Shown here in pieces: positions 1-64,000 of a stretch of 64,000 nucleotides of DNA. Position numbers and translations under genes: made by a program. The notes under the pieces were generated by a model. That model had not been told where the DNA came from. It made no database searches and worked only from the letters and a program-made list of their open reading frames with translations. Positions within the stretch are counted from its first letter, which is position 1. Each line of letters begins with the position of its first letter. This DNA comes from Aridibacter sp. GTDB taxonomy: Bacteria; Acidobacteriota; Blastocatellia; Pyrinomonadales; Pyrinomonadaceae. Where the stretch lies: positions 28,893 to 92,892 of the forward strand of contig DATKCW010000011.1 in assembly GCA_035513035.1 (NCBI GenBank). The letters are read 5' to 3'.

Positions 1-1026
1 CAAGAGAAGCTACGCGAGACGGCGAAGACCGAGTTCGAGAACATCGCATCGAAGCTGCTCGAAACGAAATCGGAGAAGTTCACCGAACTGAACAAGAAGA
101 ACATCGCGGACATACTCGGGCCTTTGGGGAAGGAGATCGAAGGTTTCAAGAAGAGGGTCGAAGAGACCTACGACAAGGAGTCGAAAGAGCGTTTCAGCCT
201 TCAGAAAGAGGTCCAGAGGCTGATCGAGCAGACCGGAAAGGTCAGCCAGGAAGCGAACAATCTTGCCGTCGCGCTCAAGGGACAGGCGAAGGCTCAGGGC
301 GACTGGGGCGAGATGATCCTCGAGCGTGTACTCGAGGTCTCAGGACTCCGGCGCGGTCACGAGTACGACGTACAGGTGAACCTAAAGGCTGAGGACGGCT
401 CAAACCAGAGGCCCGACTTCGTCGTCAACCTGCCCGAAGACAGAAAGCTCGTGATCGATTCAAAGGTCTCGCTTACTGCCTACGAGCGCTTCACCTCCGC
501 CGAGACCGACGAAGAACGCGCGCAGGCGCTAAAAGACCATTTGGCTTCCGTTTCTAACCACATCGACCAGTTGAGCGAGAAAAAATACGATGAGCTGCAG
601 GGCTCGCTCGACTTCGTGTTGCTGTTCGTCGCCATCGAGCCCGCGTATCTTCTCGCGATGCACGAGAGCCCCGAGCTTTGGGCAAAGGCGTATTCGAAGA
701 AGGTGATCCTGACCAGCCCCACGAACCTGATCACCGCCGTGAAGCTGATTGCGGACCTTTGGAAGCGCGAGCTCCAGAGCCGGAACGCGCTCGAGATAGC
801 GAGGCAGGGCCAGGGACTGTACGAGAAGTTCGTAGGATTCCTGACTACGATGGACGAGATCGGGAAACATTTGAACAACTCCCAGCTCGCGTACTCAAAG
901 GCTGTCGGCCAGCTGAAGGAAGGCCGCGGCAACCTGGTCAAACGCGCGGAGGACCTGAAGAAACTGGGGCTGAACACGAAGAAATCACTGCCGGCCTCGA
1001 TGGGGAATTACGACGAGGAGGAATGA
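1..1026 (+). CDS. rmuC: DNA recombination protein RmuC (5-prime end outside window)
   Basis: Frame 1 is open from base 1 into listed ORF 124..1026. Coiled-coil N part, then RmuC nuclease core (QGDWGEMILERVLE, RPDFVVNLPEDRKLVIDSKVSLTAYERF). Confidence 0.85.
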   Translation, partial: QEKLRETAKTEFENIASKLLETKSEKFTELNKKNIADILGPLGKEIEGFKKRVEETYDKESKERFSLQKEVQRLIEQTGKVSQEANNLAVALKGQAKAQGDWGEMILERVLEVSGLRRGHEYDVQVNLKAEDGSNQRPDFVVNLPEDRKLVIDSKVSLTAYERFTSAETDEERAQALKDHLASVSNHIDQLSEKKYDELQGSLDFVLLFVAIEPAYLLAMHESPELWAKAYSKKVILTSPTNLITAVKLIADLWKRELQSRNALEIARQGQGLYEKFVGFLTTMDEIGKHLNNSQLAYSKAVGQLKEGRGNLVKRAEDLKKLGLNTKKSLPASMGNYDEEE

Positions 1027-1028
1027 GA

Positions 1029-1241
1029 AACAAGGATGAAGGGGGGTCGGGGACGAGAAAAAACAGGATGGACAGGATGAGCAGGATTGCGGGGCCTGAC
1101 ACGCAACGTTTCGTGTCTCACTTTGCGGGGAGTCGCATATCCACGATCAAATGCCGACCAAACCTGTGCTGAGGCGAACAGGGATGAAGGGGTTAAGGGG
1201 ATCGGGGAAGAGAAAAACCGGATGGACAGGATAGACAAGAT
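1029..1241 (+). repeat. two ~60 bp direct repeats (GGATGAAGGGG...AACMGGATGGACAGGATRA)
   Basis: 1029-1087 and 1177-1241. The same word occurs at 4945-4990 and, inverted, at 5043-5080. Confidence 0.7.
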
Positions 1242-1288
1242 CACAAGTCCGGGTAGCTAGCGGTCATAGTTCAGATTCGCGAGGAAGA

Positions 1289-2278
1289 TCAGCGTGAAAA
1301 CGCTCCCTCCTCTTTCAGGTCCTTCAGACGCTCCAGGATCGCCTTGATCGTTCCCGATTTGATAAGAGATTCCCAGTGGCCGTCGCCGAAGCGCTCTCCG
1401 CGTACCGCCCCGGTCAGGAGCGTGCGAATGTCGTCGACTCCCGCCGACGCGATGAAGCGCTTGTCTTCCGCCATCCACGGAGCGGACGAACTTGTGTACA
1501 CATAATCCCGCCAGCAATCCTTTGCGGCCTTCCCGAAAAACTCTAAGACCAGCGGATCGTATTCCGGATACGGTACGGTCATCGAGCCGTCCGGGCGCGT
1601 CTCGCCGCCGAACCAACGGGGCGTGTGGACAAAACCTTCCGCATAAAGCCTTGGGAGGTAACCCGTCAGTTCGTCCGCATCGCGCGCTGTCGGATACGGC
1701 CGCGCAAATTCCTCGTATTTCTTACCTTCTTCGTAAGACCGTATGAAGGATTCCTGCTCGGCCGTCTCTACCATTCCTTTCCTCGCCTGCCTCACGATCC
1801 GGATCGCCTCATCGCCTTTGATCGATCCGCCGGCGGCGGCGACAACAATGCACGCGGCGGTCATCCCTGTGCGGCCCAGTCCGCCTTTGCAGTGCACCGC
1901 GATGCGTTTCTTTTCCCTCAGACGGTCGGCGAGCTTGTCGGTCAGCCTGTAGAATTGCTCGGGGCTCGAAGGCAGCGAAACGTCCTTTATGGGGAACCGG
2001 ATCAGGACGATACCTTCATTCAGGCACATCTCAAAGAGGCCGCCGATCTGAAGTTCCCGCAGTTCGTGTTCTTCTATCAACGAAACAAGCGTCGTTGTTT
2101 GGTATCGCCCGCGAAGCCGCTTCAGGTCGGTTCTAAGGTCCCTGTGCCAGGGGCCGGACATCGCATCGCGCTGTTTCTTCCCGGGCGCGAAGGTCATTCC
2201 GAGGTTGTTCAGCATTGGAAACCGGGGCACTTCCAGAAAATCGACCCGGATGGGATGTGTTTCGGAAGTTCTCGGCAT
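1289..2278 (-). CDS. Cys-based protein phosphatase (dual-specificity/CDKN3-like) fused to an uncharacterised ~150 aa C-terminal domain
   Basis: 329 aa ORF with P-loop VHCKGGLGRTG (HCx5R, Cys130). Its start shares one base with the upstream stop (TGATG at 2276-2280). Confidence 0.7.
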   Translation of the reverse strand: MPRTSETHPIRVDFLEVPRFPMLNNLGMTFAPGKKQRDAMSGPWHRDLRTDLKRLRGRYQTTTLVSLIEEHELRELQIGGLFEMCLNEGIVLIRFPIKDVSLPSSPEQFYRLTDKLADRLREKKRIAVHCKGGLGRTGMTAACIVVAAAGGSIKGDEAIRIVRQARKGMVETAEQESFIRSYEEGKKYEEFARPYPTARDADELTGYLPRLYAEGFVHTPRWFGGETRPDGSMTVPYPEYDPLVLEFFGKAAKDCWRDYVYTSSSAPWMAEDKRFIASAGVDDIRTLLTGAVRGERFGDGHWESLIKSGTIKAILERLKDLKEEGAFSR

Positions 2279-2892
2279 CAGTCATACCTTTCAAGCTCTT
2301 CCGGATCCAGGTCAAGCCAGCTTGCTTCCATCTCGACCGGCCCGCCAAAATCGTTCATTCTGATACCCATGCTGACGAAGCTCGCGAGCCTTGCCGCCTT
2401 CCTGCTTATCTCCGGGTTCGTGAGCCGCTCAGTTTCCGGCGCTGTGGCAAGGAGAAGGCTTTTCGTAATGTAGACCTTGTTCTCCGGACCTACGTCGAAG
2501 ATCCCCGTCCCTATGTATCCCTTGTCGTCAGCACTGTAGAAGACCTTTTCGTAGTTTCCTGTCCCGACCAACTCGCGGATGTCGGCGATCGCGCGATCGA
2601 TCAACTCCGTAAAGTGCTCGTCGATCCCCTGGAATCCGCGGCCGGCGGAGCCGGTCGGGATGCCCGCCGCCCTTGGCGGGTCTTCGCACTGGCACGGACG
2701 GATGACGGCGTTGCCGCCTCCTTCCGTGCACGCCCAGGGCGGTCGCGGATCGGACCGGAACGCTAGGAACTGTTCCTTATTGTCGTTGAAAATGAACAGC
2801 GCGTCGGAGTGCTCCGGCCGTTCGATCATCCATCGAAAGTCGCCGAATTCGCCCGGACGGCGAAACGTCACGCCGGTCAGCTCAACGCTCAT
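2278..2892 (-). CDS. conserved hypothetical protein, first gene of a two-gene cassette with the phosphatase
   Basis: 204 aa ORF. Motifs FIFNDN, EGGGNAVIR and AAGIPTG are reminiscent of macro/SLOG-type nucleotide-binding loops but are not diagnostic. Its stop overlaps the next start. Confidence 0.6.
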   Translation of the reverse strand: MSVELTGVTFRRPGEFGDFRWMIERPEHSDALFIFNDNKEQFLAFRSDPRPPWACTEGGGNAVIRPCQCEDPPRAAGIPTGSAGRGFQGIDEHFTELIDRAIADIRELVGTGNYEKVFYSADDKGYIGTGIFDVGPENKVYITKSLLLATAPETERLTNPEISRKAARLASFVSMGIRMNDFGGPVEMEASWLDLDPEELERYD

Positions 2893-3169
2893 TGGTCTCC
2901 TGAATTGAAGTTAGTGGTTCGGGATAGCCATAAACATATCCTCAAAGAACTTGTAGAAGCAAGAAAATTGTTACAAGCAAAAGCGTTATGGCCGGAAGGA
3001 CAAAACAGCCGGCGCATCCGGAATGCGCCTCGTCGTGCTCATACGCGGCATAGAAGACCTCCGTGTCGTCTTCGGGATCGGGTTCTTCGAACATGTTCTG
3101 ATAATGGCTCTGTGAGGAGCAAAACGGAAGTGCGGGAAACGGACCGGGGGAATCCTCTTTGTACGACAA

Positions 3170-3410
3170 GCTTCAGCTTGTCGCCCGCACCGTGAGGACT
3201 GAGAGAAAAGGACTGAGGACTGAGACCGAGTGCGAGCGGCTCTGACCGTGTTGACTGGAGCGCAGGCAGCCTTGCCTGCACTGAGCGCGAAGCGCGAACT
3301 GTACGATAAGCTTCAGCTTGTCGCCCGCTGAAAGGCGGGAAAGAACGGGAAACAGATTATCACAGATGGATTTTGGGATTCGTGTTTTCTGTGTCCTTTC
3401 TTGATTCCGT
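3170..3410 (+). repeat. ~240 bp composite repeat (copy with 55 bp internal insertion)
   Basis: Collinear with 12308-12520: TGTACGAYAAGCTTCAGCTTGTCGCCCGC, GAGGACTGAGAGAAAAGGACTGAGGACTGA, CGAACTGTACGATAAGCTTCAGCTTGTCGCCCGC, GATGGATTTTGGGAT, CTGTGTCCTTT. Confidence 0.8.
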
Positions 3411-3436
3411 GCGATTCGGAGATATGATTAGCGGGT

Positions 3437-3531
3437 GCCGCCGCTACGCGGCTCAGGATCCCGGGGGCGCCGCTTCCCGTGGGTTCCGCTTCGCTCCACC
3501 CACGGCTAAAAGCAGGTCGCCCCTGCGGGGC
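3437..3531 (+). repeat. three-hairpin ~95 nt interspersed element (copy 1)
   Basis: GCCGC-TAC-GCGGC ... CCGTGGGT-N-ACCCACGG-CTAAAAGCA-GCCCC-TGC-GGGGC. Confidence 0.7.
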
Positions 3532-3667
3532 TCTTCCGGACTCCTGTCTCCTGACTTCTGAGTTCTTTAGGTTATGTCGCCTGCTTCGCAGGCTCGATCG
3601 TTTGCCCGGCATCCTCCACGTTCCGCTTCGCTCCACGTTGAGCTGGATGATGGCGCCTGCTTCGCAG

Positions 3668-3826
3668 ACTCGATAGACGCGACAGACCCGATAGACTCGA
3701 TAGACCCGACAGACCCGATAGACTCATTCCGTCGGCGCTTTTCGCTTCGCTCAATGCGGGCAGGCTGCCCGCGCTCCAGTCACCAGACCCGATAGTCTCG
3801 ATAGACTCCCGACTCAACGGACTCAC
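3668..3826 (-). repeat. nonamer minisatellite (inverted orientation) split by a 45 bp word
   Basis: GACTCGATAGACGCGACAGACCCGATAGAC... The interrupting word CGCTTCGCTCAATGCGGGCAGGCTGCCCGCGCTCCAGTC (3738-3782) recurs at 24558-24600 and, inverted, at 29948-29992 and 3246-3295. Confidence 0.75.
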
Positions 3827-3827
3827 C

Positions 3828-3852
3828 GGGCGGGCACAGGTTCCGCCCCTAC
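3828..3852 (-). repeat. GTAG-REP hairpin
   Basis: Reverse complement GTAGGGGCGGAACCTGTGCCCGCCC. Confidence 0.7.
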
Positions 3853-3857
3853 ATGAA

Positions 3858-4721
3858 CTAGTAAAGCACCGAAGGAGTGTACGCTCCCTTCGGTTTCGAA
3901 TACTCGCCCATCACCATCAGCGAGAGCGGCATCACGACCTTGAGTCCGGCATTCAGGCACCAACGGAAGAGGTCCGAACGGCGGGTCGGAAGGAGGAATC
4001 GCACGGGCTCGCCTGTTAGTTCGCCTGCTCCCGCGATTAGGTCTTCAAGATCAGAATCGGTTTCCGCGACCGAGTGGTTCAGGTGCCACGATCCCGGAGC
4101 CGACATATATCCGACGATGCGGGCGTCGCGCTCGGCGACCACCGACGGAAATGCTCCAAGGAAACTCGCGAGTTCCCTCTTGCGGGTGAATCCGGTAACC
4201 GAGCGGCCGATCTCCCCGCACGCTTCAAGATCACCTTCTTCCATTTGCCGGACGACCGTTTCCCGCCTGCGGACGTTGGCCGGTTTGCCTTCCACGATCA
4301 CGAGCGGATCGACGATGTCGAATCCAAGCCTTGTGTAAAGCGACATCGAAGCCGAATTGTAGGCCGCCTGAACCAGGCGGATCCCCGGCGCGTCCTTGCC
4401 TCTTTCGATTACGGCTTCCATAAGCTTGCGGCCCGCGCCTTTCGCCTGGACCGACGGGTCCACGGTGATCGGGCCGACGCCTTTGATATCGTCGTGCTCC
4501 CAAAGAAAGTTCGAGCCGACGAATTTGCCGTCGATCTCTGCCGCAACACCGTAGATGTCGGGGCTGCCGATCGCCATCTCGGCGAAGCCTTCCGCCGATC
4601 CAACATCGGGAAAGTCGTACGGGAAGTTATGCCTGCCGGCGATCCCCGCGAATGCTTCGTACAGGATCCGCCCGCACTCGGGGGCGTCTTCTTGTGTGAT
4701 CTCTCTTATTTGCATCTTCAT
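3858..4721 (-). CDS. GNAT family N-acetyltransferase (two GNAT-like halves)
   Basis: Listed ORF 3858..4949 trimmed to MKMQIREITQED (ATG 4719-4721; alternative ATG 4713-4715 has better spacing to GGAG). The upstream 76 codons are translated repeat DNA. Acetyl-CoA loop-like QAKGAGRKLMEAV. Confidence 0.8.
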   Translation of the reverse strand: MKMQIREITQEDAPECGRILYEAFAGIAGRHNFPYDFPDVGSAEGFAEMAIGSPDIYGVAAEIDGKFVGSNFLWEHDDIKGVGPITVDPSVQAKGAGRKLMEAVIERGKDAPGIRLVQAAYNSASMSLYTRLGFDIVDPLVIVEGKPANVRRRETVVRQMEEGDLEACGEIGRSVTGFTRKRELASFLGAFPSVVAERDARIVGYMSAPGSWHLNHSVAETDSDLEDLIAGAGELTGEPVRFLLPTRRSDLFRWCLNAGLKVVMPLSLMVMGEYSKPKGAYTPSVLY

Positions 4722-5307
4722 TTCTCCACTTCTGGCGGTTGTCGAATTTGAACGCGCGGTGATAACGGGAAAGATGTCAACGGAGCAGGGAGCAGAGGCG
4801 TATGATACCGACATCCGCCGCGGGTGCCAAGGAAAAAAGAAGGACAAGGAACAACACGGATGGATCTTGGGATCCGTGTCGCGGCGAGAGTCGTGTTTTC
4901 CGGTTGTCCGATAAGCTTCAGCTTGTCGCCCGCCGTCAGGCGGGAACACGGGAAGAGACAGGATGGACAGGATAATCAGGATGATATCGCCGATGTTCAG
5001 AATGTCTCCGGGTAACCGGCAGCGTCAAAATTCAGAAGCGGTGATCCTGCCTAATCTGTCCATCTTGTTTCCTCTTCATTCTGTCATTAAAGAAGTCCCT
5101 GCGGTGTTATGCAGAAAAGACCGCCCGACGGGAGAACAGAGTCCGGCTTCGGCATCGCCGTAGGCAGACCGCGGACCCGGATTCCCGTCGGCGGAAGAAA
5201 CCAAGGACAAAGCAAATCACTGGTGTAACGGTCCCTAAAACATTTGAAGGGATTGGGATCCCGACCGGCTCACACGCGCCGGGCACAGGAAACGAACAGG
5301 AGAAACT

Positions 5308-5991
5308 ATGAAGTATATGAAACAGGCGATCTTCGCCCTTGCGCTCGCCGCTTTCGCGATCGCGGCTTCGGCTGCGACAGCCGCGGCGCAGGACAATTAC
5401 AGATCCGAAGCACGTAACGTCTCCGGATTCACGGGCGTAGACATCGGCGGAGCGATGGAAGCCGAGATTACCGTCGGCGGAAGCTACGAGGTGATCATCG
5501 AGGCGAAGGAGGACGTGCTTCCGAGGATCATCACCGAGGTTCGCAACGGAAGCCTCGTCGTCAAACACGACAAAGCGTGGAAAGAGAAGACGGACTGGAA
5601 GCAAAGGGGCAAGGTCAAGGTAACGGTTTCGCTTCCGACGCTCGACAATCTCGATATCTCCGGCGCTTCGGCCGCGAAGGTGACCGGCGTCAACAGCGAC
5701 AAGATCGACATCGACGTCAGCGGAGCGTCTTCGGTCTCGATCGACGGGAGCGCGCGGAGCGCGACGATCGACATCAGCGGCGCCTCGAATATAAAGGCGA
5801 TCGGATTCACGACCGACACGGCGGACATCGACGCGAGCGGCGCGAGCAGTATCAAGCTGAACGTCGTCAGCGATCTTCGGGCGGACGCTTCGGGAGCCAG
5901 CAGTGTGTGTTACGGAGGGAGCCCGAGGGTCCAGAAGGACACGTCAGGATCGGCTTCGGTAAGCGGCGGCTGCGGGGCAGTTGCTCAATAA
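5308..5991 (+). CDS. secreted DUF2807 / head-GIN (putative adhesin-like beta-helix) protein
   Basis: Signal peptide MKYMKQAIFALALAAFAIAASA, repeated ISGAS/VSGAS/ASGAS beta-helix rungs, AGGAGA RBS upstream. Confidence 0.75.
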   Translation: MKYMKQAIFALALAAFAIAASAATAAAQDNYRSEARNVSGFTGVDIGGAMEAEITVGGSYEVIIEAKEDVLPRIITEVRNGSLVVKHDKAWKEKTDWKQRGKVKVTVSLPTLDNLDISGASAAKVTGVNSDKIDIDVSGASSVSIDGSARSATIDISGASNIKAIGFTTDTADIDASGASSIKLNVVSDLRADASGASSVCYGGSPRVQKDTSGSASVSGGCGAVAQ

Positions 5992-6276
5992 TCATCGAAG
6001 AGTATCAACCGCAGAGGGCGCAGAGGGTTGAACCGCAGAGCACGCAGAGAGCGCAGAGATTTTTTGGGCACGCGAGCCCGCGCATTAAGAATCCCGATTC
6101 GACCTAAAGGACCGTAAAAGGATATTCGCTGGTCGGAGACTACCGCTAATAGAATTCCCCGTCGAAAGTCATTTCGACCGACTAACACAATCCCAAAAAC
6201 CCTCTGCGTTCTCTGCGCCCTCTGCGGTTTAAATCTCTTTACGCTCTTGCGTGTTCAAACGGATTCATCGAAATCA

Positions 6277-6870
6277 CTAACACCCGTTGTGTTTCTTCCA
6301 CATTTCCGGGTCGTGGCCCTCGGGGATGTTCTTGCACGGATCGCCCGAACCGTAGCCCCGCAGCTCGTTGTACTTATTAATCTGTTCGGCAGTGAGGATG
6401 CTGGGCGTCTTCAGATGCGCGGACAGATGGACGAACCGCAGGCGGCTTCGAACCTCGCCGATCTTCAAAAGCTTCTCTTCCAGATTCTTCGCGTTGACCA
6501 ACTTCTTTGTGTATAGCTCGTCCAGTTCCTTTTCAAGCTCGATCAGCTCCACGCCGAGCGGTATCGCAGCGGACCTCATCTCTTCAAAGAGGTTCTTGAT
6601 CTCGGTTTGCTGGGCCGCGGTGAGACCGATCTTGTCCTTCATCTCAAGAAGGTGGCTCGGGCCGGGGTAGCCGTTCAGTTCGGCAGCTTTCGCGAGACCC
6701 CAGCCTTTCCCGTTCTTCAACTCCTCAATGTCCTCTGCCGAGAGGCTCTTGATATCGCGCGATTCCTGGCCGGCATATTTTGAAACATCCTGCGGCAGCG
6801 CCCACGATAAAAATAGCGAGACGCAAAAAGCTACCAGAAGGGCATTGAACCCGAAATTTGTTCTTCTCAT
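6277..6870 (-). CDS. periplasmic Spy/CpxP-like helical protein
   Basis: 197 aa with signal peptide. Helical LTAAQQ/LTAEQ motifs as in Spy/CpxP/ZraP-type periplasmic proteins. Confidence 0.55.
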   Translation of the reverse strand: MRRTNFGFNALLVAFCVSLFLSWALPQDVSKYAGQESRDIKSLSAEDIEELKNGKGWGLAKAAELNGYPGPSHLLEMKDKIGLTAAQQTEIKNLFEEMRSAAIPLGVELIELEKELDELYTKKLVNAKNLEEKLLKIGEVRSRLRFVHLSAHLKTPSILTAEQINKYNELRGYGSGDPCKNIPEGHDPEMWKKHNGC

Positions 6871-6986
6871 GTTTTGCCTCTGGATTATTATAGTGATGCC
6901 GTCGCGTTCATTCCCTTGTAATCTAATTTCTCTTGGAGACCGAGTGTTGACGCCTCTTGTTGGAGACTTTCAATAGCGATCAAATT

Positions 6987-8411
6987 ATGCAAAAGATAAC
7001 AAAAACCAATTTTATTCAGTACCTTAGTTGTCCGCGCGAGTTCTGGATGAAGTTCAACCATCCTGCCAAGCTCCCTTCGCCCACCCTTGATGAGCAGTTC
7101 CGTATGAAACAGGGTTACGAGGTAGAGAACGCGGTGCGGCGGCTTCTCACTCAGAGGGGAGACAGACCGTACGATTTTCAAAGGTTTGTCTTCGACGGTG
7201 ACCTTGCGGCAAGGATCGATGCCCTCGCTGAGAAACCGGACGGATCGCACGAAATTATCGAGGTGAAATCGATAAAGTCCATCCCCGAAGACGCTCCGGG
7301 CAGGACAAAGAAGCTGGAAGAATATATGTACGATCTGGCTTTCCAGCTTTACGTCGCGCGCAATTCGGGCCTGAACATCACCTCGGTTGCACTCGCAACC
7401 CTTAACCGTGACTTCGTGCTCGGCGACGAACTTGATCTTGAGCAGCTCATAGCGTTTGAAGACCACACGGAGGCCGTAGAAGTGCTGCAGCAGGATGTCG
7501 AATCGCTGATCAGCGCGGCGCGGGAGTATCTGATCACAGGTCCCGGCGATGACTTTGAGAACTTGTGCGGCGACAAACTGAAATGTGTTTACTTTGAAAA
7601 CTTTGTGCCCGGCCTGCCGCACCCGAACATCTTCAACCTGCCGAGGATAACCGAGAAGCGGCTTGATCCTCTTATTTCGCAAGGCATTCTGGCCATCAGC
7701 GACATCCCTCCGGACGCGTCGCTTACGGACAGTCAGTGGGATTGGGTCCGTTTCAAACTCTCTGAAGAAAAACAGATCGACAAGGAAGCTATCGACGAAG
7801 CGCTCGACTTGGAGTATCCTCTGTATTTCCTGGACTATGAGGCCGCAAATCCGGCGATCCCCGTGATCAAGGGCATGTCGCCATACCAGCAGATCACCTT
7901 CCAGTATTCGGTGCACATCCGAAATGCGCCCGGCGAAGAACCGGTGCCTTTCGGCTTCCTTTCCGACGGCAGCGACGAACCGACCAGAAGCGTCGCAGAG
8001 GAACTTTCCCGGGTCATCGGCGACACGGGTAATGTGGTCGTTTGGTTTGAGAGATTTGAGAAAGAAAGGAATGCGGAGATGGCCGCACTGTATCCGGAGT
8101 TCGAGGCCTTTATGACCTCGGTCAACGAACGCGTGTTCGATCTATACGAAGTATTCAACAAAGGACTTTACAAGGATCCGGGTATGGCGAACAACAAACT
8201 GAAGACGGTTCTGCCGACGCTTGTTCCCGAACTAAGTTATTCGGAACTGGACATCAGGAACGGCGGCGTGGCTTCGGTCAGATGGTTCGAGGATGTCTTT
8301 CGCGGAGACGACCAGGAGCGAAAGCGGCTGACGCTCGAGAGCCTCAGGGAATACTGCGCCCTCGATACGCTGGCGATGGTGAGGATAATGGATTACCTGG
8401 CGGCATTGTAA
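6987..8411 (+). CDS. DUF2779 domain protein (PD-(D/E)xK-like N part plus RNase H-like exonuclease part)
   Basis: ORF 6957..8411 trimmed to the first ATG (MQKITKTNFIQYLSCPREFW). YFLDYEAANPAIP...FQYSVH is typical of DUF2779. Confidence 0.7.
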   Translation: MQKITKTNFIQYLSCPREFWMKFNHPAKLPSPTLDEQFRMKQGYEVENAVRRLLTQRGDRPYDFQRFVFDGDLAARIDALAEKPDGSHEIIEVKSIKSIPEDAPGRTKKLEEYMYDLAFQLYVARNSGLNITSVALATLNRDFVLGDELDLEQLIAFEDHTEAVEVLQQDVESLISAAREYLITGPGDDFENLCGDKLKCVYFENFVPGLPHPNIFNLPRITEKRLDPLISQGILAISDIPPDASLTDSQWDWVRFKLSEEKQIDKEAIDEALDLEYPLYFLDYEAANPAIPVIKGMSPYQQITFQYSVHIRNAPGEEPVPFGFLSDGSDEPTRSVAEELSRVIGDTGNVVVWFERFEKERNAEMAALYPEFEAFMTSVNERVFDLYEVFNKGLYKDPGMANNKLKTVLPTLVPELSYSELDIRNGGVASVRWFEDVFRGDDQERKRLTLESLREYCALDTLAMVRIMDYLAAL

Positions 8412-8456
8412 AACGTCCGTCTTTTTTCGGAGCGACTCCGCTCTTCGTATATCATT

Positions 8457-8548
8457 CCACCGCTACGCGGCTCCTAATCAGTTTGGTCACCTTCCCCGGG
8501 GTTCCGCTTCGCTCCACCCACGGCAAAGGCAGGTCGCCCCTGCGGGGC
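8457..8548 (+). repeat. three-hairpin element (copy 2, degenerate hairpin 2)
   Basis: Same order of motifs. The 5-prime arm of hairpin 2 is altered (CCCCGGGGTT). Confidence 0.6.
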
Positions 8549-8587
8549 CCGCGACCTCTGACATTTGAAATTTGCGATCTGGAATCG

Positions 8588-8876
8588 GTCTCCAGTGTCC
8601 GGTCTCCGGTCTCCCGTCTCAGGTTATCGGTCTCCAGTCTCCGGTTTTCTGTCTTCTGACCCCGTATTTCCGTCTTGCCCGTCGCTTGCGCTCCGGTTTC
8701 CGATCGTGCCGCCGCTAACGCGGCTCAGGAATGTGGGGATCGGTCCCCGTGGGTTTCGCTTCGCTCCACCCACGGCTAAAGGCAGGTCGCCCCTTCGGGG
8801 CTTTTCCTGTCTCCTGTTTTCTGTCTTCTGATTTCTGACTCCTGACTTCTGACTCCTGTCTTCTGACTCCTGACTT
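8588..8876 (+). repeat. two heptamer runs flanking element copy 3
   Basis: GGTCTCC-type run 8588-8659 and TGACTCC/TGTCTTC-type run 8806-8876. Confidence 0.7.
8707..8801 (+). repeat. three-hairpin element (copy 3)
   Basis: Near-identical to copy 4, including ~30 bp of upstream leader (8676-8706). Confidence 0.75.
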
Positions 8877-9030
8877 TACGCGCAGATATGGACCGACGCT
8901 CTCGACGCGCTCTTCTCAAAACTGAACAACCGCGGCGACAACATCGTCGAAGGTCCGGTCAGGCGAGAATACGGATCTGCGGAGATCATGATCGACGACT
9001 TGAACGGCTTCCGGATCGCACTCTGTGATC
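8874..9030 (+). pseudogene. C-terminal remnant of a VOC (glyoxalase/bleomycin-resistance) family gene
   Basis: The frame opens only after a TGA inside the repeat array. It encodes AQIWTDALDALFSKLNNRGDNIVEGPVRREYGSAEIMIDDLNGFRIALCD, the last beta-alpha-beta-beta-beta module of VOC proteins. No N-terminal half and no start codon. Confidence 0.45.
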
Positions 9031-9069
9031 GACCGCTGCAAGCGGCTACTATCCCGACTTCGATCCGGG

Positions 9070-10416
9070 TTATGATCCTTCGATCGTCATCGATATACGT
9101 CCTTCCTCGATCGAGACGATACCGGTTTTCGCTGTCACCTCTACATTCCCGCCTACAAGCCTGAACTCCCTGCTAAACCGCACACTACTATTCTTGTTCG
9201 GATCCAGCTTCACCCCGTCCGCGCGAATACTCAATCCACCTGAGATCACGGCCCGGTAGGTCCGTTCGTTCAGGTCCTCGACCACGGCCTTGTCGAATGC
9301 CGCGGAGAAAACTCCTTCCTTTCCGAATCTGACCATGCGTGTGTGGACCCGTATACCGGGTTCGATCATCGTCACGTTCATCGGGTCAAACCGCTGCACG
9401 TACACGATCCCACCGAGTTTCGAAAAATCGATCTTGAGGCTGACGCCTTCCTCCGAAAGGGTCTCGTGCAGGAGCTTCCTATTCTCAACTGTGCGCGCTT
9501 CCGCCGCTTCCGATTCCGTTTTGAAGACGTCCTCGTAATTCATCGATCGAAGGACCGGCCCGCTTGGATCAATCGCTTCTTCAAGCAGATCCTGGACCGA
9601 CGCACCTTCCATCTGGACCCGCCTCTTCCATTCGCCGGGCATAAGGCGGTCCAGAAGTACCGCCTGTGCCGAGCCGGTCAGATAGAACTTCCTTCGTACG
9701 TTGCTTCCGACGCGATTGATCGTCTCAAGCGTTTCGAACTTTTCGGACAGATAGCTGTCCCCGTCGGCCGCCGAAATTGCCAGACTCGCCCTTTTCGCGG
9801 CTCCCGTCCTCAGGGCCTCGAGCACGGCCCGCACACCGGCGTATTCCGCCAGCCCTTCGTTCAGTTCGGCTCCCCGTTCAAACTCCACGAATTTCGCCGG
9901 CAATTCTCTTTGGCGCGTCCGCCGCACTGCAAGGAAGTCCGATATGTGCTTGCGCCGACGCTCTTCGCCTTCTGCCCGGAGCGCGAGCAGCAAGAGCCTC
10001 GCCTCGATCGCGAAGAGCGCGTTGTTCCTCGGGGTTGAAGCCGCGTATTCGAATACCAGAAACGCGTTCTCGGCGCCCCACGGCCCTCCTTCCCTACCCG
10101 GGCTTCTCTGAAATCCGTGAAACGCCTCGTGAACTGTGATAACGATGTTGTCCTCGACCGTATGGTCAGCGAAGTACTCGTCGGAGAGGGTCATAAAGAT
10201 CTGCGATTCAGGCTTTCCGGGCTCGGGAGAGAATTGAAGGTAGCCTTCTTTCAGTTCGGTGAACTTCGCGGCATCAAATCCCGGCCAGATCCCGCCCGGC
10301 GAAGAGGCTGAAAGCTCACGAATCAGCGAGAAGAGACGCCCGGAATCAGACTGTGCGAGAGCGGCGGCTTGAAGCAGCGCGGCGAGGATCACCGCGATGG
10401 AGATCTTTTTCATCAT
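9070..10416 (-). CDS. secreted HExxH zinc-metallopeptidase-like protein
   Basis: 448 aa with signal peptide. HEAFH plus downstream NEGLAEY (gluzincin-like third ligand). 4 nt overlap with the upstream gene. Confidence 0.65.
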   Translation of the reverse strand: MMKKISIAVILAALLQAAALAQSDSGRLFSLIRELSASSPGGIWPGFDAAKFTELKEGYLQFSPEPGKPESQIFMTLSDEYFADHTVEDNIVITVHEAFHGFQRSPGREGGPWGAENAFLVFEYAASTPRNNALFAIEARLLLLALRAEGEERRRKHISDFLAVRRTRQRELPAKFVEFERGAELNEGLAEYAGVRAVLEALRTGAAKRASLAISAADGDSYLSEKFETLETINRVGSNVRRKFYLTGSAQAVLLDRLMPGEWKRRVQMEGASVQDLLEEAIDPSGPVLRSMNYEDVFKTESEAAEARTVENRKLLHETLSEEGVSLKIDFSKLGGIVYVQRFDPMNVTMIEPGIRVHTRMVRFGKEGVFSAAFDKAVVEDLNERTYRAVISGGLSIRADGVKLDPNKNSSVRFSREFRLVGGNVEVTAKTGIVSIEEGRISMTIEGS

Positions 10417-11291
10417 TTCTTCTCCTTGATCCGAAATACGAGCTCAAAACCCTCGCCAAGTGAATCATCAAGCGGATATCTCAGCTCGCTTCCGACTTCG
10501 CCTATTCCGCGTCCGCTCGTGATCAGCCTTTGTCCGCTGCTCTTAAGCTCGAAACTGACCGACACTTGATCGGATGGACGGCCGCGCAAAAGGTCTTCTA
10601 CTTCGATCCCAAGAGCAAGACCCTGAGTCGGCGACGCGCCTTCCACACGAGCCAGTTGAACGACAGCCGCCTGCCGGAATAGAGCTTTTGCATTTCCTGC
10701 GAGCAACCGCTCTCCGTTCTTCAGGACGGCAGCTTCGACCTCGTAATTGTGGGGTATCTTGCGGGCGTTGATCGCTATCTCGCCGCTTGAAAGGATCCGA
10801 TTGAACGAGATGGCCAGCTTTTTCGCATCCGCTTCAGTCGGGGCCGACTGACGTCTTGGATCGATCTCTATCCTGAGGGTTTTCCCGCCTCCGTTCAGGC
10901 CAAAAGGAAGCAAAACGACGGATTCGTCAAATGAGACAACGAGTTCCTTCTCCTGCCGGTCGATCTCGAATAGGGGGAGGCCGTTCGGAGACAGTCCGAA
11001 CGCCCGTTTGGTTTCGATCTTTGCGCGGACAAGAAGCTCGGAATCGCCTAGAGGATCGGTCAGAAATTCCGACCTCATCTCAAATCCGTCCGTTGTCAGA
11101 TCGATTCTGAAATCGGTGCCTTCAGGTCCCTCGATGACCGTTTCCGAAAGCGGCTCGCTGCTTCCGTCCTCAGCCGAAACTCTCACATCGAAAGAGATCC
11201 TGTTACGCTCGCCGAAAGCCTCAGCCATCCCGCTTCCGGCCTGTAGAACGCACAGGATCGCCGCGAGCATTGCCGCAAGAAATCTGTTCAT
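10413..11291 (-). CDS. secreted hypothetical protein
   Basis: 292 aa with signal peptide. ATGA-type overlaps at both ends place it in the ECF sigma operon. Confidence 0.6.
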   Translation of the reverse strand: MNRFLAAMLAAILCVLQAGSGMAEAFGERNRISFDVRVSAEDGSSEPLSETVIEGPEGTDFRIDLTTDGFEMRSEFLTDPLGDSELLVRAKIETKRAFGLSPNGLPLFEIDRQEKELVVSFDESVVLLPFGLNGGGKTLRIEIDPRRQSAPTEADAKKLAISFNRILSSGEIAINARKIPHNYEVEAAVLKNGERLLAGNAKALFRQAAVVQLARVEGASPTQGLALGIEVEDLLRGRPSDQVSVSFELKSSGQRLITSGRGIGEVGSELRYPLDDSLGEGFELVFRIKEKK

Positions 11292-11695
11292 CGCCTCGCC
11301 TCCTTGAACACCGCCGCCTTTCCGCCGCCGTCGAAACGCGCGAGCGATCCCCGAGTGGCCGGGGGAGTTTCAGCACGCGTGAACGGGGGATCAGGTTCGG
11401 GACTGCGCAGCAGACTGACCACAAGAACAGAGACCAGAACGACCACAACAAGCGCCGCCGCGGCGATCGCCGGCGCCGGCACCAGGACCCTGCGTCTGAC
11501 AAGCGACGGCTCCTGCAACAGTGTTCGTTCATCGATCGCAAGCCCTTGAATCTCCATCCTCAGGAGTTCGAAGTCCGCTTTCGCTGCTGCGCAATCGGCG
11601 CAATTCCTTATGTGCTCCAAAAGCGCGGCGGTCTCGCTCTCAGGCAGTTCGCCGTCGAGCATTGCCGATACTTTCTTCGTAAACTCACATTTCAT
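11288..11695 (-). CDS. anti-sigma factor (zf-HC2, single TM)
   Basis: MKCEFTKKVSAMLDGELPESE...HIRNCADCAAAK zinc-finger motif, central TM helix, overlaps the sigma gene by 11 nt. Confidence 0.75.
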   Translation of the reverse strand: MKCEFTKKVSAMLDGELPESETAALLEHIRNCADCAAAKADFELLRMEIQGLAIDERTLLQEPSLVRRRVLVPAPAIAAAALVVVVLVSVLVVSLLRSPEPDPPFTRAETPPATRGSLARFDGGGKAAVFKEARR

Positions 11696-12197
11696 TGTTT
11701 TCCTCGTTCCACAGCTCGCGGAGCTTCTCGCGCCCGCGGTAAATGTCGATCTTGACCTTCGCTTCCGAAACGGCGAGTACGAGCGCGATCTCCCTGTAGC
11801 TCATATCCTCGTTTTCGCGAAGCAGAAGAGCCGAACGCTGATGTTCGGGTAGCTTCGCGAGCAGGCGGCGGATCTGATTACGCTGTTCGCTTCGCTCGAG
11901 CTCCGCTTCCGGTGCGGGCCGCTTGAATGATAACGCCTCGCCGGCGCGCCTCCAGAGCCGTTTTCGCGTGTTCTCCCTGTTGACCTCATTCAGAGCGAGG
12001 TTCCTACCGACCCTGAACAGCCAGAACCTGATCTCGTCGTCTGAGATCTCTCCGAGTCGCGCGCCGCAAAGGCGCAGGAAGCTTTCCTGCGCCAGGTCGG
12101 GCGCTCCGGAAGCTCCGACGATGCCCGTCAGGAATCTGCACAGTCCCGGGTACTGTTCGTGGAACACCGTTCTAATCCTGTCTCGTTCCAGGTCCAT
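11685..12197 (-). CDS. ECF-type RNA polymerase sigma-70 factor
   Basis: 170 aa. Region 2 (QESFLRL, FWLFRVGRNLALN) and region 4 (LPEHQRSALLLRENEDMSYREIA). Confidence 0.85.
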   Translation of the reverse strand: MDLERDRIRTVFHEQYPGLCRFLTGIVGASGAPDLAQESFLRLCGARLGEISDDEIRFWLFRVGRNLALNEVNRENTRKRLWRRAGEALSFKRPAPEAELERSEQRNQIRRLLAKLPEHQRSALLLRENEDMSYREIALVLAVSEAKVKIDIYRGREKLRELWNEENNEM

Positions 12198-12307
12198 TTG
12201 CGTTACCAGTATTAAAACAGGTGGGAACCGTAAAAGTTACAGAACAAGGGTAGAACAGGGGAGAGGAGTCGGGAGACTCTTCAGTCCGCGAAGCAAGCTG
12301 TCGGGGA

Positions 12308-12520
12308 ATGTACGATAAGTTTCAGCTTTTCGCCCGCGCCGCGAGGACTGAGAGAAAAGGACTGAGGACTGACTCCGAGTGCGAAGCGCGAACTGTACGA
12401 TAAGCTTCAGCTTGTCGCCCGCCGCAAGGCGGGAACAGGGGCTGGTTAAACGGGAAGAAGGAAGGACACAGATAAACACGGATGGATTTTGGGATCGGTG
12501 TTAACCTGTGTCCTTTTTCT
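12308..12520 (+). repeat. ~210 bp composite repeat (copy without insertion)
   Basis: See 3170-3410. Confidence 0.8.
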
Positions 12521-12558
12521 TGCGGCCGATTCAAAGAGGTTCATCGAGGGTTGACGAG

Positions 12559-12700
12559 TATCAGTTGCCCCCCGCTTCAGCGGGGGGATGAAAGGGTCCA
12601 ACAATCCCCGGCCGACTTTAGCCGGCGATTTCGGGGCTAAAGCCCCGCAGTCCCTTGAATCAGCGAATGTCCCCCGGCTGAAGCCGGGGGCAACTGATAT
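12559..12700. repeat. ~140 bp multi-hairpin palindromic module
   Basis: Outer arms TATCAGTTGCCCCC / GGGGGCAACTGATA. Internal hairpins CCCCCCGC-TTCA-GCGGGGGG, CGGGGC-TAAA-GCCCCG and CCCCCGGC-TGAA-GCCGGGGG. Confidence 0.7.
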
Positions 12701-12774
12701 GGTCCACGAACCGAAAAGGCTGTTAAAGCGCCTCTTGTGAAAGAAAGCGAGGGTCTTTTCAGCCGGCCCCTTTT

Positions 12775-12909
12775 CCTGACTTCTGACTTCTGACTTCTTG
12801 AAGTAGCCCGCGCTCACGCTTGGGCTTCGGACACGGCCTGACTTCTGACTCCTGTTTTCTGTCTCCTGTCTCCTGACTTCTGTCTCCTGTCTCCTGTCTC
12901 CTGACTTCC
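12775..12909 (+). repeat. heptamer runs (TGACTTC/TGTCTCC) interrupted by a GTAGCCCGCGCTCACGCTTGGGCTTCGGACACG word
   Basis: Read directly. The same interrupting word recurs at 28636-28670, 28692-28725 and 30060-30130. Confidence 0.7.
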
Positions 12910-12943
12910 GTGATGCCCGTCGCTCGCGCTCCGGGTTCCGATC

Positions 12944-13039
12944 GTGCCGCCGCTACGCGGCTCAGGAATGTGGGGATCGGTCCCCGTGGGTTTCGCTTCG
13001 CTCCACCCACGGCTAAAAGCAGGTCGCCCTTGCGGGGCT
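12944..13039 (+). repeat. three-hairpin element (copy 4)
   Basis: TGCCGCCGCTACGCGGCTCAGGAATGTGGGGATCGGTCCCCGTGGGTTTCGCTTCGCTCCACCCACGGCTAAAAGCAGGTCGCCCTTGCGGGGC. Confidence 0.75.
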
Positions 13040-13043
13040 CTTC

Positions 13044-13160
13044 CGGTCTCCCGTCTCCCGTCTCCTGACTCCGGTCCCCGGTCTCCCGTCTCCGGTTTCC
13101 GGTCTCCGGACTCCGGTCCCCCGTCTCCGGTCCCCGGTCTCCCGTCTCCGGACTCCGATC
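13044..13160 (+). repeat. degenerate heptamer array (GTCTCCC/GTCTCCG/GTCCCCG)
   Basis: About 16 units directly after element copy 4. Confidence 0.75.
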
Positions 13161-13176
13161 CCTCAGTCTTTCCTTT

Positions 13177-14271
13177 CTACTTTTTACTTTCCTTAGCCAC
13201 GATCTCTTCCATCTCTTCCAGACGCTCGCCTATCAGGTCCGCCAGACGGAACTGGGATCGGGCGCGGACAAGGTTGTGGGTTTCGTACGCGGTATCGAAA
13301 TAGACGTCGTTGTTCAGAAAGTCAGTCAGCATACGGAGGCCGACGATGAAGGTCATCACCTGCGAGCTGAACGCGAGCCCTTCGATCTCGGAAGGCGTAA
13401 GTACGATTCCGCTGTCACCGAGGAAGCCCTCCACGAAGGCCTCGAAAAATCCAAGATCGAAACCGACGTTCGCGATGTCCTTTTCGTCCTCATCGCCCTT
13501 GTTGCAGATCGTCCGTACTGCGTCGCCGAAATCGAAATGTACGACGCCCGGCATCACGGTATCGAGATCGATCATGCATAGTGCCTCATCATTTTCCGAG
13601 AAAAGCACGTTCGAGATCTTTGTGTCGTTGTGGGTGACCCGGGTTGGGATACGGTCCTCGTTGACCCGCCTTTCGAGCGACTGCATTTCGGAACGCAGCG
13701 CGAACGCGCCTTCGATCAATTCCTCGGCTTCCCGTTTCCGTTCGTCCGAACCGGAAGCGACCGCCTCGTCAAACTGCGCGTACCGGAGCGCCATGCTGTG
13801 GAACCTGGGGATGGTCACGTTCAGCGAATCGGGATCGAGGTCTTCGGTATCACGAAGGAATATTCCGATCGCCTTGCCGGCCTCGCGAGCGACCTTTGCG
13901 TTCGGCGTCTTCAGGTAAACCCTCGAGTCTTCTATGTAATTCAAAAGGTTCCACCAGTCGCCTGCATCGTCCCTGTGCAGATAGCCCCCGGAGCGTTTGT
14001 CGAAGAACCGAAGCACTCTTCGCCCGAACTCTTCCGGCGGAAGATGACCCCGTTTGCCGGCGATGTGGGCGGCGACCCTGACCTTGTTCTCGATCACGGC
14101 TTCGGGATCGAGAAACACACGACTGTTGATCTGCTGAAGGATGTATAAGCCGCCCAGGTCCGTGCGGATCAGATAGGTCTGGTTGATGTGGCCCGTCTTG
14201 ATCGGGTCCGCCTGAATCGGAGCGCCTTCGATCTCGAATGACTCGAAGGCGCGTTTGATGTGCTCTTCCAT
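13177..14271 (-). CDS. phosphotransferase family kinase (APH/N-acetylhexosamine kinase-like)
   Basis: 364 aa. Catalytic HNDTKISNVLF and IDLDTV motifs of the APH/choline-kinase fold. Confidence 0.75.
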   Translation of the reverse strand: MEEHIKRAFESFEIEGAPIQADPIKTGHINQTYLIRTDLGGLYILQQINSRVFLDPEAVIENKVRVAAHIAGKRGHLPPEEFGRRVLRFFDKRSGGYLHRDDAGDWWNLLNYIEDSRVYLKTPNAKVAREAGKAIGIFLRDTEDLDPDSLNVTIPRFHSMALRYAQFDEAVASGSDERKREAEELIEGAFALRSEMQSLERRVNEDRIPTRVTHNDTKISNVLFSENDEALCMIDLDTVMPGVVHFDFGDAVRTICNKGDEDEKDIANVGFDLGFFEAFVEGFLGDSGIVLTPSEIEGLAFSSQVMTFIVGLRMLTDFLNNDVYFDTAYETHNLVRARSQFRLADLIGERLEEMEEIVAKESKK

Positions 14272-14715
14272 TTACAAATGCCGCGTAGTTGGATTCGCCC
14301 GAGCCGGACCGCAGCAGGCAAGTATTCTCACCCAAAATGCGATTTCGTTCCACTTTGGCCGGGTTGTGAACCTCGGAAGCGCCGAGGGCAATCCTGGTGC
14401 CCTTGTTCCGGTCCAGTGGTCAATGGTCGATGGTCAACTGCCAATGGTCAATTCGCATTGGTAAATGATCCGAGTCCTTTGCGGCCTTTGCGAACACCTT
14501 CGCGACCTTTGCGGTTAAACATCCTCTTAACAAACTCGGTTCTGACGAAGATCTTGACCGCGAAGGACACGGAGGTTTTCGCAAAGGAACGCGGAAGGGA
14601 TCAACGTATTACGAATATGACGTCCGCTTCGCTAATACCCGCAGCTAAAGCAGCGGGCTATTCCCGGGAAACCCCCGATCTTGAATTTCCCCAATAGACT
14701 CCCGACTCGACAGAC

Positions 14716-15308
14716 TCAAAAGACCCTGTCTCCTGTCTCCTGTCTCCTGCCTCCTGTCTCCTCTGCCGCCGCTAACGCGGCTAAAGAATTATTTGCCGCC
14801 TTGACCGTGGGCTGCGCCTTCGGCTTGCCCACGGCTAAACTCACGTGTGCGCTACGCGGACGCCTGTCTCCTGTCTTCGGTCTTCTGTCTTCGGTCTTCT
14901 GTCTTCGGTCTCCTGTCTCCCGTCTCCTGCCTTCTGTCTCCTGTCTCCTGCCTTCTGTCTCCTCTGCCGCCGCTAACGCGGCTAAAGAATTATTTGCCGC
15001 CTCGACCGTGGGCTGCGCCTTCGGCTTGCCCACGCCTAAACTCACGTGTCCGCTACGCGGACGCCTGTCTCCTGTCTTCGGTCTTCGGTCTTCGGTCTTC
15101 TGTCTCCTGCCTTCTGTCTCCTGTCTCCTGTCTCCTCTGCCGCCGCTAACGCGGCTAAAGAATTATTTGCCGCCTTGACCGTGTGCGCCTTCGGCTTGCC
15201 CACGGCTAAACTCACGTGTGCGCTACGCGGACGCCTGTCTCCTGTCTTCTGTCTTCGGTCTTCGGTCTTCTGTCTTCGGTCTCCTGTCTCCCGTCTCCTG
15301 CCTTCTGA
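14716..15308 (+). repeat. higher-order tandem: (heptamer run + variant three-hairpin element) x3
   Basis: Element copies 5-7 start at 14764, 14965 and 15138 (periods ~201 and ~173 bp), separated by TGTCTCC/GGTCTTC heptamer runs. Lies in the divergent gap between the kinase and M50 protease genes. Confidence 0.8.
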
Positions 15309-15364
15309 CTTCCAATTCACAATTCACGATTTACGATTTACCCGCAAGATATTACTCTAGAGCA

Positions 15365-16456
15365 ATGAGATCGTGGTCAATAAGGCTCGGCAAGCTTTTC
15401 GGCATCGACGTATTCATCCACTGGTCGTTCTGGCTTCTGATCATCTGGATCGTCTATCTGCAGTTCAGCGCAGGAGGCGGACTGCCCGAGGCGCTATGGG
15501 CGTCCGGATTCGTCTTTGCCCTTTTCGCGTGCGTCGTCTTCCACGAACTAGGCCACGCCTTGACGGCGCGGCGGTTCGGGATCGGTACCAAGAACATCAC
15601 GCTCTACCCGATCGGAGGGGTCGCCTCTCTCGAGAAGATGCCGGACGAACCCGGCCGCGAACTCCTCGTGGCGATATCCGGCCCGATGGTGAACCTCGTA
15701 ATCGCGGCACTTCTTTGGGCTTACTTTGCAGTTTCCGGCAGTTTTCCCGATCCGGCAATGCTAGAGTCCGCCGAACGCCTCTCGGACGTCCCGTTCCTTT
15801 TCACGCTATTTACCGCCAATCTGATCGTCGCCGCGTTCAACCTGATCCCGGCATTCCCTATGGACGGCGGACGGGCGCTCAGGGCACTGCTCAGCACATT
15901 CCTCGACCGCGGTCTCGCGACCCGAGTCGCCGCTTCGGTCGGGCAGATCATCGCGATATTTTTCATCTTTCTGGGTTTCTACTACAACCCCTGGCTTATC
16001 CTGATCGGGCTTTTCGTTTTCCTGGGCGCCGGTGTGGAATCGGCGGGCGAAAGGACCAAGTCGGAACTTGCGGGCCTGACGGTCAAGGACGCGCTGATGA
16101 AACGGTTCACCGGCCTAAGCCCTTTCGACACTCTGGGCACGGCCGTCGAAGCGCTCTTGAACAGCCAGGAGACGGACTTCGTCGTGCTCGACGCCGACGA
16201 ACCGATAGGGCTACTCACCCGGAACGAAATAATCAAGGGGCTTTCGGAACAAGGTCCGGAAGCGAGGGTCTCGGCGTATATGAACCGGGAGTTCTTTGTC
16301 GTGGGACCGGACCTGAAGCTTGCGGACTTTCTTCAGGAGGTCGTCGCGCACGAAAGAGACGTCGCGCTGGTGATGCAGGACGGGGAGCTTGTGGGGCTGA
16401 TCAACCGGGAGAACGTGGAAGAAAAGCTGATGGTCCAACGGGCGCTGAGACAGTAG
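15365..16456 (+). CDS. site-2 protease (peptidase M50) with C-terminal CBS pair
   Basis: ORF 15218..16456 trimmed to MRSWSIRLGKLFGIDV (ATG 15365); upstream codons are repeat DNA. HELGH motif, FNLIPAFPMDGG, CBS-like C terminus. Confidence 0.85.
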   Translation: MRSWSIRLGKLFGIDVFIHWSFWLLIIWIVYLQFSAGGGLPEALWASGFVFALFACVVFHELGHALTARRFGIGTKNITLYPIGGVASLEKMPDEPGRELLVAISGPMVNLVIAALLWAYFAVSGSFPDPAMLESAERLSDVPFLFTLFTANLIVAAFNLIPAFPMDGGRALRALLSTFLDRGLATRVAASVGQIIAIFFIFLGFYYNPWLILIGLFVFLGAGVESAGERTKSELAGLTVKDALMKRFTGLSPFDTLGTAVEALLNSQETDFVVLDADEPIGLLTRNEIIKGLSEQGPEARVSAYMNREFFVVGPDLKLADFLQEVVAHERDVALVMQDGELVGLINRENVEEKLMVQRALRQ

Positions 16457-17119
16457 GGGCAGGACCTGTGCCTGCCCCCGCTATATCAACCGGACGCCCG
16501 GCCTCATCCGTAAGGCTCAATTATCAGCGAAAGATCCGGCTCGCCGTAGTGCTCCCATTTATCCCACCGGTCCACAAGATCCGACTTGACGGGATTGTCA
16601 CGGATGTACGAAACCGTTTCCCAAAGATCATCGATTGACCTGATTACGTGATCATAATATTGCCGCTGCCACAGTTTCCCCTTTTCCTTCTTCCACCATT
16701 CACGTGTAGTCATGCTCTTGAATTCCCCGCATATTTTCCCGAGGTTAGAGTCTGAATCCCCGATACCGATCAGGCCATGAAAATGATCGGGCCTAAAGGT
16801 GTATGAATAAAGGTTGAATTGACGCTTTTCTCGGAGCTGAAGCAGGAGCGATTTGCAGGCACGTGCAAAACTCTCATCGGCGAAGCACGGTTTTCGTTCT
16901 TTGGCGGCAATAGTTACGAAGTGTATTCCTGAGTCATAAGCGTCGGGAGAAAGTCGAATGCTGTTCTTTCGAAAGACACAGCCATCTATGTCGGGCATGG
17001 TGAGGATGCCTCCTTATTATTGGCTTGGTTTTTTTTTCAAAAAGGGGGCAGGCACAGGTCCTGCCCCTAAATAAACACTTATAAAATCAACGGAGGGCAG
17101 GCACGGGTCCTGCCCCTAC
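16453..17119 (-). mobile_element. RAYT locus: RAYT gene bracketed by inverted GTAG-REP hairpins
   Basis: GTAGGGGCAGGACCTGTGCCTGCCCC at 16453-16479 (+). Two copies in opposite orientation at 17044-17070 and 17092-17119. Confidence 0.75.
16504..16998 (-). CDS. REP-associated tyrosine transposase (RAYT, IS200/IS605-like Y1 HUH enzyme)
   Basis: 164 aa. HUH motif PDHFHGLI, catalytic-Tyr region QRQYYDHVIR, C-terminal YIRDNPVKSDLV. Visibly AT-richer than its neighbours and flanked by inverted REPs. Confidence 0.8.
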   Translation of the reverse strand: MPDIDGCVFRKNSIRLSPDAYDSGIHFVTIAAKERKPCFADESFARACKSLLLQLREKRQFNLYSYTFRPDHFHGLIGIGDSDSNLGKICGEFKSMTTREWWKKEKGKLWQRQYYDHVIRSIDDLWETVSYIRDNPVKSDLVDRWDKWEHYGEPDLSLIIEPYG

Positions 17120-20088
17120 TTATTATCAAGGGCTCGGCCGGCGTTCAGATTGTCCCAGTTCAGGATCGCGTTGAACACAAGGAAATAGCTGCCCTGCGTT
17201 TCCGCCCTCCAGAAAGGATTGTTCGAGAAAAGGATCACGTGACCCCTTCCGTGCGGCACATCGATCACCGCCGGCGTCTGAGCGATCTCGCCTCCGCCGT
17301 CCAGCAATCCTGACACGAGCAGTCCCTTCGCGTCGCCGTACCGGAGCACGACACGCGGCCTCATCGCCGGAGGTATCACACGGACGCCGTTCCTGAGGTC
17401 GGCTTCGGTGACCGCCTGCGCCTGCCATTTCTCCACCGGAGCCGGAGGTTCGGGGATCTCGTCCGGAGGCCTGTTCTGGACCGTGTCCGGATCTTCCGCC
17501 GAACCGCGTCCCGTCATCCTCGGCCTGTCGCTTGGCGCCCCAAACCCGCGGCCGCCCACGAAATTGCTTACGCCGAAGAAAGGCCCGTTCGCGGCGAAGA
17601 TCGAGAATCCGTCTTGATATCCGTACAGAAGCGGACTTTTTTCATCAACCGTCTTTGAGGCGAGCACGGACCCGGGAAGCCTCAGCTTCGAAGGACTTCG
17701 TTCGGAGACTCCCGGAGCGAAACCGTATTCGACTGCGAAAGACGAAGTATCGCGCGCCGTGATGAACAATCCGCCGTTCGCGACGAAGTCCCGCAGATGC
17801 TTCAGCCCGTTGAATCCAAGCCCCGGACGCATATCGTCCGTCGAATCTATCCGGCCCAGGTTCGGTGTCAGCTCGGTCTGTTTCCAGGGGATAGGATTGC
17901 CGTACATAGGTATTCCCTCGATTATCATCGACGACGCGCCTCTGCCTACCGGCGCGAAGATGATCACGTCGTATTTCGCGCGCAGGTTCGGATCGGCCGC
18001 GGCGTCCTGCGTACTTATGTAGTCGTAGGGAACTTTGAACCGGTCGAACTCGATCCTCCACCAGCCCTCGTCCTGAGTGTTCAGCCACGTATGCATTATC
18101 GCGATCCGAGGGGCGCGGACCGGATGCGTCTTGACCGAAGGCTTCGCGGCGGCGGCCTGAATCCTCAGATCGAGCGCCTGCGCCGTGCGGCTAAGCTCGC
18201 CGCCGTCGACGCCCGTGATGATGAACGAACCGCGGGAGTAATCGCGGCCGCCGGCCTTGAACGGCTCTTCCGCAGCCTCGAACGAGGCTTCGGGGAAACG
18301 GTACCGGAGAGTGACGAGCGTGTTGTCGGCGTTGTGGTTGACGAGGTAAACCGGACCGTTTCCTTCGACGACGCCGGGGACCGTGACGGCTTCGTCGACC
18401 AGATCCATCGACGCATCAAGCACCTTCTGATCGGTGACGCGGACGACCTCGACGTTATTCAGCGCTCCGAACGTCCAGCCGGTGTCGTCGTACACATTCT
18501 CCTGCGGATCGATCGGGGACCAGAACTGCTTGTCGAGCATCATGTCGGCGATGCGGCTGTACGGCTGGTCCATACGGACTAAATAGCTCCCCGCCGGAAA
18601 CTCCCTGGTTTTCTTCTCGCCCTTCTTCTCGCCGGGCACTTCGACAGTGAACGCAGACATCGCACGATGGACCTCGTTTCCCTGAGCCTTGAGAAGATTC
18701 AGCAGCTCCGCCTGGCCGGCGGGTCTTCGTTCGTCGCCCGGGAAAACGTATGCCGCGGGCCCGGCCTGCCGGGGCTTGAGGATAGAGTTCTTCGATTTTT
18801 TATAGAAATTGCCCAGGAAGAACTTGCCGTTCGCGGCGAAATGCGCCAGCGAGACCAGGATCCCTGTCTGCTGGTAGTTGTTGTTGTTCCTCTGCGACCA
18901 GAGTGTCTTCGGATACGGCGGGTTCTGACGATACCAGCGTCGCTCGTATTGCGAAGGCGAGAGTTCGCGCTCGATCGTGTCGGCGCCTCCGTTTCCGAAC
19001 GTCTCATACAAACGGCTGATCCCGTTGTGCGACGCCGCGATGAACATAAGGTAGCTCGGCGACCAGGTATCGAACGTGCCGTGCGCGAACACGCCGGGCA
19101 TTCCGAACTTGGTCATCTCGGCCACATTGTTCCAGCCGATCAGCTGCCATTCGTCGGCGAGGATCGGGTCGATCCAGGCGTTGTAAGGTTCGGTACCGAT
19201 CGTGTTGTCGTAAAGATACGGGACCGATTCGTGCAGGTCGTGGAGGACCTGCACCTTCCAGTCGATGTATGTATTGAGGACGTTACGCGTCAGGTTCAGC
19301 GACAGGGCCATCGAGTCGCGATTGTTGTCGTGTGCGACGTAGTGGCCCCAATAGACCAGGTTCGGCCAGTTTTTGCCGGGGTTTGCGAGATGCCAGTTGT
19401 AGACGTCGACCTGGCGGTCGCGCCCGTCGGTCTCGACGACCGGCGTGATCAGGGTGATCAGGTTGTTGCGTATGTCCTGTATGTACTTGCTCTCGTCAAC
19501 GGCAAGCCTGTACACGAGTTCCATAAGGGCGGTCGGCGATCCGGTCTCCGGCGAATGGATCGCGCCTGTCAGGTAATAGACCGGGACCGTGTCGGCGATT
19601 ATCTTCTCCGCTTCTTCGTCGTTGAGATCGATCTTCCTGGGGTCGGCAAGCTTCGAAAGGCGCTCGCGGTTCGCTTCAAGCTTCGCGAGGTTCGCTTCCG
19701 AAGAAACGGCGACGGCGATCATCTCTCGGCCCTCTTCCGAGGTGCCGATCGAATAGACCTTCACGCGCGGGCTCGCCCTTTCGACCATACGCATATAGTC
19801 GTGGACCTGCTTCGAGTATGGCAGGATTCCCGGCGCGCCCGCGACGTCGCCGAGCAGGGCTTTCGGCGTCGGGACCGAGCTCGATTCCGGAAGGTAATTC
19901 GTCAACGGTGAGTTGAACTCCTTACGGGTCGTGTACTCGTTGATCTTGTCCGTGTATTCGCGGTCGACGGCGACGTTCGGACTGCGTTCGAGGCTCGCCT
20001 GTTTGATAGTCTGCGCGACGAGCGCGGGCGCAACGATCGAAATGACAAGAATAAAGAGAGCGGTGCGTAAAAAGGGATTCGTGTTCAT
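17116..20088 (-). CDS. secreted M14 family zinc carboxypeptidase-like protein (990 aa)
   Basis: Signal peptide. YLTGAIHSPETGSPTALMEL (HxxE) and HDNNRD motifs of large M14-type proteins. Confidence 0.8.
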   Translation of the reverse strand: MNTNPFLRTALFILVISIVAPALVAQTIKQASLERSPNVAVDREYTDKINEYTTRKEFNSPLTNYLPESSSVPTPKALLGDVAGAPGILPYSKQVHDYMRMVERASPRVKVYSIGTSEEGREMIAVAVSSEANLAKLEANRERLSKLADPRKIDLNDEEAEKIIADTVPVYYLTGAIHSPETGSPTALMELVYRLAVDESKYIQDIRNNLITLITPVVETDGRDRQVDVYNWHLANPGKNWPNLVYWGHYVAHDNNRDSMALSLNLTRNVLNTYIDWKVQVLHDLHESVPYLYDNTIGTEPYNAWIDPILADEWQLIGWNNVAEMTKFGMPGVFAHGTFDTWSPSYLMFIAASHNGISRLYETFGNGGADTIERELSPSQYERRWYRQNPPYPKTLWSQRNNNNYQQTGILVSLAHFAANGKFFLGNFYKKSKNSILKPRQAGPAAYVFPGDERRPAGQAELLNLLKAQGNEVHRAMSAFTVEVPGEKKGEKKTREFPAGSYLVRMDQPYSRIADMMLDKQFWSPIDPQENVYDDTGWTFGALNNVEVVRVTDQKVLDASMDLVDEAVTVPGVVEGNGPVYLVNHNADNTLVTLRYRFPEASFEAAEEPFKAGGRDYSRGSFIITGVDGGELSRTAQALDLRIQAAAAKPSVKTHPVRAPRIAIMHTWLNTQDEGWWRIEFDRFKVPYDYISTQDAAADPNLRAKYDVIIFAPVGRGASSMIIEGIPMYGNPIPWKQTELTPNLGRIDSTDDMRPGLGFNGLKHLRDFVANGGLFITARDTSSFAVEYGFAPGVSERSPSKLRLPGSVLASKTVDEKSPLLYGYQDGFSIFAANGPFFGVSNFVGGRGFGAPSDRPRMTGRGSAEDPDTVQNRPPDEIPEPPAPVEKWQAQAVTEADLRNGVRVIPPAMRPRVVLRYGDAKGLLVSGLLDGGGEIAQTPAVIDVPHGRGHVILFSNNPFWRAETQGSYFLVFNAILNWDNLNAGRALDNK

Positions 20089-20267
20089 CGGAAACCTCTC
20101 GGGACGGATTTCGGGCAGAGCCTTTTGAAAGAATCTGCGACCGGCAGCCTGGGGGCGGCTGTAACCCGGTGCGGGAAAGTAGCTTGCGTGTTCGGGGGAA
20201 GGTTAAACCGAGGGGAGGACGTTAGTCAATCGTGAATCGTAAATCGTGAATCGTGAATAGAGTTGGC

Positions 20268-20382
20268 GGAGTCTGTCGGGTCTGTCGAGTCTATCGAGTC
20301 TGTCGGGTCTGTCGAGTCCGTCAAGTCTATCGAATCTGTCGGGTCTGTCGTATCTGGCGGGACTGTAGTGTCTGTCGAGTCG
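20268..20382 (+). repeat. nonamer minisatellite (same family)
   Basis: GTCTGTCGGGTCTGTCGAGTCTATCGAGTCTGTCGGG... Confidence 0.8.
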
Positions 20383-20385
20383 CGA

Positions 20386-20481
20386 GTCCCGTAGGGACGA
20401 CCTGCTTTTAGCCGTGGGTGGAGCGAAGCGAAACCCACGGATCGAGTCGTCCAATCTCCGCGAGCCGCGTAGCGGCGGCAG
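20386..20481 (-). repeat. three-hairpin element (copy 8, only inverted copy)
   Basis: Reverse complement carries GCCGC-TAC-GCGGC, CCGTGGGT..ACCCACGG-CTAAAAGCA, GTCCC-TAC-GGGAC. Confidence 0.7.
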
Positions 20482-20740
20482 GCCGAATTCGCCGTGCTTA
20501 AGGATTGAACCGCAGAGAAGACAAGAAAAAAACAGGACACGGATCTTCACAGATTCTGAAAATAACTCTGGCGCTTGCCGAAAGAGTTATCCTGAAACAT
20601 CCGTGTTGATCCGTGTCCTGTCTCTTCTCTGCGCGCTCTCTGCGGTTGATCTTCTTATTCCCGTCGCTACCGCTCCGGGTACCGATTCCCTCTATTCACG
20701 ATTCACGATTTTCTATTCACGATTCACTATTTACGATCGA

Positions 20741-21637
20741 CTAGTACGTCTGCCCGTCTTCCTTCATCTTCAAAAGGTTCGTGGGCTGGCTCGGGACCCG
20801 GCCGTCGTTCTTGCGCTTCACTGAGAGAGTTCCGCTGACGCTCGACATCCTGATCTGGACGTCGCCGCTGCCCAGCATTCCGTGCATGTCGCGGCCTATG
20901 TACTCGCCCTTCCTTACCGGGAGCCCGAATTCGTTCTCGATCGAACCGCTCAGGCTGTTCGCCTTGATCGTCGCGTTGGCGTCCGAAGGCAGCGTCAGGA
21001 TGACCTGGCCGTTGACGGTCGTCATCTTGATGTCGCTTCCCTGAAGCAGCTGGTCGAAGTCGGCCTCGACGGTCCCGTTCACGGTCGTCAGCTTCACCGG
21101 GCCGCCCAGGTTCATCGCGCGGACCGTTCCGTTCACGGTGGAAGCCTTGGTAGGACCGTCGGCGCCGTCGATCGAAATATCTCCGTTAACGGTGGAAATG
21201 CCGGCCAGATTTGCCGTCCGTGGAACCGTCAGTTCGAATTCGACTTTCAGGTCGTCCGCGCGTTTCCATTCCCTGTCGCCCATACTATCTCTATCCTTGT
21301 AGTCGGCTTTTACATAGAAACTATCTGCGCTCGATTCGACCTTGATATCGACATACTTGAGGTGTTCGGGATTAGACGCGGACTTCACCGCGATCAGACG
21401 CACCTGCGGGCTGTCCCACGTCGTGACCTTGATCGAGCCGTTGATGTTCGCCGCCTTCACGTCGCCGTTGAGGCTGAGCGGATAGGTCTGGTCGAACCGC
21501 TCGTCCTGGATGTTCCGGTTCTGTCGCACGGGGTCGGGCGCGATGTCGCTCGCCGTCACGCTTTTCTCGAGAAGCGCTCCTGTCCCGCAGGCCGCTGTGA
21601 CCACCGCGCAGAAAACTACTGAAAGTAAGTAAGCCAT
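20741..21637 (-). CDS. DUF4097-type putative adhesin lipoprotein
   Basis: Lipobox VVTAAC, repeated TVNG.V / NGSI beta-helix rungs, AGGAGA RBS. Confidence 0.7.
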   Translation of the reverse strand: MAYLLSVVFCAVVTAACGTGALLEKSVTASDIAPDPVRQNRNIQDERFDQTYPLSLNGDVKAANINGSIKVTTWDSPQVRLIAVKSASNPEHLKYVDIKVESSADSFYVKADYKDRDSMGDREWKRADDLKVEFELTVPRTANLAGISTVNGDISIDGADGPTKASTVNGTVRAMNLGGPVKLTTVNGTVEADFDQLLQGSDIKMTTVNGQVILTLPSDANATIKANSLSGSIENEFGLPVRKGEYIGRDMHGMLGSGDVQIRMSSVSGTLSVKRKNDGRVPSQPTNLLKMKEDGQTY

Positions 21638-21719
21638 ATGTTCTCTCCTGAATTATGTTCGGAAAATTGGATGTTCTGCCTGTAGAACACTGCGGAGCGG
21701 GGAATTGTGACAGGGCAAT

Positions 21720-21744
21720 GTAGGGGCGGGACCTGTGCCCGCCC
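21720..21744 (+). repeat. GTAG-REP hairpin
   Basis: GTAGGGGCGGGACCTGTGCCCGCCC. Confidence 0.75.
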
Positions 21745-21745
21745 G

Positions 21746-21910
21746 GTGAGTCCGGCGAGTCGGGAGTCTATCGAGTCTGTTCAGTCTGTTCGGTCTGTCG
21801 AGTCTGTCGGGTCTATAGGGTCCGACGGGTCTGTCGGGTCTAACGGGTCCGTCGGGTCTATCGGGTCTATAGGATCTGACGGGTCTGTCGAGTCTGTCGG
21901 GTCTGTCGGG
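21746..21910 (+). repeat. nonamer minisatellite (same family)
   Basis: GAGTCTATCGAGTCTGTTCAGTCTGTTCGGTCTGTCGAGTCTGTCGGGTC..., immediately after the REP at 21720. Confidence 0.8.
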
Positions 21911-22007
21911 TGAAATGCCCCGAAGGGGCTAAGGATGGTAGCCCTGGTCAATGAAAAAAGCCGGAAGACTCGCGTCTCCCGGCTCGGATTGACTCGCTTT
22001 CCGTCTG

Positions 22008-23018
22008 CTACGCAGACGGCATCGCAGGCGTGTTCGCGTGGAAGACAGGCTTCCACGTGTCGCCGTCCTTCATAAAGATCGTCGAAGTGTAAATGACCTT
22101 GTCGAGCGCCTCGTCTCCGCAGGTGCCGTCCTGGTTTCCCTTGTAGGTCAGGATCACAAAGTTGTCGTTGACCTTCGTTGCCTTTTCTTCGCTGAGAGAC
22201 CAGCTCTTGACTTCGCATTTGTGCTCGCCGATCGACTTGAGTTCCGCTGCTCTGTCAGCTTCGCCGGTTGGGCGCAGCGAAACAAATTCAGCCGCGAGCC
22301 TCTCTTCGAACGGCTTCGTGTCATTCTTGGCAAACGCCTCCCAAAGGGTCTTCTCTATATCGAGAAGCGTCTTCGCAAGTTCTGCGTCGTTTGGAGCGTT
22401 TTCCTTGGGCATAGGTGCCGCTTCGTCGGCAGCCCCTTCAGCCGCGGTCTTGTCTTCCTTCTTGGCCTCGGCGTCGGCTGCGGGCTTCTCTTCATCCTTC
22501 TCGGCATCGTCAGCCTTGGCTTCTTCATTCGCCGGCAACGGAATACCGTGGTAGAAAGCGGCCTTCCACTTATCTCCGTCCTTCACCCAAAGCACCGCGT
22601 ATCGCCCGGCCATCTTCTCCGTCTTGCCGTCGCAGGTTCGCTCGCCCGAACTTTTTCCCGTAAGCAGTGCGACGTCGTCTGACAGTTCATGAACCTTGCG
22701 CTCGGTAGCGGGATCGCTCTTGCTTTCGCATTTGTTGGTCTTTATGAAATGGACGCCCATCGGCTTGTCCATTCGGCCCTGCGGTCCCTGACCCACAAGG
22801 TTGTCGGCGACATTCTCTTCAAAGAACGCGACATTCTTCTTCGACATTTCAACGCCGAACTGGTCGTCGATCTCTTCGATAGCCGCCTGAAGGCTCTTTT
22901 CAGCCTCTTCGCCGTTGGTGTTCGAGCCATTTGTATTGCCGGTTTCCGTTCCCGGCGGACAGGCCGCAAACATCGCGGCGCCGATCGCTATCAGGAGGGT
23001 CAAGAGTAACTGTTTCAT
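22008..23018 (-). CDS. lipoprotein with two NTF2-like (DUF4440/SnoaL-like) domains joined by an E/K/A-rich linker
   Basis: ORF trimmed to MKQLLLTLLIAIGAAMFAAC (AAGGAG RBS). Paralog of 23266..24261. Confidence 0.7.
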   Translation of the reverse strand: MKQLLLTLLIAIGAAMFAACPPGTETGNTNGSNTNGEEAEKSLQAAIEEIDDQFGVEMSKKNVAFFEENVADNLVGQGPQGRMDKPMGVHFIKTNKCESKSDPATERKVHELSDDVALLTGKSSGERTCDGKTEKMAGRYAVLWVKDGDKWKAAFYHGIPLPANEEAKADDAEKDEEKPAADAEAKKEDKTAAEGAADEAAPMPKENAPNDAELAKTLLDIEKTLWEAFAKNDTKPFEERLAAEFVSLRPTGEADRAAELKSIGEHKCEVKSWSLSEEKATKVNDNFVILTYKGNQDGTCGDEALDKVIYTSTIFMKDGDTWKPVFHANTPAMPSA

Positions 23019-23195
23019 TTGTTTTCTCCTTTGTTTAATCACTTCCGATTGGGAACGATATTCGGCCGTAAGGCCAGTGCTGCTTGATCCGGCTGGTTGG
23101 ATCTGTCGATCTGACGCGTGTTGTTGACTGTTGAGCGGAATGATACACGGCGATTCATGATCCGCAAAGCCAAGAGGTTACCGAAAATACAGCAC

Positions 23196-23257
23196 GGGGC
23201 GAGCACAGGTCCCGCCCCTACAAGAGAAGAACTGGCGGGCACAGGTCCCGCCCCTAC
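23196..23257 (-). repeat. GTAG-REP doublet between the NTF2 paralogs
   Basis: Two same-orientation copies, each ending ..GGTCCCGCCCCTAC (23196-23221 and 23234-23257). Confidence 0.75.
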
Positions 23258-23265
23258 TAGCACTT

Positions 23266-24261
23266 CTACATCTTCATCTCTTCCGAGGTGAAGTGCAGGA
23301 CCGGCTTCCAGGAGTCGCCGTCCTTCTGCATTACCGTGCTGACGTACATATTCGGAAAGGGTTGACCGTCGCAAGTGACCTTCGCAGACGCGCTGTAAGT
23401 CAGGATCACAAAATCGTCGTTGACCTTGGTCGCCTTTTCATCCGAAAGCGTGACGCCGCCGCCCTCGCACTTATGTTCGCCGATGAAATCGAGCTCGGTC
23501 GCTCGGTCCCTGATGCCCGCGGAATTGATCGCGTGAAAGTTCGGGCCAAGCTTTTCCTCGAACAGCTTCTTGTCGTGCTTCAGCCACGCATCCCAGAGGC
23601 TCTTCTCCGTTTCCATCAGAGTCTTGGCGAGCTCGGGATCGTTCGGAATGTTCGGCTTCGCGGGAGCTTCTTCTTCCTTTGCCTCTTCTTTCTCCTCGGG
23701 AACAGGCCTCTTTGCGGCCCCGGTGTCAGATCCTTCTGGCTTCGCAGGCTCTTCCTTGGCGTCCTCGCTCGGAGGGATCGCGGCGCTCTGGTAATATGCC
23801 GCCTTCCAGGTGTCGCCTTCTTTTATATAAAGCGTGGCGAAATACTCCTCGGGTATCTTGTTGCCGTCGCAGGTCCCGTCGATCGAGTTCTTGCCGGCAA
23901 GGATAGCCGCGGTGTCTGAGAGTTCGACGGTTTTGTAGCCGGAAGTGGCGGTCGACTTAACTTCGCACGGATTCTTAGCTATCCCGTTAAGCGACATGGC
24001 CTTGTCGGCAAAGCCGAAGTTTCCTCCTCCCACAAAATTGTCGGTCATAAAACCCTCAAAATACTTGGAGTCCTTGTTCTTCCAGGCCTCGCCGGCTTTC
24101 TGGTCAAGCTCGGTGAGCGTGGCTTCGAGGGTCTTTTCGGTCGTTGCGTCATTGGCGCCGCTGTTGTCGCCGGTGTTCGCGCCTGTTTCTCCCGCCGGAG
24201 GGCAGGCGGTGAATGAAAGAACGGCAAAACAGATTACGAGTATTCCGATCATCTTCGACAT
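23266..24261 (-). CDS. lipoprotein with two NTF2-like domains (tandem paralog)
   Basis: MSKMIGILVICFAVLSFTAC lipobox. Same architecture and many conserved blocks (TCDG, GDxWKAAxYH, LAKTLxxxEKxLWxA) as 22008..23018. Confidence 0.7.
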   Translation of the reverse strand: MSKMIGILVICFAVLSFTACPPAGETGANTGDNSGANDATTEKTLEATLTELDQKAGEAWKNKDSKYFEGFMTDNFVGGGNFGFADKAMSLNGIAKNPCEVKSTATSGYKTVELSDTAAILAGKNSIDGTCDGNKIPEEYFATLYIKEGDTWKAAYYQSAAIPPSEDAKEEPAKPEGSDTGAAKRPVPEEKEEAKEEEAPAKPNIPNDPELAKTLMETEKSLWDAWLKHDKKLFEEKLGPNFHAINSAGIRDRATELDFIGEHKCEGGGVTLSDEKATKVNDDFVILTYSASAKVTCDGQPFPNMYVSTVMQKDGDSWKPVLHFTSEEMKM

Positions 24262-24424
24262 AGATGTTCTCCTTATGCTCCGCAGGAAGCATCCTGGTTT
24301 TCGATAGGACGCATAGACGGATGGCTCCGGGGATCGGAGCTGAATCCCGTAAAGCGTCCTGTTTCGTTTTCCCCTTGGATGTTGAGAAATGATACACGAA
24401 TCCTGTCCAAGGGCAAGAGGATTT

Positions 24425-24705
24425 CGAGTCGGGAGCCTATCGAGTCTATCGAGTCGGGAGTCTTTAGGATCAGTTAGTCCGCGTAGCGGACCTTATAGAC
24501 TCTATGGACTCGATAGACTCGCCAGACTCTCCAGACCCGACACGTGACCTGGAATTTTTCGCTTCGCTCAATGCGGGCAGGCTGCCCGCGCTCCAGTCAG
24601 AAACTCGCGAACCGACGGACTCGACCATCTTTGCCAACACACCAAACTCAGCAAACTCACTGAACTCGGCAAACTCAGTACAACTCGCCAGACCCGACAG
24701 ACCCC
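24425..24705 (-). repeat. degenerate nonamer runs plus the same 45 bp word
   Basis: Read directly. Fills the gap between the NTF2 paralog and ggt. Confidence 0.65.
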
Positions 24706-24709
24706 AAAC

Positions 24710-26557
24710 TCACCAGGCGATCCCGTAGTCGTCCCCGTGATGGCTCGAGCCGCCCCACATCGTACCGTGCTCGCGGTCGAAGTAGATCGCGTTGATCGGT
24801 CCCGAGGTCCGCTCTTGAAACCGCAGATCATAGCCCGCAAGGACCAGCTCCCTTCGGATCCAGTCAGGGACCGAATCCGCAAGCAACAGTCGGCCCGGGA
24901 TCGACTCGTGGTCACCGAACGAGCTCTTCATCTGGTAACTGTTTATGTTCGCCGCCTCCGCCGCCTGCTGAACGTTCATTCCGAATTCGACGACGTTGAG
25001 GAAGAACTGAAGAAGGTTCTGGTCCTGGCCGTCTCCGCCCTGGACCGAGAACGAAAGGAACGGTTTGCCGTCCTTCAGAGCGAGCGAAGGCGTTAAGGTG
25101 ACGCGGGGCTGTTTGCCGGGAGCGATCACGTTGAAGGGATTGTTGCGCGCGTCGAGGTCAAAGCTCTGCGCCCTCTGGCTTAGGCCGACGCCCGTTCTTC
25201 CGGCGATAACTGCGGGGACCCAGCCGCCGCTCGGGGTCACCGACACGACCCATCCTTCCTTGTCGGCCGCCTGGATGGTCGTGGTCCCGGCGTAGAACGA
25301 CTCTAGGAATTTCGCTTCCGCGACCTCTCCTTCGGCAGGCTTCTTAACTCCCCAGTCTTTCAAGAGATTCGTGTAAGGATTCGTTTCTCCCTGAAAGGGA
25401 TACGGGTCGCCGGGCTTCACATTCGGATCGTTCTTGTCCGGGTGCATCTGCTTCAAACGCGCCTTCGCGTATTCCTTAGAGAGAAGGCCCTCGATAGGCT
25501 CGGCAGGCGGGAAGGCAGGATCGCCGTAATAGAAATCGCGGTCGGCGTAGGCGAGGTTCATCGTCTGGTAAAGCGTGTGGATGTAGCGGGAGCTGTTATA
25601 TCCCATCGACTTCAGATCGAGATTCTCAAGGATGTTCAGCGCCTGGAGCATCACGGGACCCTGTGTCCAGTGCGTCAGCTTGTAAACGTCGATCCGCCTG
25701 TAGCTGGTCTGGACGGGCTCTTCGAACTTCACCTTCCAACCGGCGAGATCCTCCATCGTGATCAAAGCGCCCTCTTCCCTTGCCCCCCGGACGAACTCAC
25801 GTCCGATGTCCCCCTTGTAAAATCGTTCGTGAGCAGCGTAGATCGCTTCCTTTCGCGACTTGCCCTGCTTAAGAGCCTCGGCCTCAGCCTCAACCAACTT
25901 CTTCAACGTTGCGGCGAGGTCCGGCTGGCGGAAGATCTCGCCGGGCTGCGGCGCTTCCTGCTCTTTGCCGGCGTTCGGGAGCATCACCTCGCGCGAGTAC
26001 TTCCACTGTTTGAGCTTGTCTTTCTCGCGTTCGATCCGCATCGAGGTGTCCTCTTCCATCGGATAGCCTTCGGCCATCTGGATCGACGGCTCGAGGACGT
26101 CTTTCAGGCTTAGGGTGCCGTGCTCGGCGAGCATCGCGAATATGCCGCCGGGCGTTCCCGGCGTGACGGCGGCAAGAGGCCCGTACTCGGGCGGAAAGCT
26201 CTTGAACCCCTTCGAGGCGTAGTGCTCGACGGTGGCCCCCGTCGGCGCGACGCCGAGCGCGTTGACCCCGATCACCTTCTTCGTGTTCGGGTTGTAGATC
26301 AGCGCCTGCGTCTCGCCTCCCCAGCTCAAAACGTCCCACATCGTCGAAGTGGCCCCGATCATCGCGCAGGCGGCATCGACGGCGTTGCCGCCTTTCTGGA
26401 ACATCATCGCTCCGGCGGTCGCCGCGAGCGGCTTGCCTGTGATGGCGACCCAGTGGCGGCCGTGAAGGACGGGTTTGGCAGTTCGTTGGGCAGAAAGGGG
26501 TTCGTTAAAGGTCATGGCGAGAAGTACGATCGCAGCGATCGGTTTGAGAAGTTTCAT
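24710..26557 (-). CDS. ggt: gamma-glutamyltransferase family protein
   Basis: 615 aa with signal peptide. GGNAVDAA block and autoprocessing-site region YAGTTTIQAADKEGW. Confidence 0.85.
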   Translation of the reverse strand: MKLLKPIAAIVLLAMTFNEPLSAQRTAKPVLHGRHWVAITGKPLAATAGAMMFQKGGNAVDAACAMIGATSTMWDVLSWGGETQALIYNPNTKKVIGVNALGVAPTGATVEHYASKGFKSFPPEYGPLAAVTPGTPGGIFAMLAEHGTLSLKDVLEPSIQMAEGYPMEEDTSMRIEREKDKLKQWKYSREVMLPNAGKEQEAPQPGEIFRQPDLAATLKKLVEAEAEALKQGKSRKEAIYAAHERFYKGDIGREFVRGAREEGALITMEDLAGWKVKFEEPVQTSYRRIDVYKLTHWTQGPVMLQALNILENLDLKSMGYNSSRYIHTLYQTMNLAYADRDFYYGDPAFPPAEPIEGLLSKEYAKARLKQMHPDKNDPNVKPGDPYPFQGETNPYTNLLKDWGVKKPAEGEVAEAKFLESFYAGTTTIQAADKEGWVVSVTPSGGWVPAVIAGRTGVGLSQRAQSFDLDARNNPFNVIAPGKQPRVTLTPSLALKDGKPFLSFSVQGGDGQDQNLLQFFLNVVEFGMNVQQAAEAANINSYQMKSSFGDHESIPGRLLLADSVPDWIRRELVLAGYDLRFQERTSGPINAIYFDREHGTMWGGSSHHGDDYGIAW

Positions 26558-26713
26558 AATGAGTTCCTAGACTTGGTTAGAAGGCGCCTTGGACCGCGGG
26601 CGACCCGCCCGCAAGTCCGAGTCATGAGTAATGAGTGATGAGTGACGAGGAAAGCCATTCGATTCGATCGTCCGAAGGAAATTCAATGCCGCGGGCGACC
26701 CGCCCGCATCTGC

Positions 26714-26808
26714 GTCGCCGCTACGCGGCTCGGAATAATATTTTTCGCCTAACCTGGGGCTGCGCCTTCGGCTTGCCCCGGGTTACCATCCGTAGCCGCT
26801 CCGCGGCA
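26714..26808 (+). repeat. three-hairpin element (copy 9)
   Basis: Hairpin 2 is CCTGGGGC..GCCCCGGG; hairpin 3 is GCCGC-TCC-GCGGC. Confidence 0.65.
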
Positions 26809-26936
26809 TTTCTTTGGCTAGTGGTCAATGGTCATTGGTCAATGTTTTTGCCCGTCGCTACCGCTCCGGGTACCGATTTATGCCGTCCGCTTCGCGGACT
26901 GAAGAACTCACCGAACCCCCTGACATTTTTTTTCAT

Positions 26937-27034
26937 GCCGCCGCTAAAGCGGCTCCGTATCCGTGTCTCCCTATCCCCGTGGGTTGCGCCCTTCGGGCTT
27001 ACCCACGGCTAAAAGCAGGTCGTCGCTTCGCGAC
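26937..27034 (+). repeat. three-hairpin element (copy 10)
   Basis: GCCGC-TAAA-GCGGC, CCGTGGGT..ACCCACGG-CTAAAAGCA, GTCGC-TTC-GCGAC. Confidence 0.7.
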
Positions 27035-27088
27035 TCAACAGACCGAACAGACTGAATAGACTCAATCGACTGAATAGACTGACCAGAC

Positions 27089-28270
27089 TTATATTCCCAG
27101 CTCTTCCTTCGCTTCCCCAAATTTCCCGATCGCGAATTCGAGGTCCTTTTTCGAATGCGCCGCCGAGACCTGCGTCCTGATCCTGGCCTGGCCCATCGGG
27201 ACGACCGGGTACGAGAATCCGATCACGTAAACGCCCTTTTCCAGCAGCAGATCGGCCATCTTCGTAGCGAGCGCCGCGTCGCCGAGCATCACCGGCACGA
27301 TCGGGTGTTTGCCCGGAAGCACCTCCAGTCCGATCTTCGCGATCTCTTCGCGGAAGTACGCCGTGTTCGACGCGAGTTTGTCCCTGAGTTCGGTCGATCC
27401 CGAAAGCATTTCGATCGCCCGGATCGAGCCCGCGACGATCGCCGGCGCCACCGTGTTCGAAAAAAGGTACGGGCGCGAACGCTGGCGGAGCATCTCGACG
27501 ATCTCATTTCTCGCGCTTGTGTATCCGCCGCTCGCTCCGCCGAGCGCTTTGCCGAGCGTTCCCGTGATGATGTCGATCCGGTCCACCACTCCGTGGTGCT
27601 CGTGGGTTCCGCGGCCTTGTTCGCCGACGAATCCGACGGCGTGCGAGTCGTCGACCATCACCATCGCGTCGTACTTCTCGGCCAGGTCGCAGATCTCCGG
27701 GAGTTTCGCGAAATAGCCGTCCATCGAGAATACGCCGTCAGTCGCGATCATCCTGCGCCGCGCGCCCGAAGCCTCTTTCAGCTTTTCTTCGAGGTCGTTC
27801 ATATCGCCGTTGGCGTATCGAAAACGCTGAGCCTTGCACAGGCGGATCCCATCGATGATCGACGCGTGGTTGAGCGCGTCGGAGATGACCGCGTCCTTTT
27901 CGCCGAGGATCGTTTCGAACAGGCCTCCGTTGGCGTCGAAGCACGACGTGTAAAGGATCGTGTCCTCCATTCCCAGGAACTCGCTGATCTTTTTCTCAAG
28001 CCGTTTGTGGATCGTCTGCGTGCCGCATATGAACCGGACGGACGCGAGCCCGTAGCCCCATTCGTCAAGCGCTTTCTTTGCCGCCTCGATGATCGAAGGA
28101 TCGTCGGCGAGCCCCAGGTAGTTGTTGGCGCACATATTGAGGACTTCGCCTCCGGCGACATCGATGTGCGCGTCCTGAGGCGTCTCGATGACGCGCTCGG
28201 ATTTGTAGAGGCCCGCTTCGCGGATCTCGTCGATCTGGTCGATCAATTGTTGTTTGGCTGAAGAGTACAT
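27089..28270 (-). CDS. kbl: glycine C-acetyltransferase (2-amino-3-ketobutyrate CoA ligase)
   Basis: ORF 27089..28405 trimmed to [33 protein letters not shown] and a PLP-lysine region typical of Kbl. Confidence 0.9.
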
Positions 28271-28497
28271 ATTCGTTAGTGCTGAGTACTGAGAGATGAG
28301 TACTGAGCGTCGAGAAGACACGTTCGGAGTGCAAGCTTCAGCTTGAATCACGTCGCGTTGCGCGGGCAAAAGTCGCGAATGCGGCCTTCCAGGGTGTCGA
28401 CTCAAGCGCCCGTTTAGAGCCGCGCTTCGCGCTGCCCTGGCCGCGCGAAGCGCGGCTTAATCGATGTCCCGTCGCTTTTACTCCGGGTATCGTTGTG

Positions 28498-28595
28498 TCG
28501 CCGCAAACGCGGCTCCGGTCGACGGGGGCGCCCCCCGGTGGGTTCCGCCTTCGGCTTCACCCACGGCTAAAGGCATCTGTCCGCTTCGCGGACGC
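28498..28595 (+). repeat. three-hairpin element (copy 11, inside the tdh-kbl spacer)
   Basis: GCCGC-AAAC-GCGGC, GGTGGGTT..CACCCACGG-CTAAAGGCA, GTCCGC-TTC-GCGGAC. Confidence 0.7.
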
Positions 28596-28765
28596 GAACC
28601 CTAGCTCCTGACTTCTGACTTCTCCAAGTAGCCTCCCTGACGGTCGGGCTTCGGACACGTGCTGACTTCTGTTTTCTGACTTCTCTAAGTAGCCCTCCCA
28701 AGGGTCGGGCCGCGGTCACGTGCTGACTCCTGACTTCCGACTCCTGACTTCTGACTTCTCATGGA
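28596..28765 (+). repeat. heptamer runs plus GTAGCC..GGACACG words in the tdh-kbl spacer
   Basis: CTGACTTCTGACTTCTCCAAGTAGCCTCCCTGACGGTCGGGCTTCGGACACGTGCTGACTTCTG..., duplicated in tandem. Confidence 0.7.
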
Positions 28766-28801
28766 ACCTGGAACTTGGAACCTTGAACAGCAGCGAAGCT
28801 G

Positions 28802-29833
28802 CTACTCCGTCCAATCGAGAATAACCTTCCCGCTGTCGCCCGTCTTCATCGCCTCGAAGCCTTGCTCGAAGTCCTTGTAGCCGTAGCGGTGCGTGATCAC
28901 CGGGCTTATGTCCAGGCCGGTCTCGATCAGCACGCTCATCTGGTACCAGGTCTCGTACATCTGCCGGCCGTAGATCCCCTTGATGTCCAGCATGTTGAAG
29001 ATCACCGTCTTCCAGTCGATAGAGAACTCGTCTGACGGAATGCCCAGGAATGCGATGTTGCCGCCGTGGGCCATATTCGCGAGCATGTCCCTCAGCGCCG
29101 AAGGACTGCCCGACATCTCGAAGCCGACGTCGAAACCCTCCACCATCCCGAGTTCTTTCTGCGTGTCGGCGATCGACACCTCTTTTGTATTGATCGCCTT
29201 CGTAACGGTGCCCATCTTCTCGGCAAGCTCGAGACGCTTCGGGTTGATGTCCGTGATGACGATGAACCGCGCGCCCGCTTTCCTGGCGACCGCCGACGAC
29301 ATTATCCCGATCGGGCCTGCACCGGTGATCAGCACGTCCTCGCCGAAGACCTCGAACGCCAGCGCCGTGTGCACCGCGTTGCCGAACGGATCGAAGATCG
29401 CCGCTACATCGAGATCGATCCCCGGCTCGTGCTTCCATATGTTCGTGTAGGGGACGACCATATATTCTGCGAATCCGCCGTCGGTGTTCACGCCGAAGCC
29501 GAGCGTGTTTGCGCATTTGTAGCGGCGCCCGGCGAGGCAGTTCCGGCATCGGCCGCAGACAAGGTGCCCTTCGACGCTGACGATGTCGCCTTCGTAGAAG
29601 TCGTTGACGTTCAAGCCGACCTCGATGATCTCTCCGACTATCTCGTGGCCGAGGATGGTTGGGACCTTGATCGTGCTCTGTGACCACGCGTCCCAGTTAT
29701 AAATGTGGACATCCGTGCCGCAGATCCCGGTTTTCAGCACACGGATCTTGACGTCGTTTATCCCGTTCCCGGGTTCCGGAACGTCCTCAAGCCAAAGCCC
29801 CGGTTCGGCTTTGCTCTTTACGATTGCTTTCAT
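28802..29833 (-). CDS. tdh: L-threonine 3-dehydrogenase
   Basis: Trimmed to [21 protein letters not shown]. Zn-ADH motifs GHEIVGEI and CGRCRNC, and GAGPIG NAD loop. Confidence 0.9.
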
Positions 29834-29880
29834 AGATTTAACGAGATGTCTTCGGTAGAGCAATGATATGAGAGGGCGGG

Positions 29881-30036
29881 AAGTCTGTCGAGTCGATTCA
29901 GTCCGTCGAGTCTATCGGGTCTGTCGAGTCTGTCGGGTCGAGCGTTGTCGACTGGAGCGCGGGAAGCCTGCCCGCATTGAGCGAAGCGAACCGCGAACAT
30001 GGACCGTGATTTATTCGGGTCTGTCGGGTCTGTCGT
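29881..30036 (+). repeat. nonamer runs flanking the 45 bp word
   Basis: 29881-29940 and 30016-30036 are nonamers. 29948-29992 is GACTGGAGCGCGGGAAGCCTGCCCGCATTGAGCGAAGCG. Confidence 0.7.
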
Positions 30037-30634
30037 GCCGACTTTGAACTTTGATCCTGAAACGGGCCCGCGCTGACGCTGGGGGTTCTGCGCGTACAGC
30101 CCCCTCGCTCACGCTCGGGGTTCCGCCCCGCAGGTTTCGCGCTACCTCAGAACTTTGAACCCCAAACTCTACGGGCCCTGCACAGGTACGCCAGCCAAAC
30201 CACTCGTGAGCTCTCGCCGGTTTAACCCGTGCGCTCGTGCGTGGACGTGCCCGTCAGACGTGGCGATGTGATAGTATACAGGCGTTCGCTCACTCTGAAG
30301 TGTTGCACAGCACGGTCGGCGTCTTGAAAATCGGAAAGGATCGGCGGGATCAGTTCCACCTTTTTGCCCCAACTTACTTGACTTTTAACCCGCGAATTAC
30401 CATATTCGCCGTAGGCCCGCCCGACGCTTTCGTATTCTTGACCTTCAGCCGTAAATTGCCCTGCGGGCCTTAGTGAGCCGGTTCACGCCCGTGAGGGGTG
30501 CGTACCTGCTAACGTCCAAAAGGAACCCACGGTCCCGAATCGACGTTAGAAGGGGCGTACGGGATTGTCCGTGGGCGGGCGTTCAAATTTCGATCCGGGA
30601 TTACGGCACTCGGATCAGTTTCGGAATCAATCAG

Positions 30635-32227
30635 ATGAAGATCCTGCTTTACAACCCCGACAACGGCGTGACCCGAAATTTCATGCCCCACCTGTGGATG
30701 TTCCTTCTGCAATCCATTACACCCGAGGGCCACGACGTAGTACTCATCGACGGCAATGCGAAAGCAATGACCCGGGACGAACTTGTCCGGTTCTGCCTCG
30801 ATGAGGAGATCGGCCTTGTCGGGATCGGTTCGATGACCCGAATGGTCGCCCGCGCGTATCGGGTCGCCGACGCTTTAAGGGACGCCGGGATCCGCGTCGT
30901 GATGGGCGGTCCGCACGTAACCGAATGCCCCGACGAGGCGCTCGGCCGCGACGGCGGTCCACGTCACGCGGATGCGGTCGCGCTCGGTGAAGCCGATGAT
31001 TACTGGTCGGACATTGTAGAGGACGCTGCAAAAGGCGAACTAAAGGAAATCTACAAACCGAAGTTCGACGAGAAGGGCAACGACGTGAAACCGCCGCTGC
31101 AGCCATATCCGCACATCCCCTGGGAAAGCCTGGACCTTGAGCAGTTCAGCCTTGTGCCGAAACCATTCAGAAAACTGATGTCGAAGATGGGAGCGGGCTG
31201 GGGAAAGTTCTTCGTCGTCCCGATCGAGACCGGCCGGGGGTGTCCCTACGGGTGCGAGTTCTGCACGGTGACCGGCTTCTTCGGAGATTCGATCCGGTTC
31301 CGGACAAACGAAAGCGTCGTCGAGGAACTTCTCCGTTTGAAGGAACGGGCAAAAAACGAGAGAGGCCAGATCGCGGTCTTCTTCATCGACGACAACCTGG
31401 CTATAAACAAGAAAAGACTCAAGTCGTTGCTTCGCGACATCATCGCGGCGAAGGCTCAACTGCCCTGGGTGGCGCAGATCAGCGCCAACCTTCTGAGCGA
31501 CGAAGAGCTGGTCGACCTGATAGCTGAGGCTGGAGGGAAGTGGATCTTCATCGGGATGGAATCGATCGACCCCGAGAACATGGCCTCGGTCAATAAGAAC
31601 TTTTCTAAGCCGGCGGATTACAAGCAGGTCCTCGACAGGCTGGCCGCCCGGAACTTGTACGCGATCACTTCCTTTATCTTTGGAATGGATAACGACACCA
31701 AAGGTGTCGCTGCAAGGACCGTCGACCAGATCGAATCCTGGTCGCCGGGACTCCCTGTGTTCGGCCAGCTTACCCCGTTCCCCGCTACGCCGCTTTACGA
31801 ACGGCTTGAAAAAGAAGGCCGGCTTAAACGGCCGAAACACTGGCTGGAATTCGCGCCGTTCGTGATGGCCCACACTCCGGGGAAGATGACGGTCAAAGAA
31901 GCGAGGGAGGAGACCGACTACGCGTGGCAGAGATCGTACAGCCCTGAGCGCAACGCCGAAGCTCTTGAAGCGATAGCCGACGCGCCTATCCAGTACCGCA
32001 TCAGCCATCTTGTCGCGAGGCTGTTCTTTCGGGGCATTTACTTCCCGCAGATGAGCAAGTTCGCATGGCTGAAACTCATCTTTAGCAACAGGAAGCCGGT
32101 AGTCGGACTCGCGCGCGAGGGGTTCTCAACGTGGAGAGAGGCGCGCAGGCGCGTCAACGACCGTGATGAGACCGTGGTTGAAACTCTTCAGGGGGAACTG
32201 CGAGAAGCGGCCAACCACGATTCCTGA
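30635..32227 (+). CDS. B12-binding domain radical SAM protein (with DUF4070-like C terminus)
   Basis: Trimmed to MKILLYNPDNG. B12-binding N domain, radical SAM cluster motif GCPYGCEFCTV. Confidence 0.8.
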   Translation: MKILLYNPDNGVTRNFMPHLWMFLLQSITPEGHDVVLIDGNAKAMTRDELVRFCLDEEIGLVGIGSMTRMVARAYRVADALRDAGIRVVMGGPHVTECPDEALGRDGGPRHADAVALGEADDYWSDIVEDAAKGELKEIYKPKFDEKGNDVKPPLQPYPHIPWESLDLEQFSLVPKPFRKLMSKMGAGWGKFFVVPIETGRGCPYGCEFCTVTGFFGDSIRFRTNESVVEELLRLKERAKNERGQIAVFFIDDNLAINKKRLKSLLRDIIAAKAQLPWVAQISANLLSDEELVDLIAEAGGKWIFIGMESIDPENMASVNKNFSKPADYKQVLDRLAARNLYAITSFIFGMDNDTKGVAARTVDQIESWSPGLPVFGQLTPFPATPLYERLEKEGRLKRPKHWLEFAPFVMAHTPGKMTVKEAREETDYAWQRSYSPERNAEALEAIADAPIQYRISHLVARLFFRGIYFPQMSKFAWLKLIFSNRKPVVGLAREGFSTWREARRRVNDRDETVVETLQGELREAANHDS

Positions 32228-32488
32228 CTTGCAATTGGCGGCATATACCCCCACAATAATGCTCAGTTAACCTTCTCTCGCGCATTAACGGTAATGCGCC
32301 CCGTCCTGCAAGATAGTGACTGACGGCGTTTGAGATAGTTCGAGAGTCGGAAAGTTGATAGCACAGAAGCCGCTTTAGTGATAGAGCAATCCGAAACACG
32401 ACCCTTCCCGAGCACACCGTTTCTCCGAAGACAACTCGATTCGACGCTTCTTTAGACTTGTTCCGAAACCGGGACAAAGGAGATTACT

Positions 32489-32806
32489 ATGTCTACCAAA
32501 CTTTATGTCGGAAACCTTTCGTTTGATACATCCGATCACGATCTTGAAGAGCTTTTCAGCAGCGCAGGAACGGTTGAATCCGCGAATGTGATCACAGACC
32601 GCGACACGGGCCGCTCGCGCGGATTCGGATTCGTCGAGATGTCGAGCACGGAAGAAGCCAACAACGCGATCGCGGAGTTCAACGGAAAGGAAGTTGGCGG
32701 CCGCGACATCGTCGTCAATGAAGCCAAGCCCCGCGTCGATCGCGGAGGCGGAGGCGGAGGCGGCGGATACGGAGGCGGAGGCGGCGGACGTCGCAACCGC
32801 TGGTAA
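32489..32806 (+). CDS. RRM-type RNA-binding protein with Gly-rich tail
   Basis: KLYVGNLSF (RNP2), RGFGFVEM (RNP1), GGGGGGGGYGGGGGGRRNRW tail, AAAGGAG RBS. Confidence 0.9.
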   Translation: MSTKLYVGNLSFDTSDHDLEELFSSAGTVESANVITDRDTGRSRGFGFVEMSSTEEANNAIAEFNGKEVGGRDIVVNEAKPRVDRGGGGGGGGYGGGGGGRRNRW

Positions 32807-32837
32807 GGCGATCCGCCGAACCAGATTTATTAACAAT

Positions 32838-32871
32838 GAGTGCCCGGCTTTTTGTTATCAGCCGGGCACTC
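32838..32871 (+). terminator. stem-loop between the rbp and helicase genes (terminator/attenuator)
   Basis: GAGTGCCCGGC-N12-GCCGGGCACTC followed by TCTCTTT. The helicase ATG lies 21 nt downstream. Confidence 0.5.
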
Positions 32872-32891
32872 TCTCTTTGAAAAGGAAATTT

Positions 32892-34049
32892 ATGAACTTC
32901 AGTGAATTGGGACTGAATGACGCGCTTCTGCGCCGATGTGAATCCCAAAACTTTACAACGCCGACGCCGATCCAGGCTAAGGCGATCCCTTTGGTAAAAG
33001 AGGGAATTGACCTAATAGCCTGTGCCGAGACCGGCACCGGCAAGACGGCGGCATTCCTGCTGCCAGTCCTTGACGCGATGATCCGCGAGCGTCGGCCAGG
33101 AGTAAACCTCCTTGTTGTAGCACCTACTCGCGAACTCGCGATGCAGATAGAGAAGGACTACCTTCTTTTTGCACCCAAGAACTTCAAGAGCGTCTGCCTG
33201 ATCGGCGGCACGAATATAAATAAACAAACGAATAAGCTTCGAAGCGGCGTGAGCACAGTAATTGCGACGCCCGGAAGGTTAATCGACCACGTTGAACGCG
33301 GAAACGTTGACCTTCGGACGACACGAACGCTTGTTCTCGACGAAGCGGACCGGATGCTCGACATGGGCTTCCTTCCGCAAATACGTAAGATCCTGGGGTT
33401 CCTGCCGGCTGAACGGCAGAATCTCCTATTTTCGGCTACGATGCCGGATTCCGTGAAGGGCCTGGCCTACTCGATGATGGAAGATCCGGAATTCGTTGAG
33501 GCAAGCCCGAGGAACAAACCCCCGCGGACGATCGAAGAGATCGCCTACACGGTGCCGGGAAATTCCAAGATCGCATTGCTCCTGGACCTCCTGGAGAACG
33601 GGGAGCTCGAGAAGGTCATTATCTTCACCGCGACCAAGCGGGGAGCTGACAGGCTCGCTCATATCCTCAACGCAAGGGAGCTAAACGCCGGGATAATCCA
33701 TTCCGACAGGACCCAGTCCCAGAGGGAAAGGGAGCTGCAGGATTTCAAGGCCGGAAAGAAACAGGTGCTGGTCGCGACGGACATTGCAAGCCGCGGTATC
33801 GATATCGATTCCGTGACCCACGTGGTGAATTACGACGTTCCCTCGCCACCTGAAGATTATGTTCACAGGGTCGGCAGGACCGGACGGGCGGGCCGGCTCG
33901 GGCAGGCGATCACTCTCGTGACCCCGATCGAGGAGCTCGCGATGCGCAGCATCGAGATGCTCACGGAAAAGAAGATCGAACGGATCGAGCATCCCGAATT
34001 TGGCCCGAAAGCGATTCGGGAAAGAAAGCTGATCGCTCTTGCGGCGTAG
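32892..34049 (+). CDS. DEAD-box ATP-dependent RNA helicase
   Basis: Trimmed to MNFSELGLNDAL. Q motif TPIQ, AETGTGKT, DEAD, SAT, HRVGRTGRAG. Confidence 0.9.
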   Translation: MNFSELGLNDALLRRCESQNFTTPTPIQAKAIPLVKEGIDLIACAETGTGKTAAFLLPVLDAMIRERRPGVNLLVVAPTRELAMQIEKDYLLFAPKNFKSVCLIGGTNINKQTNKLRSGVSTVIATPGRLIDHVERGNVDLRTTRTLVLDEADRMLDMGFLPQIRKILGFLPAERQNLLFSATMPDSVKGLAYSMMEDPEFVEASPRNKPPRTIEEIAYTVPGNSKIALLLDLLENGELEKVIIFTATKRGADRLAHILNARELNAGIIHSDRTQSQRERELQDFKAGKKQVLVATDIASRGIDIDSVTHVVNYDVPSPPEDYVHRVGRTGRAGRLGQAITLVTPIEELAMRSIEMLTEKKIERIEHPEFGPKAIRERKLIALAA

Positions 34050-34071
34050 AAGGCGGTCTTTTCAGTCTTTC

Positions 34072-34303
34072 GGGTCTGTCGGGTCTGTCGGGTCTGTCGG
34101 GTCTGTTGAGTCTGTCGGGTCTGTTGAGTCTGTCGGGTCTGTCGGGTCTGTTGAGTCTATCGGGTCTGTCGGGTCTGTTGAGTCTATCGGGTCTGTTGGG
34201 TCTGTTGAGTCTGTCGGGTCTGTTGAGTCTGTCGGGTCTGTTGAGTCTATCGGGTCTGTTGAGTCTGTTGAGTCTGTCGGGTCTGTTGAGTCTATCGGGT
34301 CTG
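34072..34303 (+). repeat. nonamer minisatellite, ~26 units (GGGTCTGTC/GAGTCTGTT/GAGTCTATC)
   Basis: Starts 23 bp after the helicase stop. Open in all frames, which generates spurious ORFs on both strands. Confidence 0.85.
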
Positions 34304-34593
34304 ACAGCCCGCGAAGCGGGCGACATATAACAGCTCCACGTGAAGCGAAGCGGAACGTGGAGAATGTCGTGAGACGAGTCTCAGCCTGCGAAGCAGGCGG
34401 CATAGGCCTGCTCCACGTGAAGCAAAGCGGAACGTGGAGTCTCGGTACGCAGGGTTTGTTCACCTGCGAGCCTACGCATTTGTTTGTGGGTCTTCGCGCA
34501 TATTTATTTTTCTACAGGTTTCCTCCACGTACTTGTGCGTGGTTCCTGCATCCCCGGCCAAAATGCGTTTTTGTGTTAAGGTATTAGCAGCTT

Positions 34594-34959
34594 ATGGCTA
34601 CTTCAACCGCAAAAGATAACGGTTACAGCGTTGGCGACAGGGTCGAAAAGGTGTGTCCGGAATGCGATGAACAGCTTGGGCACATCGTCAAATCGGTCAC
34701 GAAGCTCGGCCGGGTATCGAGGGTCATTTGTTCGGAATGCGGGACGGTCGGCACATTCAAAGCCAGTTCCGCAAAGCTCAAGCCCGATAAGAGCAAGCAG
34801 AAATCCGGAGATCCGTACGACTCTTCAAAAACGTACAAGTCGGGACAGATAATGGAGCACGAAGCGTTCGGGCGCGGAAAGGTGGTCGAGGTCCTTGAGA
34901 ACAGGATGATCGACGTACTTTTTCCGGACCGGCTTCGACGGTTGATCCATTCCCGGTAA
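34594..34959 (+). CDS. zinc-ribbon hypothetical protein
   Basis: 121 aa. CPEC...CSEC ribbon, C-terminal HEAFGRGKVVEV tudor/DUF3553-like segment. Confidence 0.5.
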   Translation: MATSTAKDNGYSVGDRVEKVCPECDEQLGHIVKSVTKLGRVSRVICSECGTVGTFKASSAKLKPDKSKQKSGDPYDSSKTYKSGQIMEHEAFGRGKVVEVLENRMIDVLFPDRLRRLIHSR

Positions 34960-35239
34960 ATTATTCCGGTCAAAGAATTTATGCCGGATCCTTTGACGCA
35001 GCAAGTCGCTGTGCAAGGGTCCGGCATTACTTTTTTTCGGGTGGTTTTCAGCTTAGCAGGGCAGTTTCGGCCCGCTGAAATAGCGGCTTTTGTAATCCCG
35101 AAGCGAAGACGGAATCCGAACCCTCTCTTGTGACGAAGCTATATTGCCTAAAACAATGATATATAGAAAGTGAAAGGTTTCTTGAATCGATACGCGCGGG
35201 TAGGGTCCAATTCAGACGGCGCCTGGAGACAATATAACA

Positions 35240-35413
35240 ATGAGAAGATCAGACTACTTGACAATAGGAGCGGCGTTCATTTCGTTACTTTTTTCCGTTT
35301 CGCTCTGGTTCGGAGTGCTTGGCGACGACACGGCATACAACAAACAGGCGGCGATCTTTGTCGGGATCTGGGTGCCCTCGATCCTGACGGCCGGCCGTTA
35401 TTTCAGAAAGTAG
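35240..35413 (+). CDS. small membrane protein (57 aa, two predicted TM helices)
   Basis: Below the 60 aa cut-off of the ORF track. MRRSDYLTIGAAFISLLFSVSLWFGVLGDDTAYNKQAAIFVGIWVPSILTAGRYFRK, with GGAGA 10 nt upstream. Confidence 0.4.
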   Translation: MRRSDYLTIGAAFISLLFSVSLWFGVLGDDTAYNKQAAIFVGIWVPSILTAGRYFRK

Positions 35414-35424
35414 GGAGGTGAAAC

Positions 35425-35547
35425 ATGACTACTGACCTTTTGATCTTCTTCATAGGCTTCGTGGTACTTATGTCGGTCGTCTACGCGATCTTCGCGGAGG
35501 TGACGCTCTTAATGGTCGATAAGGAAGACTCGCCGACCGAGCGTTAG
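35425..35547 (+). CDS. small membrane protein (40 aa, one TM helix)
   Basis: MTTDLLIFFIGFVVLMSVVYAIFAEVTLLMVDKEDSPTER. Strong GGGAGGTG RBS 5 nt upstream; a hairpin plus T-run follows at 35548-35578. Confidence 0.4.
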   Translation: MTTDLLIFFIGFVVLMSVVYAIFAEVTLLMVDKEDSPTER

Positions 35548-35628
35548 AGGCCGATCGGGTTCCCCCGGCCTTTTCTGAACCGTCGTTAGCGTTTATGCTT
35601 TTGGCGTCCCGGTTCGGAAGAGGTTCGG

Positions 35629-36756
35629 ATGGATCTTCAACCCGCGCTTGCCACGGCGCTAGACATCTTTTGTTATGCGCTTTCTGCGATCGTGATCGCA
35701 CTGACCGCGGTGCCCGTTTTCCCGGTCAGCTTCTGGTTGGTACGGATCGGCGACTTCCCACGGATCCAGATCGGCCTTGCGGGAGTTCTCGCGGTCGCAC
35801 TCCTCCTGATCTTCTCTAGACCGCTTACGTTTCTCGACCTGACCGCCGTGGCGTTTGCCTCTGTCGCGGTCATCTATCAGATCCACGCGATACTCCCCTA
35901 CACGCCTTTCTACCCGAAAGAGGTCGAATCGGCGAAATCAGATTCTTCTTCGCAGATAATACGCATCCTTATCTCAAACGTGCTTCTCGAGAACGACGAG
36001 ACCGACAGACTTTTGGCGGCCGTCAAAAACGCCGAACCTGACGTCATTCTTCTCGCCGAAACGAACGAAAAATGGATCGGCCGGATCCAGGCGCTGAAGG
36101 AAAGCCATCCGCACAAGGTCGAAGTACCGCAGGACAACCCGTACGGAATGGCGATGTACTCCAGGCTGGAACTGGTCGGGACGGAGGTGAAACACCTCGT
36201 CGAAGAGGACGTGCCGTCGATCCACACCGGCATCCGCATGCCCTCCGGCGAGGTGGTCAGGTTCTACGGAGTCCATCCGAGGCCGCCCGTGCCTTCCGAA
36301 ACGGGAGAATCGACCGAACGCGACGCGGAGCTTGTCCTCGTCGGAAAACTCGTCCGGGAGAAAGGCGTGCCGGCGATCATCGCGGGCGATATGAACGACG
36401 TCGCGTGGTCGCGCACGACGAAGCTGTTCCAGAAGATCAGCGGGATGCTCGACCCGAGGAAGGGCCGCGGAATGTACAATTCCTTCCACACGGCGTATCC
36501 TTTCCTGCGTTTTCCTCTTGACCACATTTTTCACACCCCGCATTTTCGGCTGGTTGAATTGAAAAGGCTCGACAGCATAGGCTCCGACCATTTCCCGATC
36601 CTCGCTGTGCTTTGCCTTGAGAACGGGGCCGAGAAAGAGCAGGAGGCCCCCGAACCCGACGGCAAAGACATCAAGGAAGCGAATCACAAGGTACGTGAGG
36701 CAGAGCGCAAGAAGGATACAAAGCTCGACGGAGATTCGAACGTAAACGATGCCTGA
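35629..36756 (+). CDS. membrane-anchored endonuclease/exonuclease/phosphatase (EEP) family protein
   Basis: N-terminal TM helices, then EEP motifs (LLAETN, GDMNDVAWS, GSDHFP). Confidence 0.8.
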   Translation: MDLQPALATALDIFCYALSAIVIALTAVPVFPVSFWLVRIGDFPRIQIGLAGVLAVALLLIFSRPLTFLDLTAVAFASVAVIYQIHAILPYTPFYPKEVESAKSDSSSQIIRILISNVLLENDETDRLLAAVKNAEPDVILLAETNEKWIGRIQALKESHPHKVEVPQDNPYGMAMYSRLELVGTEVKHLVEEDVPSIHTGIRMPSGEVVRFYGVHPRPPVPSETGESTERDAELVLVGKLVREKGVPAIIAGDMNDVAWSRTTKLFQKISGMLDPRKGRGMYNSFHTAYPFLRFPLDHIFHTPHFRLVELKRLDSIGSDHFPILAVLCLENGAEKEQEAPEPDGKDIKEANHKVREAERKKDTKLDGDSNVNDA

Positions 36757-38143
36757 GGCCACAGGGAACAGATTCGTCGACGCATTCAAGCGCTACATGC
36801 CGGATTCTTTCGTGTTCGCGATCCTGCTGACGCTGATCTGCGCCGTGCTCGCGGCAGCTGCCGTGGGCGCCGGACCGATGTCGATAATCTCCGGCTGGTA
36901 CAAGGGATTCTGGAGCCTGCTCGAGTTCGGGATGCAAATGGTGCTGATCCTCGTCACGGGATACGCCATCGCGCTTACACCTTCGGCGGGAAGGCTTATC
37001 GACCGCCTGGCAAAGTTCGTCGGGACGCCTACGAAGGTCTATCTGCTGGTCGTCATCGCAGGGACGATCTTCGGCTTTGTAAGCTGGGGCTGGATCGTGA
37101 TCACGGCAGTCCTCGCGCGAAAGCTCGCCGAGCGGGTCGAAGGCGTCGATTACAGGTATCTTGTGGCGTGCGTTTACCTTTCCGGCAACGGATGGGTGAC
37201 GGGTCTTTCGAGCTCGATCCCTCTTGTGCTCAATACGGAGGGTAACTTTCTGATCGATGCTGGGGTCCTGTCCGATAGGATCGCAACCTCTTTGACCCTC
37301 GCCTCGCCTCTGAATCTCGCGATGATCGGCTTTTACCTGCTCGTGCCGCCTTTGATCGTGTACTTCCTTCGGCCGAAGGGCGAGCCGGTCGGGATCGACG
37401 AGCTCAGGACCGACGTTTCGCACGGCGAAGAGCGCTCGATCGAGGATGAAGCGGAGGCCGACAAGCTTCCGTTCCGTGCGCTTTCCGATTCGCTCAACAA
37501 CAGCAGCATCCTGTCGTTCGTGATCGCCGCGATGGGACTGGTCTATGTGGTCAGCTACTTCCGGACCGAGGGGTTCGAGCTGAATCTCTCGATAATGATC
37601 TTCACCTTCCTGATGCTTGGGCTCGCACTGCACAGGACGCCGATGCGGTACGTGATCGCGATGAAGCGCGCGTGCAGCAACATCTCGGGGATCGTCTTTC
37701 AGTACCCTTTTTATGCAGGGATCATGGGAATAATGATCCACACGGGGCTCGGGGACGCGATCGGATCCGCGATGGCTTCGAACGCCTCTATCTACACGTA
37801 CCCGGTCTATTCGTATGCCGCGGGCGCGGTGGTGAACTTCGCGATCCCTTCGGCGGGCGGCGAGTACGCCGTGCTGGCGCCGAGCGTAATATCGGCTGTC
37901 AAGGAACTGGGCGCGGGGCTTCCCGCCGAAGCTCAGTCCGCGATGATCGCAAAAGCGTCGATGTCCATAGCCTACGGCGAGACGGTGACGAACCTGCTCC
38001 AGCCTTTCTTTTTCCTTACGATCGTTCCGGTAATGTGCGCGGGTGTGAAGGTCGCGGTCCGCGACGTGATGGGCTTCCTGTTCATCCCGCTTATTGTGTA
38101 CGTCGTCGTCCAGTGCGTGATGATCACGGTAATCCCGGTCTGA
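36749..38143 (+). CDS. short-chain fatty acid transporter (AtoE/TIGR00366 family)
   Basis: 464 aa polytopic protein with an AtoE-like N terminus (FVDAFKRYMPDSFVFAILLT). 8 nt overlap with the EEP gene. Confidence 0.8.
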   Translation: MPEATGNRFVDAFKRYMPDSFVFAILLTLICAVLAAAAVGAGPMSIISGWYKGFWSLLEFGMQMVLILVTGYAIALTPSAGRLIDRLAKFVGTPTKVYLLVVIAGTIFGFVSWGWIVITAVLARKLAERVEGVDYRYLVACVYLSGNGWVTGLSSSIPLVLNTEGNFLIDAGVLSDRIATSLTLASPLNLAMIGFYLLVPPLIVYFLRPKGEPVGIDELRTDVSHGEERSIEDEAEADKLPFRALSDSLNNSSILSFVIAAMGLVYVVSYFRTEGFELNLSIMIFTFLMLGLALHRTPMRYVIAMKRACSNISGIVFQYPFYAGIMGIMIHTGLGDAIGSAMASNASIYTYPVYSYAAGAVVNFAIPSAGGEYAVLAPSVISAVKELGAGLPAEAQSAMIAKASMSIAYGETVTNLLQPFFFLTIVPVMCAGVKVAVRDVMGFLFIPLIVYVVVQCVMITVIPV

Positions 38144-38273
38144 CGCTCTCGCGGCTTCGCCGCCATGGACCGCGGGCACCCTGCCCGCAAGGCCCCCTCT
38201 GTTCATCAAGTCGCCTTTGACTGCGGACATCCTGCCCACACGGCTTCCTTGGTTTACCAAACCACAATGGATT

Positions 38274-38369
38274 CTCGGACGTTCCCGCGGCTTCGCCGCC
38301 TGTGTGTGCGGAATGGCTCTGCCTTTCCGGCGGGGTCCCAAAAAGATGCCTCGGGGCTCAGCCCCGGGG
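38274..38369 (+). repeat. ~100 bp composite word (GCGGC-TTC-GCCGC ... GTGCGGAATGGCTCTGCCTTTCCGG ... CCCCGGGG palindrome)
   Basis: Recurs at 40309-40409 (same orientation) and partially at 43553-43600. Confidence 0.75.
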
Positions 38370-38472
38370 AAGAAGAAGAAGGAAGCATGCGCTCCGGTAA
38401 GGTCCTCCTGAACGGTGACACGTGGTGTAGAATGGCGGAAACCAATCCGAACCATCCTGGAAAGAATTCAAA

Positions 38473-40260
38473 ATGATCCGAAACACCTTCATCGTCCTGA
38501 TCTCCGTAGCATTCCTTCTGCTTCTAACAGCGGGGCTGAACGCCACACAGCTCACGGCCGACCTGATCCTCCACAACGGATCCGTCTGGACTGTCGATGA
38601 CCAAAACCCTCGTGCCGAGGCGGTCGCCGTTCGTGGCGAGAAGATCATACGCGTCGGCTCGGACGAAGACGTCCTGAAGCTGCGCGGTCCGATGACGCGC
38701 ATCATCGATCTCAAAGGTGCGTTCGTCCTGCCGGGCTTCAATGACAACCATGTGCACTTTGCGTCCGCGGCGAGCTTTTTCTGGAACATTAATTTGATGG
38801 ACGTTCACTCGGATAAGGCGTTCGTTGAGCGGGTTCGCGAGTACGTCGAACTTCGTCCCGGCGAACCGGTGCGCGGCGGCGGATGGGGAGCGTATGAGCA
38901 ATGGGAACTCGGAGCCGCCGCTTCAGGGGACGGCGAACGGAAGGAATGGCTTCCGGACCGGAAACTGATCGATGCCGTGACCGGCGACACGCCATTGTTC
39001 ATCAGCCGATTCGACCGCGCCTTCTACTTCGCGAACACGGCGGCGCTGAAGAACGCGGGGCTTGCAGGCACTGCGGCCGATGACGGGAACATCGAGCACG
39101 TGCGTGACTCTGAAGGGCGGATAACCGGGGCGATGCGGATCAGGAACGCGCGAGGGCTTGAGGCGAAGTTCCTGGGAGGCGACCAGACGCCCGATCGCGC
39201 AAAGCGCAAACTGATGACAGAGAACGCGCTTCGGCTTGTGAGGGAAGCCGGCGTCACGTCCTTCCAGGACATATCCGACCACGAACAGCTCCGCATCTTC
39301 TACGAGTTCCTAGACGAGGGAAGGCTGACTGCCCGTGTGAACTTCCGGTACGGCATCGAGCACTGGAATGAGATGAAGGCTCTCGGGATCAAGCGAGGAT
39401 TCGGGAGCTCGATGATCCGGCTCGGCGCCGTCAAGGGCCATATTGACGGGATAATGGGAACCAGCGGCGCGAGATTCTACGAACCGTACGACAGTGATCC
39501 CGAGAGAAAGAACCGAGGTCATTGGAGGCCCCTCACGTGGGTCTCGCCCGACCGCCCGACCGAGCTCAACCGAGGCCCGTTCACGCAGATGATGATCGAT
39601 GCGGACGCGGCCGACATACAGGTCACGGTGCACGCGATCGGAGACGAGGCGATCGGCGTGATGCTCGACATGATCGAGGCAATGACACGTGCCAACGGCG
39701 AACGAGACCGCAGAATGAGGCTCGTCCACGCGCAGGTCTTCGCGCCCAGGGATTTCGAACGGCTTCGCGGCCTGGGCGTTGTGGCGGAAGTACAGCCGTA
39801 TCACCTGAGCGACGATATGCGGTGGATGGAAGAGCGGATCGGCAAAGAGCGTTCGAAAGGCGCTTACGCTTTCAAGACCATCCGCGATAAGGGCGCTGTC
39901 CTGAGCTTCGGCAGCGACTGGCCCGGAACTTCGGCGTCGTATTATCCGATCGATCCGATCTACGCGCTCTTCGCCGCGGTCACGCGTCAGACGGTCCGCC
40001 GCTCTCCGGCCGGCGGATGGTTCCCCGACGAGCGGATCTCGACCGAAGAGGCGATCAAAGCCCACACCTGGGGATCGAGCTATGCGAGCTTTGAGGACGG
40101 TATCAAGGGCACGATCACTCCGGGCAAGCTGGCGGACATAACGGTGCTGGATATGAACTTGCTACAGACTGAACCTGCCGGCTGGATCGACGAGCGCGGA
40201 GAGATCAAGGTCCGGACGCTGTTCACGATCGTCGGCGGAAGAGTTGTGTACGAGCGGTAA
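38473..40260 (+). CDS. secreted amidohydrolase (Amidohydro_3/YtcJ-like)
   Basis: Signal peptide, PGFNDNHVHF metal-binding motif, VHAIGD, SFGSDWP. Confidence 0.85.
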   Translation: MIRNTFIVLISVAFLLLLTAGLNATQLTADLILHNGSVWTVDDQNPRAEAVAVRGEKIIRVGSDEDVLKLRGPMTRIIDLKGAFVLPGFNDNHVHFASAASFFWNINLMDVHSDKAFVERVREYVELRPGEPVRGGGWGAYEQWELGAAASGDGERKEWLPDRKLIDAVTGDTPLFISRFDRAFYFANTAALKNAGLAGTAADDGNIEHVRDSEGRITGAMRIRNARGLEAKFLGGDQTPDRAKRKLMTENALRLVREAGVTSFQDISDHEQLRIFYEFLDEGRLTARVNFRYGIEHWNEMKALGIKRGFGSSMIRLGAVKGHIDGIMGTSGARFYEPYDSDPERKNRGHWRPLTWVSPDRPTELNRGPFTQMMIDADAADIQVTVHAIGDEAIGVMLDMIEAMTRANGERDRRMRLVHAQVFAPRDFERLRGLGVVAEVQPYHLSDDMRWMEERIGKERSKGAYAFKTIRDKGAVLSFGSDWPGTSASYYPIDPIYALFAAVTRQTVRRSPAGGWFPDERISTEEAIKAHTWGSSYASFEDGIKGTITPGKLADITVLDMNLLQTEPAGWIDERGEIKVRTLFTIVGGRVVYER

Positions 40261-40518
40261 TCGCCGGCGGGGCGAGGTGCGATAGGCTTCAGCCTTTCGG
40301 CAAGGACTCTCTGACGTTCCCGCGGCTTCGCCGCGTTGATGTGCGGAAAGGCTCTGCCTTTCCGGCGGAGTCCCCCAAAAAGAGATTCCCCGGGGCTAAG
40401 CCCCGGGGAAGGAAATTGAAATACGCGCCTCGGTAAGCCGGAGGCTTACCGCACAGCCCGGCGGCATAGCCGCAAAGCATTACCGGGTTCAGTTCAGCCT
40501 ACCGGTTTATTCACTGCT

Positions 40519-40629
40519 GAGGCGCGAAGTAAGATCGGTACGTTTGCTGATTCGGATCAGCGCCATCGGCGCTGCTGGTCTGTAGAATCGCGGAACCTGA
40601 AGGGACCTTTGGCCGCTTCAGCGGCGACA
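40519..40629 (+). repeat. 111 bp direct repeat, left copy
   Basis: GAGGCGCGAAGTAAGATCGGTACGTTTGCTGATTCGGATCAGCGCC...GCCGCTTCAGCGGCGACA, with 4 mismatches to 43788-43898. Confidence 0.85.
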
Positions 40630-40656
40630 GGATCCTCGCGAGAGCGCCCAAGCTGA

Positions 40657-41601
40657 TTAATCGAGCCTGGCAGGTATTGACCCCAGGAACTGCCTGAATT
40701 CTCCGGCTGCCCGGTTTATCTCCGCAGATGATCCCTTTTCGATCTCTCGATCTGTCACGGTTGTCGCCTGCGAACCGAGTTCCGCCATCCTTCTATAGTG
40801 TTCACCGTATTCAGCAGCCAAGGCACTCTCGGAAGAAGTGAATGTGATCGAAGGCAGTTCATCCAGGGTTGTGGAAGGATCGTTCCTTGAAGCAGCATCG
40901 ACAAAAGCTGTCCACCATTTGGATATTTCCTCTGCTTCCGCATTGCGACCCTCAACCTTTAGGATCTCAGAAAGTTTCCTAAACGAGTTTTCAAAACTGG
41001 AAGCATCGGGTCCGGTTGAGGAGACACGTCCGGAAACGCCTCCATTTGAAAGCAGACTGGCAGTGAGCTTTCCAAAGAAGACTGCTGTCTTGGGATCGCC
41101 AAACGCGTTCCGGGCCCACATTAGATAAGCCGTTGACTGGGCCATCCCTGACTCGCCGGTTCGGAGCGCTTCAAGCGGAACAGCTTCTTCAAAACTTCCG
41201 ACGGCTCGTCGGTCTTTTGCGGCGAGATAGATTAGACCGATCTCTTTGAGTATCGCGGAAATGTTCAGCGGTTCACTCTTTTCCCGGTAAAAAGTCAATG
41301 CCGAGTTCAGGTTTTCGATCGCCTTGTTGCCTGCGCCGCTCTCGAAATGAAGATTGCCGAGCAGCCTTGATACTTCCGCAGACCGGCGACCGTTGCCGAT
41401 CTTTTGGTAAAGCGAGAGAGATCGGTCAAACGACTCGGCCGCCAGCGCTCGGTCTCCGAGGGCCATCTGGATCGAACCTATGTTCTGACGGATCATCGCT
41501 TCTTCTTCTTTCGCCGAAACGATGATCAGATTGGGCAATGCTCGCCTGAAATGTTCAAGCGCCTTTTCGCGGTTTCCCAGGTTGAAGTACAGGTTCGCCA
41601 A
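40657..41601 (-). CDS. TPR protein, C-terminal part of the same frameshifted gene
   Basis: This frame stays open upstream of the listed Met (..SRLSDQAIALDRLANLYFNLGNREKALEHF) to at least ~41690 and continues the TPR register of 41526..43307. Confidence 0.6.
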   Translation of the reverse strand: MANLYFNLGNREKALEHFRRALPNLIIVSAKEEEAMIRQNIGSIQMALGDRALAAESFDRSLSLYQKIGNGRRSAEVSRLLGNLHFESGAGNKAIENLNSALTFYREKSEPLNISAILKEIGLIYLAAKDRRAVGSFEEAVPLEALRTGESGMAQSTAYLMWARNAFGDPKTAVFFGKLTASLLSNGGVSGRVSSTGPDASSFENSFRKLSEILKVEGRNAEAEEISKWWTAFVDAASRNDPSTTLDELPSITFTSSESALAAEYGEHYRRMAELGSQATTVTDREIEKGSSAEINRAAGEFRQFLGSIPARLD

Positions 41602-43307
41602 ACGGTCCAGTGCGATCGCCTGGTCCGAAAGGCGTGAGGTTGAGGTATGGAATGGATGGCCCCCGTTCCCAGCTCGAAAAGCACGACGGATTTTTCCAAG
41701 GCTTTCAAAGCCAGTTCGTCCTTGCCGTTTTCGGAGTGGATCGCCGCGAAGTCAGAAAGGATTCGCGCCTTTGACGTGTGATCATCGAACTCACTGTACG
41801 CTTCTATCGACTTGGTGAACCAGGACAAGGCTTCGCCATTCCTGCCCATTGCGGCATAGACCTGACCGAGTAATTGGTTCAACCGGGCGACCTCGTAGGC
41901 CGCATTGTTCGCTTGGTAGATGTCCAGGGAATTCTTCAGGTGCTCGATCGCCTTGTCGTATTCTTTGTTTCGAAGAATGTAAAGACCTGTCTCCTTGGCA
42001 ATGAATGCCGCTCCAAAGTTGTCGCCCAACTCCTGATAAAGCCTCGACGCATTCTCGAACACTTCTGCGGGCGCACGTTTCTTGTCATTCTTCGAAAGTT
42101 CACCAAGGGCCTCGACCAGTTCTTCCCCCGCCTTTTCCCTCTTCTTCCCGATCTTACTCAGACTTTTAGGTCTATCGAACCTGAAGCTCCTGATTTGAAC
42201 AACGACCTCCTCTCCGTCGCACAATAGCGGCGGTTCAAACCGAGCATCTTTAACGGCAGCTTCCGCGATCGAACGCAGTTCGGGGCGGCCTCCGAATGCT
42301 CTTGCCTTCAAAATATTTCCTTGCGCGTCGATGGTAATAACGACGGGAACGTCGCCGTAGATGCCGTGCCTCCCAAGCTCTTTCGGAGCATCGACATCGT
42401 TCCATTCTTTTACGTCGACAAAGGACGGCCGGCGCGCAAACTTCCAGATATCGCCGAAGACGCATCCGGACTCTCCTGAAACCGAAGTGAAATTGCGCGA
42501 CCACTTCGCATACATTTCAGGATCGGACTTGAGTTCCTGCTGTATCTCTTTCAGGAGGCCTGCGACATTGGCCGCGGCGTCAAGGAGGCCGTTCTCGGAG
42601 AACTCCGGTTCGAAGATCCGTCCGCCGGAGACCGAGGAAATCATTTCCAGAAAGCTCCTGCCCTGGGCGTATTCGGACTTTGAAGTCCCCCGTGCCTGCG
42701 GGATCGAAATACCGCGCTGCCTGATGATCTGGCCAACGATGTCCGCAAAGACGCTGTTCCCGGGCGCGCTGCGTATGAAAACCGGACCTGCGTACTGTTC
42801 GTAGGAATCCAAATAGATCGGAAAAATGGCGATCCCGGACTCGCTTGCCAGCTTCATTAGCTTTGAATGATTTGTTCTCCGGCTGGTGGTGTCGACGGCG
42901 TCGGAGATCAGAATGATCGCCCTCGGGCCGGAGATCGTCTGGAAGTGATCTGCCAGGGCGTAGTCAAGCACATCATAAACGGAGGTTCCGCCTCCAACAT
43001 CGATACGCCTGATCTTCTCTATAATCCGAAGCTTGGCCTCGCCGAAGTTGCCGATAGTCTTCCTATCCTCCGAAAACGCAATGACCGAAACGTTTGCCCC
43101 ATCAAGCCGTTCTACAAGGCTCGCAGTAGCCTTCTTGATCGCATCTAGCCCGTATTCTGCGGAAGGGCTCACATCAACGAGGATAAGCACGGAAAGGTCG
43201 GTTCGGTTCGGAAGGCTGGCGTCGGTGTCCTGAGGCACAGACACGGCCGATAGCAGGAATACCGCCAGGATCGTCGCTGTGATTCGGCTTATGGCAGCTT
43301 TCCGCAT
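41526..43307 (-). CDS. VWA domain - TonB_C-like domain - TPR protein, N-terminal part of a frameshifted gene
   Basis: Signal peptide, VWA (LILVDVSPS), TonB C-terminal-like segment, TPRs. The last ~35 codons look out of frame. Confidence 0.7.
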   Translation of the reverse strand: MRKAAISRITATILAVFLLSAVSVPQDTDASLPNRTDLSVLILVDVSPSAEYGLDAIKKATASLVERLDGANVSVIAFSEDRKTIGNFGEAKLRIIEKIRRIDVGGGTSVYDVLDYALADHFQTISGPRAIILISDAVDTTSRRTNHSKLMKLASESGIAIFPIYLDSYEQYAGPVFIRSAPGNSVFADIVGQIIRQRGISIPQARGTSKSEYAQGRSFLEMISSVSGGRIFEPEFSENGLLDAAANVAGLLKEIQQELKSDPEMYAKWSRNFTSVSGESGCVFGDIWKFARRPSFVDVKEWNDVDAPKELGRHGIYGDVPVVITIDAQGNILKARAFGGRPELRSIAEAAVKDARFEPPLLCDGEEVVVQIRSFRFDRPKSLSKIGKKREKAGEELVEALGELSKNDKKRAPAEVFENASRLYQELGDNFGAAFIAKETGLYILRNKEYDKAIEHLKNSLDIYQANNAAYEVARLNQLLGQVYAAMGRNGEALSWFTKSIEAYSEFDDHTSKARILSDFAAIHSENGKDELALKALEKSVVLFELGTGAIHSIPQPHAFRTRRSHWTVWRTCTSTWETAKRRLNISGEHCPI

Positions 43308-43787
43308 CTCGTCGTTTTCGGACCCATCGTCCGATCTTAAAATTTAGACTTCTTGATTGGAACCAGACGTCACGATTATAGACACAACGAGAACGGAGAC
43401 AAAACTTTTTGCCCGCAGCCGCCGCATACTTCCGGCTTACAGATCAACGTTCAAAGAGGCCGATCGAAAACCAGAGCGTGAGAAAAGGCGCCTACGGTTC
43501 ACGGCCGAGGCACGGTACGAATCAGCTTGGGTGTGAGGATACTATGCCGATCCGGCGGCTTCGCCGGCCGGATGTGCGGAATGGCTTTGCCTTTCTGGCC
43601 GAGCTTTCAGAAGAAACCCGGATGCCGATTTGAAGATCTTGCGGCTTCGCCGTCTTGGACCGCGGGCAACCTGCCCGCAAGGTCTTCAAAAGTTGAGCCC
43701 TCCGCAAGTCTCTTCCTCTGTCCTCGCGGCATAGCCGCAAGGCATTGCCGGGCTCAGTCTGTCGAGTTTTTTCACCGCAGAGGCGCT

Positions 43788-43898
43788 GAGGCGCGAAGTA
43801 AGATCGGTACGTTTGCTGATTCGGATCAGCGCCGTCGGCGCGGCAGGTCTGTAGAATCGCGGAACCTGAAGGAACCTTTGGCCGCTTCAGCGGCGACA
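43788..43898 (+). repeat. 111 bp direct repeat, right copy
   Basis: See the left copy. Together they bracket the VWA-TPR gene. Confidence 0.85.
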
Positions 43899-43969
43899 CG
43901 TTGCGGGCGGGTCGCCCGCGGTCCATAGTCGGCGCAAACTGATGTTCGCGGTACCTCGACAGGACAGCC

Positions 43970-45091
43970 CTATTCCGGGAACGCCGATTTGTCGAGCCCC
44001 GGAAGCAGCTTCAGAGCATTCTTGTAGTAGAACTTCTTCAGCACCTCGTCCGGGAGGCCGAGCCCGTACATTTTCCAGAACGCATGGCGGCGGCGGAAGT
44101 AATCAAAGTACTCGTCGTTCGACTCGAAGATCCTGAAGTACGTGTGGTATTCCTCCGGTGCGTATGTGTCCTTCCCGAACATCACGCGGTCCTGATACCT
44201 GATGAACCACTCCCTCGCGAACTTGGGCTGTCTTCCCAGCTCCGCGACGATCGCCGCAACCTCCGTGTAAACATTCGGATTCTCGTCAAGAAGTCTCCCG
44301 AGGCTCGCCAGGTCGTTCGCCATCCAGCCAAAGTGCGCGGAGATGAACTTCGTCTTCGGGTGTTTCGCGAACAAGTTGTGCTGCTCGCGCATAACCTGCT
44401 CCCAGGGCGGGAACTTGTCGGCCGGCCGCGCTCGATTCGGGAACTGCTTCAGTTCGAGCCAGCGTTCGTTGAACCTGTCGTGCGGGTCAAAGAACGAACT
44501 TGGTTCTCCGGTATGGATCAGGACCGGAATGCCCAGCTCGCCTGCCTTCGCGAATATCGGATCGAGCCGCGGATCGTCTGTCGGGACCCGGTTACCCTTG
44601 CTGTCTGTGACTGTCAATCCAAGATTCTTAAAGATCTTAAGCCCTTGGGCACCGTTCCTGACGTCCTGTTCAAGCTGCTGTGCCGCCTTCTCTCCAAAGC
44701 CCGGCTCGTCGATCCCTTCGAAGCTGACGTTCGCGAATACTACGAACCGGTCGGGATATCTGCCTTTGTAATTGGCTACTATCTCTTTCAAGGCGTCGCC
44801 GCTTCTGCCACTCAGGTTGACCAGAACGCGCATATTCATCGCGTCCATTTCTGCGATCATCTTCTCGACGTCGCCGGGCTGAGGCTCGCCGCGCCGATGG
44901 TTATGGATGTCAATGAAAGGGAACTTCGCTTTCGTGATGGTCGTGCCGGGTACGACAAGGGTCGACTTAGGCTCGTACTCCTCGAACGACAATTCCTGGG
45001 CGAAAACGAACGGGCCCTGAAAAACAAAAAAAGCGGCGGACAGCGCCACGGTCACAAGGCTTCTACAAACTATCGATTCTGTGAATTTCAT
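43970..45091 (-). CDS. secreted amidohydrolase (Amidohydro_2 TIM-barrel family)
   Basis: Signal peptide, FIDIHNH metal motif, 373 aa. Confidence 0.8.
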   Translation of the reverse strand: MKFTESIVCRSLVTVALSAAFFVFQGPFVFAQELSFEEYEPKSTLVVPGTTITKAKFPFIDIHNHRRGEPQPGDVEKMIAEMDAMNMRVLVNLSGRSGDALKEIVANYKGRYPDRFVVFANVSFEGIDEPGFGEKAAQQLEQDVRNGAQGLKIFKNLGLTVTDSKGNRVPTDDPRLDPIFAKAGELGIPVLIHTGEPSSFFDPHDRFNERWLELKQFPNRARPADKFPPWEQVMREQHNLFAKHPKTKFISAHFGWMANDLASLGRLLDENPNVYTEVAAIVAELGRQPKFAREWFIRYQDRVMFGKDTYAPEEYHTYFRIFESNDEYFDYFRRRHAFWKMYGLGLPDEVLKKFYYKNALKLLPGLDKSAFPE

Positions 45092-45142
45092 ATCTTCCTG
45101 ATCTCACTTGTCCCAAAGAAGCAAAGAGTTACGCCTGGCGAC

Positions 45143-46807
45143 CTAAGCCAACCTGGCCCGAATCCGGGTTACCGAGGCGGGCGGAAAGGTGAAAACTGCG
45201 TAGCCGCCATTCACGTGGGCGATGGCTGTTTTCAGCCGGACGGCGTTCGGCTCCTCGAACGTGTTGTGGTCGCGGACGTTGTCCGATGCAAGGACAGCCG
45301 CTTCCGCCGACGAAATATTCGCTCCACGGACCTTGATCTCCGCCTCGCGGCTTTCCTTGAGGTGCGGATTCGAAACTGTCAGCGTCAGTGTCTTATTCTT
45401 CACGGAGGCCGATCCCGAAAGACCGTTGAATGTCGCCGGCTTGCCGTTCCTTTCATAACTCCCTGTCGGGGAGCGGAACTCGGTACGCAATGCAGACGCC
45501 CCCTGGTGGGGTGCGAACATGTCGAACACGTGGTAGGTCGGGGTCGTGACGAATTTCTCCCCGTCGGCAAGGAAGAGCGCCTGGAGGCAGTTTACAAGCT
45601 GGGCGATGTTCGCCATAAACACCTTGTCGGCGTGGCGGTTAAAGATGTCGAGCGATATTGAGGCGACGAGCGCATCGCGCATCGTGTTCTGCTGGCCAAG
45701 CAGGTGCTCCGGCTTCAGCTCGGTGCCGGGCCTGTGCCATGAGCCCCATTCGTCGACGGCGATCTTGACGCGGTGTTCCTTGTCAAACTCCCCCATTATT
45801 CCCCAGTGCGTATTGAGCAGGTCTTCGAGGCCCGCCGCGGCCGCGATCAGTTCGTAGTACTGTTCCGTGTTGAAGTCGACCGCGTCTCCTTTCCCGTCGC
45901 TCCAGTCTGAAGTCCGGCCGCCCGACACGTTCCACGAGTAATGGTGGACTCCCCATCCGTGGATCGTGTCCCAGTTGCCATAGCGCTTCTCCGCCATCCT
46001 GGAGAAGAAGCCGCGGGTCCATTCGAGATCGTCGCTCGACGCCCCCGCGCCGATGAACTTCAGCGGAACGTTGTAACCCGGGACCGCGGCTGTAAATCGC
46101 CTGTATTCCTGCGAATACTCGTCCGGAAGCAGATTGCCGCCGCAGCCCCACGACTCGTTGCCGATGCCCCAGTACTCGACGCCGAACGGTTCGCGGCTGC
46201 CTGCCGAACCCTGCGCGCGCAGTTTGGCGAGCGTCGTTGTTTCCGCCGGGGAGTTGCAGTATTCGACCCATTCCCAGAAGTCGTGCGCAGGAAGTCCGCG
46301 AAGGTTCGCCGCCAGGTACGGCTTGGCACCTACCAGGGAACAGAGGCCTATGAACTCGTTGGTCCCGAACCAGTTGGGCTCGATGCGGGAAGTGGAATCG
46401 AGCGGTACCTCTTTCGGAGCCACTCCGTACCAGAAGTTAGTGCGCTTTGGCCGCTTCGCACGGTCTCCGACTCCGTCGCGCCAGTTGTAGCTGTCCGCGA
46501 AGCAGCCTCCCGGATAGCGGATAACTCCCGGCTTCACCTTCTTCAACGCGTCGACAAGGCTTCTGCGGATGCCGTTGATGTTAGGAATCTTCGAGTCCTG
46601 CCCGACCCATATGCCGTCATAGACGACCGCACCCAGGTGCTCGACGAAGTGGCCGTAGATCTCAGGAGCGATCGTCCCGACAGGCTCGTTGACGAGGATC
46701 TCGATCGAAGAGTCCGCGGCACGGGCGGATTGCGGGAGGCCGAACGCGAGGGCAGATGAAGCAAGCAGAGAAGTTCCGAGGAATTCGCGTCTGTTCAAGG
46801 ATTTCAT
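45143..46807 (-). CDS. alpha-L-arabinofuranosidase (GH51), Tat-exported
   Basis: Tat motif NRREFLGTS. IRYPGGCFADSYNW and GIGNESWGCGG catalytic-region motifs. Confidence 0.85.
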   Translation of the reverse strand: MKSLNRREFLGTSLLASSALAFGLPQSARAADSSIEILVNEPVGTIAPEIYGHFVEHLGAVVYDGIWVGQDSKIPNINGIRRSLVDALKKVKPGVIRYPGGCFADSYNWRDGVGDRAKRPKRTNFWYGVAPKEVPLDSTSRIEPNWFGTNEFIGLCSLVGAKPYLAANLRGLPAHDFWEWVEYCNSPAETTTLAKLRAQGSAGSREPFGVEYWGIGNESWGCGGNLLPDEYSQEYRRFTAAVPGYNVPLKFIGAGASSDDLEWTRGFFSRMAEKRYGNWDTIHGWGVHHYSWNVSGGRTSDWSDGKGDAVDFNTEQYYELIAAAAGLEDLLNTHWGIMGEFDKEHRVKIAVDEWGSWHRPGTELKPEHLLGQQNTMRDALVASISLDIFNRHADKVFMANIAQLVNCLQALFLADGEKFVTTPTYHVFDMFAPHQGASALRTEFRSPTGSYERNGKPATFNGLSGSASVKNKTLTLTVSNPHLKESREAEIKVRGANISSAEAAVLASDNVRDHNTFEEPNAVRLKTAIAHVNGGYAVFTFPPASVTRIRARLA

Positions 46808-46960
46808 AGGAGGCTTCTTTATATCAGAAAAGGCGGCTGCGGCACACAGGTGCGCCGGCTAATCGGGTTCTTGTTCAGCCCTCCCGATCTTGATTAGAAT
46901 GCCTGAGTTCGTTTGGCCGGCTCGAATTCGCTTTGACCGCCCGCTTGCGGGCAGATCGCA

Positions 46961-46987
46961 AAAAAAGCCCGCGGAAAAACGCGGGCC
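46961..46987 (-). terminator. rho-independent terminator of the LVIVD/DUF305 operon
   Basis: On the minus strand: GCCCGCG-TTTTTC-CGCGGGC followed by TTTTTT, 26 nt after the stop at 47013. Confidence 0.7.
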
Positions 46988-47012
46988 TTTGAGAATGAGC
47001 TTCGGAACGCGA

Positions 47013-48938
47013 TCAAATCACCGGATCGTTCAGAACAGCCGCGAGGGATTTCATCCGCTCCGCATCCGCGCCGGTTCCGCCAGTCAGCGACGAGGCGAGA
47101 GATTTCAGCTTCGCGCGGTCGCCCGCGCCAAGTTTCGAGCTCTCGGCGCTTTGAACCGCATCGCGCAATGCCTTGATCCGGTCTGCGTCGAGCGCCTTTG
47201 ACCGCTCCATCTGATCTATGTAAGCCTTCGCGACGACCAGCTTGTTCGGCCAGACGATCTTCTCCTGATTCTGCACGTTGAACTCATCGACCCGGACCGC
47301 CTTTGCGGCGTCGATCTCGTTCTGCGTCAGGTGCCTCGTGGGCGTAAGTTCCAGGATGTCCAGACCGCGTGCGATCTCCGAAGCGTAGATCCGGCCGTTG
47401 TACCAATAAGCCGACCAGTGGCCGCCCATTATCAGCATGTTCTCGTCGATCGGGCCTCGGTCGAAGTATGCGATCTCGGCGGGCTTCGCCGGATCGGTGA
47501 AGTCCATCACGGAAATGCCGCCCTGGTACCACGCCTGCACCTTGATATCGCGCCCGGGAACCGGGACCAGCGAACCGTTGTGCGCTACGCAGTTCTCGCT
47601 GTTGCCTTGCGCCGCGGGCATCTTGTAGTAGTTCGCGAATTCGAGCTTGTTTCCGTTCAGACGGAACAGAGCGTTCGCGCCCCACGTGTTCGGATCGTTC
47701 GCGCGGCAGCGCGCTCCGAGTCCGCCGCCCCATTCGTCGGTGAACACGACCTTCTTGCCATCGTTCGAGAAGGAGGCCGAATGCCAGTAGGCGTAGTTCG
47801 GATCATTCACCGCGTCGACGCGTTTCGGATTCGCGGGGTCTCTTATGTCCAGAAGGATGCCATTCCCGGAACACGCGCCTGCGGCGAGACCGATCTCCGA
47901 ATACACAGTGATGTCGTGGCACTGGTTGGTGAGCGAAGGAGCGATGGTCCCTTTGGCGGGATCGTCAGAATGCGTGCCGCCGCTGTCGAGGCCCGCTATC
48001 TTGCCTGTTTCCTCATCCTTGAAGATCCTCGGGCTCGAAACGACCGCCGCATCCTGCGGGGCCTTCACGGGCACCTTGATCACGTCGATGCGGAACAGGG
48101 CCGTATTCGGATCTTCTTCCGGACGGCCGGCCGAACAGCCCTCGAGTTCTTCGCCAGGCCGCACAAAGGACGTTCCCGACACATATATGTAGACGTTTTC
48201 CCCGTCGTTCGGATCGGTCACCAGCGTGTGTGTGTGCGAGCCTCGGCATGTCTGGACCGCGCCGACCTGCCTTGGATTCCTTATGTCGCTGATGTCGAAG
48301 ATACGGACACCTCGGAAGCGGTCCCCGCTTGCCGCCGGAGTTCCGCCGGGACCGACCGCGTCAGCCGGAAATCCGTCGGTTCCGCAATCAAGGCGACCGT
48401 TAGGCATCTCGACCGACATGAACATAAGGTTCTTGTAAACGGAAACATCGCCCTGACCGCCCGGGCAAATCATCGACGTGAGGAGTTTCGCGTTCGAAGC
48501 GTCGGAGATGTCGTATATGTTGACACCGTAAAAATTGCCCATGAACACGCGGTTTCCCTGAAACGCGAGGTCCGAGTTGGCGAAGGCAAGCTGCGCCAGC
48601 ACGAGCCGGAGCGAGGGCGGCATCTGCGAACCGTCGCCGGCGCCTATCCGGCCGAGGATCGCTTTCACCCTCGGGTCGTCCGGATCGACGGTGCCGAGTT
48701 CGAAGGCGGACGGTTTCTTCAGGAGATCAACGTGTTTCATCCCGAGCGAAGCCTGTCCCGCGTCGTACATTCCCGGCGGAAGCTTGGCTCGCGGATCGTT
48801 CGAATCGGACCCGGTCATCCCTTCGGGAAGGGGCGGCGCCGATTCCAGATCCTGCGCCATCGCTCCGGCAGCGAGAACGGCGGTAAGAAGAAGGAAGATT
48901 GTAATTAAACGAAAGGTTCTTATTTTCGAGGGATTCAT
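47013..48938 (-). CDS. secreted beta-propeller protein (LVIVD-repeat-like)
   Basis: 641 aa with signal peptide. Repeated hydrophobic-DISD/propeller blades (VNIYDISD, VRIFDISDIRNP, ILLDIRDPANP). Confidence 0.65.
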   Translation of the reverse strand: MNPSKIRTFRLITIFLLLTAVLAAGAMAQDLESAPPLPEGMTGSDSNDPRAKLPPGMYDAGQASLGMKHVDLLKKPSAFELGTVDPDDPRVKAILGRIGAGDGSQMPPSLRLVLAQLAFANSDLAFQGNRVFMGNFYGVNIYDISDASNAKLLTSMICPGGQGDVSVYKNLMFMSVEMPNGRLDCGTDGFPADAVGPGGTPAASGDRFRGVRIFDISDIRNPRQVGAVQTCRGSHTHTLVTDPNDGENVYIYVSGTSFVRPGEELEGCSAGRPEEDPNTALFRIDVIKVPVKAPQDAAVVSSPRIFKDEETGKIAGLDSGGTHSDDPAKGTIAPSLTNQCHDITVYSEIGLAAGACSGNGILLDIRDPANPKRVDAVNDPNYAYWHSASFSNDGKKVVFTDEWGGGLGARCRANDPNTWGANALFRLNGNKLEFANYYKMPAAQGNSENCVAHNGSLVPVPGRDIKVQAWYQGGISVMDFTDPAKPAEIAYFDRGPIDENMLIMGGHWSAYWYNGRIYASEIARGLDILELTPTRHLTQNEIDAAKAVRVDEFNVQNQEKIVWPNKLVVAKAYIDQMERSKALDADRIKALRDAVQSAESSKLGAGDRAKLKSLASSLTGGTGADAERMKSLAAVLNDPVI

Positions 48939-48944
48939 ATTTTC

Positions 48945-49676
48945 TTAATTGTTCTCCTTGGGCAGTTCCCCAAGCATTTTCTGCATAAGTCTGATCTCCG
49001 CGCGCTGGCCGCTGTCGACATCCGTCGCGAAATTAAAAAGTTGGGCGTCCTGGCCCGCGCCGGCGGCGGCAAACAGGTCCGTCACCATCACAAGCGCACC
49101 TATGTGGTGCTGGATCATCCCGGAAAGGAACAGCCTGTCGAATTCCACGCCTTTCGCGATCGCTAGCTCCTCCATCTGCTTCGGAGTCAGCATCCCGGGC
49201 ATCTGGTGGTCCGACATATCCATTTTCCCGTCCGGCATATGATGGACCGCGTGTTCGCCGCCCTTCATATCCATCCCACCCATCGAGATCTTCTCGCCGC
49301 GGGATTCGAGCCAGCGTTTCATAAACTCGATCTCTTCCGCTTGAGTGTGGCTGATGCGCGCGCCAAGTAAAAGCAGATCCTTGTTGTCCGTGCGGTCGGC
49401 CATCAGCGCGACCATCTCGACCGCCTGCGCGTGATGGACGATCATTCCCTGCATGAACTCGACATCCTTTTTGGAGCCCGGAGGCAGTTTCGCTGTCGTC
49501 GATGCGGGAAGCTGCTTCGTCGGCTGTCCGGGAGCTCCTGGCTGGACAACGACCGGATCGTTCGGATCGACCTGCTGTGCACTTATAGACGCAGAAAGGA
49601 CCGCCAACAGGACGGCACTCGCCGCAAGCCCGAAGAAGATAGCGATCGGGCGACTTCTCTTTAACCGATTATTCAT
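48945..49676 (-). CDS. DUF305 domain protein (secreted, His/Met-rich)
   Basis: FMQGMIVHHAQAVEM and GMIQHHIGALVM duplicated DUF305 helices. His/Met-rich insert HHMPDGKMDMSDHQMPGM. Confidence 0.8.
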   Translation of the reverse strand: MNNRLKRSRPIAIFFGLAASAVLLAVLSASISAQQVDPNDPVVVQPGAPGQPTKQLPASTTAKLPPGSKKDVEFMQGMIVHHAQAVEMVALMADRTDNKDLLLLGARISHTQAEEIEFMKRWLESRGEKISMGGMDMKGGEHAVHHMPDGKMDMSDHQMPGMLTPKQMEELAIAKGVEFDRLFLSGMIQHHIGALVMVTDLFAAAGAGQDAQLFNFATDVDSGQRAEIRLMQKMLGELPKENN

Positions 49677-49938
49677 TGAGCGTTCAATTTACCACAAACG
49701 AGGGTTTCTTCGATGCGGACACGCGTACGATCCGTTGGAGCCCTTGCCGGGAACCACGTCTGTACGCTTCCGGGGCGGGATTGGTTCTCGGTCTTCCTGC
49801 CTGAGTCGTGGGAATTCGAGGGGACAGCAAAAAGCCCTGCCGTCGTGACCGGGTCTTTCAGATCTGGCCGCACTAAAGGGGTTGAGTCGTTAATGTATAT
49901 CCCCATGAAATCAAATTCGACCAGGCCAAGATCTTTTG

Positions 49939-50301
49939 TTACTTGGATATATAGAATCTAAGAATTCGGCCCGAGCATTTGTCCACATCTACATACCCGC
50001 TGCCACCGCCTTCGATCCCATCTCCAAGGCCTTCTTTGAGCTTGAATTTAACGAGAAACCGGTCCCCTTCGTCTTCAACAACTATGCGAAGCCTGTCCAA
50101 GTCTGTATCGTTCTTAACGAAATCTTTGGCAATATCAACGGCCTCTTTCTGAGAGACCTCCATATCCCCTCCCTGACGCCGGAGAACACATTCGGGGGGT
50201 TGATTCTCGCACCGCGAGAGCGCTGCCTCAGGCGGCACTTCGTGCGAATAAGGAGCACAGTTGGCCAACAGCAGGCACGTCATTAGAAATGTGTGTTTCA
50301 T
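49939..50301 (-). CDS. small lipoprotein, hypothetical
   Basis: Trimmed to MKHTFLMTCLLLANC (lipobox). 120 aa, lies in the AT-richer islet. Confidence 0.5.
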   Translation of the reverse strand: MKHTFLMTCLLLANCAPYSHEVPPEAALSRCENQPPECVLRRQGGDMEVSQKEAVDIAKDFVKNDTDLDRLRIVVEDEGDRFLVKFKLKEGLGDGIEGGGSGYVDVDKCSGRILRFYISK

Positions 50302-50475
50302 TGTTTTCCGCTTAGCGTTGTGTTCACGGGATCTCTGTCGTGAGACCCGTATAACCGGGATTTGATTCATCGAGATGGCGAACGCTCCATCATAGACCAT
50401 TCCATTCGTTCGCCAGATGACGTATAATGAACCGTCAGATGGCGAACAGTTGAGTTTCGCGGGATTTTGCTAAAA

Positions 50476-50961
50476 ATGGTACTGGAAAAGACGGAATCTT
50501 TGAAGAAGTCGAGCGTAACAAGTGCACAAGGTATGAGCGCGGTTTCTGACAGGGCTTTGATCGATAAGTATTTGGGTATCACCGCACCGAATACAAAGAC
50601 GTTGATGTCTCAAATCGAAAGGGGCTTTCCATTCGACGCCTTCAGGCACTTCCAGAGATCTACAGGTTTACAAGCTTCGAGCCTTAAGCTCGTGATCGGA
50701 ATAAGGCCCCGGACGTTCGACAGGCGAAAGAACGCCAATCGATTTACGACCGCAGAGTCTGACCGGCTTGTTTCCATCGCCCGTCTCTTTGTAAAGGCAA
50801 CGAGACTCTTTGAAGGTGATAAGGAGGCAGCCAGGAGATGGCTAACTTCAGATAGCAGGGCATTCGGAGGACTGACTCCTCTTGAAATGGCAAAGACAGA
50901 GACGGGAACCAGAGAGGTTGAAAAACTGATCGGACGTCTGGAGCAAGGAGTGTTTACCTAG
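50476..50961 (+). CDS. type II antitoxin, Xre/MbcA/ParS family (DUF2384 toxin-binding domain)
   Basis: C-terminal FGGLTPLEMAKTETGTREVEKLIGRLEQGVF is typical of DUF2384. Immediately precedes the RES gene. The listed TTG 50467 is an alternative start. Confidence 0.8.
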   Translation: MVLEKTESLKKSSVTSAQGMSAVSDRALIDKYLGITAPNTKTLMSQIERGFPFDAFRHFQRSTGLQASSLKLVIGIRPRTFDRRKNANRFTTAESDRLVSIARLFVKATRLFEGDKEAARRWLTSDSRAFGGLTPLEMAKTETGTREVEKLIGRLEQGVFT

Positions 50962-50975
50962 GTGTTTGTCGGATA

Positions 50976-51437
50976 ATGCTGTCTTGCTTCCGAATCGTTA
51001 AAGAACAGTTCGCAAATGACGCATTCAGCGGCGACGGAGCATATGAGTTCGGGGGGAGATGGAATTCGCCCGGATCTCGTGTCGTATACGCATCCGAATC
51101 GCTCGCTCTGGCTTGTCTGGAGATGCTGGTTCACCTGGACAAAGCATCGCTTCTCCGGAGCTATGTCTTCATAGAGGCCCGGTTCGACGAAGGCCTCGTC
51201 AGGGACATCGAAAGCCTGACAGCCCTTCCCGCCGACTGGCACCATTCTCAAGGGTCGATCGAACTCCAGTCGGTAGGTGATGAATGGATCGTGAGCGGAA
51301 CCAGCGCGGTCCTCAGGGTTCCTTCCGCGGTGATCCCGAAAAGCGTTAACTACCTGATCAATCCGGAGCACGAAGATTTCAAGAGTATTGCCTTCTCGGG
51401 CATTGCACCGATCGATTTTGATCCGAGATTGAAGTGA
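50976..51437 (+). CDS. RES domain toxin (NAD+-targeting RES family)
   Basis: 153 aa. GGRWNSPGSRVVYASESLALACLE, with R..E..S residues in the usual spacing. Confidence 0.85.
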   Translation: MLSCFRIVKEQFANDAFSGDGAYEFGGRWNSPGSRVVYASESLALACLEMLVHLDKASLLRSYVFIEARFDEGLVRDIESLTALPADWHHSQGSIELQSVGDEWIVSGTSAVLRVPSAVIPKSVNYLINPEHEDFKSIAFSGIAPIDFDPRLK

Positions 51438-51465
51438 TCAGATCTGCGAGGACGCGTTCGAAGTG

Positions 51466-51494
51466 AAAAGCCCGGACATCGTGACCGGGCTTTT
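51466..51494. terminator. bidirectional hairpin between the RES and HigA genes (copy 2 of the tRNA-Asn terminator family)
   Basis: AAAAGCCCGG-ACATCGTGA-CCGGGCTTTT between convergent genes. Confidence 0.6.
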
Positions 51495-51531
51495 CATCTG
51501 ACTGCGACAAATGGCCGCCGGGATAATCGCC

Positions 51532-51918
51532 TCAGATGAACAAAGCCGCAGAGACATTGAACCGCTCGGAAAGGCGCTTCGCCTGTTCCTTGCTGATCTC
51601 GCGCTTTCCGTTGACCACCTGTGAGACCCTTCCGCTGGATCCGAAGAGGTCGACCAGATCGGCCTGCTTCAGGTCGTTCGCCTCCATAAGGAACAGCAGC
51701 CTGGAGCGAGGCGTCGTCTTCGTCTTGATGGGAAATGCTTCCTTTTCGTAGTTCTCAACGAGCACCGCGAGGAGTTCCAAGAGCTTGAGTTCGTCAGGCG
51801 AGAGCCTCTCTTTGTCCATCAAACGGTTCACAATCTCCATCGTTCTTTCGTATTCTTCCTCCGATTTGATCACTCCCGGGACCGTCTCGCTCAAGAGAAC
51901 TGCATATTCGTTTTTCAT
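51532..51918 (-). CDS. higA: HigA-type antitoxin (HTH-XRE)
   Basis: 128 aa. C-terminal HTH (LKQADLVDLFGSSGRVSQVVNGKREISKEQAKRLSERF). GGTGAGGAG RBS, downstream of higB. Confidence 0.8.
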   Translation of the reverse strand: MKNEYAVLLSETVPGVIKSEEEYERTMEIVNRLMDKERLSPDELKLLELLAVLVENYEKEAFPIKTKTTPRSRLLFLMEANDLKQADLVDLFGSSGRVSQVVNGKREISKEQAKRLSERFNVSAALFI

Positions 51919-51978
51919 TACTCCTCACCTCTTCGAACTCCGACTTGGAAATGCGTGCGTCTAGACGCTTTGAAGTGA

Positions 51979-52275
51979 TTACTCACAGCCTTCTTTCCAT
52001 TTGTCCGAGTCGTATTCCGAATGTGTCAGCAGCATTCGAACCATCACGATCGACGCCTGAAAATTGATCTTCGCAATCAGCCTGAACTTGTTTCCGCCAA
52101 TGTTGAATACATAGCAAGAACCGACCCTGTCACAATTGCGGAACGTCTTGCGAATATCGATCAGACTCTCCCATTCAGCATCTATAACGTGTTCGATCCA
52201 ATGGTCCGCCGAGCTGCGAGCCCGGGAATGGGTTCGGCAGAAGGTGTCGATGTTCTTTAAGCCAAGTACCTTCAT
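51979..52275 (-). CDS. higB: HigB-type toxin (mRNA interferase)
   Basis: Trimmed to MKVLGLKNIDTFCRTH...NIGGNKFRLIAKINF...THSEYD. The listed ORF extends falsely through the tRNA gene. Confidence 0.8.
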   Translation of the reverse strand: MKVLGLKNIDTFCRTHSRARSSADHWIEHVIDAEWESLIDIRKTFRNCDRVGSCYVFNIGGNKFRLIAKINFQASIVMVRMLLTHSEYDSDKWKEGCE

Positions 52276-52400
52276 TCGGTCATCGCCGCTCCCGCCGACG
52301 CCAACTATCCTACCAAAACGGCAGGATAGATTCAAATGAAAACTGCCGTTTTCGTAGCAATTTTCTAACGGTTCTCGGTGGGGTTGGACAAATCCAAAGC

Positions 52401-52430
52401 AAAAAGCCCGGCCGTCGCGACCGGGCTCTT
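52401..52430 (-). terminator. rho-independent terminator of tRNA-Asn
   Basis: On the minus strand, 6 nt after CCA: AGAGCCCGG-TCGCGACG-GCCGGGCTTTTT. Confidence 0.7.
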
Positions 52431-52436
52431 CAGATG

Positions 52437-52511
<75 letters not shown>

Positions 52512-52818
52512 ATACGCCCCTCGCTCCCGAGGAGGCGAATAGATTTTATAACATCCGCCCCCACCAAATTGCAACCAACAGTCTCTTTCCAATATAAACT
52601 GATACCGAAGGCGCAGGCTGTTTCCAGCATAGAATGATACCGACGATGTCCCGCGTTCTGTTCGCGGTCGGCAGATAAAGAAGATCACCAAGGCTCCAAC
52701 CTCCGCGGAACGCCGGAGGTTCGCGAAGACCGTTCCAAATCACACCGTTTGCTGTTATCTTATACGCGGTCCCGGCTGTCCGGCCGGCTCCTGAGTCGCG
52801 AGTCATCGGTCTGCTTCA

Positions 52819-53508
52819 ATGGAAATTTCCGTCATAATCCCCACGTACAACGAGGAACAGACGATAGGGAAAACGCTCGACGCGCTGTCCAGGCTGGTCA
52901 ACGTGTCCGAGCTGGTGATAGTCGACGGAGGCAGCACCGACCGCACGATCGAGATCGCCGAAACTCACGACAAGATAAAGAACACCCAGATCGTAAGCCT
53001 AAGCCGGACGAGCCGGGGGTTTCAGCTTCACGCCGGCGCCGAACACGCGACAGGCGAGATACTCTGGTTCGTGTATGCCGACGCCAGGCCGGTCCAGGGG
53101 TCCGGCAGCCAGATAAAGAAATACCTGCGTGACGAAGATATCTCCGGCGGCCATTTCGAGGTTTATTTCAAAGGCGGCTCCTTTTGGGCGCGCCTTATGA
53201 CGCGGATCTGCGCACAGATCCGTTCGTCCGGGCTTGTTTACGGCGAGTCGGCGATCTTCACGCGGCGCGACACTTACGAAAGAGCCGGCGGCTTCCGCGA
53301 CCTTCCGAAGTTCGAGGACGTCGATCTCGCGTACAGGCTGCAGAAGCTGGGCCGGTTCGTTTATGTAAAGATGCCGGTCGAGATATCGGACCGACGGTTC
53401 AGAAACCGGTTTTGGTGGAGATTTTTGAAATGGAGCGTCCGGCAGACGCTCTACTGGATCGGCATTCCGCCGAGGTTCCTTTCGAGGGAGTACCTGCCCT
53501 CGCGGTGA
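52819..53508 (+). CDS. family 2 glycosyltransferase
   Basis: MEISVIIPTYNEEQTI...VIVDGGSTDRT is typical of the GT2 N terminus. 229 aa. Confidence 0.8.
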   Translation: MEISVIIPTYNEEQTIGKTLDALSRLVNVSELVIVDGGSTDRTIEIAETHDKIKNTQIVSLSRTSRGFQLHAGAEHATGEILWFVYADARPVQGSGSQIKKYLRDEDISGGHFEVYFKGGSFWARLMTRICAQIRSSGLVYGESAIFTRRDTYERAGGFRDLPKFEDVDLAYRLQKLGRFVYVKMPVEISDRRFRNRFWWRFLKWSVRQTLYWIGIPPRFLSREYLPSR

Positions 53509-53516
53509 ACGGAGAT

Positions 53517-54242
53517 ATGGGCGACACTACCAAAGAAAAACAGCTTGCGGCGCTGGAAGCCGCGAAATTGGTTGAGGACGGAATGGTCCTAGGGCTAGGT
53601 ACCGGCTCGACCGCCTTTTACGCGATCGAGGAGATCGGAACAATGGTCTTCAACGGCTTCTCCGTGACGGCGGTCGCGACTTCGGCGCGCACTGAAGAGC
53701 AGGCCGTGAAGCTCGGGATCGACCTGGTGTCGATAGACGAGGTAGATTCGATCGACCTGACGATCGACGGCACGGACGAGTTCGACGCCAATCTGAACCT
53801 GATCAAGGGCGGCGGCGGCGCGCTTCTGAAGGAGAAGATGGTCGCGAGAAAATCCGACCGGCAGGTGATAATCGCCGATTCGACGAAGAAGGTTGAGAAG
53901 CTCGGCGCGTTCCGGATCCCGGTCGAGGTACTTCCGTTCACGGTTAACTACGTGAGGGAATTGATCGACGATTCGGGCGGCAAGGGCCATATCCGTATGA
54001 ACGGCGAAGAGTACTATCTGACGGACGAAGAGAATTACATCATCGACGCGGACTACGGGCTTCTGGACGACCCGTACGGGATCTCGGACTACCTGAATGA
54101 CATCGAGGGAGTCGTCTGTAACGGGCTGTTTCTCGATCTCGCGGAAATCGTGATCGTCGGCGAGGACGACCGGGTCGTTACTTACACGAGGGAAGTGGAA
54201 CAGGATGGACGGGATGTGCAAGATGGGGGGCTGCTTGCGTGA
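53517..54242 (+). CDS. rpiA: ribose-5-phosphate isomerase A
   Basis: ORF 53184..54242 trimmed to MGDTTKEKQLAA. GLGTGST, DGTDE and KGGGGALLKEK motifs. Confidence 0.9.
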   Translation: MGDTTKEKQLAALEAAKLVEDGMVLGLGTGSTAFYAIEEIGTMVFNGFSVTAVATSARTEEQAVKLGIDLVSIDEVDSIDLTIDGTDEFDANLNLIKGGGGALLKEKMVARKSDRQVIIADSTKKVEKLGAFRIPVEVLPFTVNYVRELIDDSGGKGHIRMNGEEYYLTDEENYIIDADYGLLDDPYGISDYLNDIEGVVCNGLFLDLAEIVIVGEDDRVVTYTREVEQDGRDVQDGGLLA

Positions 54243-54536
54243 GCGGGAAGCAGTGAGCAGTGAGCGGTGAGCAGTAAGTAGGTAGGGGCGTAGATCAGGA
54301 CTGAGAGGGAAGGACTGAGGACTGAGCGTCGTGCATCAGGTATCATGTGTCGAGTACCTGCCAGCATTCGTGACCCGAAGAGTCAAAGCGAACCATCGCG
54401 TAGCGATGCCGTAACTTAGCCGCGGGCTTCAGCCCACGGAACTTCTGTAAAGGTTCTTCCGCCTGTTCCCGTGGCCTGAAGGCCACGGGTAAGGTAATTG
54501 TGTCGCTGACGCGACGCGTTGCAGACCGAATACTGA

Positions 54537-54603
54537 GGGCGGGGACAAGCCCCGCCGACCATTGAGTTCCGGAACCCCGGGCGGGGACGAGCCCCGCCCC
54601 TAC
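54537..54603 (-). repeat. variant REP doublet (GGCGGGG-N-CCCCGCC stem)
   Basis: GGGCGGGGACAAGCCCCGCC and GGGCGGGGACGAGCCCCGCCCCTAC, ending 7 nt before the crcB ATG. Confidence 0.6.
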
Positions 54604-54609
54604 GATCAA

Positions 54610-54993
54610 ATGGATACCGCCACAAAACTCATTTTCATCGCCGCCGGAGGGGCGTTCGGTGCGGTGGCTAGGTACCTCATCAACATCTCGCCGCTGAAGG
54701 ACCTGCCAGGCGCATTCCCATACCCGACGTTCGCGATCAACATCGTCGGATCGTTCCTTATCGGTTTCTGCTTCATCGCCCTGACCGACCGGTTCGAGGT
54801 CGGCGATAACCTGCGTTTCGCGATAATGGTCGGTTTCCTCGGCGCATTCACGACATTTTCTACATTCGAGCTCGAGATCTGGGGACTCTTCCGCGACGGA
54901 AGGAACCTCGCCGTCTTCCTCTACATCTTCCTGAGCCTCGCGCTCGGCTTTGTAGGATTAATCCTCGGAATTTTCGTGGCGAGGAAGCCCTGA
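54610..54993 (+). CDS. crcB: fluoride ion channel CrcB/FluC
   Basis: Trimmed to MDTATKLIFIAAGGAFGAVARY. GFLGAFTTFSTF motif, 127 aa, 4 TM. Confidence 0.9.
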   Translation: MDTATKLIFIAAGGAFGAVARYLINISPLKDLPGAFPYPTFAINIVGSFLIGFCFIALTDRFEVGDNLRFAIMVGFLGAFTTFSTFELEIWGLFRDGRNLAVFLYIFLSLALGFVGLILGIFVARKP

Positions 54994-55032
54994 GAACGGT
55001 CTCAATTACCCATCTGCCCGCACTGTGGAGAT

Positions 55033-55623
55033 ATGGATACAGCTTATCTGCACATCGTCACCAATCATATCCCGATCGTTGGCGTGCCGTTCGCGGCGGC
55101 GCTTCTGGTCCTTGGAATCTGGAAGAATAGCGACGACCTGAAGTCCGCCGCGTTCCTTTCTTTCTTCGCGCTCGGCCTTGTCGTCATCCTCGTTTATCTG
55201 ACCGGGGAGCCTGCGGAGGAGCTCGTCGAGAACATACCCGGCGTCGGCGAGAACGCGATCGACGACCACGAGGACTTCGCGTTCTACGCGCTGGGTTCGG
55301 TGCTGGCGACTGGAGCCGTTTCGGGCATCGCGTTCCTCCTGTTCAAGGGATGGCGGGTTCTTGTTCGCGGGAAGAAAGTGGATGGCGAAAGTTCGACCTA
55401 TCCGGTCTGGCTGGCGCCTTCGATCCTGGTTCTCGCCTTGATCAGCTCGGGAGTGCTGAGTTACACCGGGAAGCTCGGGGGAATGATCCGCCACACCGAG
55501 TTTTACGGCGCTGCACCCGCGGCTGAAGCTGACGAAGGCGACGAAGCGGAAGAACGCGAGGAAGAAGAGGACGACGACCGCAGTGGAAGGGGCCGAGGGC
55601 GAAACCGAGGCGGCGACCGCTAG
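55033..55623 (+). CDS. membrane protein, hypothetical (4 TM, acidic/Arg-rich tail)
   Basis: 196 aa, hydrophobic N part, tail EADEGDEAEEREEEEDDDRSGRGRGRNRGGDR. Confidence 0.6.
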   Translation: MDTAYLHIVTNHIPIVGVPFAAALLVLGIWKNSDDLKSAAFLSFFALGLVVILVYLTGEPAEELVENIPGVGENAIDDHEDFAFYALGSVLATGAVSGIAFLLFKGWRVLVRGKKVDGESSTYPVWLAPSILVLALISSGVLSYTGKLGGMIRHTEFYGAAPAAEADEGDEAEEREEEEDDDRSGRGRGRNRGGDR

Positions 55624-56747
55624 TTCAGAAGGCTGTTTCTCGCATCGATCACGATCCGGACTGCCTCGCGTGGCGAGTCCGCCATCGCCGTAATGTGCCC
55701 CATCTTTCGGCCGGGTCGCGCATCGGCCTTTCCGTAGAGGTGTAACTTCACATCAGGATCCCTCAGAATTCGGCTCCAGTCCGGCTCGCCGTTCGCCCAA
55801 AGGTCGCCTAGGAGGTTCGCCATCGCGGCGGGTTTCATCAATTCGGTCGATCCGAGCGGAAGTCCGCAGACCGCCCTTACCTGCTGTTCGAACTGGCAAG
55901 TAACCGACGCGTCGAATGTCAGGTGGCCCGAGTTGTGCGGCCTCGGCGCGATCTCATTGACAAGCAGATCTTCGTCTCCGGTTACGAAGAACTCGACGCA
56001 CAAGGTGCCCACGTAATCGAACTTCTCGGCGATGCCACGCGTGATCTGCACCGCGTCGTCGCGCATTTTGCTCGTGACCTCGGCGGGCGCGAACGAGATG
56101 TCAAGGATGTGATTACTGTGATCGTTCTCGATGACGCCGAAGTGGGCGAAATTGCCGTCGGCATCCCGTGCGGCGACAACCGAGACCTCCTTTTCAAAAT
56201 CGATAAATTTCTCGAGGATAGCCTCATTCCCGCCGATACTTCCGAAAGCGTCATCGCAGTCTTCAATGTTCTTCACCTTCCGCTGGCCCTTCCCGTCGTA
56301 TCCAAACCCTGCGGTCTTCAGCACCGACGGATGTCCGATCTCGTAGACGGAGGCCCTGAGCGTATCGAGGCTGGTCACGTGGCTGTACGGCGCTACCGGA
56401 AATCCGTTCGCCGACAAGAATGTTTTCTCACGCAGGCGGTTCTGCGTTGTGTGAAGGACGTCGCCCCTTGGATGCACAGGCGCAAATTCGGCGGCGGTTT
56501 CGATGGTCTTTGAAGGGACGTTCTCGAACTCGAAGGTGACGACATCGACGGCGCGAGCGAACTCTTGGACCCGGTCGAGGTCGTCGTAGTCGGCGGCGAT
56601 CTCGAAGTCGGCGATGTGCCCGGTGGGAGTGTCGCTGACGAGCGAGTATGTGTGGACGCGGTAACCGAGCTTGCGCGCCTCGATGGCGAACATCCGCCCG
56701 AGCTGGCCGGAGCCGAACACGCCGATTGTCGAACCTGGTGGGATCAT
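55620..56747 (-). CDS. purK: N5-carboxyaminoimidazole ribonucleotide synthase
   Basis: IGVFGSGQLGRM ATP-grasp N terminus, 375 aa, PurK-like throughout. Confidence 0.9.
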   Translation of the reverse strand: MIPPGSTIGVFGSGQLGRMFAIEARKLGYRVHTYSLVSDTPTGHIADFEIAADYDDLDRVQEFARAVDVVTFEFENVPSKTIETAAEFAPVHPRGDVLHTTQNRLREKTFLSANGFPVAPYSHVTSLDTLRASVYEIGHPSVLKTAGFGYDGKGQRKVKNIEDCDDAFGSIGGNEAILEKFIDFEKEVSVVAARDADGNFAHFGVIENDHSNHILDISFAPAEVTSKMRDDAVQITRGIAEKFDYVGTLCVEFFVTGDEDLLVNEIAPRPHNSGHLTFDASVTCQFEQQVRAVCGLPLGSTELMKPAAMANLLGDLWANGEPDWSRILRDPDVKLHLYGKADARPGRKMGHITAMADSPREAVRIVIDARNSLLN

Positions 56748-56871
56748 CGTTTGTCAGCCACGAAGGTAAACGAAGGAATCACAAAGAGCATAATTGTTAT
56801 TACAGTAACCGCGCGGGGTCAAATCCGGGTTAACGGCTTCCCCTTAGTGAATCTTTGTGTTCCTACGTGGT

Positions 56872-58020
56872 TCACGCCCGGTTAAGCCTGAACCTCGAAA
56901 CGTCCGCGAACGGCTGCTCCCCCGTCACCATCTGCTTCGAGAGCAGGCCAACGCCCGCGGAGTGCTTGAATCCGTGGCCGGAGCACGGCGAGACGACAAG
57001 TACGTTGTCGCTTTCAGGTAGAAAGTCGATCACGAAGCCGAAATCGGTGGTCACGGTGTAAAGGCAGGTTTTCGATCTCGCGCCTTCGCGTCCTATCCGA
57101 AAGCTCTTTGACACCAGCTCGTACGCGTCGTCGTACTCTTCATCGGCCACTTCCTTTTCAACCGAGTCCGGGTCCGATTCGGAATCGAACTGCTCAACGC
57201 CTATCTTTATCGTTCGCGAACCGCCTATCGAGGGAAAACCATAGTACGACGAATGCTCGTCGTCGCCCGCCTTTATGTAAGCGGGAAAATGTTCTTCGGA
57301 ATAGTCTGCTTCGGTTTCGAACCAGAACATCGTCTGCCGGTAAATACGGAACGCCTCGTAACCGGGTCTCGGACCGAGAAGTTTACTGATCCAGGCGCCC
57401 GCCGAAAGCACGAGCTTTCCGCATTCGTAATTGTCACGGTCCGTCGTCACTTTCACAGAACCTGGCGCGGATTCGATCGCGATCACGGTCTCGCCCTTTG
57501 AAACCGAGGCGCCGTACGACGCCGCCTGCGAGAGGTTCGCCTCTATACAGAGCTCGGGGCGCAGATAACCGGCACCGGGCTCGAAGTATGCGCGGGCGCC
57601 CGGGCCGAACGCCACGAAGGGGAATCTAGAAGCGAGTTCGCTTTCGGCGAGCACCTCGTGTTCGATCCTGTATTTTGCGGCGATCCGGATCGTTTCGTTG
57701 AGGATGTCCTTGCCGTGCATCATTGAGTCTTCGTCTTCTGAAGAGAAGATCAGGAGGCCTGTCTGCTTCAGCAGTTCGGTTCCGGTCGACTCCTCGAACT
57801 CGCGCCATATCTCGTTCGATCGGAGCACGATCGGGACATACTCCTCTCCCTCGCCGATCGCGGCTCGGGTAATGCGCGACTCTCCGTGCGACGAGCCTCG
57901 ATCGTGCGGGGGATCGAACCTGTCGATGCCGAGCGCATTCACACCGGACTTCGAAAGCTGGAAAAGCGCCGCGCTTCCCATCGCTCCGAGCCCGACTACG
58001 ATCACGTCGTAGGTTTTCAT
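56872..58020 (-). CDS. FAD-dependent N-methyl-L-amino-acid (sarcosine/N-methyltryptophan) oxidase
   Basis: DVIVVGLGAMGSA dinucleotide fold. C-terminal SPCSGHGFKH (covalent-FAD Cys context of the MSOX/SolA family). Confidence 0.85.
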   Translation of the reverse strand: MKTYDVIVVGLGAMGSAALFQLSKSGVNALGIDRFDPPHDRGSSHGESRITRAAIGEGEEYVPIVLRSNEIWREFEESTGTELLKQTGLLIFSSEDEDSMMHGKDILNETIRIAAKYRIEHEVLAESELASRFPFVAFGPGARAYFEPGAGYLRPELCIEANLSQAASYGASVSKGETVIAIESAPGSVKVTTDRDNYECGKLVLSAGAWISKLLGPRPGYEAFRIYRQTMFWFETEADYSEEHFPAYIKAGDDEHSSYYGFPSIGGSRTIKIGVEQFDSESDPDSVEKEVADEEYDDAYELVSKSFRIGREGARSKTCLYTVTTDFGFVIDFLPESDNVLVVSPCSGHGFKHSAGVGLLSKQMVTGEQPFADVSRFRLNRA

Positions 58021-58233
58021 AGTTAATCAAGATTACCTTATTCGAGTCTCTTGGAGGCCTTCGGACCGCGCACCCCGCCCGCATAGTGAGTACTGAGACG
58101 AAAGTACTGAGTACTGAGCCGGATCGCAAACTACTCGAACCGCAATGTACGATAAGCTTCAGCTTGTCGCCCGCCGCCAGGCGGGAACGGAAGTCGGACA
58201 CCTGGACCGCGGGCGGCCCGCCTGTATTTTCTT

Positions 58234-58257
58234 GTAGGGGCGGGACCGGTGCCCGCC
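58234..58257 (+). repeat. GTAG-REP hairpin
   Basis: GTAGGGGCGGGACCGGTGCCCGCC. Confidence 0.7.
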
Positions 58258-58334
58258 CTTCCGTTTGACCTTCTTGACGTCCGCTGCCGCTATGCGGCTG
58301 ATCGGACTGCGGCCACAACCTTGTCACATCCCTG

Positions 58335-58693
58335 TTAGATTAGTCCGCCCATATCCTTTCCGCGCCGGTACCGGAAATGGCCGTCCGCCGACTTTCCAGC
58401 CTTCCCCCCGGACTCGGAATCCATCGCGATGACCCGATATCGCTTCAAGAACGCTTCAATCTAATGTTTGGAAAAGTCGGTCCGCAAAAATACACCCGGG
58501 GCAAGAAGACAGGCGCCTTTATCTTTCTCTCTTCCTGGTAGCGGATCGCAACTCGGTCGCTTGTCGTGAGGCGATACATTTCCAGAGGGCCACCCGCGGA
58601 AGCAACAGCATTCGTGATTATGAGGGATGCGATGGCAAAAAGTAGGCGAAGTGAGATCTTCTTCACCTTTACTAATGTTAGTCGCTTCTGCAC
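58335..58693 (-). pseudogene. decayed tandem paralog of the adjacent alpha/beta hydrolase
   Basis: N part in one frame (ORF 58445..58693). After a frameshift and an in-frame TAG, a second frame reads KRYRVIAMDSESGGKAGKSADGHFRYRRGKDMGGL, against KDYRVIAMDPRSQGRSEKVTEGHFNARRGKDIGEL in 58694..59593. Then truncated by repeats. Confidence 0.6.
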
Positions 58694-59593
58694 CTAGCCC
58701 TTGGGAAGGTCTGCAATGAAACGGCGCAGGATTTCATTGAATTCATCGGGCTTCTCCATAAACAAAGCGTGCCGGGTATCGGGAATCGTCTCTATGCGAA
58801 GATCGGGCCACCTCGCTCTTGATTCCTTCGTAATCGCGATAGCCATATCAGAAGTGGACATTATCATCATTAGCGGGACGGCTATCTTGTTGAGCACAGG
58901 CCGGTAATCGCGATCATCGATCAAGAGCGAGTTTGCGTACAGCGTGACAGCGCTGTTAGTGGGGATCATCATCACCCGATTAGCAAGATCATCAACGAGA
59001 CTCTCAGGCGGCGGCGTTTGGAAGAAGCTCTTGATCCAACTTCTGGTCCAACTTTTTCGGTCCACCTGTAGCCCTTCAACAAATAAAGCCACCCCGGAGG
59101 TAACCGGATGAGGCTCAGGTTTCTTTGAGTCAAATCCAATCCACATGTCGACGAGTACAACACCGCGGAACCTGTCGGAGCCGTGCTCCTTTATGTATTT
59201 GAGCGTTTCCCAGACCGCTAACGACCAGGAAACGACCACCACTGGCTCTTTGCTTACGTGTGCAGCAAGTTCGCCGATGTCCTTACCGCGCCGGGCATTG
59301 AAATGCCCCTCTGTAACTTTTTCAGAGCGTCCCTGGGACCGGGGATCCATTGCAATCACTCGGTAGTCCTTCGAAAAGTAATCGATCTGATTCGCCCAGA
59401 CCTCGGCAGGTACAAGGATGCCCGGAACGAAGAGGATCACCGGACCGGTGCCAGCCTCAAGATAGTGGATCGTTGCGCCGTCACTTGTTTCGAAGAATCT
59501 GCTCACTGGCTCCGAGTCGGCAGACGCCTGTGCTCCAAAGAGCAACGAAAGGATTACTACCGTCAAAACGCGTGCGCTGGCGCTGAATCTCAT
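58694..59593 (-). CDS. secreted alpha/beta hydrolase
   Basis: Trimmed to MRFSASARVLTVVILSLLFGAQASA. HYLEAGTGPVILFVPG and a SWSLA nucleophile-elbow-like motif. Confidence 0.8.
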   Translation of the reverse strand: MRFSASARVLTVVILSLLFGAQASADSEPVSRFFETSDGATIHYLEAGTGPVILFVPGILVPAEVWANQIDYFSKDYRVIAMDPRSQGRSEKVTEGHFNARRGKDIGELAAHVSKEPVVVVSWSLAVWETLKYIKEHGSDRFRGVVLVDMWIGFDSKKPEPHPVTSGVALFVEGLQVDRKSWTRSWIKSFFQTPPPESLVDDLANRVMMIPTNSAVTLYANSLLIDDRDYRPVLNKIAVPLMMIMSTSDMAIAITKESRARWPDLRIETIPDTRHALFMEKPDEFNEILRRFIADLPKG

Positions 59594-59797
59594 AGGACTT
59601 TGTTCCTCAATTCCAAGTTTATGCCGTTCAGTTTGTTTCGCACGGTGCTCGCTTGTCAATGCTCGTCAACGCTACCGGAGTGCAAAAGAAGGTGAGCGAG
59701 GAAGATAAACCTGGGTGTTCAGAGTTCGGGAGTCAGTTAGCTGCTTCAAAGAATCAGACGCGGCAGAAGCTTGTACTCTTAACGCGTTTCACACATC

Positions 59798-59937
<140 letters not shown>

Positions 59938-59956
59938 GTGTTATAAATTATCGATT

Positions 59957-61804
59957 ATGAAACCCCTAAGGACTATCGTGCTCATCGCCGCGATTCTGAT
60001 TGCGGCGGTTCCGGCTCAATCTCAGCAGGCGGCCTCGAAGGCCGCGCCCGTCTTCGTCGACGGCGAGGCGCAGGTCGTCGAATCATTCTCCGACCCGAAG
60101 GACTGGATCATTCACGATCTGTGGGTGGAGACGGAATTCGATTCGGACGGGGACGGCAGGCTCGACCGAATGCACGTCAGCGTAACGCGTCCGAAACAGA
60201 CCGAAACGGATGGTCTGAAGCTACCAGTGGTCTATGAAAGCAGCCCTTATTACTCAGGTACGGCCGGATTCGTTCCGGGCCTGTTCTGGAACATACGGCA
60301 CAATCTTGGCGAGCCGGCACCTGAGCCAAGGGTGCATCCCGAGATCCTTAGGCGCGGCGAGCGTCCGGTGATCTCGAGGTCGCAGACCAGCGACTGGATC
60401 CCGCGCGGCTACATCGTCGTTCATTCGTCCTCGCCCGGCACCGGACTATCCGACGGGGCTCCGACGGTCGGCGGAGACAACGAATCGCTCGCCCCGAAGG
60501 CTGTCATCGAATGGCTTGCCGGCAAGGATAACGGTTATGCGACGCGAACCGGGTCCGAGAAGGTAATGGCCGCCTGGTCGACCGGAAAGATAGGAATGAC
60601 CGGAACTTCGTACAACGGCACGCTTCCCGTCGCGGCGGCCACGACGGGAGTGAAGGGTCTCGAGGCGATCATCCCGATAGCTCCGAACACTTCGTATTAC
60701 CACTATTACCGTTCGTACGGGCTTGTGCGAAATCCCGGCGGCTATCCGGGCGAGGATGTGGACGTTCTCTACGATTTCATACACAGCGGTGAAGAATCGA
60801 AGCGCGCCCGCAACAACGAGGTCGTGCGTGACAAGGAACTGGTCGCGAAAATGGACCGCATCACGGGGGACTACAACGAGTTCTGGGCAGGGCGTGATTA
60901 CCTGAACGATATGAAGCCTATGAAGGCGGCATTGCTTATGTCGCACGGCTTCAACGATTGGAACGTGATGCCCGAGCACAGCTACCGGATCTACAAGAAG
61001 GCGAAGGAGATGGGCCTGTCCGTGCAGATCTTCTATCACCAGGGCGGCCACGGCGGTCCACCGCCGATGACGTTGATGAACCGCTGGTTCACGCGTTATC
61101 TTCACGGAGTTCAGAACGGAGTAGAGAACGATCCGAAGGCGTGGATCGTTCGCGAGGACAAGGAGCCTTCGGAGCCGACCGCGTACCCCGATTACCCGCA
61201 TCCGGAGGCTTCGGACGTAGAGCTTCATCTTTCGAAGGGTTCTCCTTCCAGAGGCGGCCTGACGACGGGAACTGTTTCGCAACAGGGGACAGAAACGCTT
61301 GTGGACAATTTCTCGTTCGACGGCGAAGCGCTGGCGAAGGCAGAGTTTACGAACCACAGGCTGATCTATACCACTCCCGTGCTCAGGGAGCCGGTTCATA
61401 TCTCCGGAGTCGCGAAAATCAGGATCAGACTCGCTAGCAACAGGCCCGCGGCCAATCTCTCGGTCTGGCTGGTATCGCTCCCGTGGAACGAAGGCAGGCG
61501 CGCGAAGATCACCGACAACATCATCACGCGCGGTTGGGCTGACCCGCAGAACTACCGCTCACTTACGGAGAGCGAGCCGCTGGTGCCCGGACGTTTCTAC
61601 GAGATGACGTTCGAGCTTCAGCCCGACGACCAGGTGATCGCGGCCGGACAGCAGATCGGGCTGATGATCTTCTCGAGCGACAAGGACTTCACGCTTCATC
61701 CCGATCCCGGGACAGAGCTGACGGTCGATCTCGATGGGACGACGCTGACGCTTCCGGTGGTCGGAGGAACCACCGTGTTTGCGAGGGCCGCCTTGGGAAA
61801 TTGA
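59957..61804 (+). CDS. Xaa-Pro dipeptidyl-peptidase / CocE-NonD family hydrolase (S15)
   Basis: Signal peptide, GMTGTSYNGTL nucleophile motif, HGFNDWNV, 615 aa. Confidence 0.85.
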   Translation: MKPLRTIVLIAAILIAAVPAQSQQAASKAAPVFVDGEAQVVESFSDPKDWIIHDLWVETEFDSDGDGRLDRMHVSVTRPKQTETDGLKLPVVYESSPYYSGTAGFVPGLFWNIRHNLGEPAPEPRVHPEILRRGERPVISRSQTSDWIPRGYIVVHSSSPGTGLSDGAPTVGGDNESLAPKAVIEWLAGKDNGYATRTGSEKVMAAWSTGKIGMTGTSYNGTLPVAAATTGVKGLEAIIPIAPNTSYYHYYRSYGLVRNPGGYPGEDVDVLYDFIHSGEESKRARNNEVVRDKELVAKMDRITGDYNEFWAGRDYLNDMKPMKAALLMSHGFNDWNVMPEHSYRIYKKAKEMGLSVQIFYHQGGHGGPPPMTLMNRWFTRYLHGVQNGVENDPKAWIVREDKEPSEPTAYPDYPHPEASDVELHLSKGSPSRGGLTTGTVSQQGTETLVDNFSFDGEALAKAEFTNHRLIYTTPVLREPVHISGVAKIRIRLASNRPAANLSVWLVSLPWNEGRRAKITDNIITRGWADPQNYRSLTESEPLVPGRFYEMTFELQPDDQVIAAGQQIGLMIFSSDKDFTLHPDPGTELTVDLDGTTLTLPVVGGTTVFARAALGN

Positions 61805-61871
61805 AACGCAGAAGACGCGGAAGGTGCAGAGATCCGAGGATGGATGCGAGACGAACCGAGGCCTTGAATTG

Positions 61872-62270
61872 ATGAAACGGACGATTCTCATCTTCGGATT
61901 GCTTGCCGGCACAGTGCTGATCCTGTTTGAGCTCAGCAGGCTCTCGCTGTGGCGGCGAGAAAGCACGTCCGAGGTCTTTATCATTATCTCCGGTCTTTCG
62001 TTCATCGCGGTCGGCTTCCTTTTGAGCAGATTCCTCGCTCGCGAGGAAAAGCGGACGAAATCCGGGAATCTGAACGATTCTGACCTTACGAAGCAGGAGC
62101 ACAGGGTCCTGACACTGGTTGCCGAGGGGATGTCGAATTCGGAAATTGCCGAAGAACTGTTCATCACCGAGAGCACGGTCAAAACACACGTGTCCAACGT
62201 ACTCTTAAAACTCAACGCAAGGCGTAGGACCGAGGCCGTGAAGATCGGGCGCGACCTGGAGATAATCTAG
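61872..62270 (+). CDS. membrane-anchored LuxR/GerE-type HTH regulator
   Basis: Trimmed to MKRTILIFGLLAG. Two TM helices, then LTKQEHRVLTLVAEGMSNSEIAEELFITESTVKTHVSNVLLKL. Confidence 0.75.
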   Translation: MKRTILIFGLLAGTVLILFELSRLSLWRRESTSEVFIIISGLSFIAVGFLLSRFLAREEKRTKSGNLNDSDLTKQEHRVLTLVAEGMSNSEIAEELFITESTVKTHVSNVLLKLNARRRTEAVKIGRDLEII

Positions 62271-62275
62271 ATCTT

Positions 62276-62530
62276 CTTTGCGTTTCTTGGCGACTTGGCG
62301 GGAGGGCATCTGGTTTCTCGAAGCACTAGTCGATAAAGACTTAAGACTTCTCGCAAAGGCGCAAAGGCGCAAAGCCGCTAAGTTCCGCAAAGAAATTAGC
62401 GTCAGTAGAACTTTATGTTCTTCCTTTGCGTTCCCTTGCGACTTGGCGACTTTGCGGGAAGGCATCTGGTTTCTTGAAGCACCAATTGATTAGGACTTAA
62501 GACTTATCGCAAAGACGCCAAGACGCAAAG
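62276..62530 (+). repeat. tandem pair of ~100 bp hairpin-type elements (CTTTGCG ... CGCAAAG arms)
   Basis: Units 62276-62375 and 62422-62530 share GGCATCTGGTTTCTYGAAGCAC and GACTTAAGACTT cores. Confidence 0.75.
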
Positions 62531-62727
62531 GACAACAAAGGGTTCCAAGTAACTCGACAAGTCGCTCCCTAAAATTCTCTGCGCTCTCTGCGTGCTCTGC
62601 GGTTCAATCCTCTCCTGTTCTCCGCGGTTACATCCTCATTCTTTAGTACCAATTCCCCCCGCATCCCCCAATATCCTACTTTTGGCCGATGTGGTTTTGC
62701 TGCCGTTAGACTAGACTCGGCGGCATT

Positions 62728-63237
62728 ATGAACAACTACATACTCAGATACGGGATAGGCGGCGCGATCGTATCGATCGCGCTCGGGCTGTTCAACTGGT
62801 TCACGGTCGCTCAATGGCACGGAGTGACGGCATCGCAGACAGTCGGCTGGCTTTCGATCATCCTTTCGCTGATGTGCATTCCGCTAGGCATAAGGTACTT
62901 CCGCGACAAGCTGAACAAAGGGCGTGTCTCGTTCGGCGAGGGCTTCAGGACCGGACTCGGCATCACTTTCGTCGTTTCGGTCCTGATGTACTTCTACAGC
63001 GCGCTCTTCTTCATCTTCCAGGGCGACGAGTTCATCGAGTGGACGAAGCGCGGCCTTTCGCCTTCGGAGATCGCCGCGTACGAACAGCAGATCGCACAGT
63101 CGCCGGCGTGGGTTTACACGCCCTGGTTCCAGGCGTTCCTCCTGTTCGTTTCAATACTCTTGATCGGGGTGGTCATCACGGCGATCAGTTCGCTGATATT
63201 GAAGCGGGCAGGGGAGCCGCCGGGAGATCGGCATTGA
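62728..63237 (+). CDS. DUF4199-like membrane protein
   Basis: 169 aa, 4 TM, N terminus MNNYILRYGIGGAIVSI typical of DUF4199. Confidence 0.6.
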   Translation: MNNYILRYGIGGAIVSIALGLFNWFTVAQWHGVTASQTVGWLSIILSLMCIPLGIRYFRDKLNKGRVSFGEGFRTGLGITFVVSVLMYFYSALFFIFQGDEFIEWTKRGLSPSEIAAYEQQIAQSPAWVYTPWFQAFLLFVSILLIGVVITAISSLILKRAGEPPGDRH

Positions 63238-63583
63238 CCTGGTGCCCTGAATCAGGGATCAGGGATCAGGTATCAGGTATCATGTGTCGGTAGTCTGACC
63301 GTCAGGGAGGGCGAGACTCAGGCGTCGGGGGTCTGCGACCAATGATCATGTATCAGGGATCAAAAGTCTCCCTTTTGCGCTCCTTTGCGAAGTCCTTTGA
63401 GTCCTTTGCGGTTAAGTATCTGCTTCTGTCCGGATTGTCCGTTGAAGATCTAAACACAAAGGACACAAAGCGCCGCAAAGCGAAGTCCGGTACGCCGCGA
63501 GATGTTTGTGAGAAGGACTCATTTACGCCCTCCCTCACGGTCGGGCTACCGACACCGCTCACAATTCACCGCTCACCGGACGT

Positions 63584-63602
63584 GGACAAGCCCCGCCCCT
63601 AC
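63584..63602 (-). repeat. half REP (variant type)
   Basis: GGACAAGCCCCGCCCCTAC; only the 3-prime arm plus GTAG (reverse complement) is present. Confidence 0.5.
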
Positions 63603-63612
63603 AATTGATCGC

Positions 63613-64000
63613 TCACAGCTCGCGCTTCACACACTCGATCTTCCACGTTTCGAACACGAACGAGCCGTCCTTGCTAACCCAGCTGCCGAGCCACTTGAAT
63701 CCCGTTTCGGAGATATCGTAGAAGCGGATCTTGTAGAATCCGTCCGCTCCGTTCGGCGCTTTCTGTTCCGTCGAGAGGTTGATCTCATTCCCTTTTCGTC
63801 CGCCTTTCCACGCCGGAAGTGTAGCCGGCGGGGTTCCTCTGGTGCTGTAGTAGTGGACGTACCACGCGCCTTCGTCCGGATTGAACTGCCTGATCGATCC
63901 CGCGTAGAATCCGTCGGCGCGCCTCGTCTCGTCGCGGACCGCGGTCCCTCCCAGCTCATATCGGAACGTCCAGACCATATCGACCCGCTCGCCCCACTTG
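63613..64000 (-). CDS. hypothetical protein (5-prime end probably outside window)
   Basis: ORF 63613..63978. The frame remains open to base 64000 (KWGERVD upstream of the listed Met). Confidence 0.5.
   Translation of the reverse strand, partial: KWGERVDMVWTFRYELGGTAVRDETRRADGFYAGSIRQFNPDEGAWYVHYYSTRGTPPATLPAWKGGRKGNEINLSTEQKAPNGADGFYKIRFYDISETGFKWLGSWVSKDGSFVFETWKIECVKREL

Follow-up and report, generated by a model that had tools for sequence, protein, structure and literature searches.

Hairpin modules and heptamer and nonamer arrays in the intergenic gaps of an Aridibacter genome

Extent and reality of the repeats

The intergenic gaps of this 64,000-nucleotide stretch of DNA (the window) from the soil acidobacterium Aridibacter sp. 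raise the question of whether they are built from shared repeats and, if so, what these elements are and how they accumulated. A sequence-only reading had described almost every gap as a mosaic drawn from a single vocabulary of more than a dozen families, in total roughly 10 kb. We confirm that the mosaic is real and that the vocabulary is shared and comprises more than a dozen families. Sequence searches with the four long words place them at the coordinates given in that reading (six copies of W1, three of W2, two exact copies of W3 plus variants, and three of W4), Tandem Repeats Finder recovers the heptamer and nonamer arrays in the gaps it named, and a covariance model recovers the three-hairpin element. 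In total, 5,653 nt of the window fall in non-self BLAST alignments, 5,551 nt of them non-coding; this represents 32% of a generously defined non-coding fraction, the corresponding figure for coding DNA being 0.2%. When the gaps were dinucleotide-shuffled five times, 0–30 nt aligned. Extending the mask with matches to 12 loci of two further species raises it to 6,447 nt (10% of the window; 128 nt of it coding), or 58% of the 10,745 nt of listed gaps. All 25 listed gaps contain repeat, at coverages of 16% to 89%. These 6.4 kb are a lower bound, with 6.2 kb inside the listed gaps, and the figure of 10 kb proves to be summed gap length. "Almost every gap" holds for 25 of the 32 non-coding intervals that are 100 nt or longer, but seven have no repeat, and the gene-proximal segments of gaps are unique sequence.

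An assembly or chimera artefact was considered: the source is a short-read metagenome-assembled genome (NCBI 'MAG TPA', Aridibacter sp.), and such assemblies can mis-size long arrays. However, a Logan assembly of run SRR8556377, both ends of which terminate within repeats, is 100% identical to window positions 34333–40545 over 6,213 nt, two gaps included. The vocabulary also occurs in the complete chromosome CP065003.1 and in two other MAGs, one of Aridibacter famidurans and the other GCA_003389245.1, and the repeats are almost perfectly absent from coding DNA. Because the mosaic is shared with three other genomes and 6.2 kb of the window is reproduced exactly by an independent assembly, the modules themselves cannot be an artefact, a reading to which we attach a negligible probability; uncertainty is left only for array copy numbers, which may be collapsed. 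The three other genomes are all Aridibacter-like.

REP families and tyrosine transposases

On sequence grounds the GTAG-REPs are classical REPs of a REP/RAYT system. A gene for a REP-associated tyrosine transposase (RAYT, HUH/Y1) lies on the minus strand at 16504–16998; it matches Pfam Y1_Tnp (2e-10) and NCBIfam NF047646 (98.3 bits, cutoff 80), and its top PDB match is 4ER8 (E. coli TnpA-REP), with the HUH and Y-I-x-x-N-P-V motifs aligned. Upstream are two type A REPs in direct orientation, a GTAG-REP at 17095–17119 (minus) and one with a TTAG tag at 17046–17069 (minus), and downstream an inverted type A GTAG-REP at 16453–16477 (plus) completes the REPtron. The gene falls within the span of the earlier reading's own finding.

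Further type A GTAG-REPs are found at 3828–3852 (minus), followed by nonamers; at 21720–21744 (plus), followed by a 16-unit nonamer array (21766–21911, plus); as a direct pair at 23197–23257 (minus; 23197–23221 and 23234–23257); and at 58234–58258 (plus). Type A2, with loop GCTCGTC/GCTTGTC, was read directly from the sequence at 54579–54603 and 63578–63602 (both minus). Its cognate RAYT paralogue, P0140, sits on another contig (L035) from the same sample and sequencing run, flanked by A2 REPs. GTAGCCC-type (G) REPs occur at 12801–12835 (plus), as two copies interleaved with heptamers at 28627–28725 (plus; 28627–28659 and 28690–28725), and as a degenerate pair around a CTTTGCG inverted-array element at 63283–63556 (63283–63315, minus; 63524–63556, plus). 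In a relative (L001), a Y1_Tnp ORF encoding a divergent transposase lies between inverted clusters of GTAGCCC elements. No transposase was found adjoining the three-hairpin element, W1, W2, W3 or W4 in the approximately 290 kb examined.

Hairpin modules and their arrays

The three-hairpin element (B) was called with a covariance model (R1), which gives 12 copies in the window. Among them are plus-strand copies at 3435–3535 (95.7 bits), 8454–8552 (78.1 bits), 8706–8805 (100 bits), 12944–13042 (99.2 bits), 26712–26811 (80.1 bits), 26935–27038 (92.3 bits) and 28495–28596 (77.7 bits), the sole minus-strand copy at 20382–20481 (98.2 bits), and three plus-strand copies (14763–14864, 14964–15065 and 15137–15235) within 14725–15312 (plus), where the element and its heptamers form a higher-order tandem repeat of about 170–201 nt, three times over. 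Across 28 copies from four genomes, 97% of cells are paired and double changes are seen in 11 of 18 pairs, a level reached by none of 500 shuffles; the pairs comprise 481 Watson-Crick, 5 G-T and 2 A-C. Folded whole, the element does no better than shuffles (z = -0.2 to -0.5). The same model also matches the W4 blocks and a 169-nt repeat (40461–40629, plus; second copy 43726–43895), the latter weakly, and on this evidence several of the supposedly distinct families belong together as subfamilies within a single multi-hairpin superfamily. The plus strand carries 11 of 12 three-hairpin copies and all six W1 copies in the window; GC skew there is about zero and gives no link to replication, and W1 orientation along CP065003.1 does not split into two replichores.

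The I module (GCCCGTCGCT..CTCCGGGT.CCGAT) lies at 8677–8707 (plus), directly 5' of a three-hairpin element, with further copies at 12915–12945, 20660–20686, 26850–26877 and 28470–28497, the last read by eye and matched by no search, the other four found by sequence search. W1, a double hairpin, stands at 4905–4947 and 58146–58188 (both plus) and forms composites at 3160–3341 (plus), where copies at 3160–3188 and 3300–3341 enclose xACTGAG heptamers and a W2-like hairpin, and at 12309–12436 (plus), where the W2-like insert is missing; folded as DNA, the copy at 12394–12436 gives z = -4.1. W2 is present at 3739–3781 (minus, nonamers on its flanks), 24556–24598 (minus) and 29950–29990 (plus), with a variant at 3253–3290 (plus), and W3 at 38167–38192, 43657–43682 and 26591–26616 (plus) and 43899–43924 (minus). 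Two W4 blocks (F0 hairpin plus CTCCACGTG..CGTGGAG; 34304–34439, plus) are divergently related to the three-hairpin element; there is a third at 3573–3667 (minus). The J hairpin (ACACGGATGGATTTTGGGATCCGTGT) occurs at 12465–12513 (plus), 3352–3379 and 4853–4879, and the L module with the M hairpin at 38284–38372 (plus), 40319–40411 and 43555–43595. Among triloop hairpins, the C(GNA)G type accounts for 25/55 in non-coding versus 7/75 in coding DNA (p = 3e-6); this is the d(GCGNAGC) DNA mini-hairpin motif, which is extraordinarily stable (PMC13037366, PMC3201870). In W1, the loops of the second hairpin are GNNA rather than GNRA, and they are on the strand opposite to that of the GNA loops in the three-hairpin element.

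In the four genomes the tandem arrays have period 7 or 9 almost exclusively, with more than 20 unrelated units; compact relatives have period-7 arrays too. Twenty GTCTCCT heptamers (59798–59939, plus; Tandem Repeats Finder) stop 18 nt short of the start codon at 59957. GTCTCCT-type arrays lie on both sides of I and three-hairpin modules at 12837–13162 (plus; 12837–12908 and 13042–13162), as do heptamer arrays at 8586–8875 (plus; 8586–8654 and 8805–8875). TGGTCAA heptamers occupy 14417–14452 (plus), and minor heptamer arrays are at 26822–26842, 26619–26649, 28723–28788, 54249–54275 and 63251–63282. The GGGTCTGTC-type nonamer array at 34055–34303 (plus) has about 27 units, and others are at 3666–3725 (minus), 24495–24529, 27032–27089 and 29882–29939. 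At 20228–20381 (plus), AATCGTG heptamers (20228–20258) and 12.6 nonamers (20269–20381) abut the 3' end of a three-hairpin element. Inverted CGCAGAG/CTCTGCG arrays separated by about 140 nt are found at 6008–6228, with similar CTTTGCG or CTCTGCG elements at 14472–14600, 20510–20650, 62286–62530, 62567–62613 and 63370–63480.

Module order and orientation, described as varying in the sequence-only reading, are not free but follow a clear grammar of composite units: I, then three-hairpin element, then array; REP, then nonamers; W1, heptamers, W1, J. Of 29 arrays, 17 lie within 15 nt of a hairpin module (1.9 +/- 1.4 expected), and an array adjoins the three-hairpin element on the 3' side in 16 of 28 copies and on the 5' side in 6.

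Origin of the mosaic

The most likely explanation is an accumulation of transposed single-strand DNA hairpins and slippage arrays. In this model, which we consider somewhat better than even, the gaps are both graveyard and nursery of small non-autonomous elements acting as single-stranded DNA hairpins, plus slippage-prone tandem arrays. At least three REP families are tied to HUH/Y1 transposases (A in the window, A2 in the same sample, GTAGCCC in a relative). The three-hairpin element, W1, W2, W3 and W4 would have taken the same route of hairpin recognition followed by cut-and-paste or copying, or would have piggy-backed on it; their mobility is proposed by analogy only, from features that they share with REPs, namely stems that are rich in GC and maintained by compensatory changes, unpaired tags that are conserved where the stem begins (GGCTAA, or TTAG-stem on the other strand, and GTAC-stem in W1), DNA-type GNA and GNNA loops, and a habit of landing against each other. 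The arrays may arise and grow by replication slippage beside very stable hairpins, or may be preferred landing sites, and composite units would be the outcome. Slippage alone leaves periods 7 and 9 unexplained.

Five orthologous gaps in GCA_003389245.1 provide further insight. Long collinear blocks there amount to 35 nt and 74 nt, beside start codons in two gaps; the remaining collinear matches are 12–34 nt of repeat words, and the rest of each gap consists of different modules from the same vocabulary. As the relative keeps only the gene-proximal stretch, turnover must be fast. In these gaps, material accumulates and turns over in the spacer part unprotected by selection, beyond the gene-proximal promoter and leader; in one case this part has the terminator of the preceding gene on one side and the following promoter on the other. 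Comparison with this closest relative gave no clean pair of empty and filled sites because it is already too diverged. A few pieces have probably been co-opted, for example as intrinsic terminator stems or -35-like hexamers.

Such pieces could also suggest that the host keeps the repeats for a DNA-level function, as sites for nucleoid-associated or regulatory proteins, as supercoiling or insulator elements that separate transcription units, or as parts from which promoters and terminators are made. E. coli BIMEs are bound by IHF and gyrase. Here, canonical terminator stems are formed by inverted heptamer words (21985–21958 in the window; also in L015 and L037), TCGACA -35-like hexamers are contributed by nonamers, the ADH start coincides with the end of a promoter-like site, and the aminotransferase start is immediately preceded by a GAGTACTGAG word block that shows 97% conservation in L015 and, by eye, is present in L014. 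However, we regard this function as improbable: orthologous gaps differ in unit sequences and module types, a single binding protein is hard to reconcile with more than 20 unrelated heptamer units, periods of 7 or 9 are out of phase with the DNA helix, and the related genomes L038 and L036 have short, nearly repeat-free gaps. Neither terminator-like nor promoter-like sites are enriched overall, and with 25 terminator-like sites against 21.7 expected the hairpins are not terminators in general.

Equally improbable is that the hairpin modules, chiefly the three-hairpin element, are structured RNA genes or cis-elements of the Acido-Lenti-1 type, in which case the mosaic would regulate, stabilise or process at the RNA level. 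One match at 54394–54439 (minus; 41.1 bits) exceeds the Rfam gathering score of 37, and a search with the three-hairpin model finds its inverted partner at 54466–54519 (plus). The three-hairpin element has the Acido-Lenti-1 layout of hairpin, GGCUAA, linker and hairpin, with strong covariation and conserved unpaired bases, and Rfam's authors considered the motif a likely RNA (PMC2864571). Against this, 11 of 12 copies fall far below the Rfam threshold (16.8 bits for the weak match at 26935–27038), and 12 copies in 64 kb include a tandem triplication. Element orientation is independent of flanking genes and positions differ between species. Nearly all pairs are Watson-Crick (G-U 1%), and the triloops are of the DNA-stable GNA type, not RNA tetraloops. 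In gap 21638–22007, the sole gap with both signals mapped, the modules occupy the space that separates the upstream terminator from the conserved region beside the next gene's start. Less likely still is that certain families, the CTTTGCG/CTCTGCG inverted-array elements above all, are not HUH-type hairpin elements but MITEs moved by a DDE transposase with multiple subterminal repeats as its recognition sites. Their arms of 3–5 direct heptamer or octamer units are opposed across 45–140 nt spacers, the window has five or six such elements (with others in L015 and L002), and two spacers, read directly, have GGTTAA...GAAGATCT in common; yet neither the window nor the examined loci showed a DDE transposase, spacer sequence and length mostly differ, and no target-site duplication was identified.

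The sequence-only interpretation is partly supported. We found no description of a hairpin-and-array mosaic for Blastocatellia or Acidobacteria in the searchable literature, and to that extent the suggestion of something undescribed stands; most parts, however, map onto known kinds, and therefore the whole is not undescribed in kind. Each part resembles something known, and the novelty lies in the combination, as far as found undescribed for the phylum. The arrays behave like cyanobacterial STRR heptamers, here with period 7 or 9 and many unrelated units. The REPs occur singly or as direct pairs, in contrast to REPINs, the inverted doublets thought to be the mobile unit, which counts against the transposition model; the mosaic is, as had been claimed, far denser than classical BIMEs.

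Repeat load and setting of the mosaic

The window, at 57% G+C, derives from Aridibacter, a Blastocatellia/Pyrinomonadaceae acidobacterium (Acidobacteriota), and the gaps between its genes are unusually long. Two of its proteins, the glycine C-acetyltransferase and the transposase, match those of an Aridibacter sp. MAG at 100% identity. The genes around these gaps are ordinary housekeeping genes as judged from gene calls and Pfam (RmuC, GGT, aminotransferase, ADH, a radical-SAM enzyme, a DEAD helicase and several peptidases). A sequence-only reading had described the gaps as a mosaic of shared hairpin words and micro- and minisatellites; the four long hairpin words that we searched (W1 to W4) are present at the positions assigned to them, and Tandem Repeats Finder (TRF) recovers the arrays. 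Non-self alignments in a self-BLAST of the window total 5,653 nt and occupy 32% of the non-coding as against 0.2% of the coding DNA, and dinucleotide-shuffled gaps have 0-30 nt in such alignments. With matches to loci of other species added, the repeat total is 6,447 nt, or 10% of the window, and the repeat mask covers 58% of the 10,745 nt of listed gaps; the 10 kb of repeat that had been tallied by hand is therefore the summed length of the gaps, not of the repeats. That almost every gap is repeat-built holds for the listed gaps, each of which has a match, but among the 32 non-coding intervals that are 100 nt or longer, 7 are free of repeats. Within the coding DNA, two DUF4440 paralogues in tandem (22008-24261) have a common 46-nt DNA stretch (22142-22187 and 23394-23439), which accounts for most of the 128 nt by which the repeat mask enters coding DNA.

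An assembly artefact is excluded as regards the existence of the modules. The Logan assembly of SRR8556377 is identical to the window over 34333-40545 and ends inside repeats. A scan of 185,579 species genomes for W1 returned two species only, CP065003.1 (a complete chromosome) and a MAG of Aridibacter famidurans, whose W1 loci also contain nonamers, heptamers, the GTAGCCC element and the three-hairpin element, a module of about 100 nt. The exact W1 pattern has 8 copies in the 4.49-Mb CP065003.1 chromosome versus 5 in the 64-kb window, so that related genomes differ greatly in the sizes of their families. An Rfam, CRISPR and riboswitch search of the window found only tRNA-Asn and Acido-Lenti-1.

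One region lacks the repeat vocabulary. It is bounded by two direct copies of a 43-nt sequence that agree at 37 positions (49826-49868 and 52398-52440), the second of which is the terminator hairpin just 3' of tRNA-Asn (52437-52511, -). The DNA between the copies has 51% G+C versus 58-59% in the flanks, and encodes two toxin-antitoxin pairs, an Xre-like protein (50467-50961) with RES (50976-51437), and HigB (51979-52275) with an HTH protein (51532-51918). The whole (49826-52511) has the appearance of a small islet inserted next to the tRNA gene.

Hairpin families and their transposases

An ORF at 16504-16998 (-) (Pfam Y1_Tnp, 2e-10) scores 98.3 bits against NCBIfam NF047646, the equivalog model for REP-associated tyrosine transposases (RAYTs), for which the cutoff is 80, and it falls within the RAYT clade. 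Its best match among solved structures (PDB) is 4ER8, E. coli TnpA-REP, in which H-M-H aligns with H-F-H of the ORF and DYIYINPVK with SYIRDNPVK, corresponding to the HUH motif and the catalytic Tyr (Y-I-x-x-N-P-V). REPs lie upstream at 17095-17119 (-), with GTAG, and at 17046-17069 (-), with TTAG, and an inverted GTAG REP lies downstream at 16453-16477 (+). This is the classical REPtron layout, and inverted REP flanks around the RAYT are also seen on a second contig of the same sample (L035) and at a locus of a further relative (L036). The window has eight REPs of type A and two of type A2, dispersed and all extragenic, each an imperfect palindrome of 20-40 nt with an unpaired 5' GTAG, which in one copy is TTAG. 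They do not form the inverted doublets known as REPINs; the pairs 23197/23234 and 17046/17095 are direct and the rest are single. The 3' flank of type A REPs is fixed and nonamer-periodic, as read by eye at 21745-21780 and 3790-3827.

Two more families are associated with a Y1 transposase. The RAYT paralogue on L035, from the same sequencing run, is 52% identical to that of the window, scores 117.1 bits against NF047646, and has flanking REPs whose loop, GCTTGTC, differs from that of type A and is that of the type A2 REPs at 54579-54603 and 63578-63602. At a CP065003.1 locus, a divergent Y1_Tnp ORF (2781-3299; Pfam Y1_Tnp 34.8 versus a cutoff of 23) lies between inverted clusters of GTAGCCCGCGCTGACGCTTGGGCTTCGGACACG, the GTAGCCC word, which occurs in the window at 12801, 28627 and 28690 and as a tag-degenerate copy at 63524; this ORF is under both NCBIfam cutoffs (RAYT, 34.8 versus 80; IS200, 35.8 versus 55). 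Thus three REP families are linked to HUH/Y1 transposases. When all ORFs of the window and of sixteen loci (L001-L016; ~206 kb in all) were searched by phmmer with both Y1 queries, no Y1 transposase was found beyond the two known, and no transposase was found beside the three-hairpin element, W1, W2, W3 or W4. Homology of the I module, a further word of the mosaic, to the GTAGCCC REP is suggestive by eye but ambiguous in a MAFFT alignment, and we do not claim it.

The three-hairpin element is under structural constraint. A covariance model built on 11 window copies detects 12 in the window, all but one on the + strand, and 16 in three other genomes (E<1e-7). Across these 28 copies 97% of cells are paired (481 Watson-Crick, 5 G-T and 2 A-C pairs), and double-sided changes occur in 11 of 18 pairs (67 cells), a level of pairing and covariation reached by none of 500 shuffles; slid controls are about 40% paired. 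The CTAA that follows hairpin 2 is unpaired and nearly invariant. Because the fold of the whole element is no better than that of shuffles, the structural case rests on covariation. W4 blocks and 169-nt repeats match the model weakly, so several supposed families are relatives. At 14725-15312 three such elements, each followed by heptamers, are tandemly repeated at a higher order, and whole composites have thus been duplicated as blocks; TRF assigns this stretch a period of 201 nt with 2.0 copies (93% matches) and one of 170 nt with 2.4 copies (89%). A metagenome scan with the core of the element returned 18 loci, one of which is real (a duplicate of the GCA_003389245.1 locus), with no adjacent transposase.

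One alternative is that these elements are small RNAs, as the Rfam match might imply. The Acido-Lenti-1 gathering threshold (37 bits) is reached only by a short copy at 54394-54439 (41.1 bits), which has an inverted partner. The whole-window scan gave no other copy at E<=5, and two full three-hairpin regions scanned alone score 9.8-16.8 bits. Taken together, the evidence on the three-hairpin element favours palindromes at the level of DNA over a small RNA. The loops point the same way. Perfect hairpins with 3-nt loops of the C(GNA)G type or its complement C(TNC)G make up 25 of 55 in non-coding versus 7 of 75 in coding DNA (Fisher p = 3e-6). GCGNAGC and GCGNNAGC are extraordinarily stable DNA mini-hairpins (PMC13037366), with a stability dependent on closure by a C-G pair (PMC3201870). 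In W1, the loops of the second hairpin are GNNA (GCAA, GCCA, GTCA and GACA among them) in place of the GNRA of RNA. We also considered that the hairpin modules are terminators and rejected this; no T-runs follow them, and terminator-like sites number 25 versus 21.7 expected. The GNA triloops, GNNA loops and missing T-runs point towards DNA-level hairpins, none of them decisively.

Tandem arrays, composites and turnover

The periods of the arrays are almost exclusively 7 and 9, or multiples of these, with period-7/period-9 counts of 18/9 in the window, 18/6 in the CP065003.1 loci, 6/6 in A. famidurans and 8/5 in GCA_003389245.1. The units are unrelated, more than 20 occurring across the four genomes (for example CCTGTCT, TGGTCAA, AATCGTG, GGTGAGC, TACTCAT and TCGTAAA), and two compact relatives with almost none of the window's words have period-7 arrays of yet other units, some as inverted pairs between genes. 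Only 1 of 95 annotated modules and arrays is in coding DNA. The arrays are coupled to hairpins: 17 of 29 lie no more than 15 nt from a hairpin module, versus 1.9 +/- 1.4 for random placement in the gaps, and an array is found within 40 nt of the 3' end of the three-hairpin element in 16 of 28 copies versus 6 of 28 for the 5' end, with a unit type that varies.

The modules had been described as assembled in different orders and orientations; they are not freely shuffled, and we recorded recurrent composites. These are the I module followed by the three-hairpin element and an array; REP then nonamers; nonamers, W2, nonamers; module L then hairpin M; W1, xACTGAG heptamers, W1, then hairpin module J; and the three-hairpin element plus heptamers as a higher-order tandem repeat (TRF periods 170-201 nt). 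W1 often lies 2-3 nt downstream of another hairpin. All six W1 copies of the window, like most three-hairpin copies, are on the + strand; GC skew in the window, beside this local strand bias, is about zero and is uninformative for replication direction. The strand of W1 at seven CP065003.1 sites (0.03 -, 1.96 -, 1.98 +, 3.08 -, 3.20 +, 3.38 - and 3.65 - Mb) does not split between two arms as replication-linked orientation would, the pattern expected of strand-biased single-strand transposition of the IS200/IS605 type. The CTTTGCG/CTCTGCG elements, considered as possible MITEs, have inverted heptamer arms, and neither a target-site duplication nor a parent element was found for them.

Comparison with GCA_003389245.1, whose aminotransferase is 82% identical to that of the window and which keeps the gene order ADH, aminotransferase, GGT, DUF4440, DUF4440, DUF4097, M50, shows that the positions of modules are not conserved. 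Of five orthologous gaps, two retain long collinear blocks, 35 nt (97%) and 74 nt (84%) in length and adjacent to start codons; collinearity is otherwise limited to stretches of 12-34 nt made of repeat words, and what remains of each gap in that genome is occupied by different modules from this vocabulary. Its locus lacks the RAYT and a gene for a 990-aa peptidase. In the gap 21638-22007, a terminator (21985-21958) adjoins the upstream gene, the 74 nt by the start of the downstream gene are the conserved ones, and a REP and 16 nonamers lie between them. A promoter-like sequence at 24416-24389, TTGCCC-N16-TATCAT, is kept in the relative as TTGACC-N16-TATCAT (the latter read by eye). Gaps are short in a 93%-identical relative (L014) and two 81-83% relatives, whose short-read contigs may be biased against repeats. 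A pair of empty and filled sites was sought in L014, the closest relative (93% amino-acid identity), where the one gap in common is too rearranged for clean boundaries. By eye, a W2-like block at 3246-3290 is missing at 12375-12393, a difference that an insertion would explain, as would a deletion between GAG(T/C)GCG repeats.

Several features at gene ends involve repeat words. The GTGCTGAGTACTGAGAGATGAGTACTGAG block (28283-28307) directly upstream of the aminotransferase start is 97% conserved in GCA_003389245.1, unlike the rest of its gap, and is also seen by eye in L014; it may be a leader or operator built on the GAGTACT word. The GTCTCCT x20 array (59798-59956 region) ends 18 nt before the ATG of peptidase S15 with only TGTGTTATAAATTATCGATT between, so the promoter may be leaderless or have a very short leader. 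On the other strand the nonamer unit reads TCGACAGAC, giving a -35-like TCGACA every 9 nt (29863-29891, 20288-20315), and a TCGACA-N17-TATCAT sequence resembling a promoter runs exactly up to the ADH start region. Inverted heptamer words form canonical terminator stems or long hairpins between genes in the window (21958-21985), in GCA_003389245.1 (16598-16882) and in a further relative (L037, 17016-17089), examples being GGAGTCAGAAG/CTTCTGACTCC followed by T6, and GATTTTG paired with CAAAATC arrays.

Proposed origin and comparison with known systems

On balance we slightly favour the explanation that the mosaic is an accumulation of single-stranded DNA hairpin elements moved by HUH/Y1 transposases, together with adjoining tandem arrays. 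In this model hairpin elements would move as single-stranded DNA via these enzymes, arrays would arise or expand beside them, and both would pile up in the unprotected part of the intergenic spacers; we infer that the three-hairpin element and W1 to W4 depend on REP machinery and that the arrays grow by slippage. Several observations stand against it, namely that no transposase was found adjacent to these elements, that no empty site was recovered, that inverted REP doublets are lacking, that the strand bias is not tied to replication, and that GNA and GNNA loops of different families are on opposite strands; nor is the step of 7 or 9 explained. A more far-reaching proposal, which we consider rather improbable, is that in Pyrinomonadaceae very stable DNA hairpins with GNA loops and newly arising tandem arrays are linked by a single process, which sets a step of 7 or 9 nt regardless of unit sequence. 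Either nicking and rejoining by HUH enzymes or a polymerase that stalls and re-primes at the foot of the hairpin could be responsible. Were this so, the mosaic would be the footprint of an undescribed repeat-generating mechanism, and that mechanism could also account, by convergence, for the STRR heptamers of cyanobacteria, which have long lacked an explanation. The repeats inflate intergenic length, could serve as strain markers, and, because contigs end in them, break short-read assemblies of abundant soil bacteria.

The suggestion that the mosaic is undescribed applies to the combination, and not to its parts, each of which resembles something known (REP/RAYT, Acido-Lenti-1, STRR-like arrays, DNA mini-hairpins). 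In the literature that could be searched we found no report of the host phylum for such a mosaic, of more than 12 families coexisting at >=10% of the DNA, of a common GNA-loop design, or of a measurable attachment of heptamer or nonamer arrays to hairpins.

Like the REP/RAYT systems of Proteobacteria and Cyanobacteria, the window has short GC-rich palindromes with an unpaired 5' GTAG, a dedicated HUH/Y1 gene with inverted copies on both sides, and several extragenic REP types per genome with one RAYT each (PMC3733652, PMC3116915). A 2013 survey placed GTAG REPs in Proteobacteria, Cyanobacteria, Chloroflexi and PVC, with only TIR-flanked relatives in Acidobacteria (PMC3733652). The present REPs differ in their host phylum, in occurring singly or as direct pairs rather than inverted doublets, in their fixed nonamer-periodic flank, and in being only a minority of the repeat load. 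The range of GTAG-REP/RAYT systems is thereby extended to Acidobacteriota, where several REP types with their own transposases coexist in one genome.

E. coli BIMEs combine two or three REP types in alternating orientation with about seven defined linkers, and are likewise extragenic mosaics of palindromic units and linker motifs. In contrast, the window has more than 12 families, its modules are mostly co-oriented, tandem arrays stand where BIMEs have linkers, and the repeat load is about 10x greater.

Acido-Lenti-1 (Rfam RF01687) shares with the three-hairpin element a hairpin, GGCUAA, a linker of ~8 nt and a short hairpin, and is likewise multi-copy in Acidobacteria, sometimes in tandem ~200 nt apart; its authors listed 89 representatives, such tandem copies included, and gave no function. 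The three-hairpin element adds a hairpin on the 5' side, its middle stem is much longer, and its scores of 10-17 bits fall short of the gathering threshold of 37. The mosaic suggests that Acido-Lenti-1 is one face of a DNA-level palindromic repeat family, not a small-RNA gene.

The d(GCGNAGC)/d(GCGNNAGC) mini-hairpins (PMC13037366, PMC3201870) resemble the C-G-closed GNA triloops that dominate the vocabulary and the GNNA tetraloops of W1, but they are known from oligonucleotides and a few phage origins, as a structural motif and not a repeat family. What is new is that this motif supplies the shared loop of repeats spread through a genome.

The heterocystous cyanobacteria have STRR heptamer arrays and small dispersed repeats (SDR), and their STRRs behave as the window arrays do, with many unrelated heptamer units. 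Small hairpin repeats in or beside heptamer arrays, at positions that vary between relatives, were reportedly described there by Mazel in 1990 and by Elhai in 2008. In both cases many different 7-nt units are tandemly repeated in non-coding DNA. The host here is Aridibacter, not a heterocystous cyanobacterium, and the units are not STRR1-3, with the sole exception of TGGTCAA, a rotation of STRR2, TTGGTCA. The window further differs in a second preferred period of 9, in the directional coupling of arrays to the 3' end of the 100-nt three-hairpin element, and in having RAYT-linked REPs as part of the mosaic. In Nostoc, heptamer repeats are reported to have a regulatory effect (bioRxiv 10.1101/2022.06.06.494920). 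The Aridibacter mosaic represents a second, unrelated lineage whose intergenic DNA is filled by arrays of many different heptamers, and as these arrays are measurably attached to hairpins, their origin becomes testable.

Follow-up and report, generated by a model that had tools for sequence, protein, structure and literature searches.

Three-hairpin intergenic repeats of an Aridibacter genome are probably gene-less end repeats of an IS200-like Y1 transposase unit

Part of an Aridibacter sp. genome (assembly GCA_035513035.1) carries many copies of an intergenic repeat that folds into three hairpins, and this raises the question of whether the fold is kept in an RNA or in DNA. The window analysed here is the 64,000 nt stretch of contig DATKCW010000011.1 from position 28,893 to 92,892 of the forward strand. 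The original prediction had listed 11 copies. A search of the 64-kb window with the covariance model R1, with filters off, returned the identical 11 sites on the same strands, with E<1e-9 and scores of 48-73 bits, and nothing further above 34 bits (Table 1). All 11 copies lie between ORFs and are packed into 30 kb of the window. A 17-mer of the H2/tag region alone matches the window eight times, compared to 0.09 matches by chance.

The copies are about 93-105 nt long and share one plan, consisting of the H1 hairpin, a spacer, the H2 hairpin, a CTAA-type tag, a linker and the H3 hairpin. A second subfamily, with two copies in the window, has the plan of the main family and different stems; the H2 apical insert TCCGCTTCGCTCC of its copy at 3571-3670(+) is that of the main family. 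The D18 module upstream of the focal copy is inside the interval first proposed for the element and outside the conserved core, and it has a linker role in tandem arrays. It is also found 3' of H3 at three other loci (L086, L094 and L109). Between the copies at 12941-13040 and 8703-8803 the likeness runs on into the upstream D18 module and into downstream 7-mers (families D7 and D10). Three of the 11 copies are held by one 201-nt tandem duplication (14725-15296) and are thus not independent. The tag CTAAA(A/G)GCA, described earlier as invariant, does vary, as it reads CTAAACTCA in the copies at 14764, 14965 and 15138, lacks the T in the copy at 8457 and is gone in the copy at 26714.

Table 1. 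Coordinates of the repeat copies and related features in the window (bit scores are from R1 unless stated otherwise).
Feature	Position	Strand	Details
Focal full copy	8703-8803	+	73.0 bits
D18 module (repeat family D18)	8673-8705	+	CCCGTCGCTnnCGCTCCGGnTnCCGAT; directly 5' of focal H1
Focal copy, H1	8711-8724	+	GCCGC-TAAC-GCGGC, then T
Focal copy, H1-H2 spacer	8726-8746	+	
Focal copy, H2	8747-8775	+	CCGTGGGT...ACCCACGG, apical insert TTCGCTTCGCTCC
Focal copy, tag	8776-8780	+	CTAAA
Focal copy, linker	8781-8788	+	
Focal copy, H3	8789-8801	+	GCCCC-TTC-GGGGC, then T
Full copy	3432-3533	+	71.4 bits
Second-subfamily copy	3571-3670	+	18.7 bits; H1 GCCTGC-TTC-GCAGGC-T; H2 CTCCACGT...ACGTTGAG; tag CTGG; H3 GCCTGC-TTC-GCAGAC-T
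Degenerate copy	8451-8550	+	47.9 bits; H1 mismatch (CCACC...); H2 5' arm CCCCGGGG; tag without T
Full copy	12941-13040	+	71.0 bits; close relative of 8703-8803
Full copy, first of tandem array	14760-14862	+	65.5 bits; tag CTAAACTCA; family D5
Copy, second of tandem array	14961-15063	+	60.9 bits
Copy, third of tandem array	15134-15233	+	55.1 bits; H2 5' arm minus 3 bases
Full copy	20384-20484	-	73.5 bits
Degenerate copy	26709-26809	+	50.9 bits; H2 CCTGGGGC...GCCCCGGG; tag lost; H3 GCCGC-TCC-GCGGC
Full copy	26932-27036	+	70.2 bits; 4-bp inner stem at H2 apex
Full copy	28492-28594	+	56.3 bits; 6-bp H3 GTCCGC-TTC-GCGGAC
Second-subfamily copy	34306-34406	-	25.2 bits; H2 CTCCACGT...ACGTGGAG; tag CTGT; H3 GCCCGC-TTC-GCGGGC-T
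Canonical Acido-Lenti-1 match	54394-54439	-	RF01687 41.1 bits, cut-off 37

The structure-preserving variation on which the original prediction was built is real and strong, both in a pairing test on the window copies and in the covariation of 150 R1 hits. Among the window copies 96% of the stem cells pair, compared to 87% in shuffles, with none of the 500 shuffles reaching the observed value, and pairing falls to 35-45% when the partners are slid. Changes on both sides of a pair occur in six of the 18 pairs within the window, split equally between H2 and H3 (three each), and H1 shows none. On re-reading, every H3 version that had been listed was correct, and so was the T:A to C:G change at the closing pair of H2. 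Among the 150 R1 hits 95.5% of the cells pair and both-sided changes are found in 16 of the 18 pairs, while 0 of 500 shuffles reach any of the measures and slid partners pair at 34-58%. The loci selected by DNA pattern are biased toward the H1 and H2 sequences used as queries, so the unbiased covariation rests mainly on H3 and on loci selected by protein.

The order of the modules is fixed. H1-type hairpins in the window are found ten times inside the copies and never outside, and CCCACGGCTAA eight times inside and never outside; by these counts we reject the reading that the element is a string of independent modules. The order H1-H2-CTAA-H3 recurs in Acidobacteriota, Planctomycetota, Verrucomicrobiota, Victivallales and one Bacteroidales MAG. 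A loose run of REP-like words, named beforehand as an outcome that would undo the element, is thus contradicted by modules confined to the copies and by an order constant across phyla.

Besides the covariation there is a link to a known family. The proposal to search Rfam for Acido-Lenti-1 (RF01687) proved apt, since a permissive scan exposes the relation. At the gathering level none of the 11 copies has an Rfam match, and Acido-1 gave no match in the Rfam scan. In the permissive scan of RF01687 (gathering cut-off 37) the copy at 8703-8803 scores 16.8 bits, aligned over 8769-8802, and the one at 8451-8550 scores 11.7 bits; these low scores are due to the enlarged H2 loop. The H2-CTAA-H3 part, which forms the outer two-thirds of the repeat, has the RF01687 architecture, and its tag, linker and H3 align to the model consensus and to the seed. 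Common to both are an 8-bp hairpin, GG-CUA, a linker of about 12 nt and a 5-bp triloop hairpin ending in CU. Acido-Lenti-1 differs in having a tetraloop where the window copies have an H2 apex of 13-19 nt, and its model is without the H1 that the window repeat possesses.

The only match in the window to pass the RF01687 gathering cut-off, on the minus strand at 54394-54439, reads CCGTGGGC-TGAA-GCCCGCGG, CTAA, a linker and ATCGC-TAC-GCGAT, and its upstream hairpin is unlike H1. R1 scores 33.4 bits over 54393-54491. Relatives with a tetraloop, from other genomes, reach 41-59 bits on RF01687, and R1 unites them with the window copies. Tandem arrays and many copies per genome are already displayed in the 2010 seed alignment of Acido-Lenti-1, which Rfam labels 'Gene; sRNA' with unknown function.

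The repeats are physically linked to transposase genes. Running tblastn on loci fetched by DNA pattern alone revealed five Y1 genes, at L044, L020, L079, L033 (Opitutales) and L011 (Pyrinomonadaceae), with proteins of 145-153 aa that are 35-82% identical to the L044 protein. All five genes sit between a (-) and a (+) R1 hit, with the H1 sides inward and the H3 sides outward. The gaps between gene and repeat go down to 0-3 nt, and are of this size on both sides in L044, L020, L126 and L127, too close for any other transposon ends to fit in between. In the 64-kb window itself tblastn gave no Y1 gene, and the copies there are gene-less singles and tandem arrays only. Two MAGs contain both a gene-bearing unit and gene-less copies of the same type: one has the unit at L020 and copies at L007 and L101, the other has the unit at L079 and copies at L002 and L088.

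The same association appears when the search starts from the protein. In 80 metagenome loci picked by protein only (38-63% identity), R1 hits adjoin the gene in 49 loci, on both sides in the (-)/gene/(+) layout in 29 and on one side in 20. Acido-Lenti-1 matches at gathering score adjoin the gene in 11 of 20 R1-negative loci. Eight of these 20 loci were scanned for inverted repeats and the arms were read in five (L135, L146, L148, L155 and L178); these arms follow the H2-tag-H3 plan with a CTA, CTG or CTT tag and different stem sequences. L178 and L175 show the complete H1-H2-tag-H3 plan. The inverted end repeats are about 60-93 nt long, and in L175 the arms of 92 nt are 96% complementary. In about 20 of the 80 loci neither model gave a flanking copy or no further check was made.

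The ORFs at these related loci score 73.3 and 65.0 bits on the Y1_Tnp model (Pfam: PF01797; cut-off 23), and among solved structures the ISDra2 and IS608 transposases come nearest, with no RAYT among the PDB hits at E<=0.01. The NCBI models give 55.7 and 46.9 bits for IS200 (NF033573; cut-off 55), which is borderline, and 18.5 and 17.4 bits for REP_Tyr_transpos (NF047646; cut-off 80), which is missed. In all 12 proteins that were read we found the signature HuH (DH[IV]H), WQ and Y---Q--HH or a near-match to it (for example YIQHQRKRH, YIAEQAEQH).

Taken with these genes, each element of about 93-105 nt is likely to be an end-repeat copy from a small unit, mobile or domesticated, with an IS200-like HUH/Y1 transposase at its core. 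The 11 repeats of the window most likely represent this ~93-nt end repeat without the gene, and their stem covariation most likely reflects recognition of hairpins on DNA. Given the copies that flank Y1 genes, the repeats behave like dependants, of the REP/REPIN or perhaps the MITE type, of a transposase for single-stranded DNA. Of the two carriers offered originally, a folded RNA or single-stranded DNA, the second is favoured by the Y1 end repeats, the turnover, the lack of a conserved promoter, the presence of a terminator-like H3 in one copy only, and the unbiased orientation to genes outside the window.

IS608 and ISDra2 TnpA together with E. coli TnpA-REP are the established models for such a mechanism. 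A complete unit would consist of two inverted copies abutting the gene of 145-153 aa, H1 inward and H3 outward. We infer that the Y1 enzyme mobilises the copies, and we propose in the same sense the strand that it acts on and the position of its cut. By analogy, the enzyme would act on single-stranded DNA, read the shape of the hairpins and a few flanking bases, and cut and rejoin beside the hairpins. Candidate recognition features are the alike H1 and H3, with their 5-bp stem, triloop and conserved C...T frame, and H2, which is longer and has a conserved GG-CTA(A/T) tag on its 3' side. The stem sequences may drift while pairing is kept, and variant 'master' copies may spread; recognition by shape and the spread of such masters would give covariation without any RNA function.

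The system resembles several known ones and differs from each. REP/REPIN repeats with their RAYT (TnpA-REP) genes are called REPtrons (Nunvar 2010; Bertels & Rainey 2011; Ton-Hoang 2012, summarised in PMC6006769). Like those, the present repeats are intergenic hairpins found as singles, inverted doublets and clusters, inverted copies flank a Y1 HUH gene (at the related loci, not in the window), and a short tag stands at the hairpin foot, as the reverse complement of GG-CTAA/CTAC is TTAG/GTAG-CC. In contrast to the single palindrome of 20-40 nt of REPtrons, the module here is of ~93 nt with three hairpins. The GT[AG]G tag is not strict either, with TTAG, ATAG, GTAG, TCAG and AAAG on the reverse strand, and instead of class-2 RAYTs (Y..NP) the proteins have IS200-like class 1 motifs with Y---Q--HH and 145-153 aa.

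Another comparable group are the TIRtrons, in which a Y1 gene (TIRYT) lies between long TIRs that are at the same time members of a dispersed repeat family (Di Nocera et al. 2013, PMC3733652). TIRYT repeats are likewise dispersed as singles, dimers and clusters, Acidobacteria included (PMC3733652). The acidobacterial TIRYTs aba 1552, aba 3477, tsa 392, aca 645 and gma 794 are longer and of the RAYT type with Y...NP(V) (PMC3733652), so inspection of the proteins sets them apart from ours, which have Y---Q--HH and 145-153 aa. By their motifs, our Y1 proteins would fall in TnpAY1 subclass 1.2, with [DN]H[VIA]H, WQ and YIxxQxxHH (YIANQREHH here compared to YIKNQKEHH) and a median length of 148 aa in that subclass, compared to 145-153 aa here (PMC6006769). 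For subclass 1.2, Quentin et al. 2018 (PMC6006769) reported no REPs, no typical IS200 ends and an occurrence mainly in Cyanobacteria and Bacteroidetes, whereas the genes here are enclosed by structured inverted repeats and come from MAGs of Acidobacteriota and Verrucomicrobiota and from many soil and peat metagenome contigs.

The IS200/IS605 family is close in its transposases, of which IS608 and ISDra2 TnpA are the nearest to ours, and in its use of hairpins as recognition elements. H1 and H3 are alike and in direct orientation on one strand, comparable to the left- and right-end hairpins of IS608. To our knowledge, IS200/IS605 elements have no terminal inverted repeats and their left and right ends differ. 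Both ends here, in contrast, are inverted repeats of ~93 nt, and there is no tnpB gene. PATEs are gene-less derivatives of IS200/IS605. As for MITEs, which have terminal inverted repeats, target-site duplications and no coding capacity, gene-less inverted doublets with a gap of 10-40 nt are common in other genomes, and the copies in the window are single arms.

The distribution of the copies shows turnover. Of 170 near-full hits, half (85) belong to inverted pairs and the other 85 are singlets. Synteny links the window to CP065003.1, with 75-86% nucleotide identity in genes, and copies differ at two orthologous spacers; the copy at 20384-20484(-) is absent from the orthologous CP065003.1 spacer (L064 4875-5103). 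These spacers are too diverged to be aligned, so clean filled and empty sites, boundaries or a target site cannot be read from them. The genes beside copies are mutually unrelated (DUF2779, APH, M14 peptidase, GGT, aminotransferase).

The 10:1 strand bias noted originally is real in the window and absent in other genomes, and the minus-strand bias of the neighbouring genes has no general meaning. Orientation relative to neighbouring ORFs was unbiased outside the window, with 32 opposite/opposite, 23 same/same, 18 convergent and 17 divergent cases, counted on crude ORF calls that place 57 hits 'inside' spurious ORFs. A replication-strand bias, expected of IS608-like insertion, was not seen among the singlets outside the window (26:26 by local GC skew, 42:32 by gene strand). 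With these even splits the window bias does not generalise.

These data also bear on whether the hairpins, whatever their origin, are kept because they serve the host as mRNA 3'-end barriers, weak or bidirectional terminators, or sites for nucleoid proteins or gyrase. All copies are intergenic, GC-rich and form stable hairpins, and several are placed at the 3' end of a gene or in the gap of a convergent gene pair, as in 8412-9069; REP elements have been hypothesised to have such roles (PMC3733652). The lack of an orientation preference to genes outside the window and the fast gain and loss between related genomes speak against it, and we regard a host role as unlikely to explain the repeats. 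It could coexist with an end-repeat origin as a side effect. The copies may perhaps be transcribed inside neighbouring mRNAs, with REP-like side effects.

That the copies are structured RNA genes or parts of them, selected for their RNA fold with only a secondary link to the transposase, is quite unlikely. All three helices covary strongly, Acido-Lenti-1 was rated likely RNA by Weinberg et al. 2010 (PMC2864571), and scans of eight copies for sigma-70 promoters and intrinsic terminators gave one promoter-like site, just upstream of the copy at 3432, and one terminator-like H3, in the copy at 8703. However, seven of these eight copies are without a terminator-like tail, and nothing is conserved upstream of H1, thus there is no shared promoter. 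Orthologous sites do not retain copies, and tandem arrays, inverted doublets and end repeats abutting a transposase gene do not fit RNA genes well. Moreover, a C.A mismatch in H2 on the given strand of the repeat is maintained by a whole subfamily (50 of 148 sequences). In the R1 alignment A.C/C.A mismatches outnumber G.T by 70 to 17, as if the reverse strand folded better, though this is a mere hint about the strand because a single column in one subfamily accounts for 50 of the 70. A discrete RNA of ~100 nt is neither supported nor excluded. It is very improbable that the inverted doublets were pre-existing insertion targets of a separate Y1 insertion sequence and not its own ends: some insertion sequences do target REPs, and a gene inserted at the centre of one of the common gene-less doublets would give the observed layout, but gaps of 0-3 nt leave no space for IS200-type left and right ends (~100 nt or more), and from locus to locus the repeat stems vary in step with the protein under a constant plan.

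If the repeats are transposase end repeats, the orphan family Acido-Lenti-1 gains a concrete and testable identity other than an sRNA, and a Y1 subclass without a known DNA substrate is linked to a defined three-hairpin one. We tentatively suggest a broader possibility, that Acido-Lenti-1 serves as the module for DNA recognition in a so far overlooked REPtron-like system, which rests on TnpAY1 subclass 1.2 and extends over four or five phyla at least. Every arm of ~93 nt might then be a minimal single-strand transposon substrate, with H1 and H3 in direct orientation, like the left and right ends of IS608, around a tagged, guide-like H2. Such a self-sufficient arm would explain why single arms, and not doublets alone, are dispersed and form tandem arrays. 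For motifs with many copies, strong helix covariation can come from DNA hairpin recognition, which calls for caution in RNA-motif discovery pipelines. For the annotation of this genome, the repeat family accounts for much of the intergenic DNA, which is unusually rich in repeats.

We built a covariance model of the element, R1, from 91 diverse copies and used it to scan the whole window unfiltered. Eleven matches resulted, of 48-73 bits, and the next one scores 33 bits; the 11 are exactly the sites and strands of the original prediction. The description of the focal copy (8703-8803, + strand) was likewise borne out by reading the sequence, and its hairpins (H1, H2 and H3) and CTAA-type tag are listed in the table. 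A 17-mer across the H2 3' arm and tag has 8 matches in the window, where 0.09 would be expected by chance. The modules have a fixed order and are not independent words, with none standing alone in the window: C-GCCGC-loop-GCGGC-T is found 10 times and CCCACGGCTAA 8 times inside copies, and neither is found outside. The supposedly invariant CTAAA(A/G)GCA is broken in five copies. The copies at 8451 and 26709 are degenerate, and a single 201-nt tandem duplication contains three of the copies.

Features of the focal copy and other repeats (window coordinates unless stated)
Feature	Position	Strand	Sequence or remark
H1 of focal copy	8711-8724	+	GCCGC-TAAC-GCGGC, direct reading
H2 of focal copy	8747-8775	+	CCGTGGGT...ACCCACGG, direct reading
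Tag of focal copy	8776-8780	+	CTAAA
H3 of focal copy	8789-8801	+	GCCCC-TTC-GGGGC
Tandem 7-nt repeats	8802-8875, 13041-13170, 14863-14960, 15064-15133, 15234-15330, 28600-28770, 59766-59978		
9-nt unit arrays	3659-3727, 20226-20380, 21730-21920, 24425-24549, 29862-29950, 34002-34300		
33-nt module	8673-8705, 12911-12943, 28463-28495, 20655-20687, 26846-26878		
~140-nt composite repeat	12553-12700; syntenic genome L064 about 2000-2150		
D13/D15/D19 repeat family	3160-3341, 4888-4946, 12309-12435, 58054-58187		
33-nt hairpin family	3824, 17042, 17091, 23193, 23229, 54575, 63574		
D11 and D16	38235-38367, 40270-40406, 43503-43603; 40516-40640 and 43785-43909		

In the 11 window copies 96% of the stem cells are paired, compared with 87% in shuffles, of which none in 500 is as high, and 35-45% with slid partners. 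Double-sided changes occur in six of the 18 pairs, three each in H2 and H3, and the H1 stem is constant, as had been predicted. Across 150 R1 hits 95.5% of the cells are paired and 16 of 18 pairs show double-sided changes; none of 500 shuffles reaches any of the measures and slid controls are 34-58% paired. The genome search pattern held the H1 stem and the H2 3' arm fixed, so the cleanest covariation evidence comes from H3 and from the protein-selected loci. H1 and H3 are alike in having a 5-bp stem, a triloop, a C...T frame and often the same few preceding bases.

This pattern, which was scanned over species-representative genomes, requires H1 followed, after a gap, by the H2 3' arm with the tag, and it matched at least 111 stretches. 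The matches listed include Acidobacteriota (Acidobacteriaceae, Korobacteraceae, Pyrinomonadaceae, Aridibacter and Versatilivorator), Planctomycetota (Pirellulales, and Lacipirellula limnantheis I41), Verrucomicrobiota (Opitutales), Victivallales and one Bacteroidales MAG. Among them, every stretch has an H3-type hairpin 5-9 nt past the tag and an H2 tetraloop is the majority form; the enlarged H2 apex of the window copies also occurs in three Acidobacteriota MAGs (CP065003.1, an Aridibacter famidurans MAG and LA_ACB_2).

A frequent layout of the R1 hits is a copy on the - strand followed by one on the + strand 10-40 nt on. In two fetched loci, L044 and L020, the gap between the inverted copies is ~440 nt and exactly filled by an ORF of 145-146 aa, the repeats beginning 0-3 nt from its start and stop codons. 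The ORFs score 73 and 65 bits against PF01797 (Y1_Tnp), carry the HUH (NHVH) and catalytic-tyrosine (RYIARQ) motifs, and are borderline on the NCBI IS200 model and far under the REP-transposase model; among solved structures, the ISDra2 and IS608 transposases are closest. By tblastn across all fetched DNA we found five such Y1 genes, in Terriglobia, Blastocatellia and Opitutales MAGs, with proteins 35-82% identical to that of L044, and each of the five is enclosed by inverted copies whose H1 sides face inward. In two MAGs a gene-bearing unit coexists with gene-less copies of its type at other places. The element is one ~93-nt arm of the inverted repeats that flank an IS200-like Y1 gene, and arms that lack the gene exist singly, as inverted doublets and in tandem arrays. 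The 64-kb window has no Y1 gene by tblastn, and its copies are orphan transposase-associated repeats, ordinary in kind.

Against selection bias the test was reversed, and a profile of the five Y1 proteins was used to select 80 metagenome loci (38-63% identity). In 29 of these, R1 copies flank the gene on each side in the expected layout, and another 20 have a copy on one side. Among the 31 R1-negative loci 20 were checked, and in 11 Acido-Lenti-1 hits at gathering score adjoin the gene; an inverted-repeat scan covered eight of the 20. The arms read in L135, L146, L148, L155 and L178 keep the H2-tag-H3 plan with wholly different stems (e.g. CCCGGCAC...GTGCCGGG-CTAA in L178), and in L175 the arms are 92 nt long and 96% complementary. 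The motifs [DN]H[VIA]H, WQ and Y---Q--HH, or near-matches such as YIQHQRKRH (L033) and YIAEQAEQH (L163), are present in every Y1 protein read. In about 10 loci (L113-L128) the upstream arm stops 54-55 nt before the protein match instead of 0-3 nt, which could reflect an N-terminal extension or a 5' leader.

Acido-Lenti-1 (Rfam: RF01687, gathering cut-off 37 bits) had been proposed as a family to check. At gathering thresholds Rfam gives only one tRNA and one Acido-Lenti-1 match in the window, at 54394-54439 (-), which shares the words CCGTGGGC-TGAA-GCCCGCGG, CTAA, linker and hairpin. In a permissive scan of 8400-8900 the focal copy aligns to the Acido-Lenti-1 model from the H2 3' arm through the tag and linker to H3, at 16.8 bits and with H2 taken as a hairpin of the wrong loop length. 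Tetraloop-H2 copies score 41-59 bits in seven of the 20 fetched loci scanned (L012, L018, L022, L033, L037, L059 and L114), and other tetraloop copies, e.g. those in L044 and L020, stay below the cut-off. The 2010 seed alignment holds 89 sequences from Koribacter versatilis, Lentisphaera araneosa, Rhodopirellula baltica, Geobacter uraniireducens and metagenomes, with the same plan as the element, many stem variants and frequent tandem arrays; its authors assigned no function and remarked only on some proximity to group II introns (PMC2864571). The wider link is that an Rfam 'sRNA' is reassigned and an orphan Y1 subclass gains a candidate substrate. No paper naming Acido-Lenti-1, TnpAY1 or TIRtron draws this link in the searchable literature, the coverage of which is incomplete.

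The kind of system is already known: REPs/REPINs with RAYT genes and TIRtrons (Di Nocera et al. 2013, PMC3733652) likewise combine a Y1 gene with flanking inverted repeats that also disperse. The element is a three-hairpin 93-nt unit, whereas a REP is a single GTAG-tagged palindrome. The protein is class-1-like with motifs matching TnpAY1 subclass 1.2, which was described without REPs and without IS-type ends (Quentin et al. 2018, PMC6006769); the acidobacterial TIRYTs of Di Nocera have a different Y motif (PMC3733652).

The biochemistry of IS608/ISDra2 TnpA and of E. coli TnpA-REP is established. By analogy, the enzyme would recognise hairpins in single-stranded DNA and cut beside them; selection would then act on pairing and not on stem sequence, and variant masters would be free to spread, which would account for the covariation. 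The original prediction of structure-preserving selection is supported in part: the structure is under selection, and of the two molecules offered, folded RNA or single-stranded DNA, it is most likely DNA that selection acts on. One whole subfamily has a C.A mismatch in H2 on the strand originally read, which is a G.T wobble on the opposite strand and may hint at which strand the Y1 enzyme uses. On that opposite strand the tag (TTAG/GTAG-CC...) is also similar to the GTAG at the foot of REPs.

REP-like host functions may exist alongside this transposase association. A separate insertion sequence that uses the doublets as targets is disfavoured, as the 0-3 nt abutment of gene and repeats leaves no space for other ends and the arm sequences vary together with the protein. 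It is unlikely that the copies are sRNA genes: they share no sequence upstream, only one promoter-like site and one terminator-like H3 were found among eight copies scanned, their position is not conserved, and they are organised as arrays, doublets and end repeats. The neighbouring genes are mutually unrelated, which argues against a gene-specific cis-regulator.

Related genomes differ by gain and loss of the transposase-associated copies. Window and CP065003.1 are syntenic, with 75-86% nucleotide identity; the copy at 20384-20484 has no counterpart at 4875-5103 of L064 (CP065003.1, 3,064,001-3,072,000), and conversely the copy at L064 2282-2385 has none in window 24262-24709. Between window 17333-26557 and L064 the genes are syntenic and every intergenic spacer is too remodelled to align, so the repeat-rich spacers turn over very fast. 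In the Pirellulales MAG SMAG_U2115 (L012, L013, L022, L052, L103 and L110) head-to-head doublets are conserved ~25-30 nt past H3, up to the inverted words CTACACA...TGTGTAG, and the dispersed unit there is thus a larger composite of roughly 250 nt.

There are also other repeats in the window. A second subfamily at 3571-3670 (+) and 34306-34406 (-) has the same three-hairpin plan with other stems (H2 is CTCCACGT...ACGTGGAG) and retains the apical H2 insert TCCGCTTCGCT(C/T)C, so the loop is conserved while the stems vary. Tandem 7-nt repeats (CTGTCTC, CTGACTT, CCGGTCTC) begin right after H3 in most copies, and these 7-mers also come after H3 in related genomes (L017, L021, L065, L070, L093 and L108). 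A 9-nt unit (GGTCTGTCG, complement CGACAGACC) forms long tandem arrays in many intergenic spacers on either strand. Three copies have the 33-nt module CCCGTCGCTnnCGCTCCGGGTnCCGAT immediately 5' of H1, and the module stands alone twice; it follows H3 in L086, L094 and L109 and so looks like a tandem-array linker, and it loosely resembles a degenerate hairpin-plus-linker unit. The ~140-nt composite repeat has four GC-rich hairpins and is delimited by the inverted words CAGTTGCCCCCC...GGGGGCAACTGAT, and D13, D15 and D19 form a family with GTACGATAAGCTTCAGCTTGTCGCCCGC...GCGGG plus GGACTGAG 7-mers. Two members of the 33-nt hairpin family GGGCGGGCACAGGTYCCGCCCCTAC, at 17045-17116, score terminator-like. 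The multi-hairpin families D11 and D16 give weak R1 hits (15-25 bits) without the H2-tag plan, and the D16 pair is 93% identical.

Follow-up and report, generated by a model that had tools for sequence, protein, structure and literature searches.

The locus at 16453-17119 in the 64,000-nucleotide stretch of Aridibacter sp. DNA that we analyzed (the window) is very probably a REP/RAYT system that belongs to the GTAG-tagged class, a reading to which we assign a probability of about 0.9. The span contains the gene of a 164-amino-acid REP-associated tyrosine transposase (RAYT) and the repeats that flank it. Three copies of GTAGGGGCAGGACCTGTGCCTGCCC bracket the gene with their GTAG ends pointing outward, at 16453 on the plus strand and at 17070 and 17119 on the minus strand; this is the arrangement given in the original prediction, with one REP on one side and two inverted copies on the other. 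As a further instance of a repeat system that is well described in other bacteria, the locus is clear but ordinary.

The product of the open reading frame (ORF) is, as judged from its sequence, a Y1 HUH single-strand-DNA transposase of the RAYT type. It reaches 98.3 bits with the RAYT equivalog profile NF047646 (NCBIfam REP_Tyr_transpos; cut-off, 80), covering profile positions 8 to 145 of 146, and the same match was recovered independently in a six-frame search of the genome. With the IS200 equivalog NF033573 it scores 30.5 bits, under the cut-off of 55, and Pfam Y1_Tnp (PF01797) matches at 41 bits. The profile searches hence bear out the original assignment of the ORF to the RAYTs. The closest relative in the PDB is 4ER8, E. 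coli TnpA-REP; the alignment is weak (E = 2e-7, 34 bits, 126 residues), and the HUH and Tyr motifs align, PDHFHGLI pairing with PEHMHCIW and VSYIRDNPV with VDYIYINPV, the motif of Tyr115. Among 19 members of the RAYT clade, H72, H74, Y131, N135, and P136 are invariant. Y131, aligned to Tyr115 of E. coli TnpA-REP, is the predicted catalytic tyrosine. The HUH motif (DHFHGLI) and the tyrosine of YIRDNPV had both been named beforehand and stand; a second proposed tyrosine signature, YYDHVIR, does not, as its tyrosines alternate between Y and F across the clade. A sigma-70 promoter scan did not find a promoter for the RAYT gene, and an Rfam scan of 16300-17300 returned nothing meaningful (the sole match was a chance miRNA with E = 0.86).

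Table 1. The RAYT gene and the REPs of the window. A (G:C stem), B (A:T stem), and C (extended stem, loop CTTGT) are REP subfamilies.
Feature	Position	Strand	Remarks
REP, subfamily A	3828-3852	-	1 mismatch
Left REP, subfamily B	16453-16477	+	GTAGGGGCAGGACCTGTGCCTGCCC
RAYT gene	16504-16998	-	164 aa; HUH H72-F-H74 (PDHFHGLI); predicted catalytic Tyr131 (VSYIRDNPV)
Inner right REP, subfamily B	17046-17070	-	head TTAG, not GTAG
Outer right REP, subfamily B	17095-17119	-	GTAG head; one loop mismatch; GTAGGGGCAGGACCCGTGCCTGCCC
REP, subfamily A	21720-21744	+	exact consensus
Two REPs, subfamily A	23197-23221, 23233-23257	-	direct tandem, 36 bp start to start
Hairpin, subfamily C	54537-54559	-	head degenerate and one base shorter
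Hairpin, subfamily C	54579-54603	-	GTAG head
REP, subfamily A	58234-58258	+	1 loop mismatch
REP, subfamily C	63578-63602	-	2 mismatches

The upstream M50/CBS protease gene takes its stop codon from the TAG of the left REP (16454-16456), and this REP folds as single-stranded DNA (-9.6 kcal/mol) into a hairpin with 8 bp in the stem and 7 nt in the loop. On the other side, the TAG of the outer right REP (17118-17116) is the stop codon of a gene for a 990-amino-acid M14 peptidase-like protein. The inner right REP, located between the M14 peptidase gene and the start of the RAYT gene, is followed on the minus strand by CTTTTT and thereby resembles a terminator in shape. Eight further GTAG-REP sites had been predicted in the window, and all eight are present, including a third subfamily at 54.5 kb and 63.6 kb; the window contains 8 occurrences of the motif GTAGGGGCRGG, compared with 0.04 expected from shuffles. 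The proposed division into A:T stems beside the RAYT and G:C stems elsewhere describes the window correctly. It does not extend to the genome, where the A:T subfamily B has 46 dispersed copies.

In the 3.79-Mb genome (assembly 91% complete, 54 contigs), an exhaustive Hamming scan that allowed up to 4 mismatches to four consensi found 242 REP copies (A, 90; B, 46; C, 78; D, 28), compared with a single match in a control census with reversed consensi, and the hairpins are thus enriched genome-wide. The exact A or B consensus is present in 76 copies, and 111 copies lie within 1 mismatch of A or B. Two compensated changes generate the four subfamilies: the stem has G:C or A:T, and the loop is ACCTGTG or is replaced by the extended stem GCTTGTC; subfamily A (G:C, ACCTGTG) is the most abundant. 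The stem change had been read from the window as a compensated double change, and the census agrees, with G:C at positions 9 and 21 in 158 copies, A:T in 73, and a half-changed pair in only 8. The head is nearly constant (G at position 1 in 230 of 242 copies, TAG at positions 2 to 4 in 205). REP stems are 7 to 8 bp long with loops of 5 to 7 nt, and the hairpins fold with -9 to -11.5 kcal/mol (z = -3 to -4).

RAYT clades pair in a lineage-specific manner with REP sequences, in this genome, in its relatives, and in metagenome contigs. The genome has one copy of the 164-amino-acid RAYT gene, and its nearest paralogue (contig C5, G000:C5:165369-165770; 52% identical) is flanked by GTAGGGGCGGGGCTTGTCCCCGCCC, the GCTTGTC type of subfamily C. 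The suggestion that other RAYTs might be flanked by the other subfamilies therefore holds for the third subfamily. For subfamily A (G:C/ACCTGTG) and for D, the genome yielded no RAYT with such flanks, although at 91% completeness in 54 contigs a third RAYT could be missing from the assembly. A masked stretch of 769 bases on contig C8, where a RAYT might in principle have lain, falls within 23S rRNA at a contig end. In three related genomes (L011, L012, and L013) a single RAYT has the G:C variant on one side and the A:T variant on the other, and the two stem variants probably do not each have a RAYT of their own. Seven relatives in the genus, 47 to 59% identical, each lie inside their own bracket of REPs of the form GTAGGGGC..., and the nearest homologue outside (P0002, 60% identical) is bracketed by the identical B REP. 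All clade RAYTs examined, in 9 genomes or contigs, are bracketed by their own GTAG REP.

The distribution of the gene among close relatives is less regular. In G006, G011, and G018 the orthologous gap does not contain the RAYT. In G006 and G011, where the genes flanking the M50-to-M14 gap have 91 to 93% protein identity, a gene for a 183-amino-acid lipoprotein takes the place of the RAYT, and no homologue of this gene was found in the RAYT-bearing genome. Both keep the left B REP at the end of the M50 gene, and G011 adds an inverted B-type REP on the right. Copies of A and B number 111 in the genome with the RAYT, 11 to 20 in three sisters from which no such RAYT was recovered, and 0 in the 18 other genomes of the genus, the first four being close kin whose comparison is not a statistical test. 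G006, a one-contig genome that lacks RAYTs of the clade, still has 11 A/B and 33 C/D copies; REP copies therefore persist without the enzyme, and their number is loosely tied to the RAYT. Across the syntenic 100 kb of G006 the genes have 71 to 86% DNA identity to the window and the M50-to-M14 gap alone is informative; the DNA between genes cannot be aligned, so that the exact boundaries of REP insertions and their target sites cannot be read from it.

Could the RAYT and its flanking REPs be an autonomous mobile cassette that moves between sites or hosts, instead of a domesticated, vertically inherited gene? We consider this possible but unlikely. The RAYT is not syntenic with the sister genomes, the lipoprotein gene fills the same gap, and a search of 21 genomes of the genus gave no orthologue with more than 59% identity, but loss of the RAYT in the sisters accounts for this pattern equally well. 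Moreover, the A/B family and the REP at the M50 stop codon are common to the sister genomes, and the REP system must therefore be old in the lineage. The C5 paralogue is 80% identical to the RAYT of G018 and syntenic on one flank, as vertical descent predicts. A phage-like contig carries, between its terminase and portal genes, a relative with 55% identity that is enclosed by GTAG REPs of its own, which fits a mobile element; against this, a related-locus search found no relatives in viral contigs (IMG/VR), and tblastn with the RAYT against phage records gave a single match of only 27% identity. The related-locus search returned no relatives in genome contigs either. The gene is also present only once in the genome, and outward REP pairs do not preferentially bracket genes, as gene-size pairs (300 to 3000 bp) are no more often GTAG-outward than inward (10 versus 9). 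Somewhat more doubtful still is that the RAYT with its REP bracket is a mobile cassette able to enter slots already marked by REPs. It draws on the REP-marked gap that holds the RAYT here and the lipoprotein gene in two sisters, on a pair of B REPs that in this genome encloses an IS200-like Y1 gene unrelated to the RAYT, and on the 55%-identical relative within a phage packaging module. If this were true, these RAYTs would not be strictly domesticated and vertical, and REP pairs would be landing pads for gene exchange.

The placement of the REPs is what is expected of a GTAG-tagged family. By crude longest-ORF gene calls, which enclose 72 REPs in ORFs that are in many cases probably spurious, 58 REPs lie between convergent genes, 15 between divergent genes, and 77 between unidirectional genes (background, 623 convergent versus 618 divergent), and behind codirectional genes REPs are sense oriented in 59 cases versus 18. 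In 24 of 205 REPs, the TAG serves as the stop codon of an open frame that is 200 codons long or longer. According to the survey of GTAG REPs by Di Nocera, De Gregorio, and Rocco (2013, PMC3733652), these elements have a 5' GTAG head and a 6- to 13-bp stem, form subfamilies by complementary stem changes, reside between convergent or unidirectional ORFs downstream of coding regions, and provide TAG as a stop codon; clusters arise by reiteration of the REP with flanking DNA, and several families may occur in one genome. The REPs described here share the head, stem, type of subfamily, placement, stop-codon use, cluster growth, and coexistence of families. Stop-codon use, 3'-end placement, and subfamilies with complementary changes have already been described for GTAG REPs. 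In the text consulted, the survey mentions Acidobacteria only for TIR-associated tyrosine transposases (TIRYTs), not for GTAG REPs.

The arrays differ from those of the best-known systems. Neighboring REPs at most 300 bp apart form 54 direct, 14 GTAG-outward, and 1 GTAG-inward pair, and the arrays consist of reiterated REP-plus-spacer units of 36 or 46 to 49 bp. Inverted pairs are spaced 42 to 246 bp without a mode, and they show no preference for combining a G:C arm with an A:T arm (7 of 14 versus about 6 expected). The REPIN unit of Pseudomonas is an inverted doublet with fixed spacing (PMC3116915); here inverted pairs are a minority with no preferred spacing, and the genome lacks the predominance of evenly spaced inverted pairs by which REPINs are recognized. 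The relatives G007 and G013 do carry REP doublets of about 100 to 140 bp. E. coli BIMEs alternate in orientation, whereas the arrays here are mostly direct tandem, and the simple stem-loop described above contrasts with the bulged REP of E. coli.

Some of these features would also suit host regulatory elements, that is, terminators or mRNA-stabilizing 3' hairpins that were spread by selection and local duplication and lie near a transposase gene incidentally. We regard this explanation as very improbable. The sense placement at gene 3' ends, the contribution of stop codons, the growth of arrays by tandem duplication, and the persistence of copies in G006 without a cognate RAYT all agree with it, but a copying mechanism is needed to account for more than 200 unlinked sites with nearly the same 25-mer, and the bracketing of every clade RAYT examined, with an identical REP at the closest homologue, speaks against a chance association. 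The T-run that follows one copy is missing from most. Furthermore, a host role and RAYT-driven spread can coexist. A canonical IS200/IS605 insertion sequence with the hairpins as its ends, suggested by the Y1_Tnp match and by hairpins on both sides of the gene, is effectively refuted by the IS200 score, by the absence of TnpB beside the RAYT (the neighbors are the M50/CBS protease and M14 peptidase-like genes), by the single copy whose nearest paralogue is 52% identical, and by flanking hairpins that are inverted copies of one sequence present more than 100 times without the gene; the ground on which the original prediction would have been given up is therefore lacking.

In the REP/RAYT reading, the catalytic mechanism is borrowed from E. 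coli TnpA-REP. By this analogy, the RAYT would act on single-stranded DNA, where it would recognize the 25-nt hairpin and the GTAG head at its 5' side and would nick and rejoin the DNA adjoining the hairpin. Its activity may seed and maintain gene-less REP copies around the chromosome, the RAYT gene itself presumably remaining single-copy between inverted REPs. We hypothesize that the RAYT, flanked by variant B only, serves the more abundant G:C variant A as well and that the C5 paralogue serves the C and D variants. Most local arrays would then expand through tandem duplication of units made up of a REP and a spacer, and not by transposition.

E. coli TnpA-REP (YafM; 4ER8) is similar in being a Y1 HUH protein of about 160 amino acids with a single, aligned catalytic Tyr and, together with REP/BIME elements, in having a single-copy gene, a bracket of inverted GTAG hairpins, dispersed high-copy hairpins, and no TnpB (Nunvar 2010, PMC2817692; Ton-Hoang 2012, PMC3333891, as cited in PMC3733652). 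It differs in that the sequence match is weak and the host here is an acidobacterium. In common with the REPIN/RAYT systems of Pseudomonas (PMC3116915, PMC5581495), each RAYT clade has its own REP population, pairs coexist, and there is one copy per type. REPIN-RAYTs are inherited vertically at a fixed locus (PMC5581495); the C5 paralogue behaves likewise, and the 164-amino-acid RAYT is not syntenic with the sister genomes, a pattern that either loss or gain of the gene could have produced. The TnpA proteins of IS200/IS605 elements (IS608 and ISDra2) share the fold family PF01797 and presumably the hairpin-guided single-strand chemistry. Unlike them, the RAYT falls below the IS200 cut-off, is not multicopy, and has neither TnpB nor distinct left and right ends in direct orientation; no IS ends were seen at the gene. 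The system thus shows two mild departures, the excess of direct tandem arrays over inverted doublets and the nonsyntenic RAYT. Current understanding is unchanged, the main features being known for GTAG REPs.

Nearly all work on REP/RAYT systems has been done in Proteobacteria. The locus adds a clean, well-populated system from outside this group, in a genome unusually rich in REP/RAYT systems. Because its simple 25-nt REP has two independent compensated dimorphisms, and because sister genomes keep REPs without the enzyme, it is well suited as a natural system in which to study the reading of a hairpin by its RAYT and the decay of REPs after loss of the enzyme. At least 6 Y1 genes in the genome score above the RAYT cut-off, each flanked by its own repeat family.

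The RAYT gene (REP-associated tyrosine transposase) in the window encodes a protein of 164 aa and is bracketed by inverted REPs, 25-nt GTAG-headed hairpins, one on the left and two on the right. This is the arrangement proposed in the original prediction; our analysis confirms the observation and supports its interpretation as a REP/RAYT system. Given the strands of the left REP and the two right ones, all three heads (GTAG or TTAG) face away from the gene. On the RAYT coding strand the order is the M14 gene, a REP, a second REP followed by a terminator-like CTTTTT, a GGAGG ribosome-binding site, RAYT and the complement of the left REP.

Features of the RAYT locus (window positions)
Feature	Position	Strand	Remark
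M50/CBS protease gene	15365-16456	+	stop codon is the TAG of the left REP
Left REP, GTAGGGGCAGGACCTGTGCCTGCCC	16453-16477	+	subfamily B
RAYT ORF, 164 aa	16504-16998	-	within span 16453-17119
Inner right REP	17046-17070	-	head TTAG
Outer right REP	17095-17119	-	head GTAG, one loop mismatch
M14 peptidase-like gene, 990 aa	17116-20088	-	stop codon is the TAG of the outer right REP

The protein, a Y1_Tnp match in Pfam, scores 98.3 bits against the NCBIfam RAYT profile NF047646 (cut-off, 80 bits). A canonical IS200/IS605 TnpA accompanied by TnpB is not what we found, as the IS200 equivalog score is 30.5 bits (cut-off, 55 bits) and no TnpB is adjacent among the neighboring genes inspected. The closest solved structure is E. 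coli TnpA-REP (4ER8; E = 2e-7), in which the HUH motif aligns with PDHFHGLI and the segment bearing Tyr115 aligns with VSYIRDNPV. Across 19 aligned homologues, H72, H74, Y131, N135 and P136 never vary. The tyrosines of YYDHVIR, likewise named in the original prediction, are Y or F among these homologues.

Are the hairpins a genuine repeat population? The window (G000:C11:28893-92892) belongs to a genome, G000, assembled into 54 contigs (3.79 Mb, 57% GC, rated 91% complete). An exhaustive scan of it, allowing up to 4 mismatches to any of four consensi, recovered 242 copies, compared with 1 match for the reversed consensi, which bears out the expected enrichment. The dispersed sites listed in the original prediction were all matched, the one at 54537 having a degenerate head, and the window holds eleven sites overall. 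The copies fall into subfamilies A (GTAGGGGCGGGACCTGTGCCCGCCC; 90 copies), B (...GCAGGACCTGTGCCTGCCC; 46), C (...GCGGGGCTTGTCCCCGCCC; 78) and D (...GCAGGGCTTGTCCCTGCCC; 28), which are combinations of two dimorphisms. At stem positions 9 and 21, 158 copies carry G:C, 73 carry A:T and 8 are half-changed; at positions 12 and 18, 126 copies have an unpaired A·G with a 7-nt loop and 94 have an extra G-C pair with a 5-nt loop. All four types fold as single-stranded DNA hairpins (-9 to -11.5 kcal/mol), and conservation is limited to the 25-mer, the flanks not being conserved.

Six Y1 genes of G000 exceed the RAYT cut-off, with several weaker ones besides, and only two belong to the clade of the window gene: that gene itself, surrounded by subfamily B, and a paralogue at C5:165369-165770 (52% identical), which sits among subfamily C copies, in line with the expectation that paralogues are flanked by other subfamilies. 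No RAYT flanked by subfamily A or D was found in this 91% complete assembly, which could hide another gene. In genus relatives, each RAYT 47 to 59% identical to that of the window lies between GTAGGGGC-headed REPs whose stems are lineage-specific, and in three of these genomes (L011, L012 and L013) the G:C and A:T variants flank opposite sides of a single RAYT. The closest homologue found, P0002 (60% identical), comes from a metagenome contig of 1.8 kb; the exact B sequence brackets it, and its 5' leader, GGAGGCATCCTCACC-ATG, is also that of the window gene. From these flanking patterns we infer that A and B form one REP population served by the window RAYT, and C and D another served by the C5 paralogue.

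The remaining Y1 genes of G000 are each flanked by an unrelated repeat family (k-mer counts of about 12 to 89). At least six more Y1/RAYT-like genes (examples are C52:51968-52375, C1:123495-123938, C3:75-518, C45:196582-197040, C9:18640-18981 and C13:226196-226579) are bracketed in inverted orientation, each by a different unrelated family, one such repeat being CCGTTTAGAGCAGCCCTCCGGGCTGC (k-mer count of about 87); parallel RAYT/REP-type systems are unusually numerous in this genome. Outside the window, at C6:2528-3646, an exact subfamily B pair with GTAG outward, 1.1 kb apart, encloses another Y1 gene. This gene (MANTYSRLY...) is IS200-like, scores 30.9 bits against the RAYT profile and is accompanied by inner repeats of its own, CGAGCGCCATCGGCGCGG (k-mer counts of about 14 to 17). 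The 769 N bases at C8:40001-40769 fall within 23S rRNA at the end of a contig and hide no RAYT cassette.

At up to 1 mismatch, A/B copies number 111 in G000, 20, 13 and 11 in its sister genomes G018, G011 and G006, and none in 18 other genus genomes; the C/D counts are 67, 33, 37 and 33, respectively. The single-contig G006 has no RAYT of the window clade (best match, E = 7.8e-8) and keeps its REPs, which thus persist without the enzyme. Among these four related genomes, the large A/B expansion occurs in the only one that has the cognate RAYT, a pattern that agrees with published views that REPINs decay once the RAYT is lost. The G:C stem variant prevails in both loop families in G000, G006 and G011, and the A:T variant does so in G018 (mostly B, mostly D), so the stem dimorphism shifts in parallel within a genome.

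None of the three sisters has a RAYT in the orthologous M50-to-M14 gap, where neighboring proteins are 91 to 94% (G006 and G011) or 76 to 78% (G018) identical to those of G000. The left B REP of G000 recurs at the end of the M50 gene in both G006 and G011, where it again supplies the TAG stop, and in G011 an inverted B-type REP also lies beside the M14 gene. In both genomes the gap holds a lipoprotein-like gene without a homologue in G000; it encodes 183 aa in G011 and is interrupted in G006. The shared REP and differing cargo indicate a REP-marked, variable slot, and the pattern reflects either RAYT gain in G000 or RAYT loss in the sisters. The C5 paralogue, by contrast, is 80% identical to the G018 RAYT, and the two have a flanking gene in common.

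Elsewhere in the window, a 1.5-kb segment (21720-23257) lies between subfamily A REPs whose GTAG heads face outward; it exceeds the matching G006 interval by about 1.3 kb. Within it are a (GGGTCTGTC)n-like microsatellite and a gene for a DUF4440 lipoprotein (22008-23042, -). Similar N- and C-terminal sequences suggest that this gene is paralogous to the next one (23266-24261, -).

Neighboring REPs within 300 bp form 54 direct pairs (30 to 50 bp start to start; 41 of the same subfamily), 14 pairs with GTAG outward and 1 with GTAG inward. The arrays are repeated REP-plus-spacer units of 36 or 46 to 49 bp, which indicates local tandem duplication. Judged by crude longest-ORF gene calls, REPs are overrepresented between convergent genes (58) and underrepresented between divergent ones (15), against a background of 623 versus 618, and behind co-directional genes 59 are sense versus 18 antisense. 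In 24 of 205 copies, an open frame of at least 200 codons ends at the head TAG, compared with 1 and 10 for the other two frames.

The main features of this system are already described for the GTAG REP superfamily of 24 families by Di Nocera et al. 2013 (PMC3733652): subfamilies arising by complementary stem changes, location between convergent or unidirectional ORFs and downstream of genes, a head TAG acting as stop codon, clusters that arise when a REP is reiterated together with flanking DNA, and several families coexisting in one genome. Since head-to-tail dimers are rare in most genomes according to that study, the tandem-dominated organization of G000 is a mild departure. Points of some interest are the four-way compensated subfamilies, the sister genomes that lack a RAYT and the REP-marked slot, which is not syntenic. 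The G000 REPs do not fit the definition of REPINs as inverted doublets of fixed spacing. Unlike these tandem arrays, the GTAG REPs of two relatives, G007 and G013, form regular REPIN-like inverted doublets about 100 to 140 bp apart. The two arms differ in REP type, as in GCAGCGGCTTGTCCCTGCC paired with GCAATCCCTTGTGGTTGCC, and recall the Y and Z REPs of BIMEs.

A further relative, P0003 (55% identical to the window RAYT), is bracketed by its own GTAGGGGCAGGTCTTGTACCTGCCC REPs on a phage-like contig of 22.9 kb (loci L032 and L034; ENA ERZ27268082 k141_1265075; RAYT at L034:10001-10513). Searches of IMG/VR and the phage records turned up no relatives. The gene lies between those for the large terminase and an SPP1-type portal, on the opposite strand, and the arrangement recurs in a second sample (L033).
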